DNA of 64,000 nucleotides from Candidatus Saccharimonadales bacterium (GTDB lineage Bacteria > Patescibacteriota > Saccharimonadia > Saccharimonadales > OMJO01), in the NCBI GenBank assembly GCA_035480035.1, contig DATIID010000008.1, forward strand, positions 74,401 through 138,400. The letters are read 5' to 3'. Position 1 is the stretch's first letter, and every line of letters starts with the position of its first letter. The notes below the pieces were generated by a model. It ran no database searches, was not told where the DNA came from, and was given only the letters and a program-made list of their open reading frames with translations. The position numbers were made by a program, and so were the translations under genes. This document shows, in pieces, positions 1 through 64,000 of this stretch.

Positions 1-1
1 G

Positions 2-511
2 TTGTCGCTAACAGTTGGTTTGATCTTGCAAACGATTCAGGAACGCGTGCCATTCGCTGCCAAAATTTTAGTCTGGCTCGGTGAAATGGTTTGGGGTGTA
101 GCAACTTTCTTTGTAGTGCCAATCATTGCTGTCAGCGAAAAACCAGTCGGTCCAATTCAAGCTACCAAAGAGTCAACCAGCATAATTAAAAGGGTTTGGG
201 GCGAAAGTCTGATTGTTAACCTCGGTGTTGGCTTAATAGCATTGTTATCAATGCTAGTTTATATTCCACTTGCCATTATTATCAGCTTTTTGGCTAGCAC
301 CGTATCAGTGCCGCTAGCAATAGCTTTGGGGATACTGGCTTTTCTTGGTTTCTTCGTTCTGATTTTGGTATTTAACGTCCTGGGTGCCATTGCCAAAGCG
401 GCTGTCTATTATTGGGCAACCACCGACAAGGCACCCGAAAATTTCGACAAAGAATTGCTTCGAGCCTCATTGACCGACCGAAAAGCTAGAAAAATTTTCG
501 CATTGCGTTAA
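2..511 (+). CDS. Hypothetical polytopic membrane protein (5' partial)
   Basis: ORF open from window start; several hydrophobic helices (VATFFVVPIIAV, GLIALLSMLVYIPLAIIISFLA, GILAFLGFFVLILVF); no recognisable catalytic motif. Confidence 0.35.
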   Translation: MSLTVGLILQTIQERVPFAAKILVWLGEMVWGVATFFVVPIIAVSEKPVGPIQATKESTSIIKRVWGESLIVNLGVGLIALLSMLVYIPLAIIISFLASTVSVPLAIALGILAFLGFFVLILVFNVLGAIAKAAVYYWATTDKAPENFDKELLRASLTDRKARKIFALR

Positions 512-519
512 TGCAAAGG

Positions 520-1014
520 CTATCTGGGCTCTTTTTTGCCCTCGGCTAGCATGTCGCACATTCTAGCAATTCGAGCCACACGGGTTTCCGGTCTTTTGGC
601 TTCGTCAATCCAGCGAAAATATTCACGCTGGTGTGAATAAGCCAAACTTTCAAATTTTTCGAGTTGTTTGGCTTTGATCAAAGCTTTCTTAGCATCGGGT
701 GCAATCGGCCACTTGCGCTGCGCCGTGTCCAGCTCCACCACAACATGAACTTTGTCGCCTGGCTCTTTACCGAGTTCGGCCCGAACATCTTTGCGCAAAA
801 TTAGGCAAGCATCGCGGCCGCCCATTTTAGCTAGACTGCCTTGATAATGAACTTTACCGTCAAATATTGCTTTAATCGGCACCAAGTTACCTTTTCCGTA
901 CGTTTCTTTTAAATCTAGCGGGAACAAGATCCAGGCTGACGAATTGACGACGGATTCTTCACGTTCAATAAAAGCATCGAATTCAATTGGTCCGGGGTTT
1001 TTCAGCTCTGCCAT
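520..1014 (-). CDS. DUF1905 / YdeI-OmpD-associated family protein
   Basis: 164 aa; N-terminal DUF1905-like and C-terminal YdeI-like (bacteriocin-protection) pattern recalled from family knowledge; assignment is by pattern only. Confidence 0.4.
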   Translation of the reverse strand: MAELKNPGPIEFDAFIEREESVVNSSAWILFPLDLKETYGKGNLVPIKAIFDGKVHYQGSLAKMGGRDACLILRKDVRAELGKEPGDKVHVVVELDTAQRKWPIAPDAKKALIKAKQLEKFESLAYSHQREYFRWIDEAKRPETRVARIARMCDMLAEGKKEPR

Positions 1015-1172
1015 ACATAACAGTATACCTAACTAGTAATAACAGATGTGATGTGCTAGAATTACCCCTGTTGTTGACCAAGCCAGGGAAAAGAGCAGCG
1101 AGCTTGGTTCGCTTGCGAACACGGCTTTGCCGACGAGTAATGAGAAAAACCGTAGGTTTGTCTCATTACTAA

Positions 1173-1249
1173 GCACCCGTAGCTCAGCTGGATAGAGCGT
1201 TGGCTTGCGGAGCCAAAGGTCGTGAGTTCGAATCTCGCCGGGTGTACCA
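1173..1249 (+). tRNA. tRNA-Arg (anticodon GCG), CCA encoded
   Basis: 77-nt cloverleaf folded by hand: acceptor GCACCCG/CGGGTGT, D-arm GCTC/GAGC, anticodon stem TTGGC/GCCAA with loop TTGCGGA (U33, GCG, G37), T-loop TTCGAAT, A20 and discriminator A73 typical of Arg. Confidence 0.75.
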
Positions 1250-1325
1250 AATTATTTAGACTTGTTGCTCATGGTTTAACTTGGTATCTGATGTATCTTT
1301 CTTATGACAGTCGAGTTAGCTAGTT

Positions 1326-2027
1326 ATGAATAAAATAATTAACGAATCAATCCCTTTTTCGAACAATGAGTCTTTTGAGAAATTGGGGTTGCCCGAAGGC
1401 TTTTACACACGACGACTATCGGTTGAAGATGTTGAGGAGTTCGTGGCTTTTGACACCTGGAACTATGTTAACGCTAATCCAGATACGCCAACCGACCACC
1501 AAACCGGTTCCTACATTAACGAGACAGTTAGTGGATGGTTTAATGACGGCATTGTCATGGCCGAAGGCATTTTTGATAACGAAGGAAGCCTGATGGCGTC
1601 ATTAATGGTAGAGCCTTTGCCTGCCAAAGATGCACTTGACCTGACTAATATCAATACTCATATTAATTTGCGCGATAGGGGAATTGGGCATTATTTCCTA
1701 GACCGCACCGAAGCCATGGCCCGAAACTTTGATTTGTCAAAATGTACACTCCGGGTTGATCCGCTTAATAGTCGCGGCATGCATCTTTATATGGAGCATG
1801 GTTATAAAGTTACATCGTACGACAAAAGAGAAAAATGGTTATTTATGACTAATTGGTTAGTTGAAGGTCCTGAATTTGATTATTCAGATCAGATTGAAAT
1901 TAGAACAAGTGAAGATAATCGCTTAAAAGAAACGTTGGGTCTCGGCTACGTTGGCACAACTTTTGTTAGAAATACTGAAGTCGAAGATCCAAAAAATAAC
2001 AGCGTGATCTTTTCTAAATCTGTCTAA
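1326..2027 (+). CDS. Putative GNAT-family N-acetyltransferase
   Basis: 233 aa; RGIGHYFL motif resembles GNAT motif A (R-x-x-G-x-G); otherwise weak. Confidence 0.35.
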   Translation: MNKIINESIPFSNNESFEKLGLPEGFYTRRLSVEDVEEFVAFDTWNYVNANPDTPTDHQTGSYINETVSGWFNDGIVMAEGIFDNEGSLMASLMVEPLPAKDALDLTNINTHINLRDRGIGHYFLDRTEAMARNFDLSKCTLRVDPLNSRGMHLYMEHGYKVTSYDKREKWLFMTNWLVEGPEFDYSDQIEIRTSEDNRLKETLGLGYVGTTFVRNTEVEDPKNNSVIFSKSV

Positions 2028-2254
2028 TTTGATACTTGTTAGTTAACTAATATAAATCATTTATGTAATCAGTTATGTTGGAGTGGTGAAGGGACATCAC
2101 ATGACACTACTAATTATTGAACTGATGCTGGCTGTTTTTCTGTTATTTGCCTTGGGTGTAATGCTTTTTAAAGGACTACTAGAGTTATTCCCGGTGTGGC
2201 ATTAAGGTAACCAGGTCCATTTTACTTGTATAGATATTAGTTTATGATTTTGTT

Positions 2255-2548
2255 ATGCGAGAACAATCGAAAGTTGAGTGTAATGGTTCTATTTTTAAGT
2301 TTGAGCCTCCAGTTAAAATCAGAGACGATGAGCCGCCTATTGGCGAAGAAGAACCAGTTACGACATTAGAACGATTAGCAACAGTTGCTTGGTATGGCAC
2401 TGAGTTTCCTCGTGGTCTAGCCGACCAAACTTGTGAGGAAATGATGGTTCAATATTTTGAAGATGTTAAAAGAGATCCAAGAGAAATCTCTAATAAGCTA
2501 AATACTATATTGAAAGACAAATACGAAATAACTTTAGTTACTGAATAA
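2255..2548 (+). CDS. Hypothetical acidic protein
   Basis: 97-aa ORF, E/D-rich, no recognisable domain. Confidence 0.3.
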   Translation: MREQSKVECNGSIFKFEPPVKIRDDEPPIGEEEPVTTLERLATVAWYGTEFPRGLADQTCEEMMVQYFEDVKRDPREISNKLNTILKDKYEITLVTE

Positions 2549-2609
2549 ATTAGAGTCAAATATTCCGTTTCCACATAGAGCTATATGTGGTAGAGTTGCG
2601 AGCAATTAG

Positions 2610-2640
2610 TTGAGCTTAAGCATTTTGAATACTATATAAT
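2610..2640 (+). promoter_or_regulatory. Sigma70-like promoter (TTGAGC-17-TATATA) for the RND transporter gene, implying leaderless or very short-leader mRNA
   Basis: TTGAGC at 2610-2615, 17-nt spacer, TATATAAT at 2633-2640; the ATG at 2649 follows the -10 by about 9 nt with no RBS; a 7-bp hairpin (CCACATA...TATGTGG) sits at 2570-2589. Confidence 0.3.
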
Positions 2641-2648
2641 GTTCGGTA

Positions 2649-5528
2649 ATGCCAAAGGCTAGGAAAACTGTAGCTAAACCATCGGCTATCAAGGTGCCGA
2701 GAGACCGGTTGTTGCCAAGATTGACAACGACCTTTTTTGATCGACCACGAATTACGGCGTTAATCTGGGCGGTGTTAATTATTTTTGGCTCACTGAGCTA
2801 CACAACGCTTCTTCGCCGAGAAGGTTTTCCAAGTGTTAATATACCGCTGACAATTGTTAACGGCACTTATTTCGTTAATGATCCGGCCAAAGTTGACGGC
2901 AATGTGGCTAAACCGATTTCCGATATTGCCGTAAAAGATCCAGACGTAAAATCAATTCAATCACAAAGCGCTGACAACTTTTTTGTCATACAAGTTCAGT
3001 ATAAAGACGGCACCGATGCTAAAGCGGCCGCTAGTAAGCTCGAACAGGATGTTAAAAAAGACGGACATTTGCCAAAAAATGCTCAAGTTCAGTTCAATGT
3101 GCCGTATTTTGGCGCGACCGGCGGCGATACTCAACAAATTGATGGCGCCATTTCGTTTTATGACCAAAACGGTCAATCCCCAACCAAGCAAACTGTCGCT
3201 AAAGCTAACGAAGCAGTTAAATGGTTGAATGACCAAAAGTTGTCGCATGTCCAATCGGTTTTCTTGAAAAATCCATATGAGACTGTTACTAACCCGGCGA
3301 CCGGTAAAAAAGTGACAGTTCAGCATAATTTTGATCGATTTGGGCTCCGTGATGGCAATCAAACTAAGTTCTATAACTCGGTGATAATTGGTGTAACGGG
3401 TGTTAAAAATGTTGACGTCATTAAGCTTGATACGCAATTGCGCGACGCTGTAAATCGTTTACAACAGCAGCCACAATTTAAGAATTATAGCGCTGACGTC
3501 AGCGCTAGCTTTGCGCCAAACATTAAAGATAATCTGAGCGAGTTGCAACGCGTGTTATTAGAGGGTCTAGCGGCTATTTTAGTGGTTGGATCAATCGTAA
3601 TTGCGATTCGGGCCTCACTGATTACAGTCATTTCGATGGTGACTGTATTGCTGACTTCGTTAGGGTTTTTGTACCTGATTGGTTACAGCCTCAACGTTAT
3701 CACCTTGTTTGCGCTAATTCTTGGTCTGGCACTGATTGTTGACGACACCATCATTATGGTCGAGGCGATTGATGCAGCCAGACGGCGCCACAAAGACCCC
3801 CGAGTTGCCGTCAAAGAAGCGTCGCAACGCATTAGCCGGGCAATGGTAGCCGCAACGGCGACGGCGTCATTGAGCTTTGCACCACTACTGTTTGTTGGTG
3901 GTATTTTAGGTAGCTTTATCCGCGCCATTCCGATAACCATCATTGCTTCATTAATTCTCAGCTTGTTTATCGCACTGGTTCTAATCCCGTTTATGGCGCG
4001 CTACATCTTGCTTGGTAAAAAACAAATGGGCAGCAAAGGTGTTGAAGAAGTCGCTGCCGGTTTTGAAGCTCAAATTGCTCGTGTGATCGCTAGTCCAATG
4101 ATCTGGGCTCGAGGCAACAAGAAACGCCTGTTCGGTGTTGGTATTACTGCGCTGGTGATTGGCTTTGGCTTCACGGCCGCTGGTTTAACGATTGCTAAAA
4201 ATGTAGTCTTTAACATTTTCCCGCCAACAAAAAATACTAACGGCTTGGTTTTAAATATGAACTTCCCACCTGGCACCACAGTTGATAAAGCAGGTAAGAT
4301 TGCCGATAAAGCTAATCAACTGACCGCTGAAACAATTGGTAGTAACTTTGTTCAAAGTTCGTTTTATAATTCCGGCTCGGCACAATCGGCTATGGAGCAG
4401 ATCCAAATTATTTCTTATAACAAACGTGACGTCACATCACCAGAGCTGGTTAAACAGCTTCAGCAGCGCTTTGACAGCGACTTTAAGGACGCTAAGGTCT
4501 CAGTTGGCCAAAATGACGTCGGACCGCCAAGTTCGGCTTTTATCGTCCAGTTGGATGCTGCTAATCGAAAGCAATCCCTAAAAGCCGCTCAAGCCTTAGC
4601 TGATTATATGAACAAAGTAGAGTTGAAGCGATTGAATGGTAAAGTAGCCCATTTTGTAAACGTCAATATCTCAAATGCTAGTGAGTACGACCGCACCGGC
4701 AATAAACCGATTGTAATTGTCAGCGGCGGGTTTGACGGCAATGACACAACCACCTTAGTAACCCTTGGGCAAGATGCAGTCAAAAAAGAATTTAACGCCG
4801 ACAAGTTGAAGTCGTATGGCTTAAAATCGGACGCCCTCAGTTTCAACCTTGGTCAAGAATCAGATAACCAAAACTCGTTTAAAACTTTGGTCTTAGCTTT
4901 TCCGGTTCTGTTAGCGGTAATGTTTGTGCTGCTAGCGTTTGAATTTCATTCGCTATTACAACCGTTACTGATTTTTATGGCGATCCCGTTCAGTATTTTT
5001 GGCGTGATGCTTGGACTGTATCTAACCGACAACGCCATTAGCTTCTTTGCCTTGCTTGGATTCTTCGCTTTGCTGGGACTGAGTATTAAAAACACGATTC
5101 TATTAACCGACTATGCGAATCAAGCTCGGCGTAGTGGTATGGGCGCAATTGACGCCGCCCACGCCGCTCTTGAGGAACGATTCCGACCTTTATTTGCTAC
5201 TAGTGTCACGGCTGTCGTTTCGTTAATCCCATTGGCCCTGACCAGCCCGTTCTGGCAAGGTTTGGCAGTCGTCTTAATCTTTGGCTTAGTATCGAGCACG
5301 TTTTTGGTAGTAACAGTTTTCCCTTACTACTATTTGGGCGCCGAGTATTTGCGGCTACGCATTTCTCCTAAGCACTTCTTGGTCTGGGCGGCGGCCACAA
5401 TTGTTTTGGTTGTTCTAGCTACTAAACTTATCGGTGGTTATGGCTTTTACATTATTCCATTCAATTTGGCATTGGTAATTTTGCAAGCTATGTTTAAGAA
5501 GAAATTGATTCGTCCACATCAATTTTAG
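2649..5528 (+). CDS. RND superfamily (MMPL/HAE-like) transporter permease
   Basis: 959 aa; two repeats each of a large extracytoplasmic loop plus a TM bundle; conserved GLALIVDDTIIMVEAI motif matches the RND GxxVDDAIVVVENI signature. Confidence 0.7.
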   Translation: MPKARKTVAKPSAIKVPRDRLLPRLTTTFFDRPRITALIWAVLIIFGSLSYTTLLRREGFPSVNIPLTIVNGTYFVNDPAKVDGNVAKPISDIAVKDPDVKSIQSQSADNFFVIQVQYKDGTDAKAAASKLEQDVKKDGHLPKNAQVQFNVPYFGATGGDTQQIDGAISFYDQNGQSPTKQTVAKANEAVKWLNDQKLSHVQSVFLKNPYETVTNPATGKKVTVQHNFDRFGLRDGNQTKFYNSVIIGVTGVKNVDVIKLDTQLRDAVNRLQQQPQFKNYSADVSASFAPNIKDNLSELQRVLLEGLAAILVVGSIVIAIRASLITVISMVTVLLTSLGFLYLIGYSLNVITLFALILGLALIVDDTIIMVEAIDAARRRHKDPRVAVKEASQRISRAMVAATATASLSFAPLLFVGGILGSFIRAIPITIIASLILSLFIALVLIPFMARYILLGKKQMGSKGVEEVAAGFEAQIARVIASPMIWARGNKKRLFGVGITALVIGFGFTAAGLTIAKNVVFNIFPPTKNTNGLVLNMNFPPGTTVDKAGKIADKANQLTAETIGSNFVQSSFYNSGSAQSAMEQIQIISYNKRDVTSPELVKQLQQRFDSDFKDAKVSVGQNDVGPPSSAFIVQLDAANRKQSLKAAQALADYMNKVELKRLNGKVAHFVNVNISNASEYDRTGNKPIVIVSGGFDGNDTTTLVTLGQDAVKKEFNADKLKSYGLKSDALSFNLGQESDNQNSFKTLVLAFPVLLAVMFVLLAFEFHSLLQPLLIFMAIPFSIFGVMLGLYLTDNAISFFALLGFFALLGLSIKNTILLTDYANQARRSGMGAIDAAHAALEERFRPLFATSVTAVVSLIPLALTSPFWQGLAVVLIFGLVSSTFLVVTVFPYYYLGAEYLRLRISPKHFLVWAAATIVLVVLATKLIGGYGFYIIPFNLALVILQAMFKKKLIRPHQF

Positions 5529-5566
5529 TTGCGCTTGGCCGTGGCATGCCGTAATCTGGTATTTAA

Positions 5567-6268
5567 ATGGTGAGGCAAAGTCGCGGACGATTGTATTGTT
5601 TTTCGCCGCCAGTCATGCTGGCAACCTTTATTATTGAAACGTTTTCGTTTATTTATGTATTTGTACGCTACAAGCTGACGACTTTCACACGCTTAGCCAC
5701 GGCAACTTTAGGTTTATTAGCAATTTTTCAGCTAGCCGAATACAACGTTTGCGGCGGTCATGGAGTTTCGGCAGCAACTTGGTCACGGATAGGTTTTATG
5801 GCTATAACCTTACTGCCGCCGCTCGGTATACACTTAATCCAAACTATTTCCGGTCGTAACATTCGTTGGGTTGTCGGTCTAAGTTATTTGTCGGGGTTAA
5901 CTTTTGCTGGACTATTTGGCTTAAGCCAAAGTTCATTCAATAGCCACATTTGCGCCGGTAACTATGCTATTTTCCAATTAGCCAACAACCTTGGCGGCGC
6001 TTATTTTGCTTATTACTATACTCTGTTATTTTTGGGGATTAGTTTGGGACTTTACTTTAGTCTGTCGGCCAAACAAAGGGTTCGTGAAGGCTTAATTTTG
6101 CAAGTTTTTGGCTACTTATGTTTTTTGTTACCAACCGGGGTAACTAATGCTGTTAATCCACAGACCATCAGCGGTATTCCAAGTATAATGTGTGGCTATG
6201 CCGTAATCTACGCCTTAATTTTGACACTTGGTATAGTACCGGGACTAGCTTCAACCAAAAAAACTTAG
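5567..6268 (+). CDS. Hypothetical polytopic membrane protein
   Basis: 233 aa, 6-7 hydrophobic segments; start uncertain. Confidence 0.3.
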   Translation: MVRQSRGRLYCFSPPVMLATFIIETFSFIYVFVRYKLTTFTRLATATLGLLAIFQLAEYNVCGGHGVSAATWSRIGFMAITLLPPLGIHLIQTISGRNIRWVVGLSYLSGLTFAGLFGLSQSSFNSHICAGNYAIFQLANNLGGAYFAYYYTLLFLGISLGLYFSLSAKQRVREGLILQVFGYLCFLLPTGVTNAVNPQTISGIPSIMCGYAVIYALILTLGIVPGLASTKKT

Positions 6269-6852
6269 AAACGAATTTTGCGCATTAATTGATCAGTCAG
6301 ATCGTGGTCACGTTGTTCAAGCGGCAGATAACCGCTTAAGACATTAACAATACTTTTTTCATCTTTATGGTCATAGTAAATTGACAGTGGCGGCATAAAG
6401 CGTGTCATCGGCAGCAACAGAATCGAAGGGACGCCACTCTCGTCCATAATCGCGAACGACTTAAATCGAGCGTAAGGATAAGTTTTGGGACCAATCTTTA
6501 GTCCGCTGTTATCTAACACGTATTCCAAATTTTCCGGCTTGCGGGCAGCAAATACACCGAATATCACAAACATGGCCAGAATCAAAAAGGTTGGTAAGTA
6601 ATCGTGATTGGTAGTTAGAAAAACAATCCCGCCAATCACCACACCGCCCAAACCAAGGCCCATGAACCACATCGTATTTTTATCGTGAGCCATGTACTCC
6701 GAAGCCGTCCAGCTAACACTTTGCTGATGCGTAGGAGGTGGTGCATTCTGCGAAGTCGCCCCCTCAGACACGGCGGCTTTGTCGTCGGCACTAAATGTCC
6801 AGTTCGAATCTGATAGTTTAGCGTCTTCGCTGTCCGCCTTTTTCTTTGCCAT
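6265..6852 (-). CDS. Hypothetical membrane protein
   Basis: 195 aa; N-terminal soluble region then two TM helices (FMGLGLGGVVIGGIVFL, LILAMFVIFGVFAA). Confidence 0.35.
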   Translation of the reverse strand: MAKKKADSEDAKLSDSNWTFSADDKAAVSEGATSQNAPPPTHQQSVSWTASEYMAHDKNTMWFMGLGLGGVVIGGIVFLTTNHDYLPTFLILAMFVIFGVFAARKPENLEYVLDNSGLKIGPKTYPYARFKSFAIMDESGVPSILLLPMTRFMPPLSIYYDHKDEKSIVNVLSGYLPLEQRDHDLTDQLMRKIRF

Positions 6853-6898
6853 AAGCGTATTCTACAGTGACCGCGGGAAGCAGTCAAAGTGTCGGCCT

Positions 6899-8359
6899 TT
6901 AATTTTCCAATAAAATCGCTTCAGATGTTATGTAAGTTTGGTGCCAGTGTTCGTTTTCCAGGCGCCCAACAAGTTTATTGGTTTGGTTATCACGAAGCAA
7001 CAGTGCGCATTTAACGTCGTACTTGCTAAATTCTGATTTTCTCAGTCGATCGTCGCTAAATATTTTAGTGTAAATGTTGAAGTACTTCTGACCTTGTTCA
7101 TTGCGCCAACTTGGCATTCGGCCATCGATATAAATCGGTTGGTTTGGCAATTGCCAGATTAAAAAACCGCCAAGATTATAAGAATTAAAGATGTTGCCGC
7201 TACAAGGATGATCTTTCAGGTAGGTGTAAACCGTAAAGTCGGTTGAAATATCATATTTCTGCGGAATCCAGCTAACCCCAGACCGATAAACACCGTAGCC
7301 GACATCACCCAATACGATTAGAACTAATATGACTAGGACAACTTTGACACGAAGCTTAGGTTTTTTAGGGATGTTTTTACGTGCTTGTTTTGCATAATCT
7401 TCAAGTTTGGGCATGGCGGCTATGACAAAAAGAATGATATGCCGGGTTGACGATAGCCCAGCTAAAAACAACAGCTTATCAAACGTAAACAAATCGTCAA
7501 ATTTCTTTTTGGTGTACAGAATTGTGCCAGCTATCCAAAGCGAAATATAAGCCTGAGATTGCCAAAAGATCAGAAACGGACGCCATTCGACAATCTGCCA
7601 ATGGAGTTGGCTATCAAACAGAGTGGTAAATACTTCAAAATATAATCTTGGACCGTAGGGGTTTATAAAGGTTGCTAAAATTGACAGGCCAAATATTTTG
7701 AGCCACAGCCAATCGCGTTCCTTGATTAGTAAAAAACCAATGTAGGCCAGACCAATAATGAAGCCGCCATGTAAGTTGGTCCACAGCATTATGATTAATG
7801 GCATGAGAAAAATAAACTTTGATCTTAAGCGCTTACTCTCGGATAGTCTGATCAGAACTGCCAGCAGCAGTGCCGACCAAGCCATTGGTCGAACTGAAAC
7901 GTAGGGCTGAATCGCAATGGCGGCCAAAAGCATAGTAATTAAGTACCGCTTCCCGGTTACAAATAGAGCTGATGTCCAAACACCGGCAAACACCAGCGTC
8001 AAACCAATGTAAGAAATACGATTAAATATCAGGGCATTAATAACGTCGCTTAGCCATTCATGGTCAATCCAGCGATAATTTCTGGCGGTATAAGTAAACA
8101 CGTCGTGGCCTGGAACCCAGTGCGCCAAAATGTAGCGGCCAGCCTGCAAATGCCAGCCAAAGTCTGGATCGATAGTGTTCCAGACAATCAGTCCAAAAAC
8201 GGTGAAAACAATAACAAACTTAAGGCACTGCGTAAGTTTAGGATGTTTATCGGCAAACTTCGTCAGTTTTTGCCAAAGCACTTGAAGTTTAGCCCAAGCA
8301 ACATCGAATTGGGTAACTGGCTTTGTCTGATTTTTAACAGTTTTATTAATGATACTCAA
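6899..8359 (-). CDS. Polytopic membrane protein, possible GT-C-type glycosyltransferase
   Basis: 486 aa, more than 9 TM helices with a C-terminal soluble domain; architecture like lipid-linked sugar transferases; no firm motif. Confidence 0.35.
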   Translation of the reverse strand: MSIINKTVKNQTKPVTQFDVAWAKLQVLWQKLTKFADKHPKLTQCLKFVIVFTVFGLIVWNTIDPDFGWHLQAGRYILAHWVPGHDVFTYTARNYRWIDHEWLSDVINALIFNRISYIGLTLVFAGVWTSALFVTGKRYLITMLLAAIAIQPYVSVRPMAWSALLLAVLIRLSESKRLRSKFIFLMPLIIMLWTNLHGGFIIGLAYIGFLLIKERDWLWLKIFGLSILATFINPYGPRLYFEVFTTLFDSQLHWQIVEWRPFLIFWQSQAYISLWIAGTILYTKKKFDDLFTFDKLLFLAGLSSTRHIILFVIAAMPKLEDYAKQARKNIPKKPKLRVKVVLVILVLIVLGDVGYGVYRSGVSWIPQKYDISTDFTVYTYLKDHPCSGNIFNSYNLGGFLIWQLPNQPIYIDGRMPSWRNEQGQKYFNIYTKIFSDDRLRKSEFSKYDVKCALLLRDNQTNKLVGRLENEHWHQTYITSEAILLEN

Positions 8360-8528
8360 CTTTGTTATTTTAGTCGCAGGTTTTCCTACTGCCTAGTATT
8401 GTTTCAAAGTCGGGGTCGAGCTGTCTAGTGGGTTTGACTAAACTACAATGATTTGCACTCTTGAACCAAGCATAACTTTAACTTACTCTATACAAAGCCT
8501 TCACTGACAGCTAAACTGTAAGTCCTAC

Positions 8529-8621
8529 GGAGAGGTACCCAAGTGGCTGAAGGGGATGGTTTGCTAAATCATTAGGGGGGCGCAAGCTCCCGCGAGGGTT
8601 CGAATCCCTCCCTCTCCGCCA
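8529..8621 (+). tRNA. tRNA-Ser (anticodon GCU), type II long variable arm, CCA encoded
   Basis: Acceptor GGAGAGG/CCTCTCC, 3-bp D-stem, anticodon loop TTGCTAA, long variable arm, T-loop TTCGAAT. Confidence 0.85.
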
Positions 8622-8674
8622 AAATAGCTAAATTAAGCCAGCCTGGTGGTTGTTATACAAAAATTCGGTGACTA

Positions 8675-10912
8675 TTGATGACACTTAACACATCTCGTTC
8701 TTCCATTACCAGTCGGCTAACCTATTTACTTTTGTTTTGTTTTTTCACCTCGGGTTTCTGTGCATTGGTTTACCAATTAGTTTGGCTAAGATTAGCTTTT
8801 GCAGAGTTTGGTATTAATGTTCAGGTCGTCTCGGTTGTACTGTCGGTCTTTATGGCCGGGCTAGGTCTTGGTTCGATTAGCACTAGTCGAATTAAGAATT
8901 TTATTAATTCTAAGGTCTCGATTGACACATTACGGCTATATGCGATTGCCGAGCTGTTTATCGGTCTAGGCTCAATTATCGTTCCAAAACTTTTTATATT
9001 CGGCAACAGGTCGCTTCTTGCTATTGGTCAAACCAGTTCTTTTTGGTATCTGGTACTTACGGCCATCATGGTGTTCATATCGATTTTACCCTGGAGTTTT
9101 ACTATGGGTACGACCATACCCTTAATGATGTCAGTTTTCAAAGAGCGACGACTTTCAGATACCCGAAGTTTTAGCCTGTTATATACAGTCAACTCAGCCG
9201 GAGCGCTATTTGGCGTCGTTGTTAGCACATTTGTTCTTATTGAGCTGTTCGGCTTTCAAGCTACGTTGCTAATGGCTGGAATACTTAATGTACTGATCGC
9301 CCTGTTATGTTTTTATCTAGCTCGCCAACTACCTAAAAGTAAAACTCGACGCGCATTGATTAGCTCGAATAGCATGACGGCTAAATCCCACATAAACAAA
9401 TCTAACGAAAATCAGTTACCTCTTTATGTACTGTTTTTTACGGGATTTTGCTCGATTGGTCTCGAGGTAATTTGGACCCGACTGTTTACCGCCGTCTTAT
9501 TGACTACCGTGTATGCGTTCGCACTGATTTTAATTGTATATCTCTTGGCAACGGTAGCTGGAGTGCGCACTTATAGGCGTAAGAATAGACAAAAACCTCC
9601 AGTTTCTACAACCTTGTTAGTATGGTTGGTGGCCATCGTTTCAATATCACAAATCGAGATTAATGATCCGCGTCTTCACCTGGGTGCATTCGGTCTAGTC
9701 GTTACAATTTTTGTTTACGCATTTTTACTTGGCTACCTCACTCCAAAACAAGTTGATCAATATTCATTGGGTAATCCAAAAATTGCTGGCAGAGCTTACT
9801 CGATTAACGCCCTTGGTTGTATCATTGGCCCGTTGTTGGTTGGCTATTTGCTTTTACCCTGGCTTGGCGCTCGTACATCAATAATAATTTTAAGTGCGCC
9901 ATTCTTAGTAATCGGTAGTATATTGTTAGCCAAAAATAAGGTCAAATATTATTACAGGGTTGCCGCAGTGGGCTCATCCGTGGCACTTATTATGATAGGT
10001 CTGTTGATTAACGTGAGTTATGAGGAAGGTCCTCTCAACATACCGAAAATGATAAAAAGAGATTACAGCGCCACTGTCTTTGCTTATGGTAGCGGTCTGT
10101 CAAAACAACTCATGGTTAATGGTAATGCCATAACAAGCCTCTCGCCTATCACAAAAATAATGGCACATCTGCCGTTGGCTACTCACAGTACTAAAGTTAG
10201 TAATGTGCTGGTGATTTGTTTTGGCATGGGCACAACTTTTAGATCGTCACTAAGCTGGGGCGTCGACACAACGTCAGTTGAGTTAACGCCTAGTGTCCCA
10301 GAACTTTTCCCCTATTTTTTCGGTGATGCTAACAAAGTCATCAGCGATAAACATGGCAAAATTGTCATAGATGATGGTCGAAGATATTTACAGAGAGTGA
10401 ATAAGCAATATGACCTCATAACCATTGATCCGCCGCCGCCAAGTCCAACTGTCGGATCAAGTTTGTTGTACTCGAGGGAATTTTACAAAGTTGCGAAAAG
10501 TCGACTGGCCAGAAATGGCATCCTACAGCAATGGTATCCCGGAGTCGCGGGTGAGACTTTGCAGGCCGTAGCCCGCTCACTGGCCGATGAGTTTACTTAT
10601 GTCAAAGTTTACCGCAGTACAATCGAGCCATATGTATCCGAGAGAAAAGGTTATCATTTCTTGGCATCAATGGAGCCTTTGATTGATCAATCGCCAATCG
10701 AGCTTGCCAAAAAAATGCCAGCCAGCGCCCAAAAGGATCTCTTAGAATGGGAATCTCCTGGCATTAGCACCGAAAAGATGCTTAAAGATATCCTCAATAA
10801 CGAGGTCAACATAAACAGCTTACTTAACCCAGACAAAAGCATTGTTATTACTGACGATCATCCCTTTAATGAATATTTCTACCTGAGATACAGCCTTCGA
10901 AATAAATATTAA
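8675..10912 (+). CDS. Fused MFS-like transporter / spermidine-synthase-like protein
   Basis: 745 aa; N-terminal half has 11-12 TM helices; C-terminal soluble domain with DLITIDPPPPSP...LYSREFY resembles the spermidine-synthase fold motif (D-x-I-x-D, polyamine aminopropyltransferase). Confidence 0.5.
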   Translation: MMTLNTSRSSITSRLTYLLLFCFFTSGFCALVYQLVWLRLAFAEFGINVQVVSVVLSVFMAGLGLGSISTSRIKNFINSKVSIDTLRLYAIAELFIGLGSIIVPKLFIFGNRSLLAIGQTSSFWYLVLTAIMVFISILPWSFTMGTTIPLMMSVFKERRLSDTRSFSLLYTVNSAGALFGVVVSTFVLIELFGFQATLLMAGILNVLIALLCFYLARQLPKSKTRRALISSNSMTAKSHINKSNENQLPLYVLFFTGFCSIGLEVIWTRLFTAVLLTTVYAFALILIVYLLATVAGVRTYRRKNRQKPPVSTTLLVWLVAIVSISQIEINDPRLHLGAFGLVVTIFVYAFLLGYLTPKQVDQYSLGNPKIAGRAYSINALGCIIGPLLVGYLLLPWLGARTSIIILSAPFLVIGSILLAKNKVKYYYRVAAVGSSVALIMIGLLINVSYEEGPLNIPKMIKRDYSATVFAYGSGLSKQLMVNGNAITSLSPITKIMAHLPLATHSTKVSNVLVICFGMGTTFRSSLSWGVDTTSVELTPSVPELFPYFFGDANKVISDKHGKIVIDDGRRYLQRVNKQYDLITIDPPPPSPTVGSSLLYSREFYKVAKSRLARNGILQQWYPGVAGETLQAVARSLADEFTYVKVYRSTIEPYVSERKGYHFLASMEPLIDQSPIELAKKMPASAQKDLLEWESPGISTEKMLKDILNNEVNINSLLNPDKSIVITDDHPFNEYFYLRYSLRNKY

Positions 10913-10944
10913 GTAAAACGTCTTTAGGCAATCGATCGCTTTAC

Positions 10945-11904
10945 TTAATTACTTAGTCTTCTAGTCTTCTTGTTGGTTATTGATGAAACGATATATAAGG
11001 GGCGGTTTTGGGTTTCAACGTAAATTCGAGAAATGTAACTGCCTAGTACACCGAGCATAATTAACTGGACACCGCCCAGGAAAAACATTGATACCATGAC
11101 AAATGCCCAACCCGGTACTTCTTTGGCTGGGTCAAATATTTTGAGCCCGACCACATAAACAATACCCATGACACTTAAAAGCGAGACTGAGTAACCCAGC
11201 TTGGAGATAAACCTCAGCGGAGCTACCGAAAAACCAGTAATACCATCGACAGCCAACCGCCACATTTTCTTTAATGAATAATTAGTCTTGCCGTTCGGCC
11301 GACTAGCCCGGCTGTAATAAACTGTGGTCTGATTAAAGCCAGCATAGCTAATTAGACCGCGAATAAACCGCTGGTGTTCGCTAAATTTCTTGATTTGATC
11401 CAAGACTTTTTTATCAATTAAACGAAAGTCACCGACATTCGAGGGTATCGGTGTGTCTGACATTTTATTAATTAAGTAATAGAATAAGCCAGCTGTTGAT
11501 CGCTTAAAGATGCTATCAACTTTACGTGGATTGCGCTTGGCGTAGACAATATCAAACCCCTCACTCCATTTGCTTATCAATTTTTGGCAAACGGCTGGCG
11601 GATCTTGCAAGTCGGCATCCATCGTGATTGTGGCGTCAGCCTCGGAATAATCCATGCCGGCAGTGATGGCAATCTGGTGACCAAAATTTCTTGATAAATT
11701 CAAAACCGTTACCGAACTGTCGGTTTGGCTTAACTTGATAAGTTTTTTGAGTGTATCATCGGTACTGCCATCATTCACAAAAATGATTCCAAAAACATAT
11801 TGCCGATTTAATGATTTGGTGACTTTTTTTAACTCACTATAAAGTTTTGGCAAGTTTAAAGATTCGTTATAAGTCGGCAAAACTATATTGACGGTTTTCT
11901 TCAT
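10945..11904 (-). CDS. GT2 glycosyltransferase, polyprenol-phosphate sugar synthase (Dpm1/GtrB-like) with C-terminal TM helices
   Basis: VLPTYNE, FVNDGSTDDT and DADLQDPP motifs (GT2 DxD) plus two C-terminal TM helices typical of GtrB/DPM synthases. Confidence 0.65.
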   Translation of the reverse strand: MKKTVNIVLPTYNESLNLPKLYSELKKVTKSLNRQYVFGIIFVNDGSTDDTLKKLIKLSQTDSSVTVLNLSRNFGHQIAITAGMDYSEADATITMDADLQDPPAVCQKLISKWSEGFDIVYAKRNPRKVDSIFKRSTAGLFYYLINKMSDTPIPSNVGDFRLIDKKVLDQIKKFSEHQRFIRGLISYAGFNQTTVYYSRASRPNGKTNYSLKKMWRLAVDGITGFSVAPLRFISKLGYSVSLLSVMGIVYVVGLKIFDPAKEVPGWAFVMVSMFFLGGVQLIMLGVLGSYISRIYVETQNRPLYIVSSITNKKTRRLSN

Positions 11905-11906
11905 TG

Positions 11907-12602
11907 TTATCTAGTATAGTAGCCAGTGCCGAAACGCCACAATACCCGAAGTGTTGTCAAACCGTAGACAAAGCTCGGCCAAAACTTAATCGAAGAGATG
12001 GTTGAATTGTAATAACAGTCGGTGTCAACTTCGGTGATTTGGTATTTATTGGCGATTGTCCAAGCGATTAGCTCGCTATCAAATACAAAATTGTCCGAAA
12101 AAGTTTCGTAGGGAATTTTCTTGAGTAGCTTAGCATTGTAAGCCCGTAATCCAGTGTGGTATTCGGACAGCCCGGCACCGTAAACTTGGTTTTGGCAAAA
12201 AGTCAGGAACCGGTTAGCGGCATATTTCCACAGTGGCATACCATTCAATCGAGCGGTTTTAAAACGTGAACCTAAAACTAAATCAGAACCGCTATGTATT
12301 TGTTCAATCATTTCTGGCAAACACTTGGTGTTGTACTGGTCATCGGGGTGCACCATGATAATGACATCTGATTTACTGGCCTTGATGGCATTAAACAGGC
12401 TTTTTTGGTTAGCGCCATACCCAAGATTACGCTCATGCACGATAGTCTTGATGCCCAGTTTCTGACTGATGACTTTAGTCTTGTCTTGGCTAGCGTCGTC
12501 GCACAACAACAATTCGTCATAAACTTTTGGCAAATTTAAGTAAGTCGCCTTAAGCGTGTTGGCGGCATTGTAAGCCGGAAATATTATCGTAGTCCGGCCC
12601 AT
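11907..12602 (-). CDS. GT2 family glycosyltransferase
   Basis: IIFPAYNAANTL and LCDDASQDKT motifs; 231 aa. Confidence 0.55.
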   Translation of the reverse strand: MGRTTIIFPAYNAANTLKATYLNLPKVYDELLLCDDASQDKTKVISQKLGIKTIVHERNLGYGANQKSLFNAIKASKSDVIIMVHPDDQYNTKCLPEMIEQIHSGSDLVLGSRFKTARLNGMPLWKYAANRFLTFCQNQVYGAGLSEYHTGLRAYNAKLLKKIPYETFSDNFVFDSELIAWTIANKYQITEVDTDCYYNSTISSIKFWPSFVYGLTTLRVLWRFGTGYYTR

Positions 12603-13810
12603 GAGTTGTTCAATATAAAAGTTAATAACAGATAGAAATTAAACATGCCAGAGCCGATTAATAAAAATTTCATTGGGGAACTTAACTTTTTTTGCCGTTC
12701 GCGGTATTTAATCATTAGTATCAACAATATCAGTGGCAGAAAATCGAGGGCATAGCGATAGCCAATTTGATAGTAGCCAATGCCATAATAACCAAAGATC
12801 ATGACCATACTGACAGCCACGGCAATTAGCAAGTTGCGGGTAGTGTGGTTAAAGTCACTTTTTCGAAGATTAAATAGCCAGAGTAGGTATGGAGAACTGA
12901 AAAATATACTCATTCCCCAGGGATTATTTTTAATAAACGGCATTCTTAGAACCTCTGAAACGTGGTCGCGGAAGACTGGCAGCGGACCAGCCAAAAAAGC
13001 ATAATAAATATTGGCTGGAAAATGAACGATACTGTAGACGCCATAACGACGGGTGGCTAATAATTGATCCCTCAGATATTGGTAGCGATAGCCCTGCTCA
13101 AAGATCGAGTGGAAGCGCGCATAGTTGTAAAGCGCCAATATAAGACCAGCAACCACGACCGGTGAAATTATTTGCAACCAGGCTTTTTGCCATTGTTTAC
13201 TGTCTTTATAAAGCGACTTGGATTCCAAAATAAAGAATAGGGCAATCGGGGCGGCGCTAATTCGGGTTAAGGCTAAACCGGCGCAAAATAAACCAATCAG
13301 CCACCAACGTTTTTGACCAACGTACTCATAAAGCGCTAACAGTAGCAGTAAAACAGTTATAGCTTGGGCAAAGAACCAACTCATCGATAGTGCTATGATG
13401 CCAATGTAGGCACTCCCCAGCAGAAAGCCAAATGCCCAAATCGCACTATCTTCACCGTCATATTTTAGTTTTCGCGCCAGTTTGAACAACATTACCAAGT
13501 TAATCATTGTGATGACCACCTGTAGATATGATTGATAGAAAAACAGATGGAATAAACTGAATAACGCAACAAACGGCATTAGGATTATGGCCGGCAATGG
13601 GCCTTGTGGCCAGTAATATTTGTTTTGATAAACCGACCAGTCGTCAGTTGAACCTGGACCTGCTTGAGTGACATTCAGGCGGTGATGTAACATAGCATCC
13701 GATAGATAACTAAACTGCTGATGGTTTGTGGTGGACATACAGAGCACAATCGCCACATAAAAGATAATAATGGCGGGCGCGAATTTAAGTATTTTTGTTA
13801 TGCCAATCAT
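12584..13810 (-). CDS. Polytopic membrane protein, putative GT-C glycosyltransferase
   Basis: 408 aa, about 10 TM helices; lies between GT2 and PMT-like genes. Confidence 0.35.
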   Translation of the reverse strand: MIGITKILKFAPAIIIFYVAIVLCMSTTNHQQFSYLSDAMLHHRLNVTQAGPGSTDDWSVYQNKYYWPQGPLPAIILMPFVALFSLFHLFFYQSYLQVVITMINLVMLFKLARKLKYDGEDSAIWAFGFLLGSAYIGIIALSMSWFFAQAITVLLLLLALYEYVGQKRWWLIGLFCAGLALTRISAAPIALFFILESKSLYKDSKQWQKAWLQIISPVVVAGLILALYNYARFHSIFEQGYRYQYLRDQLLATRRYGVYSIVHFPANIYYAFLAGPLPVFRDHVSEVLRMPFIKNNPWGMSIFFSSPYLLWLFNLRKSDFNHTTRNLLIAVAVSMVMIFGYYGIGYYQIGYRYALDFLPLILLILMIKYRERQKKLSSPMKFLLIGSGMFNFYLLLTFILNNSWAGLR

Positions 13811-13881
13811 TTACCCCTTGGTCCCTTGGATTATATCATGCCAAAGAGATTAAGCTTGACCTGTTAATAATCCTAATCTTG

Positions 13882-15543
13882 TTAGTGTTCCGGTATCTGA
13901 TAAATTAATATTGAACCAGCCACTGTATCAATCGGATAAACCCCCCTGATTTTGTAGTTAACCTTATTAAGACCACTGTAATTAGCAATCGAAGCCGATA
14001 CGGCCAGCCAGCCGCCACGTCTGGGAATTCGCCGATTCAGCCAATGTTTATCAAACGGCGCAATGCCAATATCGATAGTCTTAAAACCGTAGTAGGCCGG
14101 CTCAGCCATACCAAAATAGATAATTGGTAAGTTACTAATACAGTGTTTGTCGGTGTAAGCTTTTAATTGTTTCAGACCCTGGCCCCAGTCCAAGTTTGAA
14201 TCTGCCAAATAACGGTAGCTGTTTTTCCGACCGCCAAACAGCTCGTTGGAATAAGCTAAGTAATTAGGATAAGCACTGGCAAGCGTAAAAACGTAATAGG
14301 CCGCTCCCAGAGCAAGCCACGAGTAACCGTGTTTATAATTTTTGATTAATAAATAGCCGGCTCGTCCCAGCAAAATAAACAAAAAAGGATAAATTACAAA
14401 AATTAAACGCAGTCCAACCGCAAACTGTGTCTCCATTACCAGTACAAGGGTAACGACTATTGGTAAGACCAAAAACATCATGGTGTTGGACAGTCGATAG
14501 TATTTATTTTTCTTTACATAAATTAAGCCGCAAACTGTAACCAGTAGAACAACCAGTGTACTTTTGATAATAAAACTGCCCGGGAAAAACCAGACTTGGC
14601 CACTATTAGAATAATAACCCCCCAGATACATTGGTTTGTAAGCACCGTAACGACGCAGCCCTTGGTAGAGAGATTCGGTAAAACTACCGGGTAATAAATT
14701 GGCATGCTGCCAAACTTTACTGCCTTGGATAACCAGATAAGTCAGCCAGACGGTAATAAATGCCGACAAGTAGACTAAGCCCAGATGATTAAAATAAAAT
14801 CTTAACCGTTCACGCTGGGTTTGTTTAAACTTAAGCGCCGCCGGTATAAGCAGAATTAAAAGCATCACAACGGCTGAAACGGCACTGATTTTAGTGGCCA
14901 GTGCTAGTCCTAAAAATAAACCGGCTAGTTTGTATTTCCAGCTGGCATGTTTTTGATAGGCTAACCACAGACAATAGGCCATTGCGGCTACAAACGCCGC
15001 CATTGGCAGGTCAAAGGTCACCAAATGGCTGAAGGCGATCATGCTAGGGTCTAGGCTGTAAAAAGCTAAGGCCAGTAGGCCAACGGTTGCACCAAACATT
15101 GATTGAGCCCAGAAGAAGATAACTAAGCCTAGTGACATTGCTAGTATGAGTACGGGCAAACGGCCCCAAAATACTATTTTGTCGGCGTCATTGCCGGGCG
15201 TGAAATAGAGTAAATGACGGCCAAAGTCGTATTCTTGATCATTTTTAAAGCTTGGCCAATTAGTATCAAGCTTCGGGTGAGCGACAAATTGTGCACTTAA
15301 ACCGCTTAGGTATTTGATAAGTACGGGGTGCTCGGAGTTGATTCGAAAGTCATCAGTCTGGACATAACTAATGCCGGCTGGAATATGTGAAACCTCATCG
15401 GCAGTGGCCGATTCATGCGAAGATTCAATCAGGCTAAGACTGGCAAAGATCCCAAGCAGTAAAACAACCAGAGATGGAATTATCCAGCGCCTAAGTTTGT
15501 TACCAAACTTATTGGTAAATTTTGATATTTTTTTATTGGGCAT
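13882..15543 (-). CDS. GT39/PMT-family (ArnT-like) membrane glycosyltransferase
   Basis: 553 aa; N-terminal TM followed by DE-containing first loop (ATADEVSH), 10+ TM helices and a C-terminal soluble domain, as in protein O-mannosyltransferase / ArnT-type GT-C enzymes. Confidence 0.5.
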   Translation of the reverse strand: MPNKKISKFTNKFGNKLRRWIIPSLVVLLLGIFASLSLIESSHESATADEVSHIPAGISYVQTDDFRINSEHPVLIKYLSGLSAQFVAHPKLDTNWPSFKNDQEYDFGRHLLYFTPGNDADKIVFWGRLPVLILAMSLGLVIFFWAQSMFGATVGLLALAFYSLDPSMIAFSHLVTFDLPMAAFVAAMAYCLWLAYQKHASWKYKLAGLFLGLALATKISAVSAVVMLLILLIPAALKFKQTQRERLRFYFNHLGLVYLSAFITVWLTYLVIQGSKVWQHANLLPGSFTESLYQGLRRYGAYKPMYLGGYYSNSGQVWFFPGSFIIKSTLVVLLVTVCGLIYVKKNKYYRLSNTMMFLVLPIVVTLVLVMETQFAVGLRLIFVIYPFLFILLGRAGYLLIKNYKHGYSWLALGAAYYVFTLASAYPNYLAYSNELFGGRKNSYRYLADSNLDWGQGLKQLKAYTDKHCISNLPIIYFGMAEPAYYGFKTIDIGIAPFDKHWLNRRIPRRGGWLAVSASIANYSGLNKVNYKIRGVYPIDTVAGSILIYQIPEH

Positions 15544-15561
15544 AGGTTAGTCTCGCCAACT

Positions 15562-15651
<90 letters not shown>

Positions 15652-15686
15652 TAACAGGGGTAATTATAGCAATGGTTAGGTGTTAT

Positions 15687-16364
15687 TCAAAATTGGCTTT
15701 TCTGAGCGAATACTAATGCATTGACTGATTTGGCACCTGCTTGGCGCAAAACACGGGCAACTGATTCCAGCGTGCCGCCAGTGGTGACAATATCATCAAT
15801 TAAAATAATTGACTGGCCTTGAACATGCTTGGGGTGTTTAACATAAAAAGCCAATCCCAGTTGTTTTAAGCGCTCCTCTCTGTGAGCACCAACTTGTCGC
15901 GATTGGCCCAGACGCCCAACCAGTGACTCATAACTATAGCCAGTTTGACTAGAAATAGCTTTGGCTAGTAGTTTGGTGTGATCATAACCACGCATCCGTA
16001 AGCGTGACGTAGCCGTTGGTACCGGCACTAATAGTGGTGGTTTTTCAAATAACGGCAAAGTTGTGCTCATATAACTCGAGATTGCTCGATTAGCCGATTG
16101 GCCACGCTCAAACTTATAGAAATGCAGTAATTCTTTGGCTAGATCGCTGTACTCTGTTGCAACCCAAACGTGGTTAAGGCGACTTTTGGACCGACAGCGT
16201 TTACAAACTTGAAAATTTTCAGTAACCGCCTTGCAAATATAGCAACGCGACGGTAACGGCAGCACTAAACTGGCACAATTAGAACAGATCAAACTGCCTT
16301 CTTGGCCGCAAGACAAGCAGTTGAATGGGGCGATGACGCTTATAAGTCGCTCTAATACAAACAT
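15687..16364 (-). CDS. comFC: ComF-family protein (ComFC-like phosphoribosyltransferase, competence-associated)
   Basis: N-terminal 4-Cys zinc finger (CLSCG...CSNC...CYIC...CKRC) and C-terminal PRTase motif IILIDDIVTTGGT. Confidence 0.7.
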   Translation of the reverse strand: MFVLERLISVIAPFNCLSCGQEGSLICSNCASLVLPLPSRCYICKAVTENFQVCKRCRSKSRLNHVWVATEYSDLAKELLHFYKFERGQSANRAISSYMSTTLPLFEKPPLLVPVPTATSRLRMRGYDHTKLLAKAISSQTGYSYESLVGRLGQSRQVGAHREERLKQLGLAFYVKHPKHVQGQSIILIDDIVTTGGTLESVARVLRQAGAKSVNALVFAQKSQF

Positions 16365-16570
16365 GTTGTAATACTTATGTTGTAAATATCCACAGGCACG
16401 GTTGCACCTGTTGAATATACTAAGCTATACTGATAGGTAACAAAAATTGCAAGTCAAAAATGATCTAATCATAAGAGGGAAAGCCGTCATATTTATCATC
16501 TGAGTAGGTCGGCTAATTGGGGAACCGCTGTGGCGGACTACTCATATTAATAAAGTGGAGGGTAACAACG

Positions 16571-17044
16571 ATGGCACGCAAAAACCACGATGAGGACCTA
16601 TTAATGGAAGACGAATTAACTGCCGCCTTTTTAGGCGATGATAATGATGTGCCCGCCGCTGGCGATGATAGTGATGTGCCCGCCGAACCGTCGGATGAGT
16701 GGGACGAGGAAGAAGCTGTACCAGGCCAGTTAGCTGTTGATGTTTATGAAACCAAAGAAAAATTGGTGGTCAAGGCACGTACAGCTGGGGTTAACAAGAG
16801 TGAGCTAGATGTCAGTATTGCTGACAATACTCTAAGTATTCGCGGTACACTTTCAGCCGGTAACGAAGAAGATGTTGAGAATTATTTCGTTCAAGAGTGT
16901 TACTGGGGTGAATTTTCACGCAGTATTGCCTTACCGGTACCAGTTAAAGAAGACGAGATTGAAGCTGTCTTAAAAGATGGTGTCTTAACAATTAGTTTCG
17001 CTAAAGTTAAGCAAGACAGCGTTAAGAAGATACAAGTTCTCTAA
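16571..17044 (+). CDS. Hsp20/alpha-crystallin family small heat-shock protein
   Basis: Alpha-crystallin domain (AVDVYETKEKLVVKA...GVLTISFAK); start placed at the internal ATG (16571) preceded by GGAGGG RBS rather than the track start 16517. Confidence 0.75.
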   Translation: MARKNHDEDLLMEDELTAAFLGDDNDVPAAGDDSDVPAEPSDEWDEEEAVPGQLAVDVYETKEKLVVKARTAGVNKSELDVSIADNTLSIRGTLSAGNEEDVENYFVQECYWGEFSRSIALPVPVKEDEIEAVLKDGVLTISFAKVKQDSVKKIQVL

Positions 17045-17057
17045 GGACTATTAATAA

Positions 17058-17090
17058 ATAGCCAGCCTCTACAAGCTGGCTATTTTTATT
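17058..17090 (+). terminator. Rho-independent terminator after the hsp20 gene
   Basis: ATAGCCAGC-loop-GCTGGCTAT hairpin followed by TTTTTATTT. Confidence 0.55.
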
Positions 17091-17110
17091 TACATATGCT
17101 TGGAAAATAA

Positions 17111-17137
17111 AAACGCGCCGTGATTTTCGCGGCGCGC
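17111..17137 (-). terminator. Rho-independent terminator ending the minus-strand pilin operon
   Basis: GCGCCG-tgattttc-CGGCGC hairpin; on the minus strand it is followed by a GTTTTTATTTT run. Confidence 0.45.
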
Positions 17138-17160
17138 TATCTTTAGGCAGTTAAGATATT

Positions 17161-17577
17161 TTAGCCACCTGCAGTTTGTGTCTTGTTTAGGACGAACTTG
17201 ACGATTAGCTGAGCTAATGCCACGATGACCAAACCGACAATCGCGTACAGAATGGTATTCTTTGCACCCGAAACGGCACCAGCGTCACCGTTAGATGTAA
17301 CGTACTTAAGACCACCGATGATGATCATGACTACACAAACTAGACCAACAACTACTGAAAAGATGTTGATGGCGATTGTAACAATGTTTTGCACAACTGT
17401 TACAGCGTTGTTTGCTGAAGTACAGCTAGTTGCCGCCAGGTCAGCGTTAGCACCACAAGACAAGTGGTTAGACCCAGTTAGCACTGCAGCTCCGGCAGTA
17501 GCAGGCGCAGCCAGCGGTGTTAAGAACAAAGCCGACATTGTGCCTATCATTAATAATTTTCTAATTGCTTTTATCAT
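17161..17577 (-). CDS. VirB2/TrbC-like T4SS pilin family protein, paralog 1
   Basis: Signal peptide; variable Cys-containing segment; two hydrophobic helices separated by the short polar loop KYVTSNGDAGAVSGAKNT; conserved C-terminal ILYAIVGLVIVA helix. Topology is that of VirB2-type pilins. Confidence 0.55.
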   Translation of the reverse strand: MIKAIRKLLMIGTMSALFLTPLAAPATAGAAVLTGSNHLSCGANADLAATSCTSANNAVTVVQNIVTIAINIFSVVVGLVCVVMIIIGGLKYVTSNGDAGAVSGAKNTILYAIVGLVIVALAQLIVKFVLNKTQTAGG

Positions 17578-17657
17578 TTTATAGACCTTTCTTATTCTAT
17601 TGTATCTACTTATACCATAACCATTTTAGATATAGCAATAGTGTTTTTCAATACTAA

Positions 17658-18032
17658 TTATCTTATCTTGTTTAAAACGTATTTTACAATGCCTTGCGCC
17701 AAGGCCGCAACAATGATTCCAACTATGGCATAGATCAGGGTGTTTTTAGCACTCGCCACGGCATTTGGGTCGCCATTGGAAGTAATGTATTTGAAACCAG
17801 ATATGATTACCATAACGACGGCGACAAAGCCGATTACGACGGCGAAAAGCTGAACCGATTTGGCCGCAGCGCTTGGAATATTAGTACTACCGGCCGGAGC
17901 TGTACAACCAGTACCCAAACCCGCGCCATTACAAACTGCCTGTTGAGCGGCCGAAGCAGCCATAGCAACAACTGGTGTCAGTAATATGGTCGCGGTGATG
18001 AAAGCTATTACTAAGTTAATAAATTTTCGCAA
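17658..18032 (-). CDS. VirB2/TrbC-like pilin family protein, paralog 2
   Basis: Same architecture; loop KYITSNGDPNAVASAKNT; 2 Cys in the variable region. Confidence 0.55.
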   Translation of the reverse strand: MRKFINLVIAFITATILLTPVVAMAASAAQQAVCNGAGLGTGCTAPAGSTNIPSAAAKSVQLFAVVIGFVAVVMVIISGFKYITSNGDPNAVASAKNTLIYAIVGIIVAALAQGIVKYVLNKIR

Positions 18033-18047
18033 AATATTTCTCCTTTT

Positions 18048-18473
18048 TCATAGTATATGATTTAAAGCAAAGGCAATTGTAGCTTGAGCTGAAACTGCCA
18101 CGATTAATCCAACTACGGCGTAGAGTAAGGTGTTTCTGGCAGTAGCAACTCGTTGGGCATCGCCTCTGGAATTCATAAATTGAAAACCAGAGTACAAGAT
18201 AACTGCCACTGATGCTAGACCAATTATCCAACTGAGTATTAATGACGCCTTGATTATAACGCCGTTATTGCCAGCAAACGGGTTGGCTGAATATGACTTG
18301 CAAGCAACCGAAGCAGTCGCCGAGCCTTGGCACACAGGCAGGGTTTTCGCGGTAGCACCTCCAGATGTCGGGCGGTTAAACGGATTGAAGGCCAGGGCTT
18401 GGCTAGACTGTAACAATACAAAGCTAGTGGCTAGTAGCAAGATTAAGGCAAGGCTTGTTTTAAAGTATTTCAT
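18048..18473 (-). CDS. VirB2/TrbC-like pilin family protein, paralog 3
   Basis: Same architecture; loop FMNSRGDAQRVATARNT; 2 Cys. Confidence 0.55.
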   Translation of the reverse strand: MKYFKTSLALILLLATSFVLLQSSQALAFNPFNRPTSGGATAKTLPVCQGSATASVACKSYSANPFAGNNGVIIKASLILSWIIGLASVAVILYSGFQFMNSRGDAQRVATARNTLLYAVVGLIVAVSAQATIAFALNHIL

Positions 18474-18763
18474 GACGTTACCTTAGGAATGACAAACGCT
18501 ACGATTGAATAGGCCATAATAGCCACTACTAAACCAACGATGGCATAAAGAATCGTATCTTTGGCTCTGGCGGTTGCTTGTGGATCGCCTCGCGACATGA
18601 CGTATTTAAAACCACCCAACGCGATAATAAATACGGCGATGGCGCCTAAAGTCGCCAATATGGCGGTGACAACATTGTGAATGGTAGCTGAACTGGGAGT
18701 AGCACTCGGCAAGCTTTTGGGACGGTTTATATATACGGCTACCAGATAGATTAGAGCGTTCAT
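18470..18763 (-). CDS. VirB2/TrbC-like pilin family protein, paralog 4 (short, no Cys-containing variable region)
   Basis: 97 aa; helix-loop(KYVMSRGDPQATARAKDT)-helix core only; overlaps paralog 3 by 4 nt and paralog 5 by 1 nt (translational coupling). Confidence 0.5.
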   Translation of the reverse strand: MNALIYLVAVYINRPKSLPSATPSSATIHNVVTAILATLGAIAVFIIALGGFKYVMSRGDPQATARAKDTILYAIVGLVVAIMAYSIVAFVIPKVTS

Positions 18764-19164
18764 TAAGTACCCCCTAGTCGATTGCCAATAAATCCAACGG
18801 CCGAGGCGGCAATGACTGCAATAACTGCGCCGATTAAAGCATTAACTATAGTACGACGGGCTTCTGCGGTTTTATCTGGTTCGCCCTGGCTGATTAGATA
18901 AGTAAAGCCGCCCCATATAACAAAGGCAACTGCTACCAAGCCGGCAATTCTCATGACTATATCCAGAGCCGCTAAACCGATTAGCCAATATTGTCCCCAG
19001 CTATGAATAGTTACTTCACATTTACCAGTCAAAGCACTCTTGGAATAGGACAAATACTTGTACCACCTTGGCAAAGCAAAAAAGTTGCTAGCTTTACTAC
19101 AAGTTACTGCCGGGGCGCCAAAAAACCGAAGTTGAGTTAGGGTATACGTCAGAAAAGCGTACAT
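18763..19164 (-). CDS. VirB2/TrbC-like pilin family protein, paralog 5
   Basis: 133 aa; loop YLISQGEPDKTAEARRT; 2 Cys in the N-terminal region. Confidence 0.5.
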   Translation of the reverse strand: MYAFLTYTLTQLRFFGAPAVTCSKASNFFALPRWYKYLSYSKSALTGKCEVTIHSWGQYWLIGLAALDIVMRIAGLVAVAFVIWGGFTYLISQGEPDKTAEARRTIVNALIGAVIAVIAASAVGFIGNRLGGT

Positions 19165-19165
19165 C

Positions 19166-19840
19166 CTAGAAGATACCTCCCGGCACTAACCACTGAATGA
19201 ATGACCAGAAGAAACCATAGGCTACTAGCGCGAAGACGGCATTAGCGATCTTGCGACGAGCTGCGGCCACGGCATTGGGGTCGCCACGAGAAGCTGAGTA
19301 CTGGATCCCGCCGACCACAATCATAATGGTGACGAGTATGCCGACGCCGATCCCCAGAAAATCAATTGCCGGGAACAACCACCTATTAAAGATCCGGCAA
19401 CTGGTTGGCGAATCACTAGCCCTAAGCAAACACGATCGTTCGCCTTTTCTATCTGCTAGTTCGGCCACGGAAACTGGAGTGCTGCTATTGCCCCCGCCGT
19501 TGCTGTTATTGCTACTGTTATTACCAGTTTTATTTCCGCCACCTTTATTACCACCAGTAGCAAAGACACCAGATGTACAACTGGCTGGCTGATAAACAAA
19601 GCCGCCGCCGCCGTTTGCTAGCTGTAATATGTAACATTTGTTAGCTACCGGATAGCCGCCGGTCGTCACCGGCCAATGACCACAACCACCAACGCCACTA
19701 GGAGCAACTAGCGATTGATAACAGCGCGGCGCGGCGGCAAATACTGATTGAGTATTTAATATTATTGCGGCAAAGGGCATAAGAATAGCCGCTAAAATAA
19801 CAATAAGTGCTTTTAGGTTTTTATTTTGTTTCATTTTCAT
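19166..19840 (-). CDS. VirB2/TrbC-like pilin family protein, paralog 6, with extended Cys-rich and G/N/S-rich N-terminal domain
   Basis: 224 aa; signal peptide; 6 Cys; low-complexity GGNKGGGNKTGNNSSNNSNGGGNSS tract; then conserved helix-loop(QYSASRGDPNAVAAARRK)-helix core. Confidence 0.45.
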   Translation of the reverse strand: MKMKQNKNLKALIVILAAILMPFAAIILNTQSVFAAAPRCYQSLVAPSGVGGCGHWPVTTGGYPVANKCYILQLANGGGGFVYQPASCTSGVFATGGNKGGGNKTGNNSSNNSNGGGNSSTPVSVAELADRKGERSCLLRASDSPTSCRIFNRWLFPAIDFLGIGVGILVTIMIVVGGIQYSASRGDPNAVAAARRKIANAVFALVAYGFFWSFIQWLVPGGIF

Positions 19841-19969
19841 CTGTCTTGATTATAATTCTGGTTTTTAGCTTAAGCAAGTCTATTATACAATGATTCTCCA
19901 AATCCAAGTTCGAAATCAAAATGCATAAGCATTTTGCAGCCGTTTAAATTTGTTGCTAGTATTAAAGAT

Positions 19970-22924
19970 ATGAAAACGGCTAATCCCGTTCGCTATAGGC
20001 TAATTGTGGCTATTTTTTTGTCGCTTTTTGGGTTTACGTTTGTAACTCAATTGATTCATCCCCAAACTGTTCAAGCGGTCACCAACTGTGCTCACTGGGA
20101 TAGAAGTGTCATTCTTTGTCCCGGCGGCCAACTTTTTTACGACAACCAGATTGATGGTAACTACACTTATGTCCTTCAAGGTGATCCCGACAGTTGCGAT
20201 GACACAATTAAGAAGCTTACAAATAACAATACTCAAGCTACTCTACATACCTCGGTACCAGATCCGGTTAATGGTGGCTGTAAAGAGACCACTTCCGGTA
20301 TAACGCTTTCTTTAAACGCACAGTCCAGAATGCCGTTTGTGTATGTGGACGCGACACACATTATTACCAGTGACGGTAAAACTTCCTACACTTATAACAG
20401 TGCCTTAAAACTGTTCGTCGAAGTCGGCGGCGACAAATGTAAAGACACACTTAAAGTAATTGCTGGCGGACCTAATGGAGCCAGCGCGACCGTACAAGTT
20501 ATCGCCAGCACTGGCGGAGCAAATACTGCATACGATAAATGGGCTCAAGAACTAGCATTCGACAAAACTAAAAGACAAAGCATAAGTGGTTGTACCAAAT
20601 ATACCAACGTTGCGGCCAATACCTACAAAGTCAGTACCCAATTTTTAAAACAACCGTCGATAGCAAACCCGGCTATCGCTGGCAGCAACGGTGGTGGTAG
20701 TAATGGTGGTACAGGCGATGGTAGCGGCGGCGGCGGTGTCAATTTTGATTGTGAAGTAAGGTTTTGGAACCCGTTAACTTGGATACTTTGCCCGGTCGTT
20801 GAACTACTTCAAGGTTTCTTAAACTGGTTTGACGTGCAGATTGACGACATGTTGGAGGTTAATCCCAATTATATTGACACCACGAAGACTGAAGGCAAGG
20901 GCTTTTATCAAGCTTGGTCGTCAATTCGTACTATTGCGTTGGTGTTGATAGTGATTTTCGGATTGGTCATGATAATCTCGCAAGCAGTTTCGGTCGGGCC
21001 GTTTGACGCTTATACTATCAGAAAGGTTTTACCCAGGTTGGTGATAGCAACAATCGGCATTGCCTTGTCTTGGAATTTAATGATAACGGCGATAAATCTA
21101 ACTGGCGATCTGGGCGGTTCGATCAGAGGTATCCTGAGCGCACCATTTGATAATCTGACGCTACCGTCACTTGGGCAGGGCGCCACTGGTATATTTGCTG
21201 CCGGTATTGGTACATTTTTAATCGGTACCAGCTTTTTGGGTGCCGTTAGTCTACTATTAACCGCCGTTTTGGCAGTTTTAATTGCGTTCTTTGTACTAAT
21301 AATTAGGCAAATTGTAATAGTGTTGCTGATCATCTTGGCCCCTATTGCCATCGCCTGTTATGTTTTGCCGAATACTTCCAGGGTCTGGAAACTGTGGTGG
21401 GAGTCATTTAGTAAGGCCCTGCTGATGTTTCCCATGATTGTAGCCTTAATTGTCGCCGGACGAATCTTCGCCAAAGTATCGGCGGTCGACGGCGATGTGC
21501 TTCACCAGGTTATCGCTTTCATTGCTTATTTCTTACCGTATTTCCTAATCCCAGCCACGTTCCGTCTAGCTGGTGGTGCTTTATCGACCATTGGTGGCTA
21601 CGTCAACAATCAGGGTAAGGGCGGCTTTGACCGACTTAAGCAATTCCGTCAACAACAGTACAAGACAACTATGGATAAAAACCGGGGGGGTAACCGTCTG
21701 CTTGGTGGTAGAACTGACCCGACGACTGGTAAAGCCATTAATTTTCGCGGTAGAATTAACCGGGGCATGCAAAACTCTACTTTGTTGCCAGGTGCAATAG
21801 CAGCTGGGGGTGTAGTTCGAGGAGTAAGAGATGCCCGTGGACAAGTTAAAGCAATTAGGCGAACAGCTGACTTTGCAGCCGCACAGGAAATTATGAAAGA
21901 TCCAGCTTTTGGAATGCTAGGTGGTAACGAACATAACATGGTGGGTATGCTTGGTACATCTCGTTCGGATATAATTACTAAACTTAGAAGCACAGATTCT
22001 TATAAAGATGCCAGCGACCAAGACTTGAACGAATTAGCTGACACTATCGAGCAACTTCAAAGGGTTCATGGTGCCAAACCATTACAAATTGCCGCTTTCA
22101 TGCAAAAGGCGACCAGCAAGAATGCCTTTAACGAAGCCGGCCAAATGGAGAGAGAAATTGCTGAAGTGGCTGGTGGTGATGGAATCCTGGCCAGCAATCT
22201 AATAGCCCACGCCCGCTCGGCTCAAACCCAAGCTGGCCGAGCCGATAATGTTACTGCTTTTGGCGAGCAGTTTGGGATTGTTGACGATGTTATGCACAAT
22301 CGTATTAAAATCGGCGAACGCACCGAAATTGATCAAGAGACTGGAAAACCAAAGCAAGTACCAATATATGACACTACCAAGAATCCCGAGCAAGTCCAGG
22401 CTGCCGCCGGTCAACGCGTCATACGTGGAGCTTTGGAAACTACTAGTCCAGGCCAAATCTTAGGTGGTACACAAAGAAGTGTTAGCAATTTCATGGCGGA
22501 ATTAGGCCGGCAGTGGGCAGATGCCATTGATCATGGCACAGTAGATGAAATGACGAATGTTGGCGCCAGAATGGCCACCTTCAGGAATGCCATGGGCGGC
22601 GCCACGCCTCAAGTCAGGGAAGAAGTATCAAAAATGCTAGATTCAGCCGGTGTCAACCTTGACTCTGACGAATCTTCTGACCAACAATTAGCCAGAAGGA
22701 TTGCCGACGCTAACATTAGCAGGAGCGGAACACCATTATCTGAAACTGATCGAATTAAGAGTACAAGGACTGTTATGGAAGAAATTCGAACCAAGGCCGG
22801 CCTGTACGATATGGGCAATCGCGAATTAACGCCCGAGGAACGTGCCAATCAGCAGATGATGATGAGTGGTGGTCAGCCACCTGGAACCGGTATCCCGCCC
22901 TCGGGGAACCCCGACGAAAGATAA
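19970..22924 (+). CDS. VirB6/TrbL-like polytopic T4SS membrane protein with N-terminal Cys-rich ectodomain and long C-terminal extension
   Basis: Track ORF starts at TTG 19934; the ATG at 19970 gives a canonical signal peptide (MKTANPVRYRLIVAIFLSLFGFTFVTQLIHPQTVQA). About 270-aa Cys-rich region; Gly-rich linker; about 6 TM helices (aa ~320-560); about 440-aa hydrophilic tail; position is divergent from the pilin operon. Confidence 0.4.
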   Translation: MKTANPVRYRLIVAIFLSLFGFTFVTQLIHPQTVQAVTNCAHWDRSVILCPGGQLFYDNQIDGNYTYVLQGDPDSCDDTIKKLTNNNTQATLHTSVPDPVNGGCKETTSGITLSLNAQSRMPFVYVDATHIITSDGKTSYTYNSALKLFVEVGGDKCKDTLKVIAGGPNGASATVQVIASTGGANTAYDKWAQELAFDKTKRQSISGCTKYTNVAANTYKVSTQFLKQPSIANPAIAGSNGGGSNGGTGDGSGGGGVNFDCEVRFWNPLTWILCPVVELLQGFLNWFDVQIDDMLEVNPNYIDTTKTEGKGFYQAWSSIRTIALVLIVIFGLVMIISQAVSVGPFDAYTIRKVLPRLVIATIGIALSWNLMITAINLTGDLGGSIRGILSAPFDNLTLPSLGQGATGIFAAGIGTFLIGTSFLGAVSLLLTAVLAVLIAFFVLIIRQIVIVLLIILAPIAIACYVLPNTSRVWKLWWESFSKALLMFPMIVALIVAGRIFAKVSAVDGDVLHQVIAFIAYFLPYFLIPATFRLAGGALSTIGGYVNNQGKGGFDRLKQFRQQQYKTTMDKNRGGNRLLGGRTDPTTGKAINFRGRINRGMQNSTLLPGAIAAGGVVRGVRDARGQVKAIRRTADFAAAQEIMKDPAFGMLGGNEHNMVGMLGTSRSDIITKLRSTDSYKDASDQDLNELADTIEQLQRVHGAKPLQIAAFMQKATSKNAFNEAGQMEREIAEVAGGDGILASNLIAHARSAQTQAGRADNVTAFGEQFGIVDDVMHNRIKIGERTEIDQETGKPKQVPIYDTTKNPEQVQAAAGQRVIRGALETTSPGQILGGTQRSVSNFMAELGRQWADAIDHGTVDEMTNVGARMATFRNAMGGATPQVREEVSKMLDSAGVNLDSDESSDQQLARRIADANISRSGTPLSETDRIKSTRTVMEEIRTKAGLYDMGNRELTPEERANQQMMMSGGQPPGTGIPPSGNPDER

Positions 22925-22949
22925 TCAACCTAAATTCTAAAGTAGATTA

Positions 22950-22978
22950 TTGACTATTTCGCTAATGTTTGCTATAGT
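22950..22978 (+). promoter_or_regulatory. Strong sigma70-like promoter TTGACT-17-TATAGT, leaderless transcript for the downstream gene
   Basis: TTGACT 22950-22955, 17-nt spacer, TATAGT 22973-22978; ATG at 22988 lies about 9 nt downstream, no RBS. Confidence 0.4.
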
Positions 22979-22987
22979 ATCATTACT

Positions 22988-24364
22988 ATGTCAGAACTTC
23001 CTCCTGATACAAAAACTATAGAAACACCAACAGTCACCGCCGAAATTCCAACTGTTCCGATGCAAGAAGTTAATGCTGGTCCTACAGAAGCATATATATT
23101 AACCGACGAGCCTGGTGTGGCTTGGCTAGGCATGAAACGATGGGTTACGGCATTTAGAGCAGGTATGGCTGAGCATGTCATCAATCAGTCCGACATTAGC
23201 CATCGAGTATCTAGTCATTCAGCCGAATATGCCCTTCAAGAAGATCCTGTCCATACGGCGGCTCTTTCGACACTTAAGAAACCAGGTAGCGTTAGGGTAA
23301 TAAAGGGTGGTTTTAATCTTGAGAGTGGCGATTCCAAAATTAAGTTTGAGCCTGGCATTGTACCAAAATATCATTCAGAAACTGGGGAATTTACAGGAAT
23401 TGATTTTGATTTTGGGCTCAACATAAATGATAGGAACAAAAAAATTAAAGATGGGATCGACGCCGAAGCAAGAGGCGAGTCCCAAAAAAGAGATGTAGAC
23501 AAGGAAGAAGTTTATATTCTCTCCGAACCCGTAGAACGACGCCGGGCCGAGCGGCCCGTCACCTGGCCAGAACGCCGAGCTTCTCTATTTCGAGCACGCC
23601 AGGTTAGAAAAATGAATAATTTACGAATTTCAAGTGGTCGTTTGAAAAAAGACTATTCCACAAAAGCCCAAGAACTTGGCAGTATAGCGCCACGAGATCT
23701 ATTCAGTGCCGAAAGAGGAATGCATGGGCGCAACGTTAGGACGTTTGGCGAAAGACGCGATTATGCTAAAGCCTATCGACAACAACGTAAAAACACTGAG
23801 GGTGGCATAATTAAACGAGCCCTGGGATTGCCAGTTGGGTATGACCGAATTCGCGAAACTACTGAACAGGCCATTCGCGGTGAGTCCCCTATGCAAAAGC
23901 TAAATATTCGTCGACAAGAGAGCGCCAAAGATAAAGCCAAAGGTCTAAGAGAAGATGTTGAGGTGCTCCGCGCACAACACCAGCACGCCAAAGGACGACA
24001 ACAAAAACGTAACAACTATATGGATGAAATAAAGCGTAGGAATACTTACTTTGCGTCGCAACCGGCAAACATTGACAAAACCGAGGCCGAGTTTGTAGCT
24101 GCTTCACCTTTGGTCACAAAATTAAAGAAGCTATCAGCTCGCGCCACTAAATCGCGTGCCGCAAAATCGACGGTTGATATTGCTAGACTAAACCATCAGA
24201 TTCGTAGCCAAACCGACAGTGATAACAAACAGGTATTAGCCGAGAAATTGACCCGGACTCGACAAAAAAAGGCCGGCTTAGCTTCGAAGGCTTACAACCG
24301 ATACAAGGATATAAATCGACGCCGAACTGAAACCGGTAAGGTTGATGTAACCGGCTGGATGTAA
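22988..24364 (+). CDS. Hypothetical highly basic, low-complexity (K/R/E-rich) protein within the T4SS-like locus
   Basis: 458 aa, no TM, predicted largely disordered/charged; no recognisable domain. Confidence 0.3.
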   Translation: MSELPPDTKTIETPTVTAEIPTVPMQEVNAGPTEAYILTDEPGVAWLGMKRWVTAFRAGMAEHVINQSDISHRVSSHSAEYALQEDPVHTAALSTLKKPGSVRVIKGGFNLESGDSKIKFEPGIVPKYHSETGEFTGIDFDFGLNINDRNKKIKDGIDAEARGESQKRDVDKEEVYILSEPVERRRAERPVTWPERRASLFRARQVRKMNNLRISSGRLKKDYSTKAQELGSIAPRDLFSAERGMHGRNVRTFGERRDYAKAYRQQRKNTEGGIIKRALGLPVGYDRIRETTEQAIRGESPMQKLNIRRQESAKDKAKGLREDVEVLRAQHQHAKGRQQKRNNYMDEIKRRNTYFASQPANIDKTEAEFVAASPLVTKLKKLSARATKSRAAKSTVDIARLNHQIRSQTDSDNKQVLAEKLTRTRQKKAGLASKAYNRYKDINRRRTETGKVDVTGWM

Positions 24365-24423
24365 TTCGGCAAACTATTATCTGATTTAGCTATTGGCTAC
24401 AGAGGTTAGCTCCTTTATACTTA

Positions 24424-25653
24424 GTGCTAATGGCTACGTATAAGGTTATCCAGGATATTGAGGCCGAGGACAAGCTGTTGGGGCCGTTAACGCTACGGCA
24501 GTTTATCTATGCTGCGATTACAATCGTTATTGGTTTTATTATCTTTAAAACCCTGGGTTCTGGTGTTTGGTATGTTGCTCTTGGATTGGCACCACCGATG
24601 TTTTTCTTTGGACTACTGGCGGCGCCATTTGGCCATGATCAATCGTCAGAAGTTTGGATGCTTGCCAAAGTTCGTTTTTGGATAAAACCACGAATTAGAA
24701 TCTGGGACCAAGACGGCGTCAACGATTTGGTGACCATTACCGCCCCGAAACCACCGCCAAACTTAACTAATGGTTTGTCTCAGCCCGAAGTTCAAAGCCG
24801 ATTAGAAGCCCTGGCCACCACCATCGATAGCCGTGGTTGGGTGGTTAAAGATTTGGGCTATGACCCATTTGCCACCAATCAAACCGATCGTTTAGTTGAT
24901 GAATCGCAAACACTTAAAGAAGCGTCGCCAGTTGATATGTCTCAAGTGGTTGACGTTATGGATGAAAACACCAACCCAACGGCCCAAAACTTTGACAAAT
25001 TAATGGCCGCGGCTGAGCAATCCCATCGCCAGCAAATTGAGGCCTCGATGCAAAAAGCTATCCAAAAACCGGGTGATAAGTCCAAGACTAAAACCCAACT
25101 TGAAGAGGAAGCCCAGAAACCAGCGCCTGATTTTTGGTTTATGCGTGAAGATCACTCGCCAACCGAACCAGGCATTTCAATTTTCGATAACCCGGCTGTG
25201 GTAGCACCTGGTTCAAGGGACCTTGATTTGCCATATCAGCCAACCGATGAAGAGCAAAAAATTATCAACCGCGCCAAAGACGAACAAGCTCAACCACTAC
25301 CAATTATGTATCACTTAGCCAGGCTGGATGATGTTGAGCAACCCGAGCCAGAACCTGAACCGGCGGCACTGAAACAACCGACGCCGTCCAATATAGCAAT
25401 GAGCAGTTTAGACGTAAAATTACCGCCGATTGTTACTAAAAAAACACCAGATACCAGCAGCTACTCAACACCAAATACTGGCCCTCCCATAACTGCCCAA
25501 ACTGATATAATGAAAAAGAAGATCCCCTCGCTGCCATTCAACAATGATTTGAATGTCGAAACAATTGCGCGCGAAGCCAATCGTGAGACAGTCAAAGTTG
25601 ATACTTTAGGTGACGAGGTGGTGATTAATTTGCATTACAAGGGCACCTCTTAG
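24424..25653 (+). CDS. Membrane-hairpin protein (VirB3/PrgI-like N-terminus, tentative) with long acidic Pro/Glu-rich C-terminal tail
   Basis: N-terminal 2-TM hairpin (FIYAAITIVIGFIIF / VALGLAPPMFFFGLLAAPF) directly upstream of VirB4, as VirB3 homologues usually are; C-terminus contains a PEPEPEP tract. Confidence 0.3.
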   Translation: MLMATYKVIQDIEAEDKLLGPLTLRQFIYAAITIVIGFIIFKTLGSGVWYVALGLAPPMFFFGLLAAPFGHDQSSEVWMLAKVRFWIKPRIRIWDQDGVNDLVTITAPKPPPNLTNGLSQPEVQSRLEALATTIDSRGWVVKDLGYDPFATNQTDRLVDESQTLKEASPVDMSQVVDVMDENTNPTAQNFDKLMAAAEQSHRQQIEASMQKAIQKPGDKSKTKTQLEEEAQKPAPDFWFMREDHSPTEPGISIFDNPAVVAPGSRDLDLPYQPTDEEQKIINRAKDEQAQPLPIMYHLARLDDVEQPEPEPEPAALKQPTPSNIAMSSLDVKLPPIVTKKTPDTSSYSTPNTGPPITAQTDIMKKKIPSLPFNNDLNVETIAREANRETVKVDTLGDEVVINLHYKGTS

Positions 25654-25685
25654 CAATGTTTATCCGAAGGTGGGTGATATAAAAA

Positions 25686-26648
25686 ATGAATCCAAACTCT
25701 AAAACACCAAGTAGTCGACCAACCTCAGGCGCAGTTGGGGGCCAGTATTATGGTGACATTGGTAAATCTCCTTCGCCAATCGCTGGTCCCACACCAGCAG
25801 CCGGCCATGAGCCGCCCCGCCCGCAAAATTATTCTCAGTTTACGCCTATGGGTCAGGCCGCGCCTGCTCCGGGTGCTCCCGGTGGACCACGGGCGCCCTT
25901 GCCGCCACACGTCATAAACCCGAACAGCACTCAAAACATGTTGCAAATTGCCGAAATTCGCGACGGTTTGGTAATTATGAATGATGGCTCATTCCGCTCA
26001 ATCGTTATGGCTCGATCAATTAACTTTGATTTGATGAGCCCGGACGAGCGTGAAACGATTGAATATGCTTATCAAGGTTTTTTGAATTCGTTGCATTTTC
26101 CGGTTCAAATTTTCATTCGCACTGAACGAGTTGATATTCGTCCTTATTTGGAACGGCTCGATAATTTACGGCGGCAACAGGACAATATGTTATTGGCTCT
26201 ATTGATGGAAGACTATATAGGCTACGTTGAAGAGTTGGCCAGCCAAACCAACATTATGGACAAGAAGTTTTATTTAGTTGTGCCGTATTTTCCGGTCGCC
26301 GATATTCAAAAAGCGATTACTCAAAGCAAAAATTTCTTCACTGGTTTAATTGATATGTTTAACAAAAAAGCGCGACGTGTCACCATCAACGAGGCTGAGC
26401 TAAACAATGCTAAGGTGGAACTGCGCGAACGGGTTCAGGGTGTTTTGGCTGGTTTGCAACAAGCCAGTATCAAAGCCTTGCCGCTTGATACCCAAGAATT
26501 GATCGAGTTGTACTACGACATTTACAACCCAGACACTGCTACCCGCCAACAGCTCAAAAACTTTGACGGTATTAGCGAACCTGTGGTGACCAAAGGCGAG
26601 GGCGAAGCGCCCCAACCAGGACTAACTCCGGAGAATAACAATGGCTAA
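25686..26648 (+). CDS. Protein with Pro-rich N-terminus and VirB4 N-terminal-domain-like region (possible 5' part of a split virB4)
   Basis: Segment DGSFRSIVMARSINFDLMSPDERETIEYAYQGFLNSLHFPVQIFIRT resembles the start of Gram-positive-type VirB4/TraE ATPases (recalled, not searched); its stop overlaps the next ATG by 8 nt. Confidence 0.3.
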   Translation: MNPNSKTPSSRPTSGAVGGQYYGDIGKSPSPIAGPTPAAGHEPPRPQNYSQFTPMGQAAPAPGAPGGPRAPLPPHVINPNSTQNMLQIAEIRDGLVIMNDGSFRSIVMARSINFDLMSPDERETIEYAYQGFLNSLHFPVQIFIRTERVDIRPYLERLDNLRRQQDNMLLALLMEDYIGYVEELASQTNIMDKKFYLVVPYFPVADIQKAITQSKNFFTGLIDMFNKKARRVTINEAELNNAKVELRERVQGVLAGLQQASIKALPLDTQELIELYYDIYNPDTATRQQLKNFDGISEPVVTKGEGEAPQPGLTPENNNG

Positions 26649-28563
26649 GAAAATTGACGCTGTCACCGCCGCCGAACAACAACGCTTGCTTGAAGAACAA
26701 CAAGTCCAAACTGCTTTTCAAAAAGGCATTACGGCGCTGCGCGATTTTATTGCACCCAGTTCCATCGAGTTAAAATCGACTTTTTTCCAGATTGGTACAC
26801 GTTATGCTCGAGCTTACTACGTTTATGGCTACCCGAGGCAGTTATTTACTGGTTGGCAGAGCAGCATAATCAATCTTGACGAAGTAATTGACCTGTCGAT
26901 GTACATTTACCCAGTGGAAAGCCAAGTTGTGTTGGAAAACCTGCGCAAAAAAGTCGGGCAACTGGAAGCTGGTTTGCAGATCGACGCCGAAAAAGGCCGC
27001 GTTCGAGATCCGGCCAAACAAATTGCCATTTTAGACGCTGAAGAAATGCGCGACAAATTGCAGGTCGGGGAGGAACGCTTCTTTAGATTTAGCATGTACT
27101 TCACGCTTTACGGTAGTAGCCAGGAAGAGTTGGAGTTTGTTTCGCGCAAAGTTGAATCGATTCTTGGACAACAGTTAATTTTTTCTAAGCCGGCCACGTC
27201 TCAGCAAGAGCAAGGTTTAAACAGTACGATTCCGCAGTTTATAGACCAATTGCAGATTAAACGTAATTTTAGCACTGGTGCGCTTAGTACCAGTTTCCCA
27301 TTCACCTCGGCTGATCTAACTCAAGAAAACGGTATCCTTTATGGCATCAACATGCACAACTCAGGTTTAGTTATCTTTGATCGGTTTACTCTAGAAAACA
27401 GCAATGCCGTGGTGTTTGCGAAGTCTGGCGCCGGTAAATCTTTCGCGGTTAAGTTGGAAGCTTTGCGAAGTCTGATGATGGGTACGGAGATTTTTATCAT
27501 CGACCCAGAGAACGAGTATCAGCGTATGGCTGAAGCCGTTGGCGGGGCATATATTCGACTGAGCCTAAACTCTGCGACTCGAATCAATCCATTTGACCTA
27601 CCGACTGTAGTGGATGTTGAGGAGGCCGACAACGCCTTGCGTAGTAACTTAATTACCTTGCATGGATTGCTGCGTCTAATGATGGGTGGTGCTCAAGCCG
27701 TCCTGGCCAGTGGTTCGTCAACTGCCGCACCGGCGCTATCTCCAGTTGAAGAGGCCGATCTGGATTCCTCCCTAATTGAAACTTATGCCCGCGCCGGCAT
27801 TACCAATGACCCCTTAACTCACAAGTCACCACCTCCCACCATTAATGATTTATATGACACACTCCTGCACATGGGTGGCTCGGGACCGCAATTGGCTTCG
27901 CGTCTACGCAAATATACCAGCGGCACATTTGCTGGCATTTTTTCTCAGCCCAGCAATATCGACATCAACAATACTATGGTGGTCTTTAACATCCGCGACC
28001 TAGAAGACGAATTACGACCGGTCGCTATGTACATCGTGCTGAACTATATTTGGAACAAAACTAAGGCCGACCAACAACGTCGTATCTTGGTCGTGGACGA
28101 GGCCTGGCAATTGATGAAATACGAGGACTCGGCTAATTTCTTATATTCGTTAGCGAAACGGGCTCGTAAATACAACCTTGGTATTACCACAATCACTCAG
28201 GACGTCGAAGACTTTATGGGTTCCCGTATGGGTCGGGCGATTGTGGCCAACGCCAGTATGCAGGTGCTTATGAAGCAAGCGCCATCGGCCGTTGATGTGT
28301 TATCTGATGTTTTTAAGTTGACCAGCGAAGAAAAGAAGCGGCTCAGCCAATTCCCGGTCGGACAAGGTCTATTCTTTGCAGGACAAAACCATGTGCACAT
28401 TCAAGTAGCGGCCAGCGCGACGGAAACTGGTTTGATCTCAACAACACCAGTCGCTAGGCAAGCAGCTGCAGCTCAGGCTAGTCAGTCAACCGGCGAACTT
28501 GACCAAGCCCAGGGCAGTATCGAACTGAACAATCAGCCACCACCGCCAGCGGGGGGAGTATAA
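26641..28563 (+). CDS. virB4: VirB4/TrbE-family T4SS ATPase
   Basis: IAPSSIELKS...IGTRYARAYYVYGYPR VirB4 region; Walker A AKSGAGKSF; Walker B RILVVDEAWQLM; 640 aa. Confidence 0.7.
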   Translation: MAKKIDAVTAAEQQRLLEEQQVQTAFQKGITALRDFIAPSSIELKSTFFQIGTRYARAYYVYGYPRQLFTGWQSSIINLDEVIDLSMYIYPVESQVVLENLRKKVGQLEAGLQIDAEKGRVRDPAKQIAILDAEEMRDKLQVGEERFFRFSMYFTLYGSSQEELEFVSRKVESILGQQLIFSKPATSQQEQGLNSTIPQFIDQLQIKRNFSTGALSTSFPFTSADLTQENGILYGINMHNSGLVIFDRFTLENSNAVVFAKSGAGKSFAVKLEALRSLMMGTEIFIIDPENEYQRMAEAVGGAYIRLSLNSATRINPFDLPTVVDVEEADNALRSNLITLHGLLRLMMGGAQAVLASGSSTAAPALSPVEEADLDSSLIETYARAGITNDPLTHKSPPPTINDLYDTLLHMGGSGPQLASRLRKYTSGTFAGIFSQPSNIDINNTMVVFNIRDLEDELRPVAMYIVLNYIWNKTKADQQRRILVVDEAWQLMKYEDSANFLYSLAKRARKYNLGITTITQDVEDFMGSRMGRAIVANASMQVLMKQAPSAVDVLSDVFKLTSEEKKRLSQFPVGQGLFFAGQNHVHIQVAASATETGLISTTPVARQAAAAQASQSTGELDQAQGSIELNNQPPPPAGGV

Positions 28564-28584
28564 TGTGGCAAAAGGGTATTTGGG

Positions 28585-31500
28585 GTGAGTAATAACGACT
28601 TAGAGGAACGCGAAACTAGCGGTGACGATTTTTCCAAAAATCTCGATGCCAAATATTCAAAGGCTGAACGCAAAAAACTTGAAGAAAAATCTCAAAAAGA
28701 AGCCGAATCACCAACCACTGAGCAACTCGCTAAAGACCGGCAAGAATCGGCCAAGTCGGCCGGACAAGATGACGGTAACAGTATTCCGTTTCGACAAGAG
28801 AAAAAAAGCCGCTTCAAAGGCAAAGGTAAGGGGGGTAGCCGTAGTCTTGCCAAAAAAGCGCTGATTGGTGGCGGCATTGGTGGCGGCATCGTCGCGCTAA
28901 TAATTACGATCTTTGTTAGCTTGTTGCCACTTAAGTTAATTCACATTTTTGAAAACTTGCAGCAACATTTTTTTGGTACTAGCGAATCGGCTGTCCAAAA
29001 CCGCTCCGAAAGATTACTTAGCGACTACCTCAAAAAGAAAGTAGCGCCAGGTATGACTATCGGTGGACCTTGTGGTCGCTGGAGCACTATTGATAAAAAT
29101 TGTGTCAAAAACTCACCAACTGACTCCGCGTCTGGCCGTTTATATAACGCTTGGCGGGACGCCCGAATTGAGAACGACTTATCGTCTAAATTCGGCATTG
29201 AGCTAGCCAAGACCGGTCCAACCCAATTCAAATTAAGCATCAACGGCACTGATTCAGGTGTTAATGTTGATGGCTGGTTAAACTCGACTAATGACAAAAC
29301 AACATTGTGGACAGCTATTGGTGGTCGGTCAGACGTCCGTCAAACATTTCGGCAAGCCTTTCAGAACGAGACATACCTTAAAAGGATTATGTATCGCTTC
29401 AAGGTCGGACGTTTACTGGAGCGCAAGTACGGCATTAAGCGGTGTGTGTTTGCTTGTAACGCCAAAGATAAGTTCGATGACTGGGGCGATAACAGCAGCC
29501 AAGCCTTTAAGTTAATGGTGATTCGCCGGGTCATAATTCCACACACCCAGTTTGTCGGCTTTGCGTTAGAGTGTATCATCACCAATACCTGTGGCAATAA
29601 TACGACTACGGATGTTACCCAAGACGGTGAAGACAATCAACGCCGTGACACGCTTGAGAAAAAGATAGCCGCAATGCTGCAGAAAAACGCTGTCGAGTAT
29701 AGTGCCGATTCGGTTTCTAAAATCGCGACAGTGGCCGAGCAGATATTAAAATACGATAAAGCTGGTGGCTTTACGAATTATTTAATTCAAAGCATTGCCG
29801 ATTCGGTTAGTAGCGATCTGGTTAGTGGTGCCACCGAAAAAGCGATACCAATTATTGGCTATATTGATATGGCGGCCAAGGTCTGGAGTACTGTAGCCAA
29901 CGCCGGACCGAAGATTAAGCGCTGGACATTCGCTATCACGACGACGGCGATGATTACGTACTATATGATGGGCGCTTCGCAAGCCAGCGAGATTAAAGCC
30001 GGTCATACTAACCATCAGGTAACAGGGTCTTTGGTTAGCGCCCTAGGCAATACCGCCGGCAGCGCCGGCCACCAAAACCAGCCAGCCGAAAACGCACCGC
30101 TGTATACCGCCCTGATAGGTGGTAATGGCCCGCCGCAGCGTTCGATTATTAGTACTATGCTACCTAGCGCTTTAGCGGCCGATCCGGCTAATCCAGATTT
30201 ATCGCCAAAAGCCTACACCTGTGATGACGGTAGTATATTGAATACCGCAAAAAGCCTAGTTTGTCCCGAGGAAAGTGTTAAAGCCAGTAATATTTTTGTA
30301 AAAATTTCCGATTTGTTTCATAGTCCACCATTAAGCGGGATAACTACATTCTTCAATATTTGGAATAAAAGTATCGGCACGATCTTGGGTTGGGTTGGTA
30401 AAATAGGTGCTCTCGGGTGGAATGTTGTTGACAATATTTTAAATGGTATAGTGCCCGGCTATAAAAGCGCCAAAGATGCCATTTTGGCGCAGGTCGGAAA
30501 GTTACTCGAAGCCGTGGCCCAATGGCTCATACCGTCGCCGATATCTGACAACATGAGCGGTGCCAGATCGTTTGATATGTTAGCCGGTGGGGCCGATGCC
30601 GCCGGATCCGACTATTCGCATTATGGTTTAGGTGCCAAGCGGGTAACTGATCAAGTGGCGGCCAGGATAGAGCAAGAACAAGAAGACCAGGCTTTACAAG
30701 ATTTTCAAAGCCGGCCTTTCTTTGCGCGGATGTTTGATGTTCAGGATGCTCATTCGCTAGTCTCACAGCTAGCTATGGATGTGCCGATAAGCACCAACAC
30801 TATTGTCCAAAACGGTTTGGCGTCATTTATCTCAAATCCATTCACGAAAATATTCAACGGTTTTGCCGCTATGTTGCCGGGTGGCCAAAAAGTCCATGCT
30901 GCCCCAATCAATGACCCGTTTGGTATTCCGCAGTTCGCTTATGATTTAAATGATCCTGAAGTCCAGGCCGCCATGGGAGTAGACCCAGACACACTGACTG
31001 ATTCGGTTTGCGCTCAGATGAATAAAGACTGGGCTAACGGTACTGGTCAATTTGCTGGTACGCTAAAGATTGATCCCGATACCGGCAGTGATTACCACAC
31101 AAAAGTTGATCCCTGTTTATTAAATTCCGCGGCGGCCGGAAGCGCTGGTGGCTACTTCAGTACTGATGTATTGTCAGCGTCTGATCTAGGCCCGCCATCT
31201 TCTAACAACGGCAACAACAATCCGCCACCAACAGGAGGCGGAACTGGTGGTTATCATAATCCGTTTCATGATATGACTAATGTGTTGCAGAGCCGTATCG
31301 ATGAAGGCGTTGACTACGTCGCTAAGTCTGGCACGTCTGTGCCGGTTTACGCTATCGGCAATGGTGTAGTTGATATAGTTTCTTCAAACAGTACTTTTTA
31401 TACGACTTCGGCCGGTAACGCTGACTGGGTAACTTATCACCTAACTGATGGTCCGGCAGCTGGCAAATATATCTACATTGCCGAGGGCTGCCCCATTAGC

Positions 31501-31767
31501 ACAATTAGCCCGGGCGATAAAATCACCTGGCAGACGCGGCTGTGCGACATGGAGCCAGACAGCATTGAGATGGGCTGGGCGTCTGGTGGCACCATCCAAA
31601 CACCGGCGGCCAGCAATGTCTATATTGAGTGTCATCAAACAGCTTATGGTGTCAATTTTAATCAATTACTAGTTAAATTAGGCGCACCGACTGGCCATCC
31701 GGACACTGGTGGCGGAGCTTGTCTAAATATCGAGGGTAGCTTGCCGGGAGGGTGGCCGTCGTGGTGA
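28585..31767 (+). CDS. Large bitopic surface protein with C-terminal LytM/M23-like domain (catalytic residues apparently degenerate); PrgK/VirB1-analog candidate
   Basis: 1060 aa; charged N-terminus; single TM (IGGGIGGGIVALIITIFVSLL); C-terminal GVDYVAKSGTSVPVYAIGNGVVDIV matches the M23 core, but the HxxxD His and the HxH motif are replaced (IDEGVD; NVYIECHQ). Confidence 0.4.
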   Translation: MSNNDLEERETSGDDFSKNLDAKYSKAERKKLEEKSQKEAESPTTEQLAKDRQESAKSAGQDDGNSIPFRQEKKSRFKGKGKGGSRSLAKKALIGGGIGGGIVALIITIFVSLLPLKLIHIFENLQQHFFGTSESAVQNRSERLLSDYLKKKVAPGMTIGGPCGRWSTIDKNCVKNSPTDSASGRLYNAWRDARIENDLSSKFGIELAKTGPTQFKLSINGTDSGVNVDGWLNSTNDKTTLWTAIGGRSDVRQTFRQAFQNETYLKRIMYRFKVGRLLERKYGIKRCVFACNAKDKFDDWGDNSSQAFKLMVIRRVIIPHTQFVGFALECIITNTCGNNTTTDVTQDGEDNQRRDTLEKKIAAMLQKNAVEYSADSVSKIATVAEQILKYDKAGGFTNYLIQSIADSVSSDLVSGATEKAIPIIGYIDMAAKVWSTVANAGPKIKRWTFAITTTAMITYYMMGASQASEIKAGHTNHQVTGSLVSALGNTAGSAGHQNQPAENAPLYTALIGGNGPPQRSIISTMLPSALAADPANPDLSPKAYTCDDGSILNTAKSLVCPEESVKASNIFVKISDLFHSPPLSGITTFFNIWNKSIGTILGWVGKIGALGWNVVDNILNGIVPGYKSAKDAILAQVGKLLEAVAQWLIPSPISDNMSGARSFDMLAGGADAAGSDYSHYGLGAKRVTDQVAARIEQEQEDQALQDFQSRPFFARMFDVQDAHSLVSQLAMDVPISTNTIVQNGLASFISNPFTKIFNGFAAMLPGGQKVHAAPINDPFGIPQFAYDLNDPEVQAAMGVDPDTLTDSVCAQMNKDWANGTGQFAGTLKIDPDTGSDYHTKVDPCLLNSAAAGSAGGYFSTDVLSASDLGPPSSNNGNNNPPPTGGGTGGYHNPFHDMTNVLQSRIDEGVDYVAKSGTSVPVYAIGNGVVDIVSSNSTFYTTSAGNADWVTYHLTDGPAAGKYIYIAEGCPISTISPGDKITWQTRLCDMEPDSIEMGWASGGTIQTPAASNVYIECHQTAYGVNFNQLLVKLGAPTGHPDTGGGACLNIEGSLPGGWPSW

Positions 31768-33140
31768 CACCCAAACGCCATCTGAGATTTACTCGATCTG
31801 GGTCAGCATTTGACTTGGTATTGATGTTGTTGGTTGGTGTATTACTAATTAATTTAACTTGGCCGGCTATCGTGTCGGCAGCTAGCCTTTCACAAGACGA
31901 CAAGGAAGCTATCGTTGGAAACTGGCCGCACTGGACGACCCAAAATTTTGCCAGTGATACTTCCACCACCGGCGGTGGAACTTGTGGTGGTTCAAACGGT
32001 GCCACTGATGGCGGCAAAGTTTATTTTTTGGGTGACTCCATCGGCGTTAGAACAACTCCGGCTTTAACCACCGCTTTAAGTGCTAAAGGCTTTAAGCTAA
32101 AGTCAGATTCGTTATCGTCTCGTACATTATCGGGCGGAAGTGTTTCGCCCGACGGCTTAACGGCCGCTCGACAAGCCGCCGACAAAGCCTTCATTAAAAC
32201 GGCTAACGTAATCGTGATTGAACTGGGTACTAATAGCTCAGGATTTTCAAATGCTAACATTGATAAGTTAATTAGCGAAATTCGGCCAATTGCTCAACCA
32301 GGTGCAAAATTTTATTGGGTTGATACAGTCGTGGTTGGTCGTGGTAATGCATATGCGTCATCTTTTAGCGCAACCAATCAGACTATTTATGGCCACAAAT
32401 CAATCGGTAATTACGCCGTTATATCTTGGAACAAGAAAGTATTGGGCGCTAACGCCAATCCCCTTAATATTAGGCCTAGTGCCGTTGATACAAATGGTTA
32501 TATTGATAAGACTGACCATCTAGGTGTACATCCGACTGTTCCAAAGGGCTCTAATGCTTTGGCTAATTTAATTACCACGGCCGTTGTTAATGGCGGCGGG
32601 GGTTGTAGTGGTGGTGGTACTGTTGCTGGTAACTGTAACGAAGATAAGGTGTGGAATTTCTTTATTGGCAAGGGCTTATCCCAGGTCGCTACCGCCGGTA
32701 TCATGGGCAACTTTCAGGCCGAGTCCCACTTTGAACCACGACTTGTTCAATATGGCGGCCGCAACTATAAAGGTCAGGTTTCAGTCCAGGGCCAACCCTC
32801 CAGTCTTGCCGACTATTTGAACGCCGATGGCACGACTGGCTACGGCATTGCCCAATGGACAGCAATTGGCAGACAAACTGGTTTACACAATTATGCTACT
32901 AGTAAAAAAACCATTGACGGCAATCTAACTACCCAGCTTGGTTGGGCCTGGACGGAAATTACCAGTCCGTATTTTGCCCACGTTTATCTGGTCTTAAAAA
33001 CCTCAAAGAATATTGCTGAAATCAATTCGGTCTTCGGACATGAATATGAAGGCTATGGTACAAATACTGAAGCCACTCGTCTACAATTCGGTCAGGATAT
33101 TTTAAACGCCCTGGGTGGCGGCGGAAGTTCGTGTACTTAA
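31752..33140 (+). CDS. Secreted/membrane-anchored SGNH(GDSL) hydrolase fused to a lysozyme-like domain (putative peptidoglycan esterase/hydrolase)
   Basis: N-terminal TM/signal; SGNH blocks FLGDSIG, ELGTNS, DHLGVH; C-terminal AGIMGNFQAESHFEP...GYGIAQWT resembles the phage-tail-lysozyme-like muramidase family (tentative recall). Confidence 0.45.
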   Translation: MAVVVTPKRHLRFTRSGSAFDLVLMLLVGVLLINLTWPAIVSAASLSQDDKEAIVGNWPHWTTQNFASDTSTTGGGTCGGSNGATDGGKVYFLGDSIGVRTTPALTTALSAKGFKLKSDSLSSRTLSGGSVSPDGLTAARQAADKAFIKTANVIVIELGTNSSGFSNANIDKLISEIRPIAQPGAKFYWVDTVVVGRGNAYASSFSATNQTIYGHKSIGNYAVISWNKKVLGANANPLNIRPSAVDTNGYIDKTDHLGVHPTVPKGSNALANLITTAVVNGGGGCSGGGTVAGNCNEDKVWNFFIGKGLSQVATAGIMGNFQAESHFEPRLVQYGGRNYKGQVSVQGQPSSLADYLNADGTTGYGIAQWTAIGRQTGLHNYATSKKTIDGNLTTQLGWAWTEITSPYFAHVYLVLKTSKNIAEINSVFGHEYEGYGTNTEATRLQFGQDILNALGGGGSSCT

Positions 33141-33172
33141 GATGTTAAGTAAATTGAGAAAGAACTATCATC

Positions 33173-34687
33173 ATGAGAAATAAACTCGCGGCACTAGTCC
33201 TAATATTTGTGGTGTTAGTAGCGGCGATTTGGTTTAAGGGCCAGTCATTTCTAGAAATTACAATTAATAACGGAGCGGGCCAGCTGTCCTATAGCTTGGT
33301 TAATCAAAATTCTCAAAAAATAATTAGCCTAAAAAATTCTTCAAACCATATCAAAAAAAGATTACCAGTGGGCAACTATGAATTGGTGGCAACTAATGGC
33401 AGTGGCAGTTTTTTGGCAGTGGCCAAAACCCATGGTTTCTTTCGGACTACAAGTATTAGTGGGAGTCTACAACCTGAGCGGGAAAGACAGTTTATTGGTA
33501 ACGACCCCGGTTCATGTATGAATTACATTGATAAAATTTTAATTTCTTATGATTGTGGTAGTTTGTTGAGCGACGCGGTGATTCATGCACCCGCTACGGC
33601 TAAGTTACCCAGTTACATCTACAAAAATCCAGCTGAAACTTTTGGCGGCGGCGAATCAGGAGGTGAGGCTTCAGAGATCACGCTCAATGGTTATATCCAG
33701 GGCACAATTACTATTGGCAATGACTTATGGGCTTTAATCCAATCGACCGCTGGCAAAACTGGACCGGTCATAGCAATTGCTAAATTGAAAAATAATCTGG
33801 CGTTGGATGATCGGGTCGCTTTAAGTGACCTTGATATTGACCTGTCGTACAATATAAAGCCGTATAAAAGTGGGTTTATTGTTTATGACTCAACGTTTGG
33901 TGGCGATATTTATTATTACGCCACGCCTCAATCTAAACCCGATATATTAAGTTTTGTCCGTCCTCAGAGCCGTGATTTAGCGGCCACCAGTTTAGACACT
34001 CACGACAACAAGATTCTAATGTTTTACTCACAACCAACTACAGACTCAGGTAAAGCAACTTCGGAAATTGCCCTTAGTTCAGATGGTCATGAGTCCCATT
34101 TTAAGCTTAACAAAGCCTATATTAGGGTTGGCTTTTGTGGCTCTGATAAAGTTTGTGCACTTGGCGACAAGGGTTTGGACATTTACAACATTAGTGGCAA
34201 AAAGGCCGCCATGTTATTCGCGGTCAACGGCATTACCGATTTCAGGACGTATGGTGACAGAGTAATTGCGGTTCGTCAAAAAGATATCATCGATTTAGAC
34301 GTTAGTTCGCAAACCGGCTTCATTTCCTACAGTTTTGGAGATTACGAGTATGCTGACATTCAAGCCGACCAGACCGGTTACATTTTGCGCCTAAACGGCC
34401 CAAGCGGCAGCTCAGCCTTATTGATTGATGAAAAAAGTAATGTCACAACGGCGATTGATAAGAAAGTTTTGGAGATTGGCGCCTGGTCCGAAGTAAAGTC
34501 GGTTTCGGCTTATGGCAATTACGTCTTTATTTCGCCGAATATTGGTGAGCCTGATCAGTACAACAGTCAACTGCGGATTTTTGACTATGATCCAGCTAAA
34601 CGCCAAGCGGCCACTAATAGCATTAACCAAAAGTTGCCGCCTTTAAATATCGATAAAAAATATACGGTTGTTAATTTACTTCAATAG
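33173..34687 (+). CDS. Hypothetical N-terminally anchored extracytoplasmic protein (last gene of the T4SS-like block)
   Basis: 504 aa; N-terminal TM (LAALVLIFVVLVAAIW) then a large beta-rich-looking domain; no motif recognised. Confidence 0.3.
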   Translation: MRNKLAALVLIFVVLVAAIWFKGQSFLEITINNGAGQLSYSLVNQNSQKIISLKNSSNHIKKRLPVGNYELVATNGSGSFLAVAKTHGFFRTTSISGSLQPERERQFIGNDPGSCMNYIDKILISYDCGSLLSDAVIHAPATAKLPSYIYKNPAETFGGGESGGEASEITLNGYIQGTITIGNDLWALIQSTAGKTGPVIAIAKLKNNLALDDRVALSDLDIDLSYNIKPYKSGFIVYDSTFGGDIYYYATPQSKPDILSFVRPQSRDLAATSLDTHDNKILMFYSQPTTDSGKATSEIALSSDGHESHFKLNKAYIRVGFCGSDKVCALGDKGLDIYNISGKKAAMLFAVNGITDFRTYGDRVIAVRQKDIIDLDVSSQTGFISYSFGDYEYADIQADQTGYILRLNGPSGSSALLIDEKSNVTTAIDKKVLEIGAWSEVKSVSAYGNYVFISPNIGEPDQYNSQLRIFDYDPAKRQAATNSINQKLPPLNIDKKYTVVNLLQ

Positions 34688-34689
34688 AT

Positions 34690-35751
34690 TTATTTGACAA
34701 GCGGTATGATTCGGCTGTTGCCAGTAAAGTGCTGAACTACCACATCAGCGTCGGTCGTGGTAATAAAAGTTTGGTAATCTTGTAAGAAATTGGTTAGGGC
34801 GCGCCGTCTGGCGCCGTCTAATTCACTAAACACATCGTCAAGCAGTAGTATTGGCCGCTGCTCATAGCGTTTTTCAACGATATCGAGCTCAATAATTTTG
34901 AGAGCCAGCAGCAAGGTGCGAATCTCGCCACGTGACGCACTGTCTTGAATGTCGTGTCCGGCAAACGTTATTTTCAAGTCATCACGATGTGGTCCATAAG
35001 CCGTGAAGCCGCGCTCTAGGTCCAATTCAACACTAGCGTCCAGTTTGTGTAAAAACTGGCTACTGTACTGATTTAATGGAACTTTAGAATCATAGCTAGC
35101 TCTAACTTTAGCTCGACTGTTAGCTAGCTTATTATAAAGTTTCGGTAATTTTTGATCGATAGTGGCGACTAGTTTCTGGCGCTCCGTTACAATGTGGCCA
35201 CCTAACTCGCTCAACCGAACGTTCCAGGCAAAAAGTTGCTGACGAACATCGGTTGGGTGTTGTTTGAGCAAACGATTGCGTTGAGCTAGAGCTCGTTTGT
35301 ACTGCTGCCTAAGCGAACCGTAACCAACGACGGTTTGCTCCAGAAGATCGTCCAAATAATCGCGACGGGCTTCTGGACCACGTAAAAATAATTGCAGGTG
35401 GTTTGGTTCAAACAAGACGACGGCTAGCTGTTTGGGTTGAGTAATTCGTCGGCTGATTTGGTCATTTATGGTCAGGTTTTTTTCGACACTACCGGCCGGA
35501 TTATTAATTAGTTTTAGGATACGGTTGGCGTTTGGAGTATAGGCTTCGATGCGTGCCCAGGGTCGACCGTACTTAATCGTCTCCTGGTCTTTGGCGCGAT
35601 AAGATTTGCCGGCGCAAATCATTAAAATCGCCTCTAGTAAATTGGTTTTGCCACTGGCATTGGGGCCAACAATAATATTTACGCTGTCGTCGAACTCAAA
35701 CGAATCGTCTTTGTATGATCGGAAATTCTGAACCCGAATAGTGTTTAACAT
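34690..35751 (-). CDS. recF: DNA replication and repair protein RecF
   Basis: Canonical N-terminus MLNTIRVQNFRSY; Walker A GPNASGKTN; C-terminal LLLDDVFSELD. Start set at the internal ATG (35751), not track start 35841, which would overlap dnaN. Confidence 0.8.
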   Translation of the reverse strand: MLNTIRVQNFRSYKDDSFEFDDSVNIIVGPNASGKTNLLEAILMICAGKSYRAKDQETIKYGRPWARIEAYTPNANRILKLINNPAGSVEKNLTINDQISRRITQPKQLAVVLFEPNHLQLFLRGPEARRDYLDDLLEQTVVGYGSLRQQYKRALAQRNRLLKQHPTDVRQQLFAWNVRLSELGGHIVTERQKLVATIDQKLPKLYNKLANSRAKVRASYDSKVPLNQYSSQFLHKLDASVELDLERGFTAYGPHRDDLKITFAGHDIQDSASRGEIRTLLLALKIIELDIVEKRYEQRPILLLDDVFSELDGARRRALTNFLQDYQTFITTTDADVVVQHFTGNSRIIPLVK

Positions 35752-35777
35752 TGTCTTTATTGTACTTGAGTCGTTAC

Positions 35778-36869
35778 CTAGCTCTTGAGCGGCATGATAA
35801 CGTGTAGATAATCGGTACTCTTGGGATCTTTCAAGACGCAAGGTTCAAGTTTGCCGTTAAACGCAAACACCACATCCTCGCCGTTCAAACAATTCAGAGC
35901 GTCTAAAATGTAGCGTGAGTTCAGTGTAATTGTGCTGTCGGTTGATACTTCAGCAGTGGCGCTAGCCACGTTCTCGCCAAGCTGTGAAGCAATCGAATGA
36001 ATGCTCAGCTGGTTGGCTTTTTTATCTAGATCAATGGTTACGCTGCCGGCGTTTTCGCGGGCAAATAGACTGGACACTTTGGTCACGTTAGTTAGTTCGG
36101 CGCGTTTAAGTTTAGCGGTATTAGCAAAATTAGTCGGAATTAGTTTGCGGTAATCTGGATAGTTGCCCTCAATTTGTCTGGTGACCAGCTCAATCTCGCC
36201 AACTTTAAATAAAACTTGTTGGTCGTCATGGACGATTTCAACCTCATCTTCTTCATCGCCAACAATTCGAAGCAGGTCCTGAATAGCTCCGGCCGGAATT
36301 AACATCTGGACATCGGTCTTAAGCTTGATTAGGCCCTTTTCGGCTAATCTATAGCTGTCGGTAGCCACCAAAAAAAGCTGGCCGTTGAAAGTATGGATAT
36401 AGACACCGGTTAAAACTGGCCGCGACTCATCGTTACTGGCCGCGACCACTACTTGATTAAGCCCACTTTTTAAGGTTTTACCGCCAAGTTTTAGGGTTTG
36501 ACCATTCGAAATGGCCGGCATAACCGGAAAGTCGTCAGCTGGGACACCGTTAATGACCGATTTATAACGATCGGTACTGATGTGAAGTTTATTATCTTCA
36601 AGCTTCAGTTCAATAACACTGCTCGGCAAGCTAGCCACAAAATCCTGCATCAGTCTAGCCGGTACTGTAATTGAGCCTTCTTGTTCAACTTTTGCGCCAA
36701 TGTATTGAGTTATCGCGACGTCAAGGTTGGTAGCCGCAATACTAAGCCGATTGTTAGTGGTTTTGATCAGAATGTTTGACAAAATAGGTAGAGTACCTCG
36801 AGTGATAGCAATGCGCGAAACATTGCCTAAGGCTTTAGTTAGGTTTTCTTGGGTAACTTGAAGTTTCAT
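35778..36869 (-). CDS. dnaN: DNA polymerase III beta sliding clamp
   Basis: 363 aa; N-terminus MKLQVTQENL...LSNILIKT typical of DnaN; position between dnaA and recF. Confidence 0.8.
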   Translation of the reverse strand: MKLQVTQENLTKALGNVSRIAITRGTLPILSNILIKTTNNRLSIAATNLDVAITQYIGAKVEQEGSITVPARLMQDFVASLPSSVIELKLEDNKLHISTDRYKSVINGVPADDFPVMPAISNGQTLKLGGKTLKSGLNQVVVAASNDESRPVLTGVYIHTFNGQLFLVATDSYRLAEKGLIKLKTDVQMLIPAGAIQDLLRIVGDEEDEVEIVHDDQQVLFKVGEIELVTRQIEGNYPDYRKLIPTNFANTAKLKRAELTNVTKVSSLFARENAGSVTIDLDKKANQLSIHSIASQLGENVASATAEVSTDSTITLNSRYILDALNCLNGEDVVFAFNGKLEPCVLKDPKSTDYLHVIMPLKS

Positions 36870-37115
36870 ATTACTACTCCTTTATATAAGTTAGTTGTAG
36901 GATTAATAAACCCTGTGGAAACACTGGAAAACTTTTGCTCAACGGGGTTAGAGTGACAACCAAGCTGTGAACAATACTGTTTAATAGTTTGGTAAAAGAC
37001 TCGGAAAACTGATGGGTTTTCCCACACCACAGCAACACCAAGAACATGCCTGTGTATTAATCGATGGATTTGCCCACAAGTATGCCGTACATTATCAACA
37101 ACTTTTACCCATACT
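36870..37115. promoter_or_regulatory. dnaA-dnaN intergenic region with DnaA-box-like 9-mers (second oriC module)
   Basis: TGTGGAAAC, TTTTCCCACA, TTTGCCCACA and TGTGAACAA variants of TTATCCACA/TGTGGATAA seen by eye; AT-rich. Confidence 0.4.
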
Positions 37116-38483
37116 TTAGGCATATAAATACTCCTTGATCTCACTAATCGCGCTGCGGATATCATTATCAAAACCAGCCTCTTTCTCAATTTTTTCAACG
37201 GAATGAATCGCGGTGGTGTGGTCTTTTCGGCCAAGTTCCCTGGCAATTTTAGGAAAACTCAAATGTAGCTCACTTCTGAGTATATACATAGCGACCTGGC
37301 GCGGTACGACAATGTCTTTATCGCGCTTTGGTCCTAAAATATCTTCAAGCGGAATCTGAAAATGCTTAGCGGTGCGCTCAATAATCTGCTTAGCGCTAAT
37401 GTGTTTGGGCCGCGACTTGCTGTCATTTAACAAACTGGTGGCCACTGCTAGATCGGGTTGCAAGCCGCGCATTTCACAAAACGCCAATAACTGGTTTAGG
37501 GCTCCCTCGAGTTCGCGGATGTTGGACTGAACGAGGTTAGCTAAATATTCCACAACCGCTTGGTCAAGTTCCATATTGACGGCCCCGGCTTTAGTTTGAA
37601 CAATTGCGCAACGCGTTTCAAAGTCCGGATTTTGCATATCAATGCTCATACCCCACGAGAAGCGACTACGCAATCGCTCTTCAAGGGTCGGTATTTCGCG
37701 TGGCGGCTTATCGCTGCTGATAATGATTTGTTTGTTGGCTTGGTGCAACGCATTAAAGGTATGGAAAAATTCTTCCTGAGTTTTTTCCTTGCCGGCGATA
37801 AATTGGATATCGTCAACAATTAAGATGTCGGCAGTGCGATAGTAACCAGCAAAATCAGTATTTTTCTTATAACGGATAGCGTCTAAAAATTCCTGAACAA
37901 ACTGCTCAGTTGAGATGTAAACGACGTGTGCTTTTGGGTTTTTTTGCCGGACAGCATTACCAACAGCTTGGATTAAATGGGTTTTGCCAATGCCAACCCC
38001 ACCATAAATAAATAGCGGATTGTATTTGGTGCCCGGGGCTGCGGCAATTGCTTGACAAGCCGCGTAAGCTAATTCGTTGCCAGAACCAACAATAAAGTTA
38101 TCAAAACTATAACGCTCATTAACACCCTGTCGATAAGCGTGAGTCAAGGTTGTTCTTGTCGGTCGGCCCTCACTGGCTAACGGCTCGTCCTTTGGTTTAA
38201 CGATTGACTCATCCTCATTTAGTTTTCTTGATGACGAAAAAGAAGAGTGAATTTTAAATTCAACCCGATCAGGCGTAACACCATTTTTGGCGAGCGTATC
38301 AAGGATCAATTGATTATATTTTTTTTCAAGCTGTTGTTTGATAAAGACATTGGGTACACCAACCACCAAAACGTTATCTTTGAATCGCAGCAGTCGGGTA
38401 TTTTTAAACCAGGTAATATAATTACCTCTCGACACAGACACTTCAATTTCGCCCAATACTGCTTGCCACAAGCTATCTTGCAT
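37116..38483 (-). CDS. dnaA: Chromosomal replication initiator DnaA
   Basis: 455 aa; AAA+ Walker A GGVGIGKTHL; Walker B IVDDIQF; C-terminal DNA-binding helix-turn-helix region (RQVAMYILRSELHLSFPKIARELG); GGAG RBS. Confidence 0.9.
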   Translation of the reverse strand: MQDSLWQAVLGEIEVSVSRGNYITWFKNTRLLRFKDNVLVVGVPNVFIKQQLEKKYNQLILDTLAKNGVTPDRVEFKIHSSFSSSRKLNEDESIVKPKDEPLASEGRPTRTTLTHAYRQGVNERYSFDNFIVGSGNELAYAACQAIAAAPGTKYNPLFIYGGVGIGKTHLIQAVGNAVRQKNPKAHVVYISTEQFVQEFLDAIRYKKNTDFAGYYRTADILIVDDIQFIAGKEKTQEEFFHTFNALHQANKQIIISSDKPPREIPTLEERLRSRFSWGMSIDMQNPDFETRCAIVQTKAGAVNMELDQAVVEYLANLVQSNIRELEGALNQLLAFCEMRGLQPDLAVATSLLNDSKSRPKHISAKQIIERTAKHFQIPLEDILGPKRDKDIVVPRQVAMYILRSELHLSFPKIARELGRKDHTTAIHSVEKIEKEAGFDNDIRSAISEIKEYLYA

Positions 38484-38755
38484 CCCTCACTCCCAATCAA
38501 TAACGTACCAACATCATATCGAACAAACATAGTTTTCCACAACCCGTTTCTACCACCAAAACTTATGAAATAAGCAAAAGCTTACAGCCATCGGTAATGT
38601 TTTACACAACCATTTCCTTAACCTGTAAAACTGTGGAAAATAGTTGGAAATAAGTGGATAACTTGCTAGTATTGGTGGGTAATTATTGTCAATTTCACGT
38701 TTGTCAAAAGTCACAACAACCCATCACCAACTAAACTCATGTCAGGACAAATAAA
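38484..38755. promoter_or_regulatory. oriC candidate: dnaA-rpmH divergent intergenic region with DnaA boxes
   Basis: TTTTCCACA at 38533-38541, TGTGGAAAA at 38632-38640 and AGTGGATAA at 38653-38661 (each 1 mismatch from the consensus), plus TTTACACA; lies between divergently transcribed dnaA and rpmH. Confidence 0.55.
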
Positions 38756-38893
38756 ATGCCCAAACGAACCTACCAGCCGAAGAAACGACAACGTTCACGC
38801 GAACACGGTTTTATGAAACGCATGGCCACTCGCGCCGGTCGAGCTGTCTTGAAGCGTCGACGAAACAAAGGTCGTACTAGTCTCAGCGCTTAA
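38756..38893 (+). CDS. rpmH: 50S ribosomal protein L34
   Basis: 45-aa [45 protein letters not shown], found by reading the sequence (below the ORF-track size cutoff). Confidence 0.85.
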
Positions 38894-38934
38894 TCGGCTA
38901 GACTACCCCAGTTCAAACGGCTAAGCTTAATAAT

Positions 38935-39273
38935 ATGATTTCTAGAACACATCGTTTCCATGGACGAGCTAGCTTGAATTATGTCTATCGCCAAGGCAAA
39001 ACTGTTCATTTGCCCGAAGCCAGCCTAAAATTCATACTAAACCAAAGACGACAAACTTATCGAACAGCGGTGGTCGTCAGCAAAAAAGTTAATAAATCGG
39101 CCGTAGCCCGCAATCGTATTCGTCGCAGGTTATATGAAGTAATTCGCCGACACAACACCACTAAACCCTACGATTTAATCATAACTGTTTTTGCTGACGA
39201 CATTGCTGCCTGGCCAACCGAACAAGTCAATAATTTTGTCGACAGACTTTTTAAGCAAGCCGGTATCAATTGA
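38935..39273 (+). CDS. rnpA: Ribonuclease P protein component
   Basis: 112 aa basic protein with RnpA-like RNRIRRRL motif, immediately downstream of rpmH. Confidence 0.8.
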   Translation: MISRTHRFHGRASLNYVYRQGKTVHLPEASLKFILNQRRQTYRTAVVVSKKVNKSAVARNRIRRRLYEVIRRHNTTKPYDLIITVFADDIAAWPTEQVNNFVDRLFKQAGIN

Positions 39274-39328
39274 CTAGTCCGTCGCGGGCGTTAGTTCTGG
39301 TATGATATAGGAATACTAAAGGAGTTCT

Positions 39329-40267
39329 ATGTTTGTTGCATCGCTTTTTCAAACCGTAATCGTTAAGCCGATTTTTAATCTGTTAGTGCTGATTTACGCG
39401 ATTTTACCTGGCCATAACTTTGGCCTATCAATTGTTATTTTCACGGTTGTTATTCGATTATTGATGTGGCCCTTAGTCAAGAAACAGCTTCACCAAGCTA
39501 AAGCTATGCGCGAAATGCAACCCGAAATTAAGCGCGTTAAAGCGGCCGCTAAGGGTGATCGCCAAAAGGAGTCGACAATGCTGATGGAGCTGTATAAAGA
39601 AAAGCAAATCAGTCCATTTGGTTCGCTTGGCGTACTAATTGTCCAGTTGATTATTTTGATTGGTCTTTATCAGGGTTTACACAAAGTTATCCTCGATCCT
39701 CACGCTTTGATTATTAATTCCTACGAACCGTTGCGTCACTTAAGCTGGATGAAAATACTAGCCGGCGACATCGGGCGTTTTGATTCATCGCTGCTAGGAT
39801 TAGTTGATTTGAAAAGAGCCGCACTCCATAAGGGCGGTACCTACTGGCCAGCCATGGTGTTGGTGTTGGGTAGTGCCACGTCTCAATTTTTTCAAGGTAA
39901 ACAACTTATGCCAGTTGATAAAAACGCTCGTAAGCTTAGGCACATCCTTAAGGAAGCTACTGCCGGTAAAAAGTCTGACAACAGCGAGATTAACGCCGCT
40001 GTTGGTCGTAGCACTAGTTACTTAATACCGGTTATGATTTTCTTGTTTACGGTTAATATTGCTTCGGCGTTGAGTTTGTACTGGTTGGTTAGCGGCGTGA
40101 CTGCTTACTTCCAGCAGGCTCGCATCTTGAGTCGCGACGAAAAAGAGATGGAAGTTATAGCCGATAAGCCAGGGCGTACCGTTATTGAAGGTGAAGTCAT
40201 CCAAAAACCTAAAAATAGTAGCGACAAGTCGGCCAAAAACAGCAAAAAACGAAAGAAGCGTCGATGA
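39329..40267 (+). CDS. yidC: Membrane protein insertase YidC (short, monoderm type)
   Basis: 312 aa; 5 TM helices, conserved LLMWPLVKKQ...MREMQPEIKRVK region; basic C-terminal tail; origin-proximal position. Confidence 0.75.
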   Translation: MFVASLFQTVIVKPIFNLLVLIYAILPGHNFGLSIVIFTVVIRLLMWPLVKKQLHQAKAMREMQPEIKRVKAAAKGDRQKESTMLMELYKEKQISPFGSLGVLIVQLIILIGLYQGLHKVILDPHALIINSYEPLRHLSWMKILAGDIGRFDSSLLGLVDLKRAALHKGGTYWPAMVLVLGSATSQFFQGKQLMPVDKNARKLRHILKEATAGKKSDNSEINAAVGRSTSYLIPVMIFLFTVNIASALSLYWLVSGVTAYFQQARILSRDEKEMEVIADKPGRTVIEGEVIQKPKNSSDKSAKNSKKRKKRR

Positions 40268-40755
40268 GCGAGAGCGATGAGCAAAACCAGGCCGGTTCGG
40301 CCGAAGAAGCGATCCAGTACGCCAAAAAATACCTAGAAGATTTGTTATCGTTTTTTGGATTAAACACCGATATTTATGCCACGACTGAAGACGGCGAGGT
40401 AATTGAGTTACATGTTCCAAGCACCCACCTTAACGGTTTTTTAATTGGCCAACACGGCGAGACTATGCACTCTCTGCAGTTCATGGTGTCGACAGCACTC
40501 AAAAACAACAACTACGAACCAAATCGAGTTAACGTCGACATTGCTGATTATAAAAAATCACGGGCCGATCGGCTGGCCGCCCAAGCTGCTGAATGGATAA
40601 AAGAAGTTCAAGTATCGGGTAAAGAACGTGAATTACATCCGATGAACGCTGCCGAACGACGTGTTGTTCATAAAGTAGCTACCGAAGCTGGCCTCATCAC
40701 CGAATCAATTGGCGAAGGCCGAGAACGACGAGTTGTTTTAAAGCCGGCCAAATAA
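40264..40755 (+). CDS. jag: Jag/KhpB-like RNA-binding protein (KH + R3H domains)
   Basis: 163 aa; C-terminal R3H-like ERRVVHKVATEAGLITESIGEGRERRVVL; overlaps yidC by 4 nt as in yidC-jag operons. Confidence 0.7.
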   Translation: MSESDEQNQAGSAEEAIQYAKKYLEDLLSFFGLNTDIYATTEDGEVIELHVPSTHLNGFLIGQHGETMHSLQFMVSTALKNNNYEPNRVNVDIADYKKSRADRLAAQAAEWIKEVQVSGKERELHPMNAAERRVVHKVATEAGLITESIGEGRERRVVLKPAK

Positions 40756-41865
40756 CTATTTTTCAGGCGTCAAAACCTTGTTATAAATCGCCAATGTTTC
40801 CTCGGCCATTTTATGCCAAGAGTAAAGCTTGACAACCTTACTACCGTTAACTGCCAACTCATTGCCAAGCGCTGAGTTGTCCAACACGCTACTAATTTTT
40901 TCGGCCATATCATTGACATTTTTGGGATCAAAATAAAGCGCTGCATTTCGATATATTTCAGGCAGGCAAGTCGCGTTGCTACTAACCACCGGACAACCAT
41001 GAACCATTGCTTCCAGGCCGGGTAATCCAAAACCCTCACTTAGAGACGGGAAAACATAAGCTTTGGCTTTTTCGTACAGCCATTTTAATTCAACTTCACT
41101 AACGAAGCCGGTAAACAAAATGTATTTTGAAGCTGGCGATTTAGCTGCTATTTTCTGCAATTGAGCGTAATAGTATTCGGATGGACCAGCCAATACCAGG
41201 TTAAGGGTTGGATTTTTAGTATGTATAATCTCGAAAGCCTTAATCAAGCGCTCTAAATTTTTATGAGGGAAGGCGCTACCAACGTACAAAATGAACGGCT
41301 CACGAATATTATAGGGTTCGGCCGCCGCCAAACTAATTGGTGGCTCACTGGCACAGTAAGTCACATAAGTTTTGTCTTTGGTGAACGGATATTTTTTAGC
41401 CAACGTATCTTTAGTGTAATTACTAAGCGTAATAATGGCTTGCGACCGATGATTGCTCAACCAAAAAATAAACCGATAGCCCAGCATTTTCAACCAAAAA
41501 ATTGGCAGCAGCGTTTTGCCAGGACGAGTGTAGTTAAGCATAGTTAAATCAAGTGTCGAGGTGACAGCTTTACCACTATAAAAAATCGGCTGCTGGTTCA
41601 TGGTGAAATGGACTAAGTCGGGTTTAAGCCGGCCGAGTTGCGTTGTAAAGCCGGTTTGCTCTAATGGACTAAACGAAAACTGGCTATAGTCACAAAATTC
41701 AACCGCGAAATTGGGAGCTTTCGGTTGCCAAGTATCGCTGGATTTAACCAATATAGTGTAATGATTGGTGGTATCGAGTGTTTGCAAATGTTCAATTAGC
41801 CGATCGGCGTATCGACCAGTGGACGATTGCCGAATTCGGCAATCTATGACTATGTGTTTGCTCAT
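40756..41865 (-). CDS. GT4 family glycosyltransferase
   Basis: C-terminal GT4 motif YVFPSLSEGFGLPGLEAMVHGCPVV. Confidence 0.65.
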   Translation of the reverse strand: MSKHIVIDCRIRQSSTGRYADRLIEHLQTLDTTNHYTILVKSSDTWQPKAPNFAVEFCDYSQFSFSPLEQTGFTTQLGRLKPDLVHFTMNQQPIFYSGKAVTSTLDLTMLNYTRPGKTLLPIFWLKMLGYRFIFWLSNHRSQAIITLSNYTKDTLAKKYPFTKDKTYVTYCASEPPISLAAAEPYNIREPFILYVGSAFPHKNLERLIKAFEIIHTKNPTLNLVLAGPSEYYYAQLQKIAAKSPASKYILFTGFVSEVELKWLYEKAKAYVFPSLSEGFGLPGLEAMVHGCPVVSSNATCLPEIYRNAALYFDPKNVNDMAEKISSVLDNSALGNELAVNGSKVVKLYSWHKMAEETLAIYNKVLTPEK

Positions 41866-43194
41866 TTCCGGTACAATTATAGGGTGGAAAAACTAAAACG
41901 CCTACCTTTAACTGGCTTTTTTATATTGTTGGCCTACATGCCGTTTCATGTTTTTCTGTCGCAATGGTTGAGTACCTTCACCGGCGGACTGGCCGGCTGG
42001 AAGGTTGCTAAAGATGTGTTTACTATGATGGTGGTGCTAGTGAGTGTCGGGTTAGTTATCCAGAAAAAACTGTACAAAAAATCGCCATTTATCGCACTGA
42101 TAGTTCTAAGCCTTGTCTACACTTTGCTCCACGTCTTGACCTACTATCACAACCACGGCACCAGTCTAAGGGTTGCTGAATTAGCTACCGTCTATAACAG
42201 CCGACTACTTTGGTATCTGTTAATTGGCTTTAGCGCAGCTTTATTATTTCCGAAGGAATTGGTGCCGGGGCGTTTGGATAAAATAGTTTTGTTTATAAGT
42301 ACGGCAGTAGTTTGTTTGGGACTAGCTCAATATGCTTTGCCGAAAAATGTCATGACCCACTTTGGTTACTCGATTGCCCGAGGTGCCCGACCGGCTTTTT
42401 TCATTGATAGTAAACCCGACTTGCCCCGGATCATGAGCACGGTTCGGGACCCAAACTCACTCGGCGCATTTCTAATCGTGCCAATTTTAATCCTGTTAAT
42501 TTATTTCTTTGATGATCGTAACCAAGAACAACGGATGTTAATTGGCGGATTACTTGGGCTACATCTACTAGTGTTGTTTCTAACTTTCTCGCGTGGCGCT
42601 TGGCTAGGTTTAGTATTGGGTTCAGGTTTATTAGCCACAGTTAAATTCAAGCGTCAGCTAATTCCCTGGCTAGCCAAGCAATGGCCGTTAGTGGTTGGTG
42701 CGGTCTTATTACTCGGCAGTCTAACTTTGATGTTTCGCCATCAATACGCCGTTCAAAATATCTTGGTCCACAGCGATAAAACCACCAAACAAACTGACTC
42801 CAATGGTTTGCATCTCGAATTTGCTGAGAATGGTGCCCGCGGCATTGAGCATAAACCATTGGGCCATGGTCCAGGTACGGCCGGCATTGTTTCGATTCAG
42901 AATTCTGGCGGCGGACTACTAACTGAGAATTACTTTATCCAAATTGGTTACGAAGTTGGTTTGATTGGTCTAGCTTTGTTTCTCATTGGTCTGGCGTTTG
43001 TGGAGAAAGAATTAACTATGTCGAATGCCAGTAATTTAGGAGTTGTTTTATGGATTAGCTTTTGGTGTTATTTATTGATTGCTATGGTGTCACATCTGTG
43101 GACCAATGAAGCGGTCGCCGCTCAGTGGTGGCTGTTGAGCGGTGCGGTAATCGGCTTAAAGTACGCACCAAAATCCAAAGTTAAGGTAAGCTAG
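41827..43194 (+). CDS. O-antigen ligase/polymerase-like (Wzy_C family) membrane protein
   Basis: 455 aa, 10+ TM; FSRGAWLGLVLG motif typical of the Wzy_C/O-antigen ligase domain; true start may be the downstream ATG near 41938. Confidence 0.5.
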   Translation: MPNSAIYDYVFAHFRYNYRVEKLKRLPLTGFFILLAYMPFHVFLSQWLSTFTGGLAGWKVAKDVFTMMVVLVSVGLVIQKKLYKKSPFIALIVLSLVYTLLHVLTYYHNHGTSLRVAELATVYNSRLLWYLLIGFSAALLFPKELVPGRLDKIVLFISTAVVCLGLAQYALPKNVMTHFGYSIARGARPAFFIDSKPDLPRIMSTVRDPNSLGAFLIVPILILLIYFFDDRNQEQRMLIGGLLGLHLLVLFLTFSRGAWLGLVLGSGLLATVKFKRQLIPWLAKQWPLVVGAVLLLGSLTLMFRHQYAVQNILVHSDKTTKQTDSNGLHLEFAENGARGIEHKPLGHGPGTAGIVSIQNSGGGLLTENYFIQIGYEVGLIGLALFLIGLAFVEKELTMSNASNLGVVLWISFWCYLLIAMVSHLWTNEAVAAQWWLLSGAVIGLKYAPKSKVKVS

Positions 43195-44158
43195 GGATTT
43201 TTGGCGGCCTTTGTTTGTAAAGCAAAGCATCAATCGACGCTGGACTGACTTTTCGAAACGACTGAACTTTATGGCGATCAGTAAAAATGGCCGGTAGATA
43301 AACAATGGCTCGTAAGGTGCCTCGAATAAATGCCCAACTACCGCCTTTGATTAATGATGAAGCAGCCAGACGTAGGGTTTGAAACCCAAAATTTGGTAAG
43401 TATTTCCAAAACAGCCAACCAGGCATATTTTTTAGATAAAGTAGGTAGAAGTTTTTAGTGGCATGGTAACGCGTAAATGAGCCAAGACCCGAACTTGTGG
43501 CGCTGACTTCATGATAAGCCAGCGCCGATGGCTGGTAATAAATCTGCCAGCCAGCTGAACGCGCGCGAAAACTAATATCGACATCTTCGTAATAGGCAAA
43601 AAACTTCTGGTCAAACAAACCGACTTGGGTAAACAATTTTGCGCGGTACAAACTGGCGCCGCCGCTGGCCGAAAAAACTGGTTCTGGTTTATCAAATTGG
43701 CCTTCGTCGAGAACGTTGCGAGCTCTTGGAAACGGCATACCATAAATAGAATATTGATCACCAGTGCTATCAAAATGCTGTCTGTCATCACGCATCAACT
43801 TGCAAGTTACAATACCAACCTCAGCCTGGTTGTCCAGCACCTTAACCAATTCGCTCAACCAATTTTTATCAGCCACAGCATCATTATTGAATAGTCCGAT
43901 ATAGTCAGCGCCAACCTCTAAAGCTTTTTTGATGCCAGCGTTCACGCCGCCACTAAAACCAGTGTTTTGGGGCAGGCTAATCAATTGAACCCCAGGATAT
44001 TTTTGCTTAACAAATTCAACCGAACCATCAGTCGAGCCATTATCAACTACCAATACTTGAGCGCTCTGATTTTGAGAGAGCAGGGAATCCAAACATGACG
44101 ACAAACGATTTTTGCCATTCCAATTCGGCACAATCAGGTAGATGAGACTTTTCTTCAT
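43181..44158 (-). CDS. GT2 family glycosyltransferase
   Basis: IVPNWNG...VLVVDNGSTDGS and NNDAVADKNW motifs. Confidence 0.65.
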   Translation of the reverse strand: MKKSLIYLIVPNWNGKNRLSSCLDSLLSQNQSAQVLVVDNGSTDGSVEFVKQKYPGVQLISLPQNTGFSGGVNAGIKKALEVGADYIGLFNNDAVADKNWLSELVKVLDNQAEVGIVTCKLMRDDRQHFDSTGDQYSIYGMPFPRARNVLDEGQFDKPEPVFSASGGASLYRAKLFTQVGLFDQKFFAYYEDVDISFRARSAGWQIYYQPSALAYHEVSATSSGLGSFTRYHATKNFYLLYLKNMPGWLFWKYLPNFGFQTLRLAASSLIKGGSWAFIRGTLRAIVYLPAIFTDRHKVQSFRKVSPASIDALLYKQRPPKIPSLP

Positions 44159-44222
44159 TTACTTAAAGTATACAAGAGTCTCTCATGGCCATAATCTTTA
44201 TAACAACTGTTAAACTATAATA

Positions 44223-45203
44223 ATGCCAAACAAAAGTCCGACTAAAAGGTCGAAAAACAAGACAAGATTAGCAATATTAACTGTCCTGATTTTGCTAATT
44301 GGCGCAGGACTAGCCTGTGTATACTCGAAGTATTCACATCGAACTAACCAAGCTAAAAACGAACATCAAACAGCGTCAGCAGAAGCTGCTATACCAAACT
44401 TTGCTCATATTGTCGTTATCGTTGAAGAAAATCATGGCAGTGACGCCATTTTAAATAATGCCAACGCGTCATTTATTAATAATTTAGCTAATCAATACGC
44501 TATTACCACCAATTACCATGCTATTACTCGTCCCAGTCTGCCGAACTATCTTTATTTAACCAGTGGTACTAGCCGTGGCACAAAGGGTGATTGTAACCCG
44601 CCCAGTTCCACCTGCATGGTCGATGCCCCAAATATTGCCGACCGGCTTGAGCAGTCTAACCATACTTGGAAAGCCTATTTTGAAAGCATGCCAACCAGCT
44701 GTGACGCCAATGCCTATAAACAATCGAGCCTATACGACATTGAACACAACCCTTTTGTCTACTATAAGGATATATTATTAAACCCAAAGCGGTGTAAACA
44801 ACACGTTGTTCCACTAACTGAACTAAATAAAGATATCAAAGATGTTAAAACTTTACCTGACTTTGTTTTTATTGTGCCGAATCGGTGCAACGATATGCAT
44901 GATTGTAGTGTCAAGACAGGCGATATCTGGCTATCCAGCATGGTTACAAAACTATTTGATTCACCTAGTTTTACTACTCAAGATTCATTACTGGCAATTA
45001 CTTGGGATGAAGCCGAAAAGGGTAATTCAGCAAACACGGTACCACTAATACTAGCCGGCAAAAGTGTTAAGCGTGTTTTTAAATCTTCAGCCAAATATAA
45101 CCACGGCTCTTTATTGCATACCATTGAAGAAGCCTGGGAGCTTAAACCGCTAAACGATTTTGATAAAAACGCGCCACTACTAAGTGAATTTTTCAAATCA
45201 TAG
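44223..45203 (+). CDS. Putative secreted phosphoesterase-family protein (PLC/AcpA-like)
   Basis: N-terminal TM/signal; HIVVIVEENHGSDAIL resembles the phosphoesterase-family motif; weak. Confidence 0.35.
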   Translation: MPNKSPTKRSKNKTRLAILTVLILLIGAGLACVYSKYSHRTNQAKNEHQTASAEAAIPNFAHIVVIVEENHGSDAILNNANASFINNLANQYAITTNYHAITRPSLPNYLYLTSGTSRGTKGDCNPPSSTCMVDAPNIADRLEQSNHTWKAYFESMPTSCDANAYKQSSLYDIEHNPFVYYKDILLNPKRCKQHVVPLTELNKDIKDVKTLPDFVFIVPNRCNDMHDCSVKTGDIWLSSMVTKLFDSPSFTTQDSLLAITWDEAEKGNSANTVPLILAGKSVKRVFKSSAKYNHGSLLHTIEEAWELKPLNDFDKNAPLLSEFFKS

Positions 45204-45222
45204 CTTGTCTACATGCCAATTG

Positions 45223-45948
45223 CTATTTCTGGATCAGATAGTAAGCACTTCCTCTGTCTTCGAGTCGTCCGTTGCCTTTTAATTCATTGAAGTGCTGATC
45301 AATTATTTCATAACCCTTACTTTTTATCATTCTATCGAATGACTGCGGGTTGTAACGAGATCCCCAATCCCAACCAGGAGCGGGAGTCTCAAAATAATCC
45401 TTTTTCTTGTTTGCAAGACTAACAACGGTTTGGATAATTAAGAAATGTCTTGCCATCTCATAAGACTTCTCAAGTACCGCTTCTGGATTTGTTATATGGT
45501 ATAAACCACCAACATTTGCGACTATATCGTATTTCTTTTTGCCGAGGTTATTTATATCAGTGTCCACGAAAGTAAAATTAGAGACATCAAGTTCTTTTGC
45601 TATTCTATCCGCCATTTCGGCATCGGCGTACCCATCTTTATTATTATCTGCTCCGGCTACTTTAGTAGCCCCCAACCGACTTGCTACCATTGCATAGTAT
45701 GCATCCGCACAAAACAACTCAATGAATGATATATCTTTTTTTATCTCTTTAGTTTTTGCAATCGCAAGGGCTATATACGCAGTGATTATAGGTGATTTTG
45801 CGTGCTGATTAAGTATGAAATGACCCTCAGCCTGCACATTGTTTTTACCAAAGAAAGAATATTCATGGTACAAGCCATCTAGGTACGATGATTTATTTCT
45901 GGCAAGCTTGCTTCTAATGTTTGTGATCACTGTGACCTCGTTACTCAT
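45223..45948 (-). CDS. Putative SAM-dependent methyltransferase
   Basis: 241 aa; Rossmann-like segment ELFCADAYYAMVASRLGATKVAGADN; weak. Confidence 0.3.
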   Translation of the reverse strand: MSNEVTVITNIRSKLARNKSSYLDGLYHEYSFFGKNNVQAEGHFILNQHAKSPIITAYIALAIAKTKEIKKDISFIELFCADAYYAMVASRLGATKVAGADNNKDGYADAEMADRIAKELDVSNFTFVDTDINNLGKKKYDIVANVGGLYHITNPEAVLEKSYEMARHFLIIQTVVSLANKKKDYFETPAPGWDWGSRYNPQSFDRMIKSKGYEIIDQHFNELKGNGRLEDRGSAYYLIQK

Positions 45949-46051
45949 GAACTAATCTTTTCAAGAGTATAACACCCCCTTGACATTACATTAACATAAT
46001 TCCCCAAGGTGTTTATTAAAGGCAATGAGTCAACTATAATAACCTAAAGCT

Positions 46052-46852
46052 ATGAAACACATATTTTCGAACAAAAATCGAGCTTTATTGAGTGAATTAG
46101 TCCGGACTGACTTTAAACTACGCTACCAAAACTCAGTGCTCGGCTATGCTTGGTCGCTACTTCGGCCGCTGTTACTGTTCGTAATTCTGTACGTGGTATT
46201 TGTTAAATTTTTAAAACTTGGCAATGATATACCCCACTATCCGGTCTACCTATTGCTCGGGATAGTTATATGGAATTTCTTCGTTGAAATGACCGTCCAA
46301 AGCTTAGGCTCGATTGTTGTGAGGGGTGACCTGATCCGCAAAATTAGAATACCGCGATGGATAATCATACTGTCCAGCAGTATATCGGCTCTAATTAACT
46401 TGTCGCTCAATCTTATTATCGTGGCGGTTTTTATGTTAATTAACCATGTCAATCTAATGATGACCGGCTTGCTGTTGCCACTAATCTTGTTAGAGGTCTA
46501 TGTGTTTGCCCTAGGACTATCGCTTTTTTTGTCTGCAGCTTTTGTTAGGTTTCGCGACATGAGCTACATTTGGGACGTACTACTTCAAGCTGGTTTTTAT
46601 TTGACGCCAATTTTATATCCAGTCTCGCGGATAGCCAATCCCACTTTGAAAAAATTGCTGTTCATTAATCCAATGGGTCAAGCTATCCAAGACGCCCGCT
46701 ACGCTTTAGTTACCCATCAAACCATTACTATCCACCATATTTTTAATGGCAGCTGGCATCAACTAATCCCGTTCTTGTTTACGCTCATAGCTCTAATTGT
46801 TGGTGTAATTTACTTCAAGCATGAATCTAAATACTTCGCGGAGAATATTTAG
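46052..46852 (+). CDS. wzm: ABC-2 type polysaccharide export permease (Wzm/TagG/KpsM-like)
   Basis: 266 aa, 6 TM; N-terminal LVRTDFKLRYQNSVLGYAWSLLRP signature of glycan ABC exporter permeases. Confidence 0.7.
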   Translation: MKHIFSNKNRALLSELVRTDFKLRYQNSVLGYAWSLLRPLLLFVILYVVFVKFLKLGNDIPHYPVYLLLGIVIWNFFVEMTVQSLGSIVVRGDLIRKIRIPRWIIILSSSISALINLSLNLIIVAVFMLINHVNLMMTGLLLPLILLEVYVFALGLSLFLSAAFVRFRDMSYIWDVLLQAGFYLTPILYPVSRIANPTLKKLLFINPMGQAIQDARYALVTHQTITIHHIFNGSWHQLIPFLFTLIALIVGVIYFKHESKYFAENI

Positions 46853-48028
46853 ATGGATGAAAGTGTCGCCATCAAGGTAGACAATGTCAGCAAGACATTT
46901 AAACTACCGCACGAAAAAACCACGTCACTTAAAAGCCTGCTAATTAACTTTAGAAAACGTCGGACATTTGAACTGCAAGAGGCTTTGAAGGAAGTTTCTT
47001 TTGAAGTAAAAAAAGGAGAATTTTTTGGGATTGTCGGTCGTAATGGTAGCGGCAAAAGCACTCTACTTAAGTTATTGGCTGGCATTTATACACCAACCAG
47101 TGGCCAGATCCAAGTCAATGGCCAGTTGACACCGTTTATTGAACTAGGCGTTGGTTTTAGCCCAGAGCTTACCGGCCGCGAGAATGTTTTTTTAAACGGC
47201 GCACTACTTGGCTTTAACCGAACGCAAATGGATGGGATGTACGAATCAATTGTTAAGTTCGCTGAGATCGAAAGATTTATGGACCAAAAGCTCAAGAATT
47301 ATTCATCGGGAATGCAGGTACGCTTAGCTTTCTCGATAGCCATTAGAGCCAACACCGACATCTTAATCCTCGATGAAGTATTGGCGGTTGGCGATGAATC
47401 TTTCCAAAAGAAATGCCTCGACTATTTTCGAAAATTAAAAAAGCAGCACCAAACTGTGGTGTTGGTGTCGCACGATATGAAAACCGTTGAAAAGTTTTGT
47501 GACCGCGCAATATTAATTGACAGTGGAGAGCTAATCCACGAAGGTAATGCCCAAATTATTTCTGCCGAGTATAGTCAGCTTAATTTAACCAATGATACTG
47601 CTCCAATCAGCCAAGATTCTGAACCTACTAGCGCTAAAATCCTAGATGTAAAAATTAATGGCAAGAAATCGTTAATCATGCACAAACATGAACTTTTAGA
47701 GTTAGAAATCACGTATAAAGCCCTAAAGGATGTGCCAGTTGCGCCATCAATGTCAGTAATCAAATCAGACGGCAATTTTCTTGCAAACTTTAACACTAGA
47801 GGCGATGATAATATCAAAATCACTAAAGCGGGTGAAACTAAAAAGCTCGTCTGCAAATTTAAGTCTGACCAGTTTTTAGCTGGCACATATGGTGTTGCCG
47901 TGGCCATCTACGAAGGTGAGATATATCTGGACAGAAGTTATAATGCTGTTCAGTTTACGATAGCTATGGCTGAAGATACCAAAAAGCAAGGAAGCTTTAA
48001 TCTTGACGGTAGTTGGCACTTTTACTGA
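46853..48028 (+). CDS. wzt: Polysaccharide ABC exporter ATP-binding protein (Wzt/TagH-like) with C-terminal extension (possible carbohydrate-binding domain)
   Basis: Walker A GRNGSGKST; signature SSGMQVRLAFS; Walker B ILILDE; about 150-aa extra C-terminal beta-rich domain. Confidence 0.7.
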   Translation: MDESVAIKVDNVSKTFKLPHEKTTSLKSLLINFRKRRTFELQEALKEVSFEVKKGEFFGIVGRNGSGKSTLLKLLAGIYTPTSGQIQVNGQLTPFIELGVGFSPELTGRENVFLNGALLGFNRTQMDGMYESIVKFAEIERFMDQKLKNYSSGMQVRLAFSIAIRANTDILILDEVLAVGDESFQKKCLDYFRKLKKQHQTVVLVSHDMKTVEKFCDRAILIDSGELIHEGNAQIISAEYSQLNLTNDTAPISQDSEPTSAKILDVKINGKKSLIMHKHELLELEITYKALKDVPVAPSMSVIKSDGNFLANFNTRGDDNIKITKAGETKKLVCKFKSDQFLAGTYGVAVAIYEGEIYLDRSYNAVQFTIAMAEDTKKQGSFNLDGSWHFY

Positions 48029-49029
48029 TCACGTTTTCTCCCGACTTTTTTATATAGTGATCGGGTGTTGCGGATTAATTTAACCGGCATGAGCCGATGT
48101 ATACGGTTTATATAATCATTAAGACTTTGGTTGGCGGTTCTTAAATTCTCAATGTCAATTTTTAAGCTAGCTAATTCATTGGCGTGATCGGCGCGTTCCA
48201 GTTCCAGTTTGTCTATTAAAAATACAGCCGGCTTATCAACTTGATTAGTTATCTGTTTTTGAATCGGCCCATCACCCGAATAGCCGACACTAAAGTGCGT
48301 TTGAAAACTAAATTCACTCTTCAAGGTTTTAGCCAGATTCTTGTTTAAGATCGATGATATCTCGGGCTGTTTAAGCCAAGCTGTCGGCACGACAAAATTC
48401 ACAGCCAACTTGGTAAGCTCATGATTTTTACTAAGTAGCTCAAATATCTGATTGTAACGTTGCAGGTAGCTGAGCAAAAAACGACACTTTACCATGTCGA
48501 CCGGCAACGGAAAGTCGAAAGTGAATTCATAATCGATGAGATAGGTTTTATCACCCACCTGGATGAGGTTATCTAGATTGTAATCCAAATAACCAAGCTC
48601 AAGTGCTTGATATTGCCCAGCCCAAGCACTGCCAAACACTTTTATAAATTCGGAGTTTGAGCTAAAGTCCTGGGTGGACTTTTTTTGCATGTCAATTAAC
48701 TTTAAAACTTTAAGCAAAAGCTCCAGGCAAACCTCCCACTTATCATCAAGTAAGTTTTGTCTAAACTTATCATCAAGCAACTCGCCTTCGATAAAAGGCG
48801 TAACTACCTTACCGTCAACAAACTTAGACTTTATGACTAAAACACCCTTTAGGTCTTGAGCTAGCTTTTGTTCTTTAGCCGGATAAGCTTCAAGGAATTT
48901 TTTAGCATCTGGATGGGCGGCAGTTTTTTCAACCCAGCGCTTGCCTTCAGATTCAACAATAGTTGTAGTTACACGACAGATCGGCTTACGCGAAATTGAA
49001 GTTCGGCTATATAGAATTTTCCGGCTCAT
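48022..49029 (-). CDS. Kinase-like protein with C-terminal coiled coil (WbdD-like kinase/ruler module, tentative)
   Basis: LDYNLDNLI and YLIDYEF segments resemble the catalytic HxDxxxxN and IDxE motifs of APH/Kdo/WbdD-type kinases; C-terminal heptad-like LELERADHANELASLKIDIENLRTANQSLNDYINRI; start overlaps the upstream methyltransferase stop by 4 nt. Confidence 0.35.
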   Translation of the reverse strand: MSRKILYSRTSISRKPICRVTTTIVESEGKRWVEKTAAHPDAKKFLEAYPAKEQKLAQDLKGVLVIKSKFVDGKVVTPFIEGELLDDKFRQNLLDDKWEVCLELLLKVLKLIDMQKKSTQDFSSNSEFIKVFGSAWAGQYQALELGYLDYNLDNLIQVGDKTYLIDYEFTFDFPLPVDMVKCRFLLSYLQRYNQIFELLSKNHELTKLAVNFVVPTAWLKQPEISSILNKNLAKTLKSEFSFQTHFSVGYSGDGPIQKQITNQVDKPAVFLIDKLELERADHANELASLKIDIENLRTANQSLNDYINRIHRLMPVKLIRNTRSLYKKVGRKRDQ

Positions 49030-49973
49030 GCCAGTACCGCCTCAATTAGAAATGAGTTGGCAAACTCTCGGAATAGTCCACCATGTTCAATAGTAGTCAT
49101 GGCCAGCGATTCGGAGAAAAGTTGTTCGGTTGGCCGGTCGGTATCTGGTGAAGGCAAAAGTTCAATCGGAAAACTTGTGCCATGACCGGGATAATAATCG
49201 TCTGAGTAAACGAAAAACGGTGTTTTATAATCCGGATAAGGATAATACATATTCGTAGTCTTTAAGCCGCAACTACTTAGCAAATCAATAATTTCGTGTC
49301 GGCTATAAGTACGAACTTTTTTATCAGTAAAACGATAATCATTAATCCCATCAAACGGCTGGCCGGTATGATCTTCATTAGCACCCCGCCAATATTTGAG
49401 GCCAAACTTATTCTCGATAGCAATAAGAATTCGACCATTTGGTTTGAGGCTTTTCTTAACCTGTTCTAAAAACTGCACTGAGGGTACCGAACCTGAAATG
49501 TAAGACGGTGCATATTCCAAAACACCAACACAGATTGCGACATCATGCTTGTCGGTTGTAGACAGATCCTCTAAATTACCGCAGATAACCCTTAAGTTAT
49601 TTGATTGCTGATGGCGGGTAGCGGTAATGAGGGCTCGTCGCTTGGTTAATTCTAAGGCTGTCACATGGCGGCTTTTAGTAATTAGCGTTTCGGTAATGGC
49701 ACCACAACCAGCGCCAATTTCTAAAACTTTTTCATTCTCGCCAATCGGATACCAGTTTAGCAATGTACCCCTGGAATAGGACAGGTGGTAATAAAGTGGC
49801 CATGACGGATGGCTTGCCAGGATTTTTAAGCGAGCTTGTTCTGGATTTTTACTTCTAAACAACTGTAAAATTTGATCCTCGACATCCCCGTCACTGTAAT
49901 CTTCGGACAATTTTTTGCCTAAAGATAGTAGCTCAACATTACCAATTTTTTGGCTGCCAATCGCTTGCTTCAC
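49026..49973 (-). CDS. Class I SAM-dependent methyltransferase (WbdD-like methyltransferase module)
   Basis: Motif I VLEIGAGCGAITE; 315 aa. Confidence 0.6.
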   Translation of the reverse strand: MKQAIGSQKIGNVELLSLGKKLSEDYSDGDVEDQILQLFRSKNPEQARLKILASHPSWPLYYHLSYSRGTLLNWYPIGENEKVLEIGAGCGAITETLITKSRHVTALELTKRRALITATRHQQSNNLRVICGNLEDLSTTDKHDVAICVGVLEYAPSYISGSVPSVQFLEQVKKSLKPNGRILIAIENKFGLKYWRGANEDHTGQPFDGINDYRFTDKKVRTYSRHEIIDLLSSCGLKTTNMYYPYPDYKTPFFVYSDDYYPGHGTSFPIELLPSPDTDRPTEQLFSESLAMTTIEHGGLFREFANSFLIEAVLA

Positions 49974-50006
49974 ACCGGTTATTATATAGTAGTTTAACGA
50001 CGGTCG

Positions 50007-52577
50007 TTATTTAATAGATTCGATTTGCAGTAAATATTTGCTACTGCCAAACGGCGCAATAATTTTTTGGGAAGCTTGACCCATATGTTGGAGGTCTTGA
50101 TTGGACGACGCTTTTTTATTTAGTAATTTTTCAATGATGCTAGCAAATTGGTTGATGTTGGTGTGGTCGATAAAGTAGCCATTCTCGCCGTCAATTAGTT
50201 GTTCTTCCATACCGGAGCTGTTATTGCGAAGCACCACATGGCCCATAAACATGCCCTCGGCAATATACAATCCAAAAGTTTCATTTAATGAGCAGCAGAT
50301 CACCGCATTGCACTTGGCGGTAACCATCATGGCTTCATCCTTTGGAATAGAAGGATAGTAAACAATATGGTTTTTTAAGAGCGAATCACCAACCCAATGA
50401 ATTTGCTGCGATATATAATCCTGGCCAATCGATACCAGATGCAATTTAAAGTTACGATAGGCTGACTTATCCTTTTGATAATATTTTTGGTAGAAGTCAT
50501 AAAACGCCGACAGGGCTAACAACTGGCCCTTTCGTCCATCTGATGGTGTGCCGGAAATCAAGAAATTAAGCTCTTCATAATCACTAACTGGCCGTGGCTT
50601 TTGGTACTTTTCATCAACTTCGACGTGCAAATTAACGGCCTGAACCTTAGCTGTATCAAGCAAATCATCGTATTCCTGCTTGGTTCGCCGAGACGGTGTC
50701 ATAATAGTCAGCTTGTTCTCCTTAATAAGTTTGTTAACGTTTCTGAGGTTTGGTTTGTCTAAAAACTCCCTATGAATAATCGGTATTTGAGCAAGGTCCT
50801 CATGAATGAACCAGTAAGCGTGACCTAACCGGCCATTTTTGAGCCACAAAAATATAAAATCACGATAATTATCCAAGACCGCCACCGTATTCATGAGAAC
50901 AAAGTCATTTTTACCAAGCCCTAATTGCAAACGAATAAAGTGAAAACCAACACCGGCCACGGCTTTTTCATAGCGCACACCAAGCTCACTTAAAAACCTG
51001 AGTTGATGGGCAGTTATTTCGGGCGCCAAGACCAAAACATTTTGACCGCCGTATTTTTTGGCGTACTCCTCGATGACTTGCAATAAAACAAGAGGTGCCC
51101 CAGTGTTATCAAACGGATGCCCGATGAATATATAGCGACGTTTATGCGGCGGGGACTTACGTTTATTAATTTGAGTTTTGGCAATGCCGGCTGCTAATCG
51201 GGCGGAGCGCATCACACCTTTGCTGCGAACTTTTGATACGATTCGTGGTGTAATATCAATAATTTTAGTAAGCTTACTGGTCTTTAACGGTTGCGAACTA
51301 GGTGGGGTGATTAAGGGTTCGTTGAAGCCCAAGCTTCGGCGATACTCCATTTCAGCATGATACGGTGTTGTTCCGCTGCCAATGTCTGTGGCTAACTTGT
51401 TAGTTATGTAGTGCCACTCGTACTTTGGCTTAATCTTGATAATGGCTTTTCGGATATCGGCCAGCTTTGCTTGATGCTTAAACAAATCGTCAACTGTCGA
51501 CACGATGGCCTTGGCCGTTAATTCCGGTAGCCGAATGGCAGCTTGCTTTTCAATTAGCTCGTCACTGAGCGGATCGCCACCATTGGTTAGGATGGCCAGT
51601 TCGCCCCAAACGTAATCCATCACACGAGTTCGCCAAGAATATTTATTTTCTTCACCTGGCTTATTTAGGCTAATCACTACGTCGGCGTGTTTGTACCAAT
51701 TAATTCGATGATCAAAATTCACCCAATCGACGAAAAACATCGATTTATTTGTGAGTTTATGTTCATTAGCGAAGGCTACGGCTTTGTCGTATTGTTTAAA
51801 GAAATCTGGGTTGGGATTGAAAGGATTCTTACCACCCACAAACACAAATTTGATAGTCTGATTTTGGGACAAGGTTTTAATGGCTTCAAGCAATTCCTCA
51901 ACATGAAACCATGGATACAAACCACCAAACCACAAGACCGTGAAATCCTTATCGGTTATACCTAAGTTTTGATAAGGATTACTGGTGGCGTTGGCCGCCA
52001 ATTCGTGAATACCGAATGGGACTATCAAAATGCGGTCTTCGCGATAAGACCGGGGATTGAGGATGCCGAGGCTCGACAGTACGCCGACATAAAAAACTTT
52101 CTGAGCTTCATTGGCGCACAGAAAAAGGTCACCGCGCTTGAGGACCTTGTTAAACCTAGTAATATCGCCCATGTAAGCGGTGTATTCAGTATCAATATCT
52201 TTTGATTCACGGGCCGATACCTCGACATAAATCGGCACGTAAGCATCCAAAATTAACTGTACGTTATCATTAATATTGTCGACAACGAAAACTGAAGGGT
52301 CGCCCATGCAATAACTCATCAAAACCGTATCGTAGGTGTTGATAAGCTGAGCGAACTGATTATCCAAGCTCCAATTTATTAACCGAACACCTTCATGTTC
52401 TTGAATTTCTTGCGGAAAAGAATTGTTGACCGCCACTACCACATCCACACCATTGGCCTTAAGACCTTTGGCTAAACCCCAAACCCGCATACCGCCGCCT
52501 TCAACGGTTTGATACTGTGGTGTTGGTACGGGACCGTAAGTAATCAGCAAACACGATTTTGTCTTTGTTTCAGACAT
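50007..52577 (-). CDS. Large multi-domain GT4 glycosyltransferase (WbdA-like tandem glycosyltransferase)
   Basis: 856 aa; two Rossmann-type GT-B modules; C-terminal GT4 motif NETFGLYIAEGMFMGHVVL. Confidence 0.55.
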   Translation of the reverse strand: MSETKTKSCLLITYGPVPTPQYQTVEGGGMRVWGLAKGLKANGVDVVVAVNNSFPQEIQEHEGVRLINWSLDNQFAQLINTYDTVLMSYCMGDPSVFVVDNINDNVQLILDAYVPIYVEVSARESKDIDTEYTAYMGDITRFNKVLKRGDLFLCANEAQKVFYVGVLSSLGILNPRSYREDRILIVPFGIHELAANATSNPYQNLGITDKDFTVLWFGGLYPWFHVEELLEAIKTLSQNQTIKFVFVGGKNPFNPNPDFFKQYDKAVAFANEHKLTNKSMFFVDWVNFDHRINWYKHADVVISLNKPGEENKYSWRTRVMDYVWGELAILTNGGDPLSDELIEKQAAIRLPELTAKAIVSTVDDLFKHQAKLADIRKAIIKIKPKYEWHYITNKLATDIGSGTTPYHAEMEYRRSLGFNEPLITPPSSQPLKTSKLTKIIDITPRIVSKVRSKGVMRSARLAAGIAKTQINKRKSPPHKRRYIFIGHPFDNTGAPLVLLQVIEEYAKKYGGQNVLVLAPEITAHQLRFLSELGVRYEKAVAGVGFHFIRLQLGLGKNDFVLMNTVAVLDNYRDFIFLWLKNGRLGHAYWFIHEDLAQIPIIHREFLDKPNLRNVNKLIKENKLTIMTPSRRTKQEYDDLLDTAKVQAVNLHVEVDEKYQKPRPVSDYEELNFLISGTPSDGRKGQLLALSAFYDFYQKYYQKDKSAYRNFKLHLVSIGQDYISQQIHWVGDSLLKNHIVYYPSIPKDEAMMVTAKCNAVICCSLNETFGLYIAEGMFMGHVVLRNNSSGMEEQLIDGENGYFIDHTNINQFASIIEKLLNKKASSNQDLQHMGQASQKIIAPFGSSKYLLQIESIK

Positions 52578-52679
52578 ATAGTTTATGATACCAATAAGAG
52601 GTGAGCGTTGCTAGAGCGTCACTTAAAACTCAGTAAACACATTAAAAGTCTCGACACGTTATTTGTTAACATGAGTTAA

Positions 52680-54185
52680 GTGAAAAGCGCAAAAGATAAT
52701 CAACTGTTGAGTAAACTTGTTTTAATAACTCAGCGACCTATTTTTTGGTTACCAATATTTTTAGTATTTTTATTAGTCAGAAATTGGCAAGTATTCTTAT
52801 TAACTGATCTTCATGATGGTTACGGTGTAAAAACTTTTATTGTTTCGAGCGGTTTAAATTATCCGGGTCTAAAAGCGTACATCCACCGTTATGCTCTGCA
52901 ATCATATGGCGGCCATTTTATACCGTTATGGTTCGCTATTTTCTGGTTACTCATATATTTGTTTGATTCAAATCCATATGTACTTGGCCTACTTTCTTTT
53001 GCTTTTGCAGCCTGGCTTCTTTACTTGATTTATCGGCTATGCTTACACTTTTTTGATTCTCATCGTAATGGTCACCTATATGCTCTGTTAGCGGCAATGA
53101 TTTTCTCAAGTTCTGGTTTCTTTCTTGAGGCTATTGCATGGAAATGGATGCTCGGTTTAGTAATATCGACGGCATTCTTTTGTCAGGCGCTGTTAATTCT
53201 GTTGCGCCAGAAACACTCCAAGATCTGGCTAGCAATCTATTCGATTTTACTTTTAGGCTCGGTTTGGACCTTTGGCACTTCTTGGATGCTATGTTGGGGC
53301 CTTGTCATATTTTTGTTATTACAACGTCAAAAGAAACTTCAAAACTACTTGTTTTCAACAATAGCAGTGTCTGTCGTCGCCACAATTACAACCTTAATTG
53401 CTAATCGTCACATTGTGTCTCATCTAAATCCCGTCTTCATACTTACAAACCTTCCGGCAGTGGCCTTAATGGCAGCTGTTAATACGCTTTTGCAGATGTT
53501 TGGAGTATTTAGATTGGGCGGCGTTCAACATCTATACATTAGTTCGGCTTTAGCTATCACAATTCTGCTGGCTCTCGTTGTGTATTACTATGATCGCCAC
53601 AAGCACAATAATTTATCACAAAAAGACCAACTAGTTATTTCGCTGATTTTAGCTTACCTAGCAATTATCACGCTAAGTCTTATGAGATTGATGCCAGTTA
53701 CTGGCATAAGCCCAATCAGCTCACCCGAAAACTTTATCATTGGTGATAGGTACATGTTTGTTTATTCAATACCACTTTTTATAGCCCTATTTGTGACAGC
53801 TGGTAAAAAGATGATGAACTTACCAAAACTTATTCTTTACATACTAATCGGTGGAGCTATTATTTACGGTGTAGAAATTCAAATAAATTACTCCAAAATA
53901 GACCCTGTTATTGCCAATCACCACCGTACAGAGTTCTATAATCTTGAACCCAAGGCTTTGTTAGAAGCACAGGATCAAGGTCTAAAATTACCAGATATTG
54001 ATGGTGATCTTTTTGGCTCGACCCAAAGATTAAGTCGGTCGGTCAAAATCCGAAAAGATTATGCCAAATACAATCCGCAATTCGTTAGTCCAAAATCATT
54101 AACTACATCTAATTGTTTGGCTATTCATAAATCCAAAGACCTAGATAATTGGCTAAACTTGTATAGCAGTCAATGGTGCAATTAA
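52680..54185 (+). CDS. Polytopic membrane protein, possible GT-C glycosyltransferase
   Basis: 501 aa, about 12 TM helices, no soluble domain recognised. Confidence 0.35.
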   Translation: MKSAKDNQLLSKLVLITQRPIFWLPIFLVFLLVRNWQVFLLTDLHDGYGVKTFIVSSGLNYPGLKAYIHRYALQSYGGHFIPLWFAIFWLLIYLFDSNPYVLGLLSFAFAAWLLYLIYRLCLHFFDSHRNGHLYALLAAMIFSSSGFFLEAIAWKWMLGLVISTAFFCQALLILLRQKHSKIWLAIYSILLLGSVWTFGTSWMLCWGLVIFLLLQRQKKLQNYLFSTIAVSVVATITTLIANRHIVSHLNPVFILTNLPAVALMAAVNTLLQMFGVFRLGGVQHLYISSALAITILLALVVYYYDRHKHNNLSQKDQLVISLILAYLAIITLSLMRLMPVTGISPISSPENFIIGDRYMFVYSIPLFIALFVTAGKKMMNLPKLILYILIGGAIIYGVEIQINYSKIDPVIANHHRTEFYNLEPKALLEAQDQGLKLPDIDGDLFGSTQRLSRSVKIRKDYAKYNPQFVSPKSLTTSNCLAIHKSKDLDNWLNLYSSQWCN

Positions 54186-54193
54186 ACCCACGA

Positions 54194-55897
54194 TTAGTAT
54201 GAACTAATAAGACCGTATTGTTTTAGTAGTTTGGCGTTTAGGGTTTGCACTGTTGGTATATCGGTCGATAGCCCATACTGATAGTCACCAACGGCTCGTA
54301 CATGCCAAAAGCCATCACTTGGACGATAAACTGCAATGTCGGTTTTACCATCGCCGTTAAAGTCGCTCAAAACAGGTATGTCACCCGACTTACCATAATT
54401 AAAATCACCAACTGCCCGAATGTGCCAGGCACCAGTGCTTGGCCTAAATACCGCGACGTCAGTTTTACTATCGCCGTTGTAATCCCCAGGTACTGGAATG
54501 TCGGTTGACCAACCAAACGCGTAAGTTCCGACGTTACGAATCCGCCAGCCGCCATCAGCTGGCCGATACACACTAATGTCGGTTTTCTTATCGCCATTGT
54601 AATCACCTGGCACCGGGATATCACCCGACCGACCGTACATAAAATCACCAACCGCTCGAATGTGCCAGTAACCTTGACTTGGCCGCCACACGGCGATGTC
54701 CGTCTTGCCATCACCGTTATAGTCGCCGGGCACAGGTATGTCACCAGCTTGACCGTAGCTGAAATCACCAACCCCTCGAATGTGCCACACACCTTGGCTC
54801 GGTCTAAAAACAGCGATGTCCGTTTTACCGTCACCATTGTAATCACCAGGGACTGGGATATCACCGTTTTGGCCGAAACCGACGTCGCCATACGCCCGAA
54901 TGTGCCAACAGCCATTACTAGGTCTGAAGACTGACGGGTCAGCTCGACTATCACCCGTATAGTCACCGATGACTCGACGACCAGTCGACTGGCTATTGTA
55001 AGGATCACTACCACATATATTTACAGGCGAGCCGAACCAGTTGAGAAAAGTATTATAAAAACTCTGGTTACCACTGATGCTGGGAATATAAAAATAGCGG
55101 GCAGCCGTCGCGCCGTTAGTCATGGTCAGGGTCGTTCCGCCAACCGTGTATGTCCCATCATAATAAATAGACGAACTACTAGCTGAACGTTTGCGATATC
55201 CTTGCGTCATCGGCCCCCCATAATAAATGTTCTCATCGCCAGGATCATGCCCAGGATAACCGGTGAGTAGGCCATACGCCCGTTCTTGTCCAAAACGCTC
55301 CAACCAAGTGGCCGATAAAAGCTGCAAACTGAAACCTTCATAAGTCGCGTCACAATTGCCGGCGTCACATTGATTGCTCATGGCGATAGTTACGCAACCA
55401 CCGGCATACGGGCAAGCTGTGGTGCAGGTGTGCGAACCACCATTGCGCCACAGGTCACAAGTGTATGTATTGGATGGATTGGGTGTGTTGTAGTGACATC
55501 CTGCCGATCCGGTTACGACCGCTTGCTCGTATTGGAGTGTGGATAATATAACTTGCGGGTTAATATGATAAATTTGCGCCGTGTGGTATATGGCAGTGCC
55601 GGCAGTAACGTTTCCGCCGAACGTATATCCATGGTTTGTCCCTACTGAAGCCGACCAACCAGTCGGATCTGGTGTTGTGAAACCGTGGTTAGTGCTTAAA
55701 CAGCTTTGTGGCATTGAATTAAGAAAGCTATCAATCTGGCTAGCATTCATGGTGCCAGTATTTTCATAAGTACTATCTTCAATCACGTGGCTAGGATTGA
55801 AAGCAGCCTGTGCTGTTTTGTTTTGAATCAAAACGCCAGTCACCATCGAAATTAAAAATAAACAAACTATCGCAATAGTGCGGATGTTTTTTTTCAT
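54194..55897 (-). CDS. Secreted FG-GAP/integrin-alpha-like beta-propeller repeat protein with Cys-rich N-terminal domain
   Basis: Signal peptide; about seven 40-aa repeats [33 protein letters not shown], each with the DxNxDGxxD Ca-binding-type FG-GAP motif. Confidence 0.6.
   Translation of the reverse strand: [567 protein letters not shown]
54240..54975. repeat. Tandem ~120-bp near-identical DNA repeats (about 7 copies) encoding the FG-GAP blades
   Basis: Repeated nucleotide blocks (e.g. gtaatcacc...gggatatcacc...cgaatgtgccag) visible by eye; also generate long antisense ORFs. Confidence 0.6.
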
Positions 55898-56490
55898 GGT
55901 TGGACCTGAAGGTTAATTTGATCCACGGTGCTTTTAGTCTGGCCGCCCGCAGAGGCAATTGCAGTTATCGTCCAAGAGCCCGAACTGAGCCCGGCCGATT
56001 TAATATTCCATGTCCAATATGTAGATCCGCTACCGTCAACGATTTGAGCAGCTAATTTTTTAGTTTCGTTACCTTTCGTGAACTCAATATAGCAACTTAC
56101 CCCAGGTGTAGTAATGCAGTTTGATTCTTCTGTTGTCGGTGAGCCATTTTGACCCGGCCGATGGTTACTGACAAACCCACCATAAGGCTTAATTAGATCA
56201 CCGTTACTTGTCTGAGTACTACTAGAAGGACTCGATCCAATATCTTTTGATCCAGATGTTGCGGTGGCAGTACTTTTAGCTGCTTTTGAAGATTCTGAGC
56301 CACCAGATTTATTGGACATTGTAGGTATTATTGAAGTACTGCGAGTATTCTTATGGAAAAAATGAGTTGTATTGGTTAGTTCAAGACCGACCATAATGAT
56401 AATTAGCAAACCGACTATAGCAGCCGGAACTAACCAACTGGGCAGTTTTTTTGGGACAGTTTTACTAACCTTGTAAGCTTTCGATGCCAT
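55894..56490 (-). CDS. Hypothetical membrane-anchored Ser/Thr-rich surface protein
   Basis: 198 aa; N-terminal TM; S/T-rich linker; C-terminal beta-rich domain; overlaps the FG-GAP gene start by 4 nt. Confidence 0.35.
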   Translation of the reverse strand: MASKAYKVSKTVPKKLPSWLVPAAIVGLLIIIMVGLELTNTTHFFHKNTRSTSIIPTMSNKSGGSESSKAAKSTATATSGSKDIGSSPSSSTQTSNGDLIKPYGGFVSNHRPGQNGSPTTEESNCITTPGVSCYIEFTKGNETKKLAAQIVDGSGSTYWTWNIKSAGLSSGSWTITAIASAGGQTKSTVDQINLQVQP

Positions 56491-56567
56491 ATTTTTATTT
56501 TATAACAATAAAGTTATACGCCAAGTAAGTATAACAGATATGTAAAGGCATCAAAAGAGATAAATTA

Positions 56568-58292
56568 CTAGACGCCTAGCCACTTCGGGGCTTTGTTACG
56601 CATCAACTGATAAGCCGCATAGATTGAAAATATAATAATCGAAGCCATCAAAATTAGACTACCCAGACTTGGCAAGTCATGTAGCCAAGCGCTTTCTCTA
56701 AAGTTATAACTAAATAGAATGAAGTAAACAAACTGGGCAATAGTGGCGGCCATGACCAACCAAAACCAAAGCTTGTTTTTTAACTTCACCAAAAATGACA
56801 CGCTAACGGCAGTTAGTAAGACAATTGAAGCTTGGGCAAAGTGCATTGAGGCAATTGCTCGGGAGCCGCGCCAGCCAACTATTAAATCGGCCATTAAGAT
56901 CGGCACAAAAATTAGAATCCACAGGTCAATTTGTTTGAACTTTTGGATAATGCCCATGATAGTCGGTATGACTAAACCGACGCCAAGTGATCCAGGAATA
57001 GAGAGAATGCCAAACGACCAAATCCGTCGCAAGATTGTCTGACCACCACTTGAGTAAATTAGGTTATAGGGGCTCATTAAGAAGAACAAAGTATCAAGAC
57101 GGATTGAGATGATATCGAATGGCGAATACCGAAGGGTGTGCAAAAACTCACGGACTTCTTGGTGACCATGACCGGGTTGTGGCAAACCATGTAGCGATAA
57201 CGGGTACAGAATAAAAGTACTTGGTTTTTTATAGATAACACTGGAAATTACTAACCAAGGAAACGCAAATAAACTCATAACACCACCGACAATAAAAATG
57301 TCCCTAAATCGTCGATGATATAGCAGCAGTAACAAAGATGCGGCAATGTACAGCACCGCTAGGTCGTGTGTTAGGTAAGCTAGGCCGGCCGCTACACCGG
57401 CTAATATGGTTTCACGAAGATGGTTTTGTAAAATCAACAGCCACATCGTTAGAACAAAAAAGGCCACCAGAGACTTTGGCCAACTAAAGACGGCATTGTA
57501 TAGGAAGAATTGGCTGCTGATTAGTAATAGCAGAGACAAAATCGCGGTTTTTTTATCGAATAATAATTGAATCAAGAAAAAAGCCGGAATAATAAACAGG
57601 CCATTTAAAATGGCCGCAATGATTTGGAATTGAGCATAGGTGTGTTCATGATCGTTGGTTTTCGTACTCCAAAGATAATCAATTGGCGGACGCTCCTTAA
57701 GCACTAAATAATACCCAGCTGTGACGCTACCCATCAGCGGCGTTCGCTGGAAAAAACTAACACCCCATTCACATACAAAACAATCTTTAGCCGGATCCGA
57801 GCGATTAATTATGAATTGCGCTTGACGATACGGAATGTAATTATCATTTGCGCTGGTTTTGGCAATGTTGAGTACTTTAATATTGGCTGCGTGATAATTT
57901 CGATTCGGCAAAGGGTTAGGGTCTGGTATGTAGCTATATGGTGCGCCAAACTTTAGCCCGATAAATAAGCAGTACATTAGACTTGTCAGCACAAAACAAA
58001 TAATTGGAAAGCGCTGTAGCCACACTAACTTGTATAGACGATTCGTTATAAATAGATAGGACGTACCCAGAATTACCAACCAACCTAAAAGCACTAAAGG
58101 TCTAAAACCAACATTAAATGAATAGTGAACTAATCCGAGTAGAGCAAAGAAAACTAGACTGACAATGTAAGCAAAAATTAATTGCAAACCAGCTTGATTT
58201 TTACGAAAAAGTTTAAGTCGATTAACAATTACATATCCGGTAACCAGTAGCGTCAAATGTACGAAACAAAAAAATAATAAACCAAGTACCAT
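56568..58292 (-). CDS. Polytopic membrane protein, putative GT-C/PMT-like glycosyltransferase
   Basis: 574 aa; 12+ TM helices; upstream of a methyltransferase and sugar-nucleotide genes. Confidence 0.35.
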   Translation of the reverse strand: MVLGLLFFCFVHLTLLVTGYVIVNRLKLFRKNQAGLQLIFAYIVSLVFFALLGLVHYSFNVGFRPLVLLGWLVILGTSYLFITNRLYKLVWLQRFPIICFVLTSLMYCLFIGLKFGAPYSYIPDPNPLPNRNYHAANIKVLNIAKTSANDNYIPYRQAQFIINRSDPAKDCFVCEWGVSFFQRTPLMGSVTAGYYLVLKERPPIDYLWSTKTNDHEHTYAQFQIIAAILNGLFIIPAFFLIQLLFDKKTAILSLLLLISSQFFLYNAVFSWPKSLVAFFVLTMWLLILQNHLRETILAGVAAGLAYLTHDLAVLYIAASLLLLLYHRRFRDIFIVGGVMSLFAFPWLVISSVIYKKPSTFILYPLSLHGLPQPGHGHQEVREFLHTLRYSPFDIISIRLDTLFFLMSPYNLIYSSGGQTILRRIWSFGILSIPGSLGVGLVIPTIMGIIQKFKQIDLWILIFVPILMADLIVGWRGSRAIASMHFAQASIVLLTAVSVSFLVKLKNKLWFWLVMAATIAQFVYFILFSYNFRESAWLHDLPSLGSLILMASIIIFSIYAAYQLMRNKAPKWLGV

Positions 58293-58301
58293 GGATTAGA
58301 C

Positions 58302-58970
58302 TTATTCTAGCACTTTACCTTTTTCAGCAACGGCGAAGGTTTGCTTACCCATGATTAATTGTATTAATGGAACCTTCAGGTACAATTTTATGAGCATCGG
58401 CCAGGCCGGGAGACGCGAATTAGCAGTGAATGGTAAAAATCGAACCTTACAGTAAGTTTGTTTGAAACCAGTCAAGTTAAAAGCCTCGACCAAACTCTTT
58501 TCAGTCAGTGGCAAAGTGTGGTCGACGTAGTCCCAGTATTGGTTGCCGACCAAACGGATGTTCGGTTGTAATATTAATAATCGGCCATGTGGTTTTAGCA
58601 CACGATGGATTTCTTTCAGGGTTTGGATTAATTCAGCTTTGCTTTCGAGGTGTTCAAAAAAATTACTAGTGAAAACCACATCAATTTTGCCAGTTAGTTC
58701 CTTCGGCAGTTTGGTGCTGAGCGCTTTGTAAACCTTAACGTCTTTTTTGGCTAATTTTTTAGTTTGGTCATTAATATCAACTGCAATCTTGGTCTTACAT
58801 TTTATATTATTAATGAACTCGCAATAACCGGCGGCCAAATCCAACACAACTTCGTCGCGATCAATAAATTTTTGAAAATAGTCGCTACATAAAACTTTCC
58901 ACATGACATCACGCTTTTTTATGTTTTTATCGAAACGATCGGCATAGATGGATAAAACAAAATCTTTCAT
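58302..58970 (-). CDS. Class I SAM-dependent methyltransferase
   Basis: Motif I VLDLAAGYCEF and motif post-I region; 222 aa. Confidence 0.55.
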   Translation of the reverse strand: MKDFVLSIYADRFDKNIKKRDVMWKVLCSDYFQKFIDRDEVVLDLAAGYCEFINNIKCKTKIAVDINDQTKKLAKKDVKVYKALSTKLPKELTGKIDVVFTSNFFEHLESKAELIQTLKEIHRVLKPHGRLLILQPNIRLVGNQYWDYVDHTLPLTEKSLVEAFNLTGFKQTYCKVRFLPFTANSRLPAWPMLIKLYLKVPLIQLIMGKQTFAVAEKGKVLE

Positions 58971-59090
58971 AAACTTCCTACATTATAGAGTCCTGTGTTA
59001 TCAAAACACACCAACAAATACTTTTACAATTAATCAAGACAACTTTCTTTGCTATAATTTACCAATAAACTAAGAGGGAAATAACCTTTT

Positions 59091-60278
59091 GTGAAACCAG
59101 ATATTTGTATTGTCGGTGGTTGTGGTCATGTTGGCTTGCCGCTGGGTTTGGCTTTTGCCGATCAGGGTAAAACCGTCGCGCTATATGACTTAAATCAGGA
59201 AAGTATAAAGAAAGTTAATAAAGGCATCGTGCCATTTATGGAAAACGGCGCCACACCGATTCTAAAGAAAGTTTTGAAAGCTAAGACATTATTAGCTACC
59301 AGTGACCCAAAGATTATTACAAAAGCCGAAACAGTAATTATGGTAATCGGTACGCCAGTTGACGAACATTTGAATCCCAAAGTAAACGAAATTCTACGAG
59401 CCATCAAAGAAATTGAAAATTATTTAAGTGACAAGCAACTGCTGGTACTGCGCAGCACACTTTACCCGGGCATTACTGACAAGGTTTATGATTATCTAAA
59501 CAACCAAGGCAAAAAAACGCTGGTAGCTTTTTGCCCAGAACGCATTGCTGAAGGACACGCCCTCGAAGAATTATATTCGTTGCCCCAAATTGTGGCCGGC
59601 TGTACACCCGAAGCCACTAAACAAGCCAGTAAACTATTCAAAGTTTTAGCTGACAAAATTATCGTGACTGAGCCAATTGAAGCTGAGCTTGGCAAGTTGT
59701 TTACTAACACCTGGCGCTATATTAACTTTGCTATTTCCAATCAGTTTTACATGATTGCCAACACCCGTGGACTAGATTTTTATAATATCTATGCCGCAAT
59801 GACCGAAGATTATCCGCGTCTTAAAGCGTTTGCTAAGGCAGGACTGGCAGCTGGACCGTGTTTGTTCAAAGACACCATGCAATTATCATCATTCAGCGGC
59901 AATGATTTTTTCCTTGGCCACTCCGCCATGCTGGTTAACGAAGGTCTGCCAGACTACATTGTCGAATCGATGAAGCAAAAACACGAGCTCAAACGTCAGA
60001 CAGTTGGACTGCTTGGCATGGCCTTTAAAGGTAACAGCGACGACCCGCGTGAAAGTTTGTCTTATCGTCTTAAAAAGAAACTAGAAATCGAAGCTAAGAA
60101 TGTTCTCTGCCATGACCCGTATATTAAAGACTCGCGTTTTGTTAGCTTAGATAAGATTCATAAAGAAGCTGATATCATTGTGTTAGCCACTCCACATAGT
60201 GCCTATGCTGACGAGAAATGGGGCAGTAAAAAAATAATTGATATGTGGAATTTTTATGGGGAAGGCGGATTAATCTAA
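59091..60278 (+). CDS. Nucleotide-sugar (UDP-glucose/UDP-ManNAc-type) dehydrogenase
   Basis: GTG start with AGAGGGA RBS; N-terminal ICIVGGCGHVGLPLG Rossmann motif; catalytic Cys region (GPCLFKDT); 395 aa. Confidence 0.7.
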   Translation: MKPDICIVGGCGHVGLPLGLAFADQGKTVALYDLNQESIKKVNKGIVPFMENGATPILKKVLKAKTLLATSDPKIITKAETVIMVIGTPVDEHLNPKVNEILRAIKEIENYLSDKQLLVLRSTLYPGITDKVYDYLNNQGKKTLVAFCPERIAEGHALEELYSLPQIVAGCTPEATKQASKLFKVLADKIIVTEPIEAELGKLFTNTWRYINFAISNQFYMIANTRGLDFYNIYAAMTEDYPRLKAFAKAGLAAGPCLFKDTMQLSSFSGNDFFLGHSAMLVNEGLPDYIVESMKQKHELKRQTVGLLGMAFKGNSDDPRESLSYRLKKKLEIEAKNVLCHDPYIKDSRFVSLDKIHKEADIIVLATPHSAYADEKWGSKKIIDMWNFYGEGGLI

Positions 60279-61298
60279 ATGAAAATATTATTTACTGGTG
60301 CGGCTGGTTTTATTGCTGGCTATGCCATCGAAGAATTATTAAACAATGGTCACGAAGTTGTTGGTATCGACAACTTTTCCAAATACGGTAAACTCGAAAA
60401 AAGTTACTCCAAAAATCCTAAATATACATTTATCGAAGGGGATGCCCGAGACGTCGAGCTAATGAAAAAAGCCTTAGCCGACTGCGATGTGTTAGTTGCG
60501 GCTGCAGCATTGATTGGTGGAATTTCCTACTTTCATGAGCTAGCCTATGACTTGATTTCTCAAAATGAGCGAATCACCGCAGCTGCTTTTGACGCGGCCA
60601 TTTGGGCACATCAAAACAAGAAACTTAAAAAAATCTTGGTAATGTCCTCGTCAATGGTATATGAATCAACCAAACAATATCCGACTCCTGAAGGTGCTCA
60701 GCTAACTTCACCACCACCATTATCGACTTATGGTTTTCAAAAACTATCAACCGAGTATTTTACTAAAGGCGCGTGGGAACAATACCAATTGCCATATACC
60801 ATTGTGCGGCCGTTTAATTGTGTCGGCATCGGTGAAAAGCGGGCACTGACTGACAAAGATGTCTACTCAGGCAACATTAAATTGGCCATGAGTCACGTTG
60901 TGCCAGATATCGTTCAAAAAATTGTCAAAGGTCAAAACCCACTGCATATTTTAGGCGACGGGCACCAGGTTCGACACTATACTTACGGTGCTGACTTAGC
61001 TCGTGGTATTCGATTGTGCATTGAGAGTCCCAAGGCTTTGAATAATGATTTCAATATTTCAACTAAGCAATCGACTACCGTTTTGGAACTGGCCGAGTTG
61101 ATTTGGAAAAAAATTAATGGTCCCAAACCATTTAAGTATGTTTCCGATAAACCGTTTGCCCATGACGTCCAGAAGCGTGTGCCAGATGTGTCCAAAGCTA
61201 AAAAGATTTTAGGCTTTGAGGCCAAGACTCCACTAGACACCATGCTTGATGAAGTAATCCCTTGGATCGCCGAGCAAGTTAATCATGGCAACATCTGA
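60279..61298 (+). CDS. NAD-dependent epimerase/dehydratase (extended SDR)
   Basis: TGAAGFIAG GxxGxxG motif; catalytic YxxxK region (YGFQKLSTEY); 339 aa. Confidence 0.65.
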   Translation: MKILFTGAAGFIAGYAIEELLNNGHEVVGIDNFSKYGKLEKSYSKNPKYTFIEGDARDVELMKKALADCDVLVAAAALIGGISYFHELAYDLISQNERITAAAFDAAIWAHQNKKLKKILVMSSSMVYESTKQYPTPEGAQLTSPPPLSTYGFQKLSTEYFTKGAWEQYQLPYTIVRPFNCVGIGEKRALTDKDVYSGNIKLAMSHVVPDIVQKIVKGQNPLHILGDGHQVRHYTYGADLARGIRLCIESPKALNNDFNISTKQSTTVLELAELIWKKINGPKPFKYVSDKPFAHDVQKRVPDVSKAKKILGFEAKTPLDTMLDEVIPWIAEQVNHGNI

Positions 61299-61992
61299 CA
61301 AACCATTACTGCACATAATTACACCGGTCTATAACGAAGGCTCTAATTTTCCAGCCCAGTACAAAGAAGTCAAAAAATACATTAAAACCCCGCACGAACT
61401 GATAGTAGTCTATGACTTTAAAGAAGATGATACGGTGCCGGTGGTCAAAGCTTTGCAAAAGCGGGACAAACGCTTAAAACTGCGCAAAAATACTCGTGGC
61501 CGAGGTGCGCTGAATGCACTTCTAAGCGGCTTCGACACAGTCAGGAGTGGCCCAGTCTTAGTTATCATGGCGGATTTGTCAGATGACCTAAGAATCGTTG
61601 ATCAAATGTATCAGAAATATCTAGACGGTTACGTGGTCGTCTGCGGCAGTCGTTATATGAAAGGTGGCCAACAAATTGGCGGACCATTTTTGAAAGGTCT
61701 GATGTCGCGCGCTGCCGGCGTGTCGTTGTTTTGGCTACGGCGTTTACCAACCCATGACATTACTAATAATTTTAAAATGTATGACAAAGAATTCTTAGAC
61801 AAAATCACGATTGAGAGCCAGGGTGGTTTTGAGGTAGCTATGGAAATTACAGCCAAGGCCTTCCGGGCCAAACAAAAGATTGCTGAAATACCAAGCACGT
61901 GGCGCGACCGAACTGCTGGCGAAGCCCAATTTAAACTTATGAAATGGTTGCCGTCTTATCTGCGCTGGTATTTTTATGCTCTGCTTTGGTAA
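61285..61992 (+). CDS. GT2 polyprenol-phosphate sugar synthase-like glycosyltransferase
   Basis: IITPVYNEGSN and ADLSDD(DxD-like) motifs; 235 aa. Confidence 0.55.
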   Translation: MATSDKPLLHIITPVYNEGSNFPAQYKEVKKYIKTPHELIVVYDFKEDDTVPVVKALQKRDKRLKLRKNTRGRGALNALLSGFDTVRSGPVLVIMADLSDDLRIVDQMYQKYLDGYVVVCGSRYMKGGQQIGGPFLKGLMSRAAGVSLFWLRRLPTHDITNNFKMYDKEFLDKITIESQGGFEVAMEITAKAFRAKQKIAEIPSTWRDRTAGEAQFKLMKWLPSYLRWYFYALLW

Positions 61993-62386
61993 AAATAAAG
62001 TTCTTGTAAATAAAAAAGTTCCAGCACATTTGAAAAGCCACAGCTAAAATTTTAGCTTTAGCATAATTAATGTGATGGCTGACGTTTGATACAAAAATTA
62101 CCGTAAATATGAAATTAAATCCAAGTAACAAACCATAAGTCATGGCATGCTTTTGCAAACTTGATTTTTCGGACACACTAAAGGTCCACCACCGGTTGAG
62201 TGAGAAATTAAAAATTACCGATAGCCAGTAGGCGATAGAGGTAGCTAGAGGCAAACTAATATGAAATTTGCCGTGCAATAATATCAACGTCCCAAGGTCT
62301 AGAAAAAAAGTCGTGCCACCAACGAATAGATAGCGAATAAATGAATGTTTATAAAAATAAAGTGTTAACCGTTTCGCCTCTTGCAT
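61937..62386 (-). CDS. GtrA-family membrane protein
   Basis: 149 aa, 4 TM; N-terminal FIRYLFVGGTTFFLDLGTL matches the GtrA-like motif. Confidence 0.55.
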   Translation of the reverse strand: MQEAKRLTLYFYKHSFIRYLFVGGTTFFLDLGTLILLHGKFHISLPLATSIAYWLSVIFNFSLNRWWTFSVSEKSSLQKHAMTYGLLLGFNFIFTVIFVSNVSHHINYAKAKILAVAFQMCWNFFIYKNFIFTKAEHKNTSADKTATIS

Positions 62387-63249
62387 TATGGTCGCAGTCC
62401 TAATAGGTAACGGCCGTATCCAGATTTTTTCAGCGGTTCGGCTAATTTTTCAAGTTGCGCCAGACTAATGAAACCTTGGCGAAAAGCCGCTTCCTCAATG
62501 CAGCCAATCTTTAGAGCTTGACGCTCTTCAATGACTTGAACAAATTGGGCGGCTTGGGTCATTGAATCAAACGTGCCGGTATCTAGCCAAGCGGTACCGC
62601 GATCAAGCAGATAAACTTTCAATTGGCCGCTATTAAGATAGGCATTGTGAATTTCCGTAATTTCGATTTCACCACGTTCGCTTGGCTTAGCTTGTTTGGC
62701 GTATTTAATTACCTGGTTATCAAAAAAATAAAGTCCTGGAATAGCGTAATTCGACTTGGGTTTAAGTGGTTTTTCCTCGATTGATAAAACCTTCATATCT
62801 TTGTCGAAATCAACTACGCCGTAACGTTCTGGGTCGGCAACTTGCTGTCCAAAAATGATGCCGCCATCTAGTTCTTTGGCGGCTTTTTTAACTTTGGCTT
62901 CAAAATCACTACCATAAAAAATATTGTCGCCCAAAATCATGGCCACTTGATCTTTACCTATAAAATCAGCGCCGACAACAAACGCATCAGCTAAACCGCG
63001 CGGCTTGTGCTGAACTTTATACCTAAACTGGCAACCAATTTGTGAACCATCGCCCAGTAGTTGTTCGAACCGGGGCAAATCGTGTGGTGTGGAGATAATC
63101 AGGATTTCTCTTATGCCCGCGCCAATCAAAGTGCTCAACGGATAATAAATCATCGGTTTGTCATAAATTGGCATCAGCTGTTTGCTGACAGCCAGCGTTA
63201 GAGGGTATAGTCTGGTACCCGATCCACCGGCCAAAATTATGCCTTTCAC
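62386..63249 (-). CDS. rmlA: Glucose-1-phosphate thymidylyltransferase
   Basis: MKGIILAGGSGTRLYPLT...KQLMPIYDKPMIYY N-terminus diagnostic of RmlA/RfbA. Confidence 0.85.
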   Translation of the reverse strand: MKGIILAGGSGTRLYPLTLAVSKQLMPIYDKPMIYYPLSTLIGAGIREILIISTPHDLPRFEQLLGDGSQIGCQFRYKVQHKPRGLADAFVVGADFIGKDQVAMILGDNIFYGSDFEAKVKKAAKELDGGIIFGQQVADPERYGVVDFDKDMKVLSIEEKPLKPKSNYAIPGLYFFDNQVIKYAKQAKPSERGEIEITEIHNAYLNSGQLKVYLLDRGTAWLDTGTFDSMTQAAQFVQVIEERQALKIGCIEEAAFRQGFISLAQLEKLAEPLKKSGYGRYLLGLRP

Positions 63250-64000
63250 TTGCTCAACTCCTGTTTAACATAAGCCTTCAGGTCTTCACGCCAATCACGC
63301 ACCGCAAAACCAGATGCTTTAATCTTGCCCAGATCCAACGAACTTTGCAAGGGGCGGGGAGCAATACCATCTTTACCTTTGTAGTATTGTTCAGTCGTCA
63401 CGTCGGTTACTGTATTGTCTAGGCCAGCATCTTCAAAAATCGCTCTGGTAATGTCCGCCCAACTTACTGGCTTGCCATCATTGGATAAGTTGTAAGTACC
63501 AAACTCAGCTGGTTTATTTAGCAAATAGTCAATGGCTCGAACTAGCTCACTGGTAAAAGTTAAACGACCGATTTGATCGCCTACTACAGAAGGGTTCACT
63601 CCCTTTTGACCAAGCTCGAGCATCGTCCTGACAAAATTTTTGCCCTCACCGATTACCCACGACGTTCTTAATATATAGTGCTTTGGGTTTAAGCTAACAA
63701 CGACATCACCTGCGGCCTTAGAAGTCCCATAGACACTTAAAGGAGCAAAGGCTTCCGTTTCAGTGTGGGGTGACTTGGTGCCGTCAAAGACATAGTCGGT
63801 TGAAATGTGCACAAACGTCATGCCGTTGTTTATGGCGATGCGGTTTAGGTTAGCCACAGCAACCGCATTAACCTGCCAAGCAACCCGCCGACCATCATTA
63901 GTCTCAGCGCCGTCGACGTTAGTATAGGCGGCCGCGTTCAAAATCGTTTTGAGCCCTGACCAATCATAATTTTCAACAGCCGCTTGACTGGTTATATCCA
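63246..64000 (-). CDS. rmlD: dTDP-4-dehydrorhamnose reductase (3' portion; N-terminus beyond window end)
   Basis: HISTDYVFDG...YGTSKAAGD motifs of RmlD; reading frame stays open past the TTG at 63941 to the window edge. Confidence 0.7.
   Translation of the reverse strand, partial: DITSQAAVENYDWSGLKTILNAAAYTNVDGAETNDGRRVAWQVNAVAVANLNRIAINNGMTFVHISTDYVFDGTKSPHTETEAFAPLSVYGTSKAAGDVVVSLNPKHYILRTSWVIGEGKNFVRTMLELGQKGVNPSVVGDQIGRLTFTSELVRAIDYLLNKPAEFGTYNLSNDGKPVSWADITRAIFEDAGLDNTVTDVTTEQYYKGKDGIAPRPLQSSLDLGKIKASGFAVRDWREDLKAYVKQELSK

Follow-up and report, generated by a model that had tools for sequence, protein, structure and literature searches.

[quoted passage not shown] Tn-seq in that organism identified SEML1_0006-0019 as essential for epibiotic growth, with nearly all genes so scored; pilins were noted, and the cluster contained no recognisable coupling protein or relaxase (Wang 2023, PMC10633639). 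A Patescibacteria-wide survey described pilin arrays, TrsD, the missing relaxase, the proximity to dnaA and the idea of a gene-dosage effect, with relaxases near virB4 in just 15 Patescibacteria genomes and VirD4 homologues, usually far away from virB4, in the majority of Patescibacteria (Quinonero-Coronel 2025, PMC12102498). A 2024 perspective called the role of the Patescibacterial T4SS "completely unknown".

The DNA analysed is a window of 64,000 nucleotides from the genome of an uncultured Saccharimonadales bacterium, in which the locus occupies positions 17161-34687. It contains six VirB2-type pilin genes and genes for a VirB6-like protein, PrgI/VirB3, a TrsD-like protein, VirB4, a 1060-aa protein, a lysozyme-domain protein and a 504-aa protein, and it adjoins recF-dnaN-dnaA-rpmH. 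All coordinates given in a first-pass annotation of this sequence correspond to intact ORFs. That annotation had proposed a chromosomal, non-conjugative T4SS-like host-interaction machine of a CPR epibiont, in agreement with the published view of the orthologous cluster; the reading was right but is not new, the cluster having already been published. The present additions are modest: pilin genes that form an ordered series of old paralogues, TrsD and VirB4 as the two parts of a split CD1110-type VirB4, a hypervariable slot between VirB6 and VirB3, a conserved module in the 1060-aa protein, whose homologues bear swappable C-terminal hydrolase domains, and a Firmicute replicon with the gene module of the cluster.

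Conservation and genomic setting

The gene order tRNA-Ser, comFC, hsp20, six pilins, VirB6, VirB3, TrsD, VirB4, big protein, lysozyme, recF, dnaN, dnaA is that of the ML1 gene table, matching SEML1_0001-0022 gene for gene except in the variable slots. The comF-to-dnaA order also recurs among the 80 related Saccharimonadia species loci that were fetched; in 59-68 of these 80, virB4 has recF, dnaN and dnaA no more than 10 kb away, and contig ends cut most of the others. As annotated, the cluster abuts recF, dnaN and dnaA, which Pfam finds directly after it (34690-38483, minus strand; SMC_N, three DNA_pol3_beta domains and Bac_DnaA, E 2e-70). The stretch that follows (38484-38893) comprises the dnaA-rpmH intergenic region, the likely oriC, and rpmH itself (L34 ORF, 38756-38893, plus strand), after which come rnpA, yidC and jag. 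Three DnaA boxes with one mismatch each are found at 38533-38661, the box count across the window not being above chance. The conserved left flank (15562-17044) consists of tRNA-Ser (minus strand, ARAGORN), a gene for a comFC-like phosphoribosyltransferase (15687-16364, minus strand, Pfam) and hsp20 (16517-17044, plus strand, Pfam), as do SEML1_0020-0022 in ML1; hsp20 is found in 34 and comF in 18 of the 80 loci. A gene-dosage benefit of the origin-adjacent position is speculation, since multifork replication is not known in these organisms.

The identification as a T4SS follows from six pilins, PrgI, VirB4 and lysozyme scoring above curated thresholds, from the match of VirB4 to PDB 4AG5 and from the ML1-like gene order. 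The locus is the T4SS gene cluster that is conserved next to the origin in Saccharibacteria. With good confidence, it can be explained as the core chromosomal T4SS of Saccharimonadia (Saccharibacteria/TM7), orthologous to SEML1_0004-0019 of ML1, and as a monoderm-type (MPF-FATA/CD1110-related) system in which the DNA-processing half of conjugation machinery has been lost while an array of VirB2 pilins was kept or gained. The essentiality of nearly all ML1 counterparts agrees with this assignment, the data coming from one oral species roughly as distant from the present genome as are the loci compared.

VirB4, TrsD and PrgI belong to a family that serves monoderm conjugative plasmids and integrative conjugative elements, the tRNA-Ser is only 1.5 kb away from the pilins, and the GC content of the cluster is slightly higher than that of most of the window (45-49% vs 39-44%, with one 2-kb bin at 48%). 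These features would suit an integrative conjugative element or its decayed remnant beside the origin, with a T4SS used for past or present DNA transfer between Saccharibacteria. That origin is nevertheless highly improbable. Pfam scans of the 52 plausibly coding window ORFs of at least 100 aa, with 15 shorter ORFs nested within longer ones excluded, detected no VirD4/T4CP, relaxase or integrase family, consistent with what had been annotated, and no att-like direct repeats flank the cluster. The block and its flanks comFC, hsp20 and recF-dnaN-dnaA are syntenic in dozens of species and in ML1, which argues against a mobile element; VirB4 is 78-83% identical between species, as in a core gene passed on vertically; and the cluster genes are essential in ML1. 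The Walker A motif is absent from the eight ORFs outside the cluster that lack a Pfam match. A VirD4 homologue may be encoded elsewhere in this genome, beyond the window scanned.

The pilin array

Six VirB2-like pilins had been annotated, and all six ORFs (17161-19840, minus strand) exceed the Pfam gathering cut-off of 26.6 bits for PF18895 (T4SS_pilin), with scores of 30.0-49.4 bits. Pilin 1 (17161-17577, 138 aa, E 9e-12), the copy most distant from VirB6, combines a signal-like N-terminus with a two-TM hairpin and matches the NCBIfam Mbov_0395 pilin-like model under its cut-off (E 2e-9). Pilin 2 (17658-18032, 124 aa, E 5e-13) is 46% identical to pilin 1 and has a further, sub-threshold match to TrbC/VirB2 (PF04956, E 7e-4). 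Pilin 3 (18048-18473, 141 aa, E 4e-7, 30.5 bits), pilin 4 (18470-18763, at 97 aa the shortest copy, E 4e-12) and pilin 5 (18763-19164, 133 aa, E 2e-9) are followed by pilin 6 (19166-19840, 224 aa, E 6e-7 over residues 162-218), in which a long Cys- and Gly/Asn-rich N-terminal extension precedes the pilin core.

Exactly six pilin genes are present in 25 of 34 complete arrays. The pil6 type, 131-297 aa in length, adjoins VirB6 in 33 of the 34, the pil5 type is second from VirB6 in 33 and the pil4 type is third in 29, while the pil1 type is sixth from VirB6, at the far end of a six-gene array; 31 related arrays extend to this position, and 30 of them have the pil1 type there. The array is thus an ordered series of old paralogues. 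The retained positions of pil6, pil5 and pil4, together with the finding that all six pilins are essential in ML1 (Wang 2023, PMC10633639), point to ordered pilus subunits. The minus-strand pilin operon and the plus-strand VirB6-to-U33 operon are separated by an AT-rich divergent intergenic region (19841-19969, read directly from the sequence), which is presumed, from gene orientation only, to be the site of divergent promoters.

The VirB4 motor and its membrane partners

The annotated VirB4 ATPase, the signature T4SS motor (26641-28563, plus strand, 640 aa), was corroborated by matches to NCBIfam conju_CD1110 (351 bits vs a cut-off of 325, model positions 182-733), PDB 4AG5 (E 1e-46), TrwK (E 6e-6) and Pfam P-loop_TraG (E 4e-27). 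Its identity is 78-83% (about 81%) in the 80 species genomes that match best; with one exception, these are titled Saccharimonadia, Patescibacteria or unclassified. The preceding gene (25686-26648, plus strand, 320 aa), previously unnamed, has a stop that overlaps the virB4 start by 8 nt. Its product matches NCBIfam TrsD (NF041427, E 1e-6) and positions 2-119 of the conju_CD1110 model (E 1.4e-5), both below cut-off, and the gene is found in 79 of 80 loci with a median identity of 64%. On plasmids of Firmicutes and Actinobacteria, homologues immediately precede virB4, and one of them is annotated TrsD. The product is best described as TrsD-like and supplies the N-terminal part of a split VirB4, the two proteins jointly covering a CD1110-type VirB4 divided in two.

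VirB4 is of the monoderm CD1110/MPF-FATA type. Its best plasmid matches (28-37% identity) lie on monoderm replicons, Firmicute, Actinobacterial and Chloroflexi, and are CD1110-type, each with a TrsD-like gene directly upstream; a Pontibacillus replicon carries a pilin, VirB6, VirB3, TrsD, VirB4 and giant-hydrolase module as in the present cluster. Both observations point to monoderm ancestry. No VirB8-like protein was found in the locus.

The VirB3-like hairpin was also confirmed: the product of 24424-25653 (plus strand, 409 aa) passes PF12666 PrgI (E 2e-10, 41.5 bits vs a cut-off of 27) and has an N-terminal hairpin whose TM segments span 18-36 and 48-66; the ~310-aa tail beyond it gave no match in a family search. 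The VirB6-like assignment is weak by sequence and holds by other means. The ORF opens at TTG 19934 with a likely start at ATG 19970 (19970-22924, plus strand); TrbL matches at E 0.064 and at E<0.01 in 3 of 34 family members, and a search for PDB VirB6 with the family profile matched none. The TM scan reveals an extended polytopic membrane protein: a signal or anchor segment precedes an outer domain of ~290 aa that contains conserved Cys residues, and at least six TM segments and a hydrophilic tail of ~450 aa follow. The VirB6 call relies on this topology of at least six TM segments with large tails and on the structure-based annotation of SEML1_0013, the positional counterpart in ML1, as TrbL/VirB6-like (Wang 2023, PMC10633639), not on sequence.

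The slot between VirB6 and VirB3 is occupied by a gene for a soluble, basic near-orphan protein (22988-24364, plus strand, 458 aa) with a pI of ~10, 19% Lys+Arg and no TM segment. No homologue occurs among the 80 related loci, and a word-indexed search of 5.8 billion proteins matched only the protein itself. Searching 1.84 billion representatives exhaustively with HMMER recovered a single relative (44% identity), which holds the same slot, with a VirB6-like gene (61% identical) on one side and prgI (67-72%) on the other. The slot protein evolves faster than its neighbours, the pair being 41-44% identical vs 61-72% for these. The slot is empty of ORFs in about one third of related loci and holds unrelated ORFs, almost all without TM segments, in the rest; it is hypervariable, its contents differing in nearly every species.

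This fast-evolving soluble protein is one candidate cargo under the reading of the T4SS as an effector-export machine, which would inject proteins into the host bacterium so as to reprogramme or weaken it. Effector export is the commonest non-conjugative T4SS function and was the original published speculation, Brucella VirB exports effectors without a T4CP, and the character and variability of the slot contents would fit a host-facing factor. However, no effector is known, the cluster has no T4CP, the many loci without a slot ORF indicate that the slot gene is no universal cargo, and one of the two ML1 slot genes is non-essential. On balance, effector export is considered somewhat unlikely.

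Anchored extracytoplasmic proteins

Two large hydrolase-like proteins had been annotated, and the label stands for one of them. The product of 31752-33140 (plus strand, 462 aa) is an anchored cell-wall hydrolase. Its N-terminal TM segment precedes a possible SGNH-like domain that has a GDS motif (weak DUF459 match, E 0.022), and a lysozyme domain (PF18013 Phage_lysozyme2, E 1e-26, residues 296-453) lies at the C-terminus. The protein takes the VirB1-like role, and its positional counterpart in ML1, SEML1_0006, is essential (Wang 2023, PMC10633639). For the 1060-aa protein (28585-31767, plus strand) the hydrolase label is not confirmed in this genome, the M23 matches being sub-threshold (E 0.049 and E 0.12) and an HxH motif absent. 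Its N-terminus is charged, and a single TM segment (93-111) is followed by a conserved, Cys-rich outer module of ~760 aa that is alpha-helical and matched no solved structure; a Gly/Asn/Pro linker and a C-terminal domain of ~175 aa come next. Among its homologues the C-terminal hydrolase domains are swappable, with bona fide M23, VanY/M15B, SGNH or M74 domains represented.

The remaining anchored protein (33173-34687, plus strand, 504 aa, TM segment 1-19) is encoded at the variable position that separates recF from the lysozyme gene. A Pfam scan gave no match, and the protein is predicted to be all-beta, the AF2 model being poor (pLDDT 48) with mostly strands. Full-length homologues occupy the same position in 7-8 of 80 loci with 21-35% identity, and at this position ML1 encodes two small essential exported beta-sandwich proteins (Wang 2023, PMC10633639).

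A cluster so rich in anchored extracytoplasmic proteins with wall-degrading heads might serve adhesion or envelope remodelling only, with pilins and hydrolases forming a surface anchor or host-wall junction and no substrate passing through a channel. Conjugative pili are mainly attachment organelles, and the long variable outer extension of pilin 6 could bind the host. Nevertheless, Saccharibacteria attach by type IV pili and dedicated adhesins that are separately essential, and the retained, highly conserved VirB4/VirB3/VirB6 translocon, with VirB4 about 81% identical, suggests a function beyond pilus assembly, although VirB4 is needed for pilus biogenesis too. A purely adhesive role is thus quite doubtful.

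Possible working and direction of transport

To our knowledge, a pilus, channel or cargo has been demonstrated for no Patescibacterial T4SS. As a core secretion system, the cluster might work as follows. The split VirB4 (TrsD-like plus VirB4) would dock on the membrane via the PrgI/VirB3 hairpin and the extended VirB6-like channel protein, as homology and established T4SS architecture suggest. The motor would pull pilins from the membrane and polymerise a pilus from the six ordered old paralogues, of which one is probably the major subunit and several are minor or tip subunits. The 1060-aa protein, whose homologues bear swappable peptidoglycan-hydrolase heads, and the lysozyme protein may then open the peptidoglycan of the epibiont and probably that of the host, judging from their domains, letting the structure reach the host membrane. 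The resulting tube or contact would be needed for growth on the host, as Tn-seq showed for ML1 only.

The direction of transport is guesswork. The favoured reading, a fair possibility rather than a probability, is a conduit that would draw host cytoplasmic material (nucleic acids or nucleotides) into the epibiont. T4CP-less systems include the DNA-uptake system ComB, and the present cluster likewise has no T4CP among the scanned window ORFs. This leaning towards import further draws on ML1, in which comEC-dependent competence is dispensable whereas the T4SS is essential, on the lack of nucleotide synthesis in the lineage, and on a 2026 preprint reporting that another Patescibacterium acquires host RNA and has tubular structures that extend to the host envelope. 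Consistent with it, an endo/exonuclease/phosphatase domain is present in some homologues of the 1060-aa protein.

Gene content and genomic setting

The cluster (17161–34687) contains 14 intact ORFs in two divergent operons, which are separated by a 129-bp AT-rich region. On the minus strand lie six pilin genes (17161–19840), whose products all exceed the Pfam gathering score of PF18895 (T4SS_pilin) and have in common a two-helix hydrophobic core, with pairwise identities of 22–46%. The eight plus-strand genes start from the AT-rich region and encode a VirB6-like polytopic protein of 984–996 aa (19970–22924) having at least six transmembrane (TM) segments and large outer and cytoplasmic domains; a soluble basic protein of 458 aa (22988–24364) in the slot between the VirB6 and VirB3 genes; a PrgI/VirB3 hairpin protein (24424–25653; PF12666, 41.5 bits against a cut-off of 27; TM segments 18–36 and 48–66); a TrsD-like protein of 320 aa (25686–26648), which the first-pass annotation had not named; a VirB4 of 640 aa (NCBIfam conju_CD1110, 351 bits against a cut-off of 325; PDB 4AG5, E 1e-46; TrwK, E 6e-6; Pfam P-loop_TraG, E 4e-27); a single-pass protein of 1060 aa (28585–31767), referred to here as the big protein; an anchored lysozyme protein of 462 aa (31752–33140; PF18013 Phage_lysozyme2, E 1e-26); and, as the last gene, an anchored protein of 504 aa (33173–34687). 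The PF18895, PF12666, and conju_CD1110 scores, all above their cut-offs, bear out the pilins, VirB3, and VirB4 proposed in the first-pass annotation. Every ORF is intact and conserved, which rules out a reading of the cluster as pseudogenes or artefact.

The gene recF begins 3 nt beyond the last cluster gene and is followed by dnaN and dnaA. The 272-bp dnaA-rpmH intergenic region contains three near-consensus DnaA boxes, and beyond it are rpmH, rnpA, yidC, and jag. Only this local trio upstream of dnaA is suggestive, as the count of DnaA boxes in the whole window (25, against 17 ± 4 expected) is not above chance. The other flank carries hsp20, a comFC-like gene, and tRNA-Ser. Promoter and terminator scans returned the same counts as the shuffled expectation, and an Rfam scan found nothing beyond three tRNAs.

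Conservation and mode of inheritance

VirB4 is 78–83% identical to its homologues in the 80 best-matching species-representative genomes, which are titled Saccharimonadia, Patescibacteria, or unclassified MAGs with the single exception of one titled Dormiibacterota, whereas the best non-Patescibacteria matches, in a plasmid collection, reach only 28–37%. Judged by these best-match identities, VirB4 would be placed in a Patescibacteria clade. In the 80 related loci fetched around virB4 the order comF, hsp20, pilins, VirB6, VirB3, TrsD, VirB4, the big protein, lysozyme protein, and extra protein, and then recF, dnaN, and dnaA is essentially invariant wherever the contig reaches far enough; a distance of 10 kb from virB4 takes in recF in 68, dnaN in 65, and dnaA in 59 of the 80. 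Conservation drops steeply away from the motor, the median identities over the 80 loci being 81% for VirB4, 64% for TrsD, 35–48% for the pilins, 40% for PrgI, 32% for VirB6, and about 30% for the big protein and the lysozyme protein. This near-invariant order and graded conservation form the pattern expected of a vertically inherited core locus and not of an integrative and conjugative element (ICE).

The ICE reading was also considered from the side of mobility genes. Pfam scans covered the 52 window ORFs of 100 aa or more that are plausibly coding, leaving out 15 shorter ORFs nested in longer ones. Among these 52 there is no relaxase family, no integrase, and no match to T4SS-DNA_transf, TraG-D, or TcpA that would mark a VirD4-type coupling protein (T4CP), in agreement with the absence of all three functions noted in the first-pass annotation. 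The eight ORFs outside the cluster that matched no family lack a Walker A motif, and no att-like repeats bound the cluster, where just short chance repeats were found. The ICE reading is rejected on synteny together with the absence of mobility genes among the scanned window ORFs. T4CP homologues occur elsewhere in most Patescibacteria genomes, mostly far from virB4, and the copy in Southlakia epibionticum ML1 is non-essential (Quinonero-Coronel et al., 2025, PMC12102498).

GC content between 18001 and 32000 is 45–49%, compared to 39–44% in most of the window, with one further 2-kb bin (54–56 kb) at 48%. As synteny is conserved, the higher GC of the cluster is more probably due to membrane and linker sequences rich in Gly/Ala than to recent transfer.

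Motor and putative channel components

The VirB4 ORF covers positions 182–733 of the 752-position CD1110 model, and the TrsD-like ORF covers positions 2–119 of the same model (E 1.4e-5, below the curated cut-off). The latter also matches the TrsD model NF041427 with 28 bits (E 1.3e-6; curated cut-off 200), and its homologues, with E values down to 4e-21 and one of them annotated TrsD, immediately precede virB4 on replicons of Firmicutes and Actinobacteria. Although the trsD-like gene and virB4 overlap by 8 nt, they are separate genes in 79 of the 80 loci, which indicates a stable split of VirB4 and not a frameshift. The two ORFs may thus together represent a split CD1110-type VirB4. Alignment of the TrsD-like family with the window VirB4 family by hhalign gives no signal, as fits a TrsD that matches the part of VirB4 absent from the VirB4 ORF.

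The VirB6-like assignment made in the first pass is in keeping with the topology, with at least six TM segments, and is weak by sequence: the match to TrbL has E 0.064, only three of 34 family members match at E < 0.01, and the family profile finds no VirB6 or TrwI in the PDB. The positional counterpart in ML1 was termed VirB6-like by structure (Wang et al., 2023, PMC10633639). Sequence searches for the VirB8, PrgL, and TcpC families gave no match in any ORF of the locus, and the NTF2-like SEML1_0012 of ML1, which is non-essential there, has no counterpart in the window.

Pilin array

Pilin order was counted in the complete arrays of 34 related loci; exactly six pilin genes are present in 25 of them, and five, seven, or nine in the rest. 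The type corresponding to window pilin 6 adjoins VirB6 in 33 of the 34, the pilin 5 type comes next in 33, and the pilin 4 type is third in 29. Positions 4 and 5 hold mixed types. Of the 31 arrays long enough to have a sixth position, where a six-gene array ends distally, 30 have the pilin 1 type there. All six pilins are essential in ML1 (Wang et al., 2023, PMC10633639). The order kept across species and the essentiality of all six in ML1 favor a structure of several fixed subunits over a set of antigenic variants that can replace one another, and the positional order fits such a structure better than the antigenic-variation analogy offered in the phylum survey of Quinonero-Coronel et al. (2025). 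Pilin 6 carries a very variable outer extension rich in Cys and in Gly/Asn, its length ranging from 131 to 297 aa across species; such variation makes pilin 6 a candidate for the subunit that forms the tip or binds the host. All six window pilins also match the "Mbov_0395 pilin-like" model of the Mycoplasma ICE, just under its cut-off.

The hypervariable slot

The slot between the VirB6-like and PrgI/VirB3 genes is empty of ORFs in about one third of the related loci. Where it is filled, the ORFs range from 100 to 771 aa, nearly all are without TM segments, many are basic, and there is almost no similarity among them. The window occupant (22988–24364) is soluble, with a pI of about 10 and 19% Lys+Arg. 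None of the 80 loci contains a homologue of it, and a search of 5.8 billion proteins returned only the protein itself, whereas an exhaustive search of 1.84 billion representative proteins found one relative, of 44% identity and in the same slot. This pair diverges more (41–44% identity) than the flanking VirB6 (61%) and PrgI (67–72%). The slot ORF is a real, fast-evolving gene, with a possible role as cargo, chaperone, or specificity factor. The best sigma-70-like match of the region, TTGACT-17-TGnTATAGT at 22950–22978, lies just upstream of it.

A bolder proposal, to which we give little credence, would have the slot encode a lineage-specific cargo or host-specificity factor and the six fixed pilins form a heteromeric feeding tube, with the variable pilin 6 tip and the slot protein together setting host range. 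If this were true, the variants of slot and tip, compared between species, would offer direct access to the cargo and target of the essential Saccharibacterial T4SS.

Anchored proteins and peptidoglycan hydrolases

The first-pass annotation had described two large hydrolase-like proteins. The label stands for the lysozyme protein, whose PF18013 domain provides a peptidoglycan hydrolase in the VirB1 role, and is not established for the 1060-aa big protein in this genome. The C-terminal domain of the latter has two sub-threshold matches to M23 peptidases (Pfam, E 0.049; TagE in the PDB, E 0.12), and conserved DEGVDY and IExGWA motifs stand in place of the zinc-binding HxxxD and HxH. The big-protein family is modular, a carrier plus a hydrolase head, with no match among solved structures; the protein includes a helical module of 760 aa. 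Two homologues (P0017 and P0020) contain a PF03372 endonuclease/exonuclease/phosphatase domain besides M23, which hints that the host interface of some lineages carries a nuclease or phosphodiesterase.

The N-terminal half of the lysozyme protein (residues about 85–280) has a GDS motif and a weak match to DUF459 of the SGNH clan (E 0.022), and finds no match in the PDB; from these sequence features, the protein may be a putative peptidoglycan de-O-acetylase fused to a muramidase. For the 504-aa protein (33173–34687), only one homologue was admissible in the alignment, and the AF2 model, having a pLDDT of 48, is unusable for fold search.

Comparison with known systems

The closest described system is the "apparent T4SS" of ML1 (SEML1_0006–0019), which is most similar to Gram-positive conjugative systems, has essential pilin genes, and is without recognizable coupling or relaxase proteins (Wang et al., 2023, PMC10633639). 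The published table reads dnaA, dnaN, recF, two small exported proteins, the lysozyme protein, a 1113-aa protein with a DD-peptidase domain, VirB4, a 293-aa protein, PrgI, a 998-aa protein, an NTF2-like protein, a 1088-aa VirB6-like protein, six PF18895 pilins, hsp20, comFC (K02242), and tRNA-Ser, and nearly all of these genes scored essential for epibiotic growth in the Tn-seq of ML1, the one species for which this is known (PMC10633639). Compared by annotation tables and lengths only, the window and ML1 (SEML1_0004–0019) have the same gene order and orientation, gene for gene except for the variable slots, with similar sizes for VirB4 (612 aa in ML1, 640 in the window), TrsD (293 and 320), and the big protein (1113 and 1060), and relaxase and T4CP are absent from both clusters. 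The synteny with Saccharibacteria and the published essentiality data, to which the first-pass annotation had pointed as checks, are therefore both in accord with it: the order matches the ML1 table as well as the fetched loci, and nearly all ML1 counterparts are essential.

The differences lie in the accessory parts. The slot in ML1 holds a second VirB6-like protein (998 aa) and the non-essential NTF2-like protein, whereas in the window it holds one unrelated basic near-orphan. The ML1 lysozyme protein combines glucosaminidase, lysozyme, and cysteine-peptidase domains, compared to a possible SGNH domain plus lysozyme in the window; the big protein ends in an M15/DD-peptidase domain in ML1 and in a possible, non-canonical M23-like domain in the window; and recF is preceded by two small beta-sandwich proteins in ML1 and by the one 504-aa protein in the window.

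The phylum survey describes an MPF-FATA-related VirB4 clade in which TrsD is the most abundant virB4 partner and PrgI and VirB6 also occur, with VirB2 arrays of 2–11 divergent genes, relaxases absent or rare, and dnaA, dnaN, rnpA, and rpmH nearby, for which a gene-dosage effect has been proposed (Quinonero-Coronel et al., 2025, PMC12102498). Nothing in the window contradicts it. With the MPF-FATA systems (pGO1 Trs, pCF10 Prg/Pcf, and CTn2/CD1110) the cluster shares a CD1110-family VirB4, a PrgI/VirB3 protein, a protein that is TrsD-like by position and homology, a polytopic protein of VirB6-like topology, large multi-domain wall hydrolases, and the lack of outer-membrane core components. However, those systems have a relaxase, T4CP, oriT, and surface adhesins, reside on mobile elements, and usually lack a VirB2 pilus, whereas the window cluster is chromosomal, vertically inherited, without DNA-processing genes in cis, and equipped with six pilins.

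In the plasmid collection, the closest VirB4 outside Patescibacteria (36.5% identity over 90% coverage) is that of Pontibacillus sp. ALD_SL1 (NZ_CP062975.1), a free-living Firmicute. Its cluster (351–361 kb) has the same order, with two PF18895 pilin-like proteins instead of six, a TrbL-like protein of 779 aa, a TraL/PrgI-like protein of 116 aa, a TrsD-like protein, VirB4, and a 1050-aa NlpC/P60+M23 hydrolase, which has no BLAST similarity to the big protein of the window. The cluster resides on an 898-kb non-mobilizable replicon, beside flagellar genes and not at a replication origin, and the annotation shows neither a relaxase nor a T4CP within 14 kb. It may be a monoderm T4SS outside Patescibacteria that bears pilins and is non-conjugative. 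The presence of pilin-like genes with the closest Firmicute VirB4 weakens the idea of pilin co-option from diderm systems; pilin-like subunits accompany related monoderm systems and need not have been borrowed from diderm T4SSs.

The literature points to Helicobacter pylori ComB and archaeal Ced, which are VirB4-based, relaxase-free, and transport inward, as a precedent for a Saccharibacterial T4SS that acts in uptake. ComB, however, is a diderm VirB2–10 set that works with ComEC, whereas in ML1 comEC is dispensable and the T4SS is essential. The window VirB4 matches the CedB model weakly and far below threshold, and apart from the generic ATPase fold the analysis found nothing specifically homologous to components of Ced or ComB.

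Mechanism and significance

The motor, anchor, and pilins are homologous to their T4SS counterparts, one lysozyme is present, the membrane topology fits, and inheritance at the origin is vertical; on this basis, a split VirB4 docked through VirB3 and VirB6 would polymerize a pilus from the six ordered pilins, the anchored hydrolases would clear its path through the peptidoglycan, and the structure would reach the host envelope and act as a conduit. The host-interaction, non-conjugative role suggested in the first pass coincides with the conclusions drawn from ML1 essentiality (Wang et al., 2023) and from the survey (Quinonero-Coronel et al., 2025). As to what passes through, nucleotide uptake is raised in a 2024 perspective that describes the role as "completely unknown"; the survey picture is taken up again in a 2025 FEMS review, which speculates on a pilus conduit; and a 2026 preprint describes host-RNA acquisition and tubes resembling a T4SS pilus in another Patescibacterium. 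We lean, at a little under even chances, toward a conduit that imports host nucleic acids or nucleotides, since there is no coupling protein in cis, nucleotide synthesis is missing from the lineage, ML1 can dispense with comEC and not with the T4SS, RNA feeding has been reported for a related lineage, and some big-protein homologues bear nuclease-type heads. Export of effectors into the host is a less probable alternative, and pure adhesion, with nothing transported, is rather improbable.

The window is one more environmental example of an already published system and not a discovery: the composition, the missing relaxase and coupling protein, the proximity to the origin, and the host-interaction role are all in print (Wang et al., 2023; Quinonero-Coronel et al., 2025; the 2025 FEMS review). 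The system itself is the first T4SS found essential to its bearer and a rare monoderm-type T4SS with VirB2 pilins, and is probably central to the way in which ultrasmall CPR bacteria live at the expense of their hosts. The additions made here, namely the ordered pilin paralogues, the split VirB4, the hypervariable slot gene, the modular protein of carrier and hydrolase head, and the Firmicute counterpart, are small and incremental. A genetically tractable model with the same cluster already exists, and they could help experiment design in that strain.

Other features of the window

The remaining window genes are concerned with housekeeping and cell-surface polysaccharide. A large surface-glycan gene set flanks the origin region (40756–63941 and 10945–15543) and includes GT1, GT2, and GT4 glycosyltransferases, a Wzy-like ligase, an ABC-2/Wzt exporter, PMT-family mannosyltransferases, GtrA, RmlA, RmlD, UDP-glucose dehydrogenase, and an epimerase. 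An FG-GAP repeat protein of 567 aa is encoded at 54194–55897. The N-terminal acidic region of hsp20 contains an imperfect 27-nt tandem duplication (16634–16685; GDDNDVPAA/GDDSDVPAE), and a 745-aa ORF at 8675–10912 is an apparent fusion of an MFS-like transporter region with a spermidine/spermine synthase domain.

Follow-up and report, generated by a model that had tools for sequence, protein, structure and literature searches.

In a Saccharimonadales (CPR) genome, we found six tandem genes for VirB2/PrgF-type pilin-like proteins, which we consider, with a probability of roughly 60%, to be non-interchangeable subunits of an origin-proximal, Gram-positive-type type IV secretion system (T4SS), with o1 as the major subunit. 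The genes, named o1 to o6 by coordinate and transcribed in the order o6-o5-o4-o3-o2-o1, are listed in Table 1 with other features of the window, i.e., the whole stretch of 64,000 nt that was analyzed. A preliminary description of this DNA had placed six minus-strand open reading frames (ORFs) within 17161-19840, and all of them are present where they had been placed. It had also counted three overlapping gene junctions, of which two were found, o5/o4 (1 nt, TAATG) and o4/o3 (4 nt, ATGA); the other junctions are gaps of 1 nt (o6/o5), 15 nt (o3/o2), and 80 nt (o2/o1). The ribosome-binding site and TTG start codon of o2 are read straight from the sequence.

Table 1. Pilin-like genes, neighboring T4SS genes, and candidate regulatory elements in the window.
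Feature	Position	Strand	Length	Description
o1	17161-17577	minus	138 aa	last gene; leader (AGA↓A), C-x10-C loop, hairpin core
o2	17658-18032	minus	124 aa	TTG start, AAGGAG ribosome-binding site; leader, C-x8-C loop, hairpin core
o3	18048-18473	minus	141 aa	leader (ALA↓F), C-x9-C loop, hairpin core
o4	18470-18763	minus	97 aa	shortest of the six; no leader, no Cys; hairpin core
o5	18763-19164	minus	133 aa	no classical leader; C..FFGLPxWYKYL..C module, then hairpin core
o6	19166-19840	minus	224 aa	transcribed first; leader, ectodomain of ~115 aa, hairpin core at residues ~155-220
VirB6/TrbL-like polytopic membrane protein	19934-22924	plus	996 aa	weak TrbL match (PF04610); divergent
PrgI (VirB3-like)	24424-25653	plus		PF12666, E 2e-10
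Split VirB4 ATPase	25686-26648 and 26641-28563	plus		weak TraC_F_IV match; TraG P-loop PF19044, E 3.9e-27
Cell-wall hydrolase (VirB1/PrgK-like)	31752-33140	plus		phage tail lysozyme domain, PF18013, E 1.1e-26
o2-o1 intergenic spacer	17578-17657	minus		promoter-like element and ribosome-binding site; putative function
Promoter-like TGgTATAAG	17609-17617	minus		possible -35 TTGCTA at 17633-17638
o1 ribosome-binding site AAGAAAGG	17586-17593	minus		within the o2-o1 spacer
Terminator-like hairpin GCGCGCCGCG..CGGCGCG, then TTTTTATTTT	17104-17137	minus		directly downstream of o1; read from sequence
Perfect TATAAT	19849-19854	minus		8 nt upstream of the o6 ATG; no ribosome-binding site

All six proteins exceed the curated gathering threshold of the T4SS_pilin family PF18895 (26.6 bits), scoring 45.3, 49.4, 30.5, 46.3, 37.7, and 30.0 bits from o1 to o6, with E-values of 5.6e-7 to 4.7e-13, far beyond chance. 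Their shared core is a two-helix hairpin with an S-x-G-D/E-P turn, and its consensus, GGxxYITSxGDPxxxxxAKNTIxYAxIGLVI, agrees with the loop and C-terminal consensus drawn up earlier. The helix-loop-helix core expected by the preliminary description is likewise predicted from hydropathy segments and from AF2 hairpins with pLDDT above 90, at H57-94/H99-137 in o1 and at H57-91/H96-130 in o5, where the model (pLDDT 82.6) adds a small beta element. The turns are net positive across the six (K+R 2-4 vs. D+E 1-3). Small size, two transmembrane helices, a short charged loop, and a location near VirB4 and VirB6 fit the VirB2-like class. Five lines of evidence support the identification of the six, which are 25-46% identical to one another, as VirB2-like pilin paralogs from a CPR bacterium: PF18895, the hairpin prediction, the T4SS location, the identity of the organism, and the conservation of Cys pairs described below.

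The sequences suggest a tie to canonical VirB2 at the family or clan level only. The TrbC/VirB2 cut-off of PF04956 (27.9 bits, compared with a reference score of 64.9 bits for Ti VirB2) was reached by none of the six, the best being o4 (25.7 bits) and o2 (20.2 bits) and the rest weaker or absent, and hhalign detected no similarity of the pilins to Ti VirB2 or F TraA. Clan-level kinship is nevertheless likely because about half of the o1 orthologs have a precomputed PF04956 match. Fold searches returned only generic helical hairpins with no solved pilin ranked significantly, and a profile search of PDB sequences with the pilins gave zero matches. Hallmarks of other pilin classes are absent from all six, namely the class III leader of type IV pilins (G↓F/M-x-x-x-E, searched by regular expression at the N-termini) and the C-terminal LPXTG sorting signal of sortase pilins. 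In NCBIfam, the top match of every member is the Mbov_0395 pilin-like conjugal transfer model from Mycoplasma ICEs (NF045849), aligned over the whole 80-residue model; because all scores (18-39.5 bits) are below its 40-bit cut-off, the six are related to this family but are not members of it.

The array is divergent from Gram-positive-type T4SS genes next to recF-dnaN-dnaA, with VirB4 at a distance of 6.8 kb. In NCBI, the product of the VirB6-like gene is annotated with PF19590 (TrbL_3), and this protein would be expected to provide the assembly platform for the pilins. Among the closest database relatives, VirB4 is only about 80% identical. Gene by gene, the region is syntenic with SEML1_0006-0022 of Southlakia epibionticum, with SEML1_0013 corresponding to the VirB6-like gene and SEML1_0006 to the lysozyme-domain hydrolase. 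In both genomes, six PF18895 genes near dnaA have common flanks, namely Hsp20, ComFC, and tRNA-Ser on one side and the divergent VirB6-like gene, PrgI, split VirB4, a large unknown protein, lysozyme, and recF-dnaN-dnaA on the other. The encoded pilins also fall into similar size classes, and each array has a protein of about 100 aa. The first two genes of the S. epibionticum array encode 132 and 185 aa, and these lengths alone suggest that the o5-like/o6-like order may differ there. To our knowledge, no T4SS other than that of Saccharibacteria is known to be essential to its carrier bacterium. In S. epibionticum ML1, each of the six pilin genes (SEML1_0014-0019) is essential, all six being first growth-defective and then essential in Tn-seq, and the T4SS has no recognizable relaxase (Wang et al., 2023, Cell, PMC10633639). 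S. epibionticum is, however, a different species, and essentiality of the genes described here would follow by orthology.

Arrays of this kind are also known from other Patescibacteria. TM7x and other Saccharibacteria carry arrays of 4-6 small signal-peptide proteins (McLean et al., bioRxiv 10.1101/258137), and a survey of Patescibacteria counted 441 VirB2 arrays of 2-11 genes each across 383 assemblies (Quinonero-Coronel et al., 2025, PMC12102498); they share with our array the family, the tandem layout near virB4 and dnaA, and the low paralog identity of about 25%. As descriptions of such arrays go back to 2018 and a catalogue appeared in 2025, the array belongs to a known kind and adds no new kind of system. 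In the parts of these surveys available to us, fixed positional types, a separate o1 promoter, an o5-o4 fusion, leaderless members, and conserved Cys pairs are unreported.

We compared the array with 80 related loci; in 32 of these, the number of genes is likewise exactly six and their lengths follow the same pattern. The gene order o6-o5-o4-o3-o2-o1 is invariant, with the o6 type always first. For o1, o4, o5, and o6, >90% of cross-genome comparisons gave a best match at the corresponding array position (991/992 for o5). Best matches do not cleanly set o2 and o3 apart from o1, and the set could alternatively be split into three o1-like and three other types, instead of one major and five minor. 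Only o1 is amplified, with 2-4 copies in 7- and 9-gene arrays, and its orthologs have the highest core identity of the six (66%). At several loci (L013, L021, L032, L040, L041, and L044) and in a further protein (P0142), o4 is fused to the C-terminus of o5, giving two-core ORFs with at least two different linkers. Judged by these sequence comparisons, each of the six genes represents a conserved type with a fixed place in the array, and the types are ancient and not recent lineage-specific duplicates.

The o1 gene is further set apart by the spacer upstream of it, which is present in 32/32 arrays (49-122 nt), whereas other junctions span 0-15 nt or overlap. In addition to the promoter-like element in Table 1, a consensus scan of the spacer gave TTGAAA-N17-TAAAAT at 17651-17623, and the pattern TTGAnn-N17/18-(TGn)TATAAG/A followed by AAGAAAGG was found in nearly all related loci. 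The terminator-like hairpin downstream of o1 has a fold energy of -17.6 kcal/mol, and a hairpin with a T-run occupies this position in 26/30 related loci. We infer from these sequences a candidate promoter and terminator belonging to o1 and, with them, an unequal subunit stoichiometry.

The N-terminal regions vary among the six. By inspection, the features of a leader, i.e., a charged n-region, a hydrophobic h-region, and AxA-type sites, are present in o1, o2, o3, and o6. The suggestion that all six N-terminal regions mature by signal peptidase processing therefore covers 4/6, because o4 and o5 have no signal-peptide-like N-terminus, and the N-terminal lengths first given need correction for o4, whose N-terminal region is not of zero length but has ~30 residues before the core, a short N-tail with a conserved LP motif. 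Cysteines before the core number 2, 2, 2, 0, 2, and 6 from o1 to o6, exactly as claimed, and o1 has one extra Cys within helix 1; in related arrays, non-zero counts are even in 144 cases vs. odd in 20. Across 32 related arrays, the juxtamembrane Cys columns are about 90-100% conserved, save the first Cys of o1 and of o2: C34 and C43 of o2 are conserved at 81% and 97%, C48 and C58 of o3 at 100% and 97%, and C22 and C49 of o5 at 94% and 91% in the ortholog alignment. In o6, in which a G/N/S-rich linker separates the six-Cys ectodomain from the pilin core, C137 and C148 are 100% conserved in orthologs and the remaining Cys are variable. Pre-core identity around the Cys columns is 20-33%, and the ectodomains evolve much faster than the cores; the o6 ectodomain, searched against 1.84 billion representative proteins, retrieved only its own sequence and one partial match. 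The proposal of variable, exposed N-terminal regions held by disulfides is supported by this Cys-pair conservation, with the disulfides themselves putative. Among the observations against our model, two concern these regions: neither a Dsb nor a VKOR gene was seen in the scanned part of the window, and the leaderless, Cys-containing N-tail of o5 (55 residues) would have to be exported.

In the model that we prefer, each protein would form a two-helix hairpin in the cytoplasmic membrane, with its positive S-x-G-D/E-P turn in the cytoplasm and its N-terminal region and C-terminus facing outward. The o1, o2, o3, and o6 proteins would reach the membrane via a cleavable Sec leader, and the leaderless o4 and o5 would probably insert as a pair. 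VirB4 would then drive the subunits out of the membrane and onto the VirB6-like platform, where they would stack into a tube or short pilus spanning the wall toward the host bacterium, with the hairpin turns facing the lumen and the disulfide-clamped, fast-evolving N-terminal loops outside. We propose o1 as the bulk subunit because it has its own putative promoter and terminator, the most conserved core, and is the sole amplified type, while the co-translated o6-o5-o4-o3-o2 would supply low-copy specialized subunits for priming, base, or tip, the large hypervariable domain of o6 being the likeliest host contact. A more specific version, in which a heteromeric VirB2-type filament or conduit is built from six obligatory types, with o1 as the separately transcribed major and the other five as a fixed set of “minor” pilins, o5-o4 as a leaderless, sometimes fused unit, and o6 as the hypervariable, multi-disulfide host contact, is offered tentatively. 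Minor-pilin sets are known for type IV pili and T2SS, in which one abundant subunit and four or five low-copy paralogs with exposed disulfide loops are encoded together, but these differ in fold and pathway, and the resemblance is an analogy of logic, not of ancestry. We know of no minor-pilin set described for any type IV secretion system.

A precedent for such a pilus is PrgF(B2) of the Enterococcus faecalis plasmid pCF10, from the Gram-positive MPF-FATA T4SSs: conjugation requires this VirB2-like subunit, which has been modelled on a PrgH pentamer (bioRxiv 10.64898/2025.12.18.695078). As in our array, PrgF is a two-helix hairpin with a charged turn (S-N-D-D-P), and its gene lies just upstream of VirB6-like, PrgI, VirB4, and lysozyme genes. 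The core profile (A2) aligned with PrgF end to end by hhalign, a weak match (probability 44.6%, E 2.3e-4, 64 columns) that placed S-x-G-D-P onto PrgF S35-N-D37-D38-P; the controls gave 3.4% (reversed PrgF) and 0.2% (AtpE), and the probability fell to 4.9% with an o4-only profile. In architecture, o4 is the closest of the six to PrgF and TrbC, and a leader is absent from both o4 and PrgF. Unlike the array, PrgF is a single 75-aa gene product without an ectodomain or Cys; it functions in the conjugation of a plasmid, whereas the T4SS of Saccharibacteria is encoded on the chromosome. The Gram-negative pilins (VirB2 of the Agrobacterium T-pilus and RP4 TrbC) are alike in being small proteins of T4SS operons with a leader, two hydrophobic helices, and a charged loop, but they usually have one pilin gene, no Cys-pair loop, a VirB5 partner, and a diderm envelope.

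These comparisons bear on the possibility that the six proteins are pilin-like by descent but act as non-polymerizing accessory subunits around VirB6/VirB3/VirB4, with their ectodomains serving as wall- or host-contact modules. We know of no pilus or tube observed for any Patescibacteria T4SS, the hairpin fold is generic, six distinct essential types would be unusual in a homopolymeric filament, and the two leaderless members, which in some lineages are fused into a four-helix protein, look more like parts of a membrane complex than like a polymerizing pilin. However, the family model and turn motif align with PrgF and, weakly, with TrbC, for which polymerization is shown or strongly supported, and an amplifiable, most conserved o1 with its own putative promoter and terminator fits a high-copy structural subunit; we regard this explanation as unlikely.

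It is also possible, though distinctly improbable in our view, that the genes are interchangeable variants of one pilin that vary an exposed surface for host-range switching or escape from host defenses. In the 2025 survey, Bartonella and Anaplasma phagocytophilum, which are host-dependent, are described as having several divergent tandem VirB2 copies, exposed-surface variation is proposed for these, and a similar, antigenic-variation-like versatility is suggested for Patescibacteria arrays (PMC12102498). The low paralog identity, the rapid change of the ectodomains relative to the cores, the lack of detectable homologs of the o6 ectodomain in our search, and the variation of o1-type copies from 1 to 4 between genomes would all fit such variants. 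Whereas the Bartonella/Anaplasma copies are thought, according to the same source, to be immune-evasion variants, the types described here are ancient, positionally conserved, ordered, and architecturally distinct, two of them being leaderless and fused together in some lineages. The genes would also be transcribed together, given that their junctions overlap or nearly abut, and we saw neither switching machinery nor silent cassettes or invertible elements. Redundant variants are disfavored because each S. epibionticum ortholog is individually essential; for this reason, and because the six are conserved positional orthologs, joint use of several pilins, as the preliminary description had suggested, fits better than simple diversification. 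The evidence thus favors a non-redundant mixed assembly of one major and five specialized subunits, and the variant reading may apply to the amplified o1-type copies alone.

Substrates of T4SS are recruited from the cytoplasm and would not be expected to carry Sec leaders or membrane hairpins. Although these are small proteins, some with signal peptides, that adjoin a T4SS, and although the equivalent TM7x genes have been called “putative effector genes” (TM7x transcriptome preprint), all six proteins have a C-terminal pair of long hydrophobic helices with a conserved turn and match PF18895, which makes secreted effectors very improbable. Tandem small two-helix membrane proteins can also be holins or bacteriocin or immunity peptides, a case that the preliminary description had named as one that would refute its reading, but this identity is effectively refuted, as PF18895 is significant for all six, none has a PHROG match at E<=0.01 or a holin/bacteriocin match in Pfam or NCBIfam, and the surroundings of the array, a conserved chromosomal T4SS, lack phage and bacteriocin genes.

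The comparative anatomy replaces a vague notion of “divergent pilins, perhaps variation” by testable predictions. If the mixed assembly is correct, o1 would greatly outnumber the other five proteins, none of the six types would be able to replace another, o5 and o4 would be adjacent within the assembly, the juxtamembrane Cys pairs would be oxidized and necessary for function, and the o6 ectodomain would be the part that tracks host specificity. S. epibionticum is genetically tractable, and these predictions are directly testable there.

It is worth noting that the perfect TATAAT upstream of o6 sits in a 93-nt divergent intergenic region, and many related loci have similar -10-like boxes upstream of o6, at a distance of 5-15 nt. 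This element may be a promoter for a leaderless or near-leaderless o6 mRNA.

The overall interpretation in the preliminary description, which regarded six tandem minus-strand ORFs as VirB2-like pilin genes, was judged correct, and the array is a real and well-supported feature. The six ORFs (o1 to o6, numbered by coordinate and transcribed from o6 to o1) were found where they had been described, and all six proteins exceed the curated PF18895 (T4SS_pilin) threshold of 26.6 bits, with scores of 30.0-49.4 bits and E-values of 5.6e-7 to 4.7e-13. In NCBIfam, each of the six matches the Mbov_0395 pilin-like conjugal transfer protein best, at scores under its cut-off. Matches to TrbC/VirB2 (PF04956) are sub-threshold for the window proteins (o4, 25.7 bits vs. 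a cut-off of 27.9), and PF04956 appears in the precomputed annotation of about half of the o1 orthologues. Identity to o1 is 25-46% among the paralogs, and the proposed shared core was borne out as GGxxYITSxGDPxxxxxAKNTIxYAxIGLVI, a two-helix hairpin with an S-x-G-D/E-P turn. AF2 models built from orthologue alignments predict, for o1, a leader helix, a 30-residue low-confidence segment and a hairpin (helices 57-94 and 99-137, pLDDT >90), and for o5, a short N-terminal helix, a small beta element near the second Cys and a hairpin (helices 57-91 and 96-130). Fold searches with these models were uninformative because long helical hairpins of any kind match. The type IV pilin class III leader and the LPXTG signal are absent from all six proteins.

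A profile search with a 90-sequence core alignment over all PDB chain sequences did not find a pilin, and hhalign comparisons of the same profile with Ti VirB2 and F TraA showed no similarity. The profile did align end-to-end with PrgF of the Enterococcus faecalis plasmid pCF10 (64 columns, probability 44.6%, E = 2.3e-4; controls: reversed PrgF 3.4%, ATP synthase subunit c 0.2%), placing S-x-G-D-P onto PrgF S35-N-D37-D38-P. In a December 2025 preprint, PrgF is a VirB2-like protein, essential for conjugation and modelled on a pentamer of PrgH (VirB6), with this turn lining the lumen (bioRxiv 10.64898/2025.12.18.695078). With a profile from o4 only, the probability drops to 4.9%, below that of the pooled profile, and we therefore do not claim membership of the PrgF family; the link is suggestive only. 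A tblastn search with o1 gave no match among 72,556 plasmids, and the pilin family appears undetectable on catalogued plasmids at the sensitivity of this query.

To compare arrays, all ORFs of 80 related loci (L001-L080) were searched with an HMM built from the six cores. Exactly six tandem genes are present in 31 loci and the window, with lengths of about 140, 135, 130, 97, 128, and ~200 aa, and the order o6-o5-o4-o3-o2-o1 is invariant among the compared arrays. Of the five-gene arrays, some run off the end of their locus; others (e.g., L040, L041) are complete and still comprise six cores, as o5 and o4 are fused into one ORF. In all-against-all BLAST, the best cross-genome match falls at the same array position for o1 (976/992), o4 (903/992), o5 (991/992), and o6 (976/992). 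For o2 and o3, the best match is frequently o1 or o2, so that o1-o3 constitute one subfamily. Core identity among orthologues is 40-66%, highest in o1, and identity before the core is 20-33%. The only amplified type is o1, with two copies in seven-gene and four in nine-gene arrays. These extra copies are the sole departure of such arrays (L017, L019, L034; L039, L065) from the six-gene form; the o4-type gene of L039 and L065 encodes ~220 aa vs. the usual ~97 aa.

The numbers of Cys before the core (2, 2, 2, 0, 2, and 6 in o1 to o6) equal those reported initially. Pairs are strongly conserved in the orthologues of o3 (C48 100%, C58 97%), o5 (C22 94%, C49 91%), o6 (C137 and C148, both 100%), and o2 (C34 81%, C43 97%); in o1, C52 is conserved at 97% and the first Cys is spread across alignment columns. 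Exactly two pre-core Cys are found in 29/32 (o1), 25/32 (o2), 20/32 (o3), and 28/32 (o5) orthologues, and the pair forms a short C-x5-20-C loop (longer in o5), 11-21 residues ahead of the core. Of the non-zero pre-core counts over all positions, 144 are even and 20 odd. In exported proteins, a surplus of even Cys numbers is a recognised mark of disulfide bonding; as these sequences share descent, our argument for disulfides uses Cys conservation on a diverged background and not the raw counts. Scanning of window ORFs revealed no thiol oxidoreductase that could form such disulfides.

The preliminary description spoke of mature N-terminal regions, an idea that applies to four of the six proteins; o4 and o5 lack a leader-like N-terminus. 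A start-codon artefact was rejected, since both ORFs start right after the upstream stop codon and their short N-termini are kept in orthologues, which mostly have no basic residues in positions 1-12 and no hydrophobic leader. The leaderless N-tail of o5 (~55 residues, Cys-bearing) carries a conserved module, C..FFGLPxWYKYL..C. In six loci and protein P0142, o5 and o4 form a single two-core ORF. The linkers are of at least two unrelated kinds, which suggests that the fusions arose independently. Since fusion needs the o5 C-terminus and the o4 N-terminus on one side of the membrane, it also suggests that the o5 and o4 proteins are neighbours.

Two of the three overlapping junctions proposed initially were recovered (TAATG, ATGA); the remaining junctions have gaps of 1 nt (o6/o5), 15 nt (o3/o2), and 80 nt (o2/o1). 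In most genomes, the genes from o6 through o3 overlap or directly adjoin one another and o3/o2 are ~9 nt apart, and the o2-o1 spacer is 49-122 nt in every case. This spacer contains a conserved box, TTGAnn-N17/18-(TGn)TATAAG/A, 26-38 nt upstream of the start, and a ribosome-binding site, AAGAAAGG. Downstream of o1, the window has a GC-rich hairpin and a T-run, as do 26/30 related loci. At the other end, the first pilin gene, o6, may have a leaderless mRNA, as suggested by the perfect -10 box so close to its ATG with no ribosome-binding site and by similar boxes that precede o6 by 5-15 nt in many of the related loci.

Features of the window and o5-o4 fusions in related loci (window coordinates unless a locus is named)
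Feature	Coordinates	Strand	Description
Glycan clusters	10945-15543; 40756-60278		cell envelope
PMT_2 gene	13882-15543		near pilin array
tRNA-Ser(tga), ComFC-like phosphoribosyltransferase with double zinc ribbon, Hsp20	15562-17044		other flank of array
GC-rich hairpin + T-run	17104-17137		downstream of o1
o1	17161-17577	-	138 aa
TGgTATAAG	17609-17617		window copy of o2-o1 spacer box
o2	17658-18032	-	124 aa; TTG start, AAGGAG site ahead of start
o3	18048-18473	-	141 aa
o4	18470-18763	-	97 aa
o5	18763-19164	-	133 aa
o6	19166-19840	-	224 aa
TATAAT, perfect -10 box	19849-19854 (within 19841-19933)	-	8 nt upstream of o6 ATG; no ribosome-binding site
VirB6/TrbL-like protein			996 aa; divergent from array
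PrgI (VirB3-like) protein			T4SS cluster beside array
Phage-tail-lysozyme hydrolase			T4SS cluster beside array
T4SS-cluster protein	22988-24364	+	458 aa; no Pfam/NCBIfam match at thresholds applied
VirB4 ATPase, N-terminal part	25686-26648	+	320 aa; weak TraC_F_IV match
VirB4 ATPase, P-loop part	26641-28563	+	640 aa; 8-nt overlap with N-terminal part
Protein of no recognised family	28585-31767	+	1060 aa; no Pfam/NCBIfam match at thresholds applied
T4SS-cluster protein	33173-34687	+	504 aa; no Pfam/NCBIfam match at thresholds applied
recF, dnaN, dnaA	34690-38483	-	directly past T4SS cluster
YidC insertase	39329-40267	+	just past recF-dnaN-dnaA
FG-GAP repeat protein	54194-55897	-	567 aa
o5-o4 fusions	L013:529-1209; L021:1883-2689; L032:1843-2496; L040:2226-2918; L041:2180-2860; L044:1219-1899		~226 aa, four helices
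Nine-gene arrays	L039:587-4935; L065:402-5020		

The window genes correspond one by one to SEML1_0001-0022 of Southlakia epibionticum ML1, where six PF18895 genes (SEML1_0014-0019) lie between a VirB6-like gene and Hsp20; the first two of these encode 132 and 185 aa, so their order may differ from that in the window. The two-gene VirB4 (SEML1_0009, SEML1_0008) has the same arrangement as in the window, and the window tRNA-Ser, ComFC-like, and Hsp20 genes follow the order of SEML1_0022, SEML1_0021, and SEML1_0020. In Tn-seq of S. epibionticum, all six pilin genes were growth-defective, then essential, and Hsp20 was also scored essential (Wang, 2023, PMC10633639). A Patescibacteria survey reports 441 VirB2 arrays, each with 2-11 genes, across 383 assemblies, with a mean identity of 25%, and proposes a versatility resembling antigenic variation (Quinonero-Coronel et al., 2025, PMC12102498). 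Because such arrays are already in the literature, the window array is one more instance of something published and not a new kind; its worth lies in the comparative details and in sharper testable hypotheses on an essential, as yet uncharacterised machine.

The anatomy, orthology, conservation, and context of the array are shown here; its most likely reading, which we infer, is a four-step mechanism. Each protein would first sit in the membrane as a hairpin, its positively charged turn cytoplasmic and its two termini outside, a topology suggested by putative leader cleavage for the four leader-bearing types and by the o5-o4 fusion for o4 and o5. VirB4 and the VirB6-like platform would then extract the subunits and stack them as a tube, with turns toward the lumen and N-terminal loops exposed, an arrangement known from solved VirB2 pili and modelled for PrgF. 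One main rival, that the proteins are instead non-polymerising membrane accessory subunits, seems unlikely. In the third step, the six types would be non-redundant parts of a single structure, with o1 as the probable bulk subunit, given its own putative promoter and terminator, its most conserved core, and its being the sole amplified type. Both positional orthology and the essentiality of each single gene in S. epibionticum speak against the other main rival, that the six paralogs are interchangeable variants, which we consider quite improbable. It is very unlikely that the proteins are secreted effectors or holins, the latter identity being rejected because none of the six has a match among phage families (PHROGs). 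As the fourth step of the proposed mechanism, o6 to o2 would be low-copy specialised subunits; of these, o6, with its large, lineage-specific, putatively multi-disulfide domain, would be the likeliest to contact the host. An exhaustive search of the o6 ectodomain (the region N-terminal to the core) against 1.84 billion representative proteins retrieved only itself, one partial relative, and one low-complexity match, so that no domain could be assigned.

The array is divergent from a Gram-positive-type T4SS cluster, within which neither a coupling protein nor a relaxase was recognised in the window. Many Candidatus Saccharimonadales and Saccharibacteria MAGs encode proteins ~80-83% identical to the window VirB4, and NCBI records for o1 and o5 are hypothetical proteins of a Saccharimonadales MAG. 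The T4SS and pilin array adjoin the replication origin, a siting also noted for other Patescibacteria in the survey (PMC12102498). The large glycan clusters encode glycosyltransferases (GT1, GT2, GT4), a Wzm/Wzt-type ABC exporter, a Wzy_C ligase-like protein, two PMT_2 (ArnT/PMT-like) transferases, methyltransferases, and a UDP-glucose dehydrogenase. Sugars could conceivably be attached to the pilin ectodomains, which are rich in Ser/Thr/Asn. The FG-GAP repeat protein is possibly surface adhesin-like.

Follow-up and report, generated by a model that had tools for sequence, protein, structure and literature searches.

A split virB4 gene in an origin-proximal T4SS cluster

The window analysed here, a stretch of 64,000 nucleotides from a Saccharimonadales bacterium (contig DATIID010000008.1), contains a type IV secretion system (T4SS) cluster in which the VirB4 family is covered by two overlapping genes, ORF1 and ORF2 (Table 1). 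Both are real genes, since more than 7,500 homologues of ORF1 are in the database and ORF2 scores 351.4 bits (E 1e-104) against the CD1110-family VirB4 model (NF045971), above its cut-off of 325. The start codon of ORF2 (26641-26643) lies ahead of the TAA stop codon of ORF1 (26646-26648), which gives an overlap of 8 nt, ATGGCTAA, and places ORF2 in the +1 frame. The junction reads ...ccGGAGaataacaATGGCTAAg, and the Shine-Dalgarno motif of ORF2, GGAG, is located at 26630-26633 with a 7-nt spacer to the ATG. The coordinates, lengths and overlap are those given in an earlier note on this DNA, made from the sequence alone, which had described a VirB4 ATPase apparently divided between two overlapping ORFs.

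The gene directly upstream of the pair encodes a PrgI/VirB3-like protein whose match to the PrgI family (41.5 bits, E 2e-10, cut-off 27) covers residues 7-93 only, and which continues in a long Pro/Glu-rich C-terminal extension. The gene for a cell-wall hydrolase shares the operon with the split VirB4, and the five pilin genes are divergent from it. The presence of dnaN and dnaA, 7-10 kb downstream of ORF2, places the cluster at the chromosomal origin region, and the combination of VirB4, TrsD, PrgI/VirB3 and VirB2-like pilins near these genes is that of the origin-proximal T4SS reported from the Patescibacteria (PMC12102498). Among the 30 ORFs of the window that were scanned with Pfam, none matched a relaxase or coupling protein, and several ORFs of the cluster have no family match.

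Table 1. Coordinates of the split virB4 pair, its internal features and its neighbours in the window
Feature	Position	Strand	Assignment or basis
Five tandem VirB2-like T4SS pilin genes	17161-19840	-	Pfam PF18895 T4SS_pilin, all five
PrgI/VirB3-like membrane protein, 409 aa	24424-25653	+	Pfam PF12666 PrgI
ORF1, 320 aa, ATG start	25686-26648	+	TrsD-like; detached first sub-domain of VirB4 N-terminal domain
Pro/Gly/Ala-rich disordered leader, ORF1 aa 1-80	25686-25925	+	Composition and pLDDT
ORF1 folded core, aa 81-300, alpha/beta domain	25926-26585	+	AF2 pLDDT, homologue alignment ranges
ORF1/ORF2 junction	26630-26648	+	Sequence reading
ORF2, 640 aa, ATG start, short VirB4	26641-28563	+	NCBIfam CD1110 VirB4 profile match
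Walker A, GAGKS, ORF2 aa 263-267	27427-27441	+	P-loop alignment to PDB 4AG5
Walker B, VVDEAW, ORF2 aa 484-489	28090-28107	+	Aligned to VVDEAW of PDB 4AG5
Cell-wall hydrolase, VirB1-like role	31752-33140	+	Pfam Phage_lysozyme2, E 1e-26
dnaN	35778-36869	-	Pfam DNA_pol3_beta (x3)
dnaA	37116-38483	-	Pfam Bac_DnaA and DnaA_N

The two proteins tile the VirB4 family

Profile alignments of both proteins covered VirB4 in order and without overlap. In the CD1110 VirB4 model, ORF1 aa 83-199 align to positions 2-119 and ORF2 aa 27-586 to positions 182-733, and in the Mbov_0397 VirB4 model, ORF1 aa 80-219 align to positions 102-253 and ORF2 aa 21-598 to positions 292-892. The TraC-F profile matches ORF1 aa 232-294 at its positions 118-182. 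In full-length VirB4 profiles, the core of ORF1 corresponds to roughly positions 1 to 180-190, and ORF2 enters the CD1110 profile at position ~182 of 752. The matches agree with the earlier reading, by which the conserved part of ORF1, with the peptide DGSFRS at aa 100-105, represents the very N-terminus of a Gram-positive-type VirB4. They also agree with the reading that ORF2 starts with the next conserved block, with IAPSS at aa 37-41 and GYPR at aa 63-66, and carries both Walker motifs. The earlier note had also considered that the upstream ORF might belong to another family, such as VirB8 or PrgI, but no matches to VirB8, PrgL or PrgI were obtained, and PrgI is the separate ORF upstream. 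A Pfam match to PF26593, "TraC-like", is precomputed for the ORF1 protein (P0001), for the best 120 listed homologues and for the fused proteins described below, while hmmscan of ORF1 returned none.

In ORF2, aa 1-225 form the latter half of the N-terminal domain and aa 226-595 a RecA-like ATPase domain, followed by a short Pro-rich tail; a complete N-terminal domain is thus not on the same polypeptide as the ATPase domain. The ATPase domain matches the C-terminal domain of VirB4 in PDB 4AG5 (E 1e-46), and the Pfam matches are P-loop_TraG, AAA_10 and DUF87. Scores fall under the cut-offs of TIGR00929, TIGR02746 and NF045975. The Walker-bearing RecA-like domain, the score above the curated CD1110 cut-off and the VirB3-like and other T4SS neighbours are those of the VirB4/TraC family.

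A sequence search of the PDB with ORF1 was uninformative, yielding chance-level matches only (IF-2, stomatin; E >0.2), and fold comparison was therefore used. The AF2 model has a pLDDT above 90 across most of aa 90-290, and its top 14 matches in the PDB are all TrwK/VirB4 chains (probability 0.96-1.00). The 150 listed matches to ORF1 all lie inside aa 11-318, the majority at about 75-315.

The segment ahead of this core is a variable disordered extension. Its 80 residues include 19 P, 11 G and 9 A (49%), and the matches to the VirB4 profiles begin only at aa 80-83, which bears out the earlier description of a Pro/Gly/Ala-rich leader that has no VirB4 counterpart. It is predicted to be disordered (AF2 pLDDT about 44-61), begins with MNPN and ends with INPN right before a conserved STQN. 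Across 74 relatives, the leader varies from 32 to 134 aa (median 75) and is composed of 23% P, 14% A and 13% Q; conservation is limited to its two ends, with M[ND]P[NSD] at the start and K[ST]NPN at the end. The fused clade and TrsD of pSK41 have no Pro-rich leader.

The split is conserved in the Saccharimonadales and absent from a distant clade

Junctions were compared in 81 loci. In the loci of all 80 Saccharimonadales species examined, which were assembled independently, both ORFs are intact, and the ORF1 homologue ends in a stop codon, with the ORF2 homologue (median 638 aa) encoded as an ORF of its own. Between the two genes, 44 loci have a spacing of -1 nt, two of -8, two of -4, 12 of 0 to +5 and 21 of +17 to +486, so that 60 of the 81 junctions fall within -8 to +5 nt. 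The junction type of the window, -8, recurs in one relative (L064), and another (L015) has a 133-aa gene inserted between the two halves. The frame offset is 2, 1 and 0 in 53, 21 and 7 loci, respectively. The ORF2 homologue starts with ATG in 73 of the 81 loci and is preceded by a Shine-Dalgarno-like motif in 71, and for most relatives the alignment of the ORF2 N-terminus (MAKK...) begins at residues 1-7. Protein identity to the relatives is 55-74% for ORF1 and 77-84% for ORF2, and ORF1 evolves faster. The homologues of ORF1 in the database are also short: they span 247-373 aa in the best 120 clusters at 90% identity, and 149 of the 150 best cluster representatives at 50% identity are no longer than 478 aa.

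A comparison of orthologues, which the earlier note had proposed, recovered a single fused ORF only in a distant clade, with identities of 33% and 49% to ORF1 and ORF2. In one such protein of 898 aa (P0242), both ORFs align in order, ORF1 aa 81-307 to residues 13-234 (33% identity, E 3e-44) and ORF2 aa 12-603 to residues 310-886 (49% identity). The parts are separated by a Pro/Ala-rich, disordered linker of ~75 aa that is modelled with low confidence. This protein was found on five contigs from four samples, downstream of a PrgI-like gene, and its clade comprises about 68 clusters of 860-910 aa, with some members labelled Berkelbacteria. The complete genome CP066695.1 contains an uninterrupted fused ORF of 906 aa. 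A protein of 582 aa (P0336), 83% identical to the C-terminal part of P0242 and considered as a candidate close split relative of the fused clade, was rejected, as it is a truncated call within the 906-aa ORF of CP066695.1. The AF2 model of P0242, built from 60 fused homologues, is of low confidence (mean pLDDT 61.5, pTM 0.40). Foldseek aligned it colinearly with TrwK over ~870-950 columns at an RMSD of ~31 Å, which supports colinearity only and is silent on the packing of the part equivalent to ORF1.

Relationship to known systems

A TrsD-like protein paired with a short VirB4 is already known from the Patescibacteria. Quiñonero-Coronel et al. 2025 (PMC12102498) reported that TrsD homologues adjoin virB4 across the phylum, that TrsD is its most abundant T4SS component, with 1,664 copies adjoining virB4, and that TrsD has remote homology to the N-terminus of VirB4. 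The main text of Guglielmini et al. 2014 (PMC4027160) does not name TrsD, and this homology is therefore cited from PMC12102498. The pair in the window is an instance of the 1,664 VirB4-associated homologues, with no difference in kind, and the present work is an incremental refinement of published knowledge: it adds precisely how the two proteins tile VirB4 and where the break lies, how the junctions vary, that a Berkelbacteria-type clade has the fused form, and how the leader is built. The component set of the window is also that of the T4SS of Southlakia epibionticum ML1 (SEML1_0006-0019; Wang et al. 2023, PMC10633639), in which a TrsD homologue is listed as essential (PMC12102498), and the T4SS was essential to the epibiotic lifestyle in the one Saccharibacterium tested (PMC10633639).

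Judging from sequence comparison, ORF1 appears to be the Patescibacteria counterpart of TrsD/TraD of the staphylococcal plasmids pGO1/pSK41 (MPF_FATA, pGO1 subclass). These plasmids have the same set of a VirB3-like TrsC, a small TrsD and a short VirB4, TrsE/TraE, of ~640-670 aa. The order VirB3-like, TrsD, VirB4 is common to both systems, and the loci with a fused VirB4 also follow a PrgI-like gene. The break is the same as well, with TrsE aa 30 aligning to position 183 of the CD1110 profile and ORF2 aa 27 to position 182. ORF1 has both the genomic place of TrsD/TraD and the homology to the VirB4 N-terminus, and alignment of pSK41 TrsD with the ORF1 family by hhalign gave a probability of 81% (E 1e-5, ~175 columns, ORF1 aa 79-281). 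However, while pSK41 TrsD itself scores 227.6 bits against the NCBIfam TrsD model NF041427, ORF1 scores only 28.4 bits (E 1.3e-6, aa 81-199, profile positions 14-142), far under the curated cut-off of 200, and the link is thus one of remote homology. ORF1 is longer than the 227 aa of pSK41 TrsD owing to its Pro-rich leader of ~80 aa and a tail at the C-terminus. The plasmid genes lie 14 nt apart, whereas ORF1 and ORF2 overlap, and the system in the window differs in being chromosomal and origin-proximal, in having VirB2-like pilins and in having no relaxase or coupling protein among the ORFs scanned.

ORF1 and ORF2 together cover the same positions, in order, as the single-chain VirB4 proteins, which include TrwK of R388 (PDB 7O41/8RTD), the CD1110- and Mbov_0397-type proteins and the fused proteins of ~900 aa; the fold of ORF1 matches TrwK, and the ATPase domain of ORF2 matches 4AG5. 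They differ from these in being two polypeptides, with a break inside the N-terminal domain and not at the boundary of the ATPase domain. In the fused relatives, this break falls at the disordered linker. VirB3-VirB4 fusions in some conjugative plasmids (cited in PMC12102498) indicate that the VirB3/VirB4 N-terminal end is prone to fusion and fission with function kept. They represent the opposite direction, and the PrgI protein here is a separate ORF.

Probably two subunits in place of one VirB4

We consider it very likely that ORF1 and ORF2 are translated separately, as two subunits that jointly replace one canonical VirB4 ATPase and form part of the chromosomal, origin-proximal T4SS in this Saccharibacteria (Saccharimonadales) genome. 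ORF1 would contribute the portion of the VirB4 N-terminal domain that corresponds to its first ~180-190 residues, placed after a lineage-variable disordered Pro-rich leader, and ORF2, translated from its own Shine-Dalgarno motif and ATG, would contribute the remainder of that domain and the ATPase domain. Through the stop/start overlap, translation of ORF2 is most likely coupled to that of ORF1, which would give similar amounts of the two, although tight coupling would not be universal, since the genes are 17-486 nt apart in a quarter of the species. The two proteins may re-associate non-covalently into a VirB4-like N-terminal domain. By analogy with R388, where VirB3 wraps the N-terminal domain of VirB4 and the same domain mediates dimerisation (PMC9259494), ORF1 probably docks the ATPase onto the PrgI/VirB3-like protein encoded directly upstream. 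Counting against two subunits are the low confidence of the P0242 model, the remoteness of the relationship to TrsD, the faster evolution of ORF1 and the TrsD homologues of the Gracilibacteria, which do not adjoin virB4 (PMC12102498). The separate gene and its faster evolution would also suit an ORF1 that derives from the VirB4 N-terminus but now works on its own as an accessory factor, such as an adaptor, an assembly chaperone or a regulator acting via the leader, and not an obligate complement of ORF2. So would the lineage-specific disordered leader with its conserved end motifs, and the up to 486 nt, or another gene, that separate ORF1 from virB4 in some species. We regard this as unlikely, as a whole clade has both parts in one polypeptide with a disordered linker only, ORF2 lacks the first ~180 positions of every full-length VirB4, which are exactly those found on ORF1, and 60 of the 81 junctions are those with a spacing of -8 to +5 nt.

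The earlier note had left three options, a natural two-subunit VirB4, a programmed frameshift and a pseudogenising frameshift, of which the comparison of junctions leaves standing only the first. Two adjacent ORFs that tile one family are the classic signature of a frameshift, whether by mutation of a once-intact virB4 or by an indel in assembly or sequencing, but the split recurs with both ORFs intact in 80 of 80 independently assembled species at 55-84% protein identity. The thousands of ORF1 homologues, all of 247-373 aa in the best 120 clusters, the same break point in pSK41 and the homologue listed as essential in S. epibionticum also speak against such damage. A pseudogene would be expected to show relaxed constraint and to have close relatives with one intact ORF, but fused forms occur only in the distant clade. 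Likewise, the +1 frame of ORF2, its 8-nt overlap with ORF1 and the fused proteins of a related clade would suit programmed +1 ribosomal frameshifting within the 23-nt window 26626-26648 to give a full-length fused VirB4. But cases of the prfB/dnaX type have a shift site and a frame relation that are conserved across relatives. Here, no slippery or stimulatory sequence is conserved, all three frame relations occur, including the same frame with a stop between, and intergenic gaps of up to 486 nt and the inserted gene in L015 separate the halves. ORF2 moreover has its own GGAG and ATG at canonical spacing, as in 71 of the 81 relatives, and its N-terminus is aligned from residues 1-7 onwards in most relatives. 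Recoding is highly improbable, and a broken gene is just as improbable; since earlier publications already describe such a pair, neither recoding nor an erroneous frameshift accounts for it. The VirB4 split is natural.

It may also be that a separate subunit for the first VirB4 N-terminal sub-domain is not neutral, although we think this improbable. ORF1 could be loaded onto only some of the ATPase subunits, for which VirB3 of R388, binding only the six "central" VirB4 copies, provides a precedent. In that case, the Pro/Gln-rich leader, in which MNPN at the start and KSNPN at the end are conserved, could be a flexible tether to another partner such as PrgI, the pilins or the cell-wall machinery; TrsD-like proteins would, if this were true, be regulatory or stoichiometric adaptors of the essential T4SS in epibiotic Patescibacteria and specific to it. 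For the pair as two parts of one VirB4, the exact tiling, the break shared with pSK41 and the disordered linker of the sister clade give a structural hypothesis for TrsD-like proteins that is concrete and testable.

In the annotation of Saccharibacteria and other Patescibacteria, short neighbouring ORFs that tile VirB4 should be neither flagged as frameshifts or pseudogenes nor merged. The reverse error also occurs, as in the fused 906-aa gene of CP066695.1, which is recorded as a protein of 582 aa.

Two ORFs with the parts of one VirB4

The earlier note described a VirB4 ATPase apparently split into two overlapping ORFs, and this observation stands as worded: the ORF coordinates, the 8-nt overlap, the quoted peptides and the Walker A and B motifs were all found in the window (see table). 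The ATG of ORF2 (26641) is placed 8 nt ahead of the last base of the ORF1 TAA (26648) (ccGGAGaataacaATGGCTAAg), in the +1 frame relative to ORF1, and a GGAG is located 7 nt upstream of this ATG.

Features of the T4SS region, and the fused relative
Feature	Position	Strand	Remarks
VirB2-like pilin genes	17161-19840	-	five tandem paralogues; PF18895; divergent from T4SS operon
Large operon ORFs (996, 458, 1060, 504 aa)	19934-24364, 28585-31767, 33173-34687	+	
PrgI/VirB3-like protein	24424-25653		409 aa; PrgI domain aa 7-93 only
ORF1 (TrsD-like)	25686-26648	+	320 aa
ORF1 leader	25686-25925		
ORF2 (short VirB4)	26641-28563	+	640 aa
Walker A	ORF2 aa 263-267		GAGKS
Walker B	ORF2 aa 484-489		VVDEAW
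ORF2 C-terminal Pro-rich tail	28519-28563		ends ...NNQPPPPAGGV
Lysozyme-like hydrolase	31752-33140		
recF-like, dnaN, dnaA genes	34690-38483		
Fused 906-aa VirB4	L086 3029-5749		CP066695.1, complete 768,791-bp genome

ORF2 matches the CD1110-type VirB4 model with 351 bits (E 1e-104), above the curated cut-off of 325 bits, over profile positions 182-733 of 752 only, and its residues 226-595 match 4AG5, the crystallised C-terminal domain of a Thermoanaerobacter VirB4 (E 1e-46). ORF2 thus comprises the ATPase domain and, ahead of it, some 225 residues of the N-terminal domain. In the CD1110 model, positions 2-119 align with ORF1 (aa 83-199), and in the Mbov_0397 VirB4 model, ORF1 (aa 80-219) covers positions 102-253 and ORF2 positions 292-892. 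ORF1 also matches positions 118-182 of TraC-F (aa 232-294) and the TrsD/TraD family (aa 81-199, E 1.3e-6). The two ORFs therefore tile the VirB4 profiles in order, with zero profile overlap. Since the PrgI/VirB3-like protein is encoded by a separate upstream ORF, the alternative that ORF1 is itself a VirB8- or PrgI-type protein does not hold. The AF2 model of ORF1 is confident at aa ~90-290 and disordered over the leader. The 14 best matches of this model in the PDB are all chains of TrwK, the VirB4 of R388 (probability 0.96-1.00); the matches that follow have probabilities of at most 0.30.

Known counterparts

The staphylococcal plasmid pSK41 has the gene order trsC (VirB3-like), trsD (227 aa) and a 672-aa VirB4, which begins at CD1110 position 183 (its aa 30), the break point of ORF2. 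The ORF1 family aligns with TrsD over about 175 columns (hhalign 81%, E 1e-5). Quiñonero-Coronel et al. 2025 (PMC12102498) report that no other T4SS component was as abundant among Patescibacteria as TrsD, with 2,272 homologues, of which 1,664 occur with virB4. In the single Saccharibacterium studied by Wang et al. 2023 (PMC10633639), epibiotic growth was shown to depend on the T4SS cluster as an essential element. The T4SS in the window fits the published description for Patescibacteria, including the five pilin genes, the hydrolase and the nearby recF-like, dnaN and dnaA genes, and the pair is therefore an instance of an already published arrangement, known as the TrsD-like protein and VirB4 of the Patescibacteria T4SS. 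The additions made here are incremental: a break point that ORF2 has in common with the pSK41 VirB4, the clade of fused Berkelbacteria-type proteins, the statistics of the junctions and the anatomy of the leader. Five tandem pilin genes are unusual for a monoderm-type T4SS. Tandem T4SS pilin genes have previously been noted in Saccharibacteria (PMC10633639, PMC12857230).

Fused relatives

When 1.84 billion representatives of 50%-identity clusters were searched exhaustively, 2,330 clusters proved to be related to ORF1. Among the best 150 of these, 149 had lengths of at most 478 aa and one, P0242, of 898 aa. Residues 13-234 of P0242 align with ORF1 aa 81-307 (33% identity, E 3e-44) and residues 310-886 with ORF2 aa 12-603 (49% identity), while the segment in between (residues 235-309) is Pro/Ala-rich and has a pLDDT below 50 in the model. 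Thus, the break in the window sits at the disordered linker of the fused relatives. P0242 was found on five contigs from four samples, directly after a PrgI-like gene. The earlier note had proposed to look in relatives for a single fused ORF, and P0242 is a member of a clade with such ORFs, in which about 68 clusters have lengths of 860-910 aa and carry the labels Berkelbacteria or Patescibacteria. In CP066695.1, a complete genome of this clade, the fused gene is an unbroken ORF of 906 aa. Of the evidence presented here, that from the fused relative is the most direct.

The fused gene in CP066695.1 is recorded as a 582-aa protein (P0336) with an internal ATG start, leaving about 950 nt seemingly non-coding. 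Where databases give lengths of about 580-640 aa close to the fused clade, the gene calls may therefore be truncated and the splits not real.

Junctions across species

The split could reflect a natural two-subunit VirB4, a programmed frameshift or a pseudogenising frameshift. We analyzed the junction at the DNA level in 80 loci, one per GTDB species and all from Saccharimonadales or Saccharibacteria (81 including the window), with protein identities to the window of 55-74% for ORF1 and 77-84% for ORF2 homologues. The ORF1 homologue is followed by a stop and a separate ORF2 homologue in every locus. The ORF2 homologues have a median length of 638 aa, with 620-654 aa in 69 of the 71 complete ORFs. 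In 44 of the 81 loci, the junction measures -1 nt (TAATG type); it is -8 nt in two (the window and L064), -4 nt in two, 0 to +5 nt in 12 and +17 to +486 nt in 21, and all three frame relations occur (53, 21 and 7 loci). In one Patescibacteria species (L015), a 133-aa gene (4963-5364) is placed between the TrsD-like gene and virB4. The ORF2 homologue starts with ATG in 73 of the 81 loci, and 71 have an SD-like motif ahead of this start. As a whole, this pattern is incompatible both with a conserved recoding site and with a recent inactivating frameshift or an assembly error. It fits two genes with independent initiation, and we infer that they are translationally coupled in most lineages. The natural two-subunit VirB4 is thus supported, and the frameshift and pseudogene readings are rejected.

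Two of the 71 ORF2 homologues end prematurely in loci that run on (L042 4771-5883, 371 aa; L080 2139-2531, 131 aa), perhaps as true pseudogenes or through errors in MAG assembly. By eye, the 133-aa ORF in L015 (...SVGANYLEANESLSKKDF...) resembles "four-helix-bundle / 23S rRNA intervening-sequence" proteins.

Proposed assembly of the two products

Homology, colinear tiling, the conserved split and separate start signals were all observed. Beyond this, the products of ORF1 and ORF2 may come together again to form an N-terminal domain like that of VirB4. In R388, VirB3 wraps the N-terminal domain of VirB4 (residues 15-400), which mediates VirB4 dimerisation (PMC9259494), and by analogy ORF1 is plausibly the module that docks to the PrgI-like protein. 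The AF2 model of P0242 is poor (pTM 0.40) and matches TrwK end to end only at an RMSD of about 31 Å.

Leader and other operon proteins

The Pro/Gly/Ala-rich start of ORF1 was borne out, as these residues make up 49% of the first 80 aa. In 74 relatives, a leader of 32-134 aa (median 75), composed of 23% P, 14% A and 13% Q, precedes the conserved S/T-x-Q motif. Conservation is limited to an M[ND]P[NSD] start and a K[ST]NPN end just ahead of the folded domain, both nearly always present. NPN is thereby placed at both leader ends, in the window and in the ORF1 homologues (L005-L084), and might act as a short linear motif for interaction. The leader, which is lacking in the fused clade and in TrsD of pSK41, is a variable disordered extension.

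Pro-rich low-complexity sequence recurs at termini and linkers of the T4SS, in the ORF1 leader, the ORF2 tail, the PrgI extension and the fused-clade linker. Of the 409 aa of the PrgI/VirB3-like protein in the window, the ~300 aa that follow the PrgI domain form a Pro/Glu/Gln-rich extension. Its counterpart in pSK41 has 135 aa, and those of the fused-VirB4 clade have 130-139 aa. None of the four large operon ORFs had a significant match in Pfam, nor did the two searched against NCBIfam (458 and 1060 aa) have a match there; all four are presumably divergent VirB6/VirB8-like or lineage-specific T4SS parts. The 458-aa ORF is extremely Lys/Arg/Glu-rich, and the 1060-aa ORF has a charged N-terminal region followed by a hydrophobic segment.
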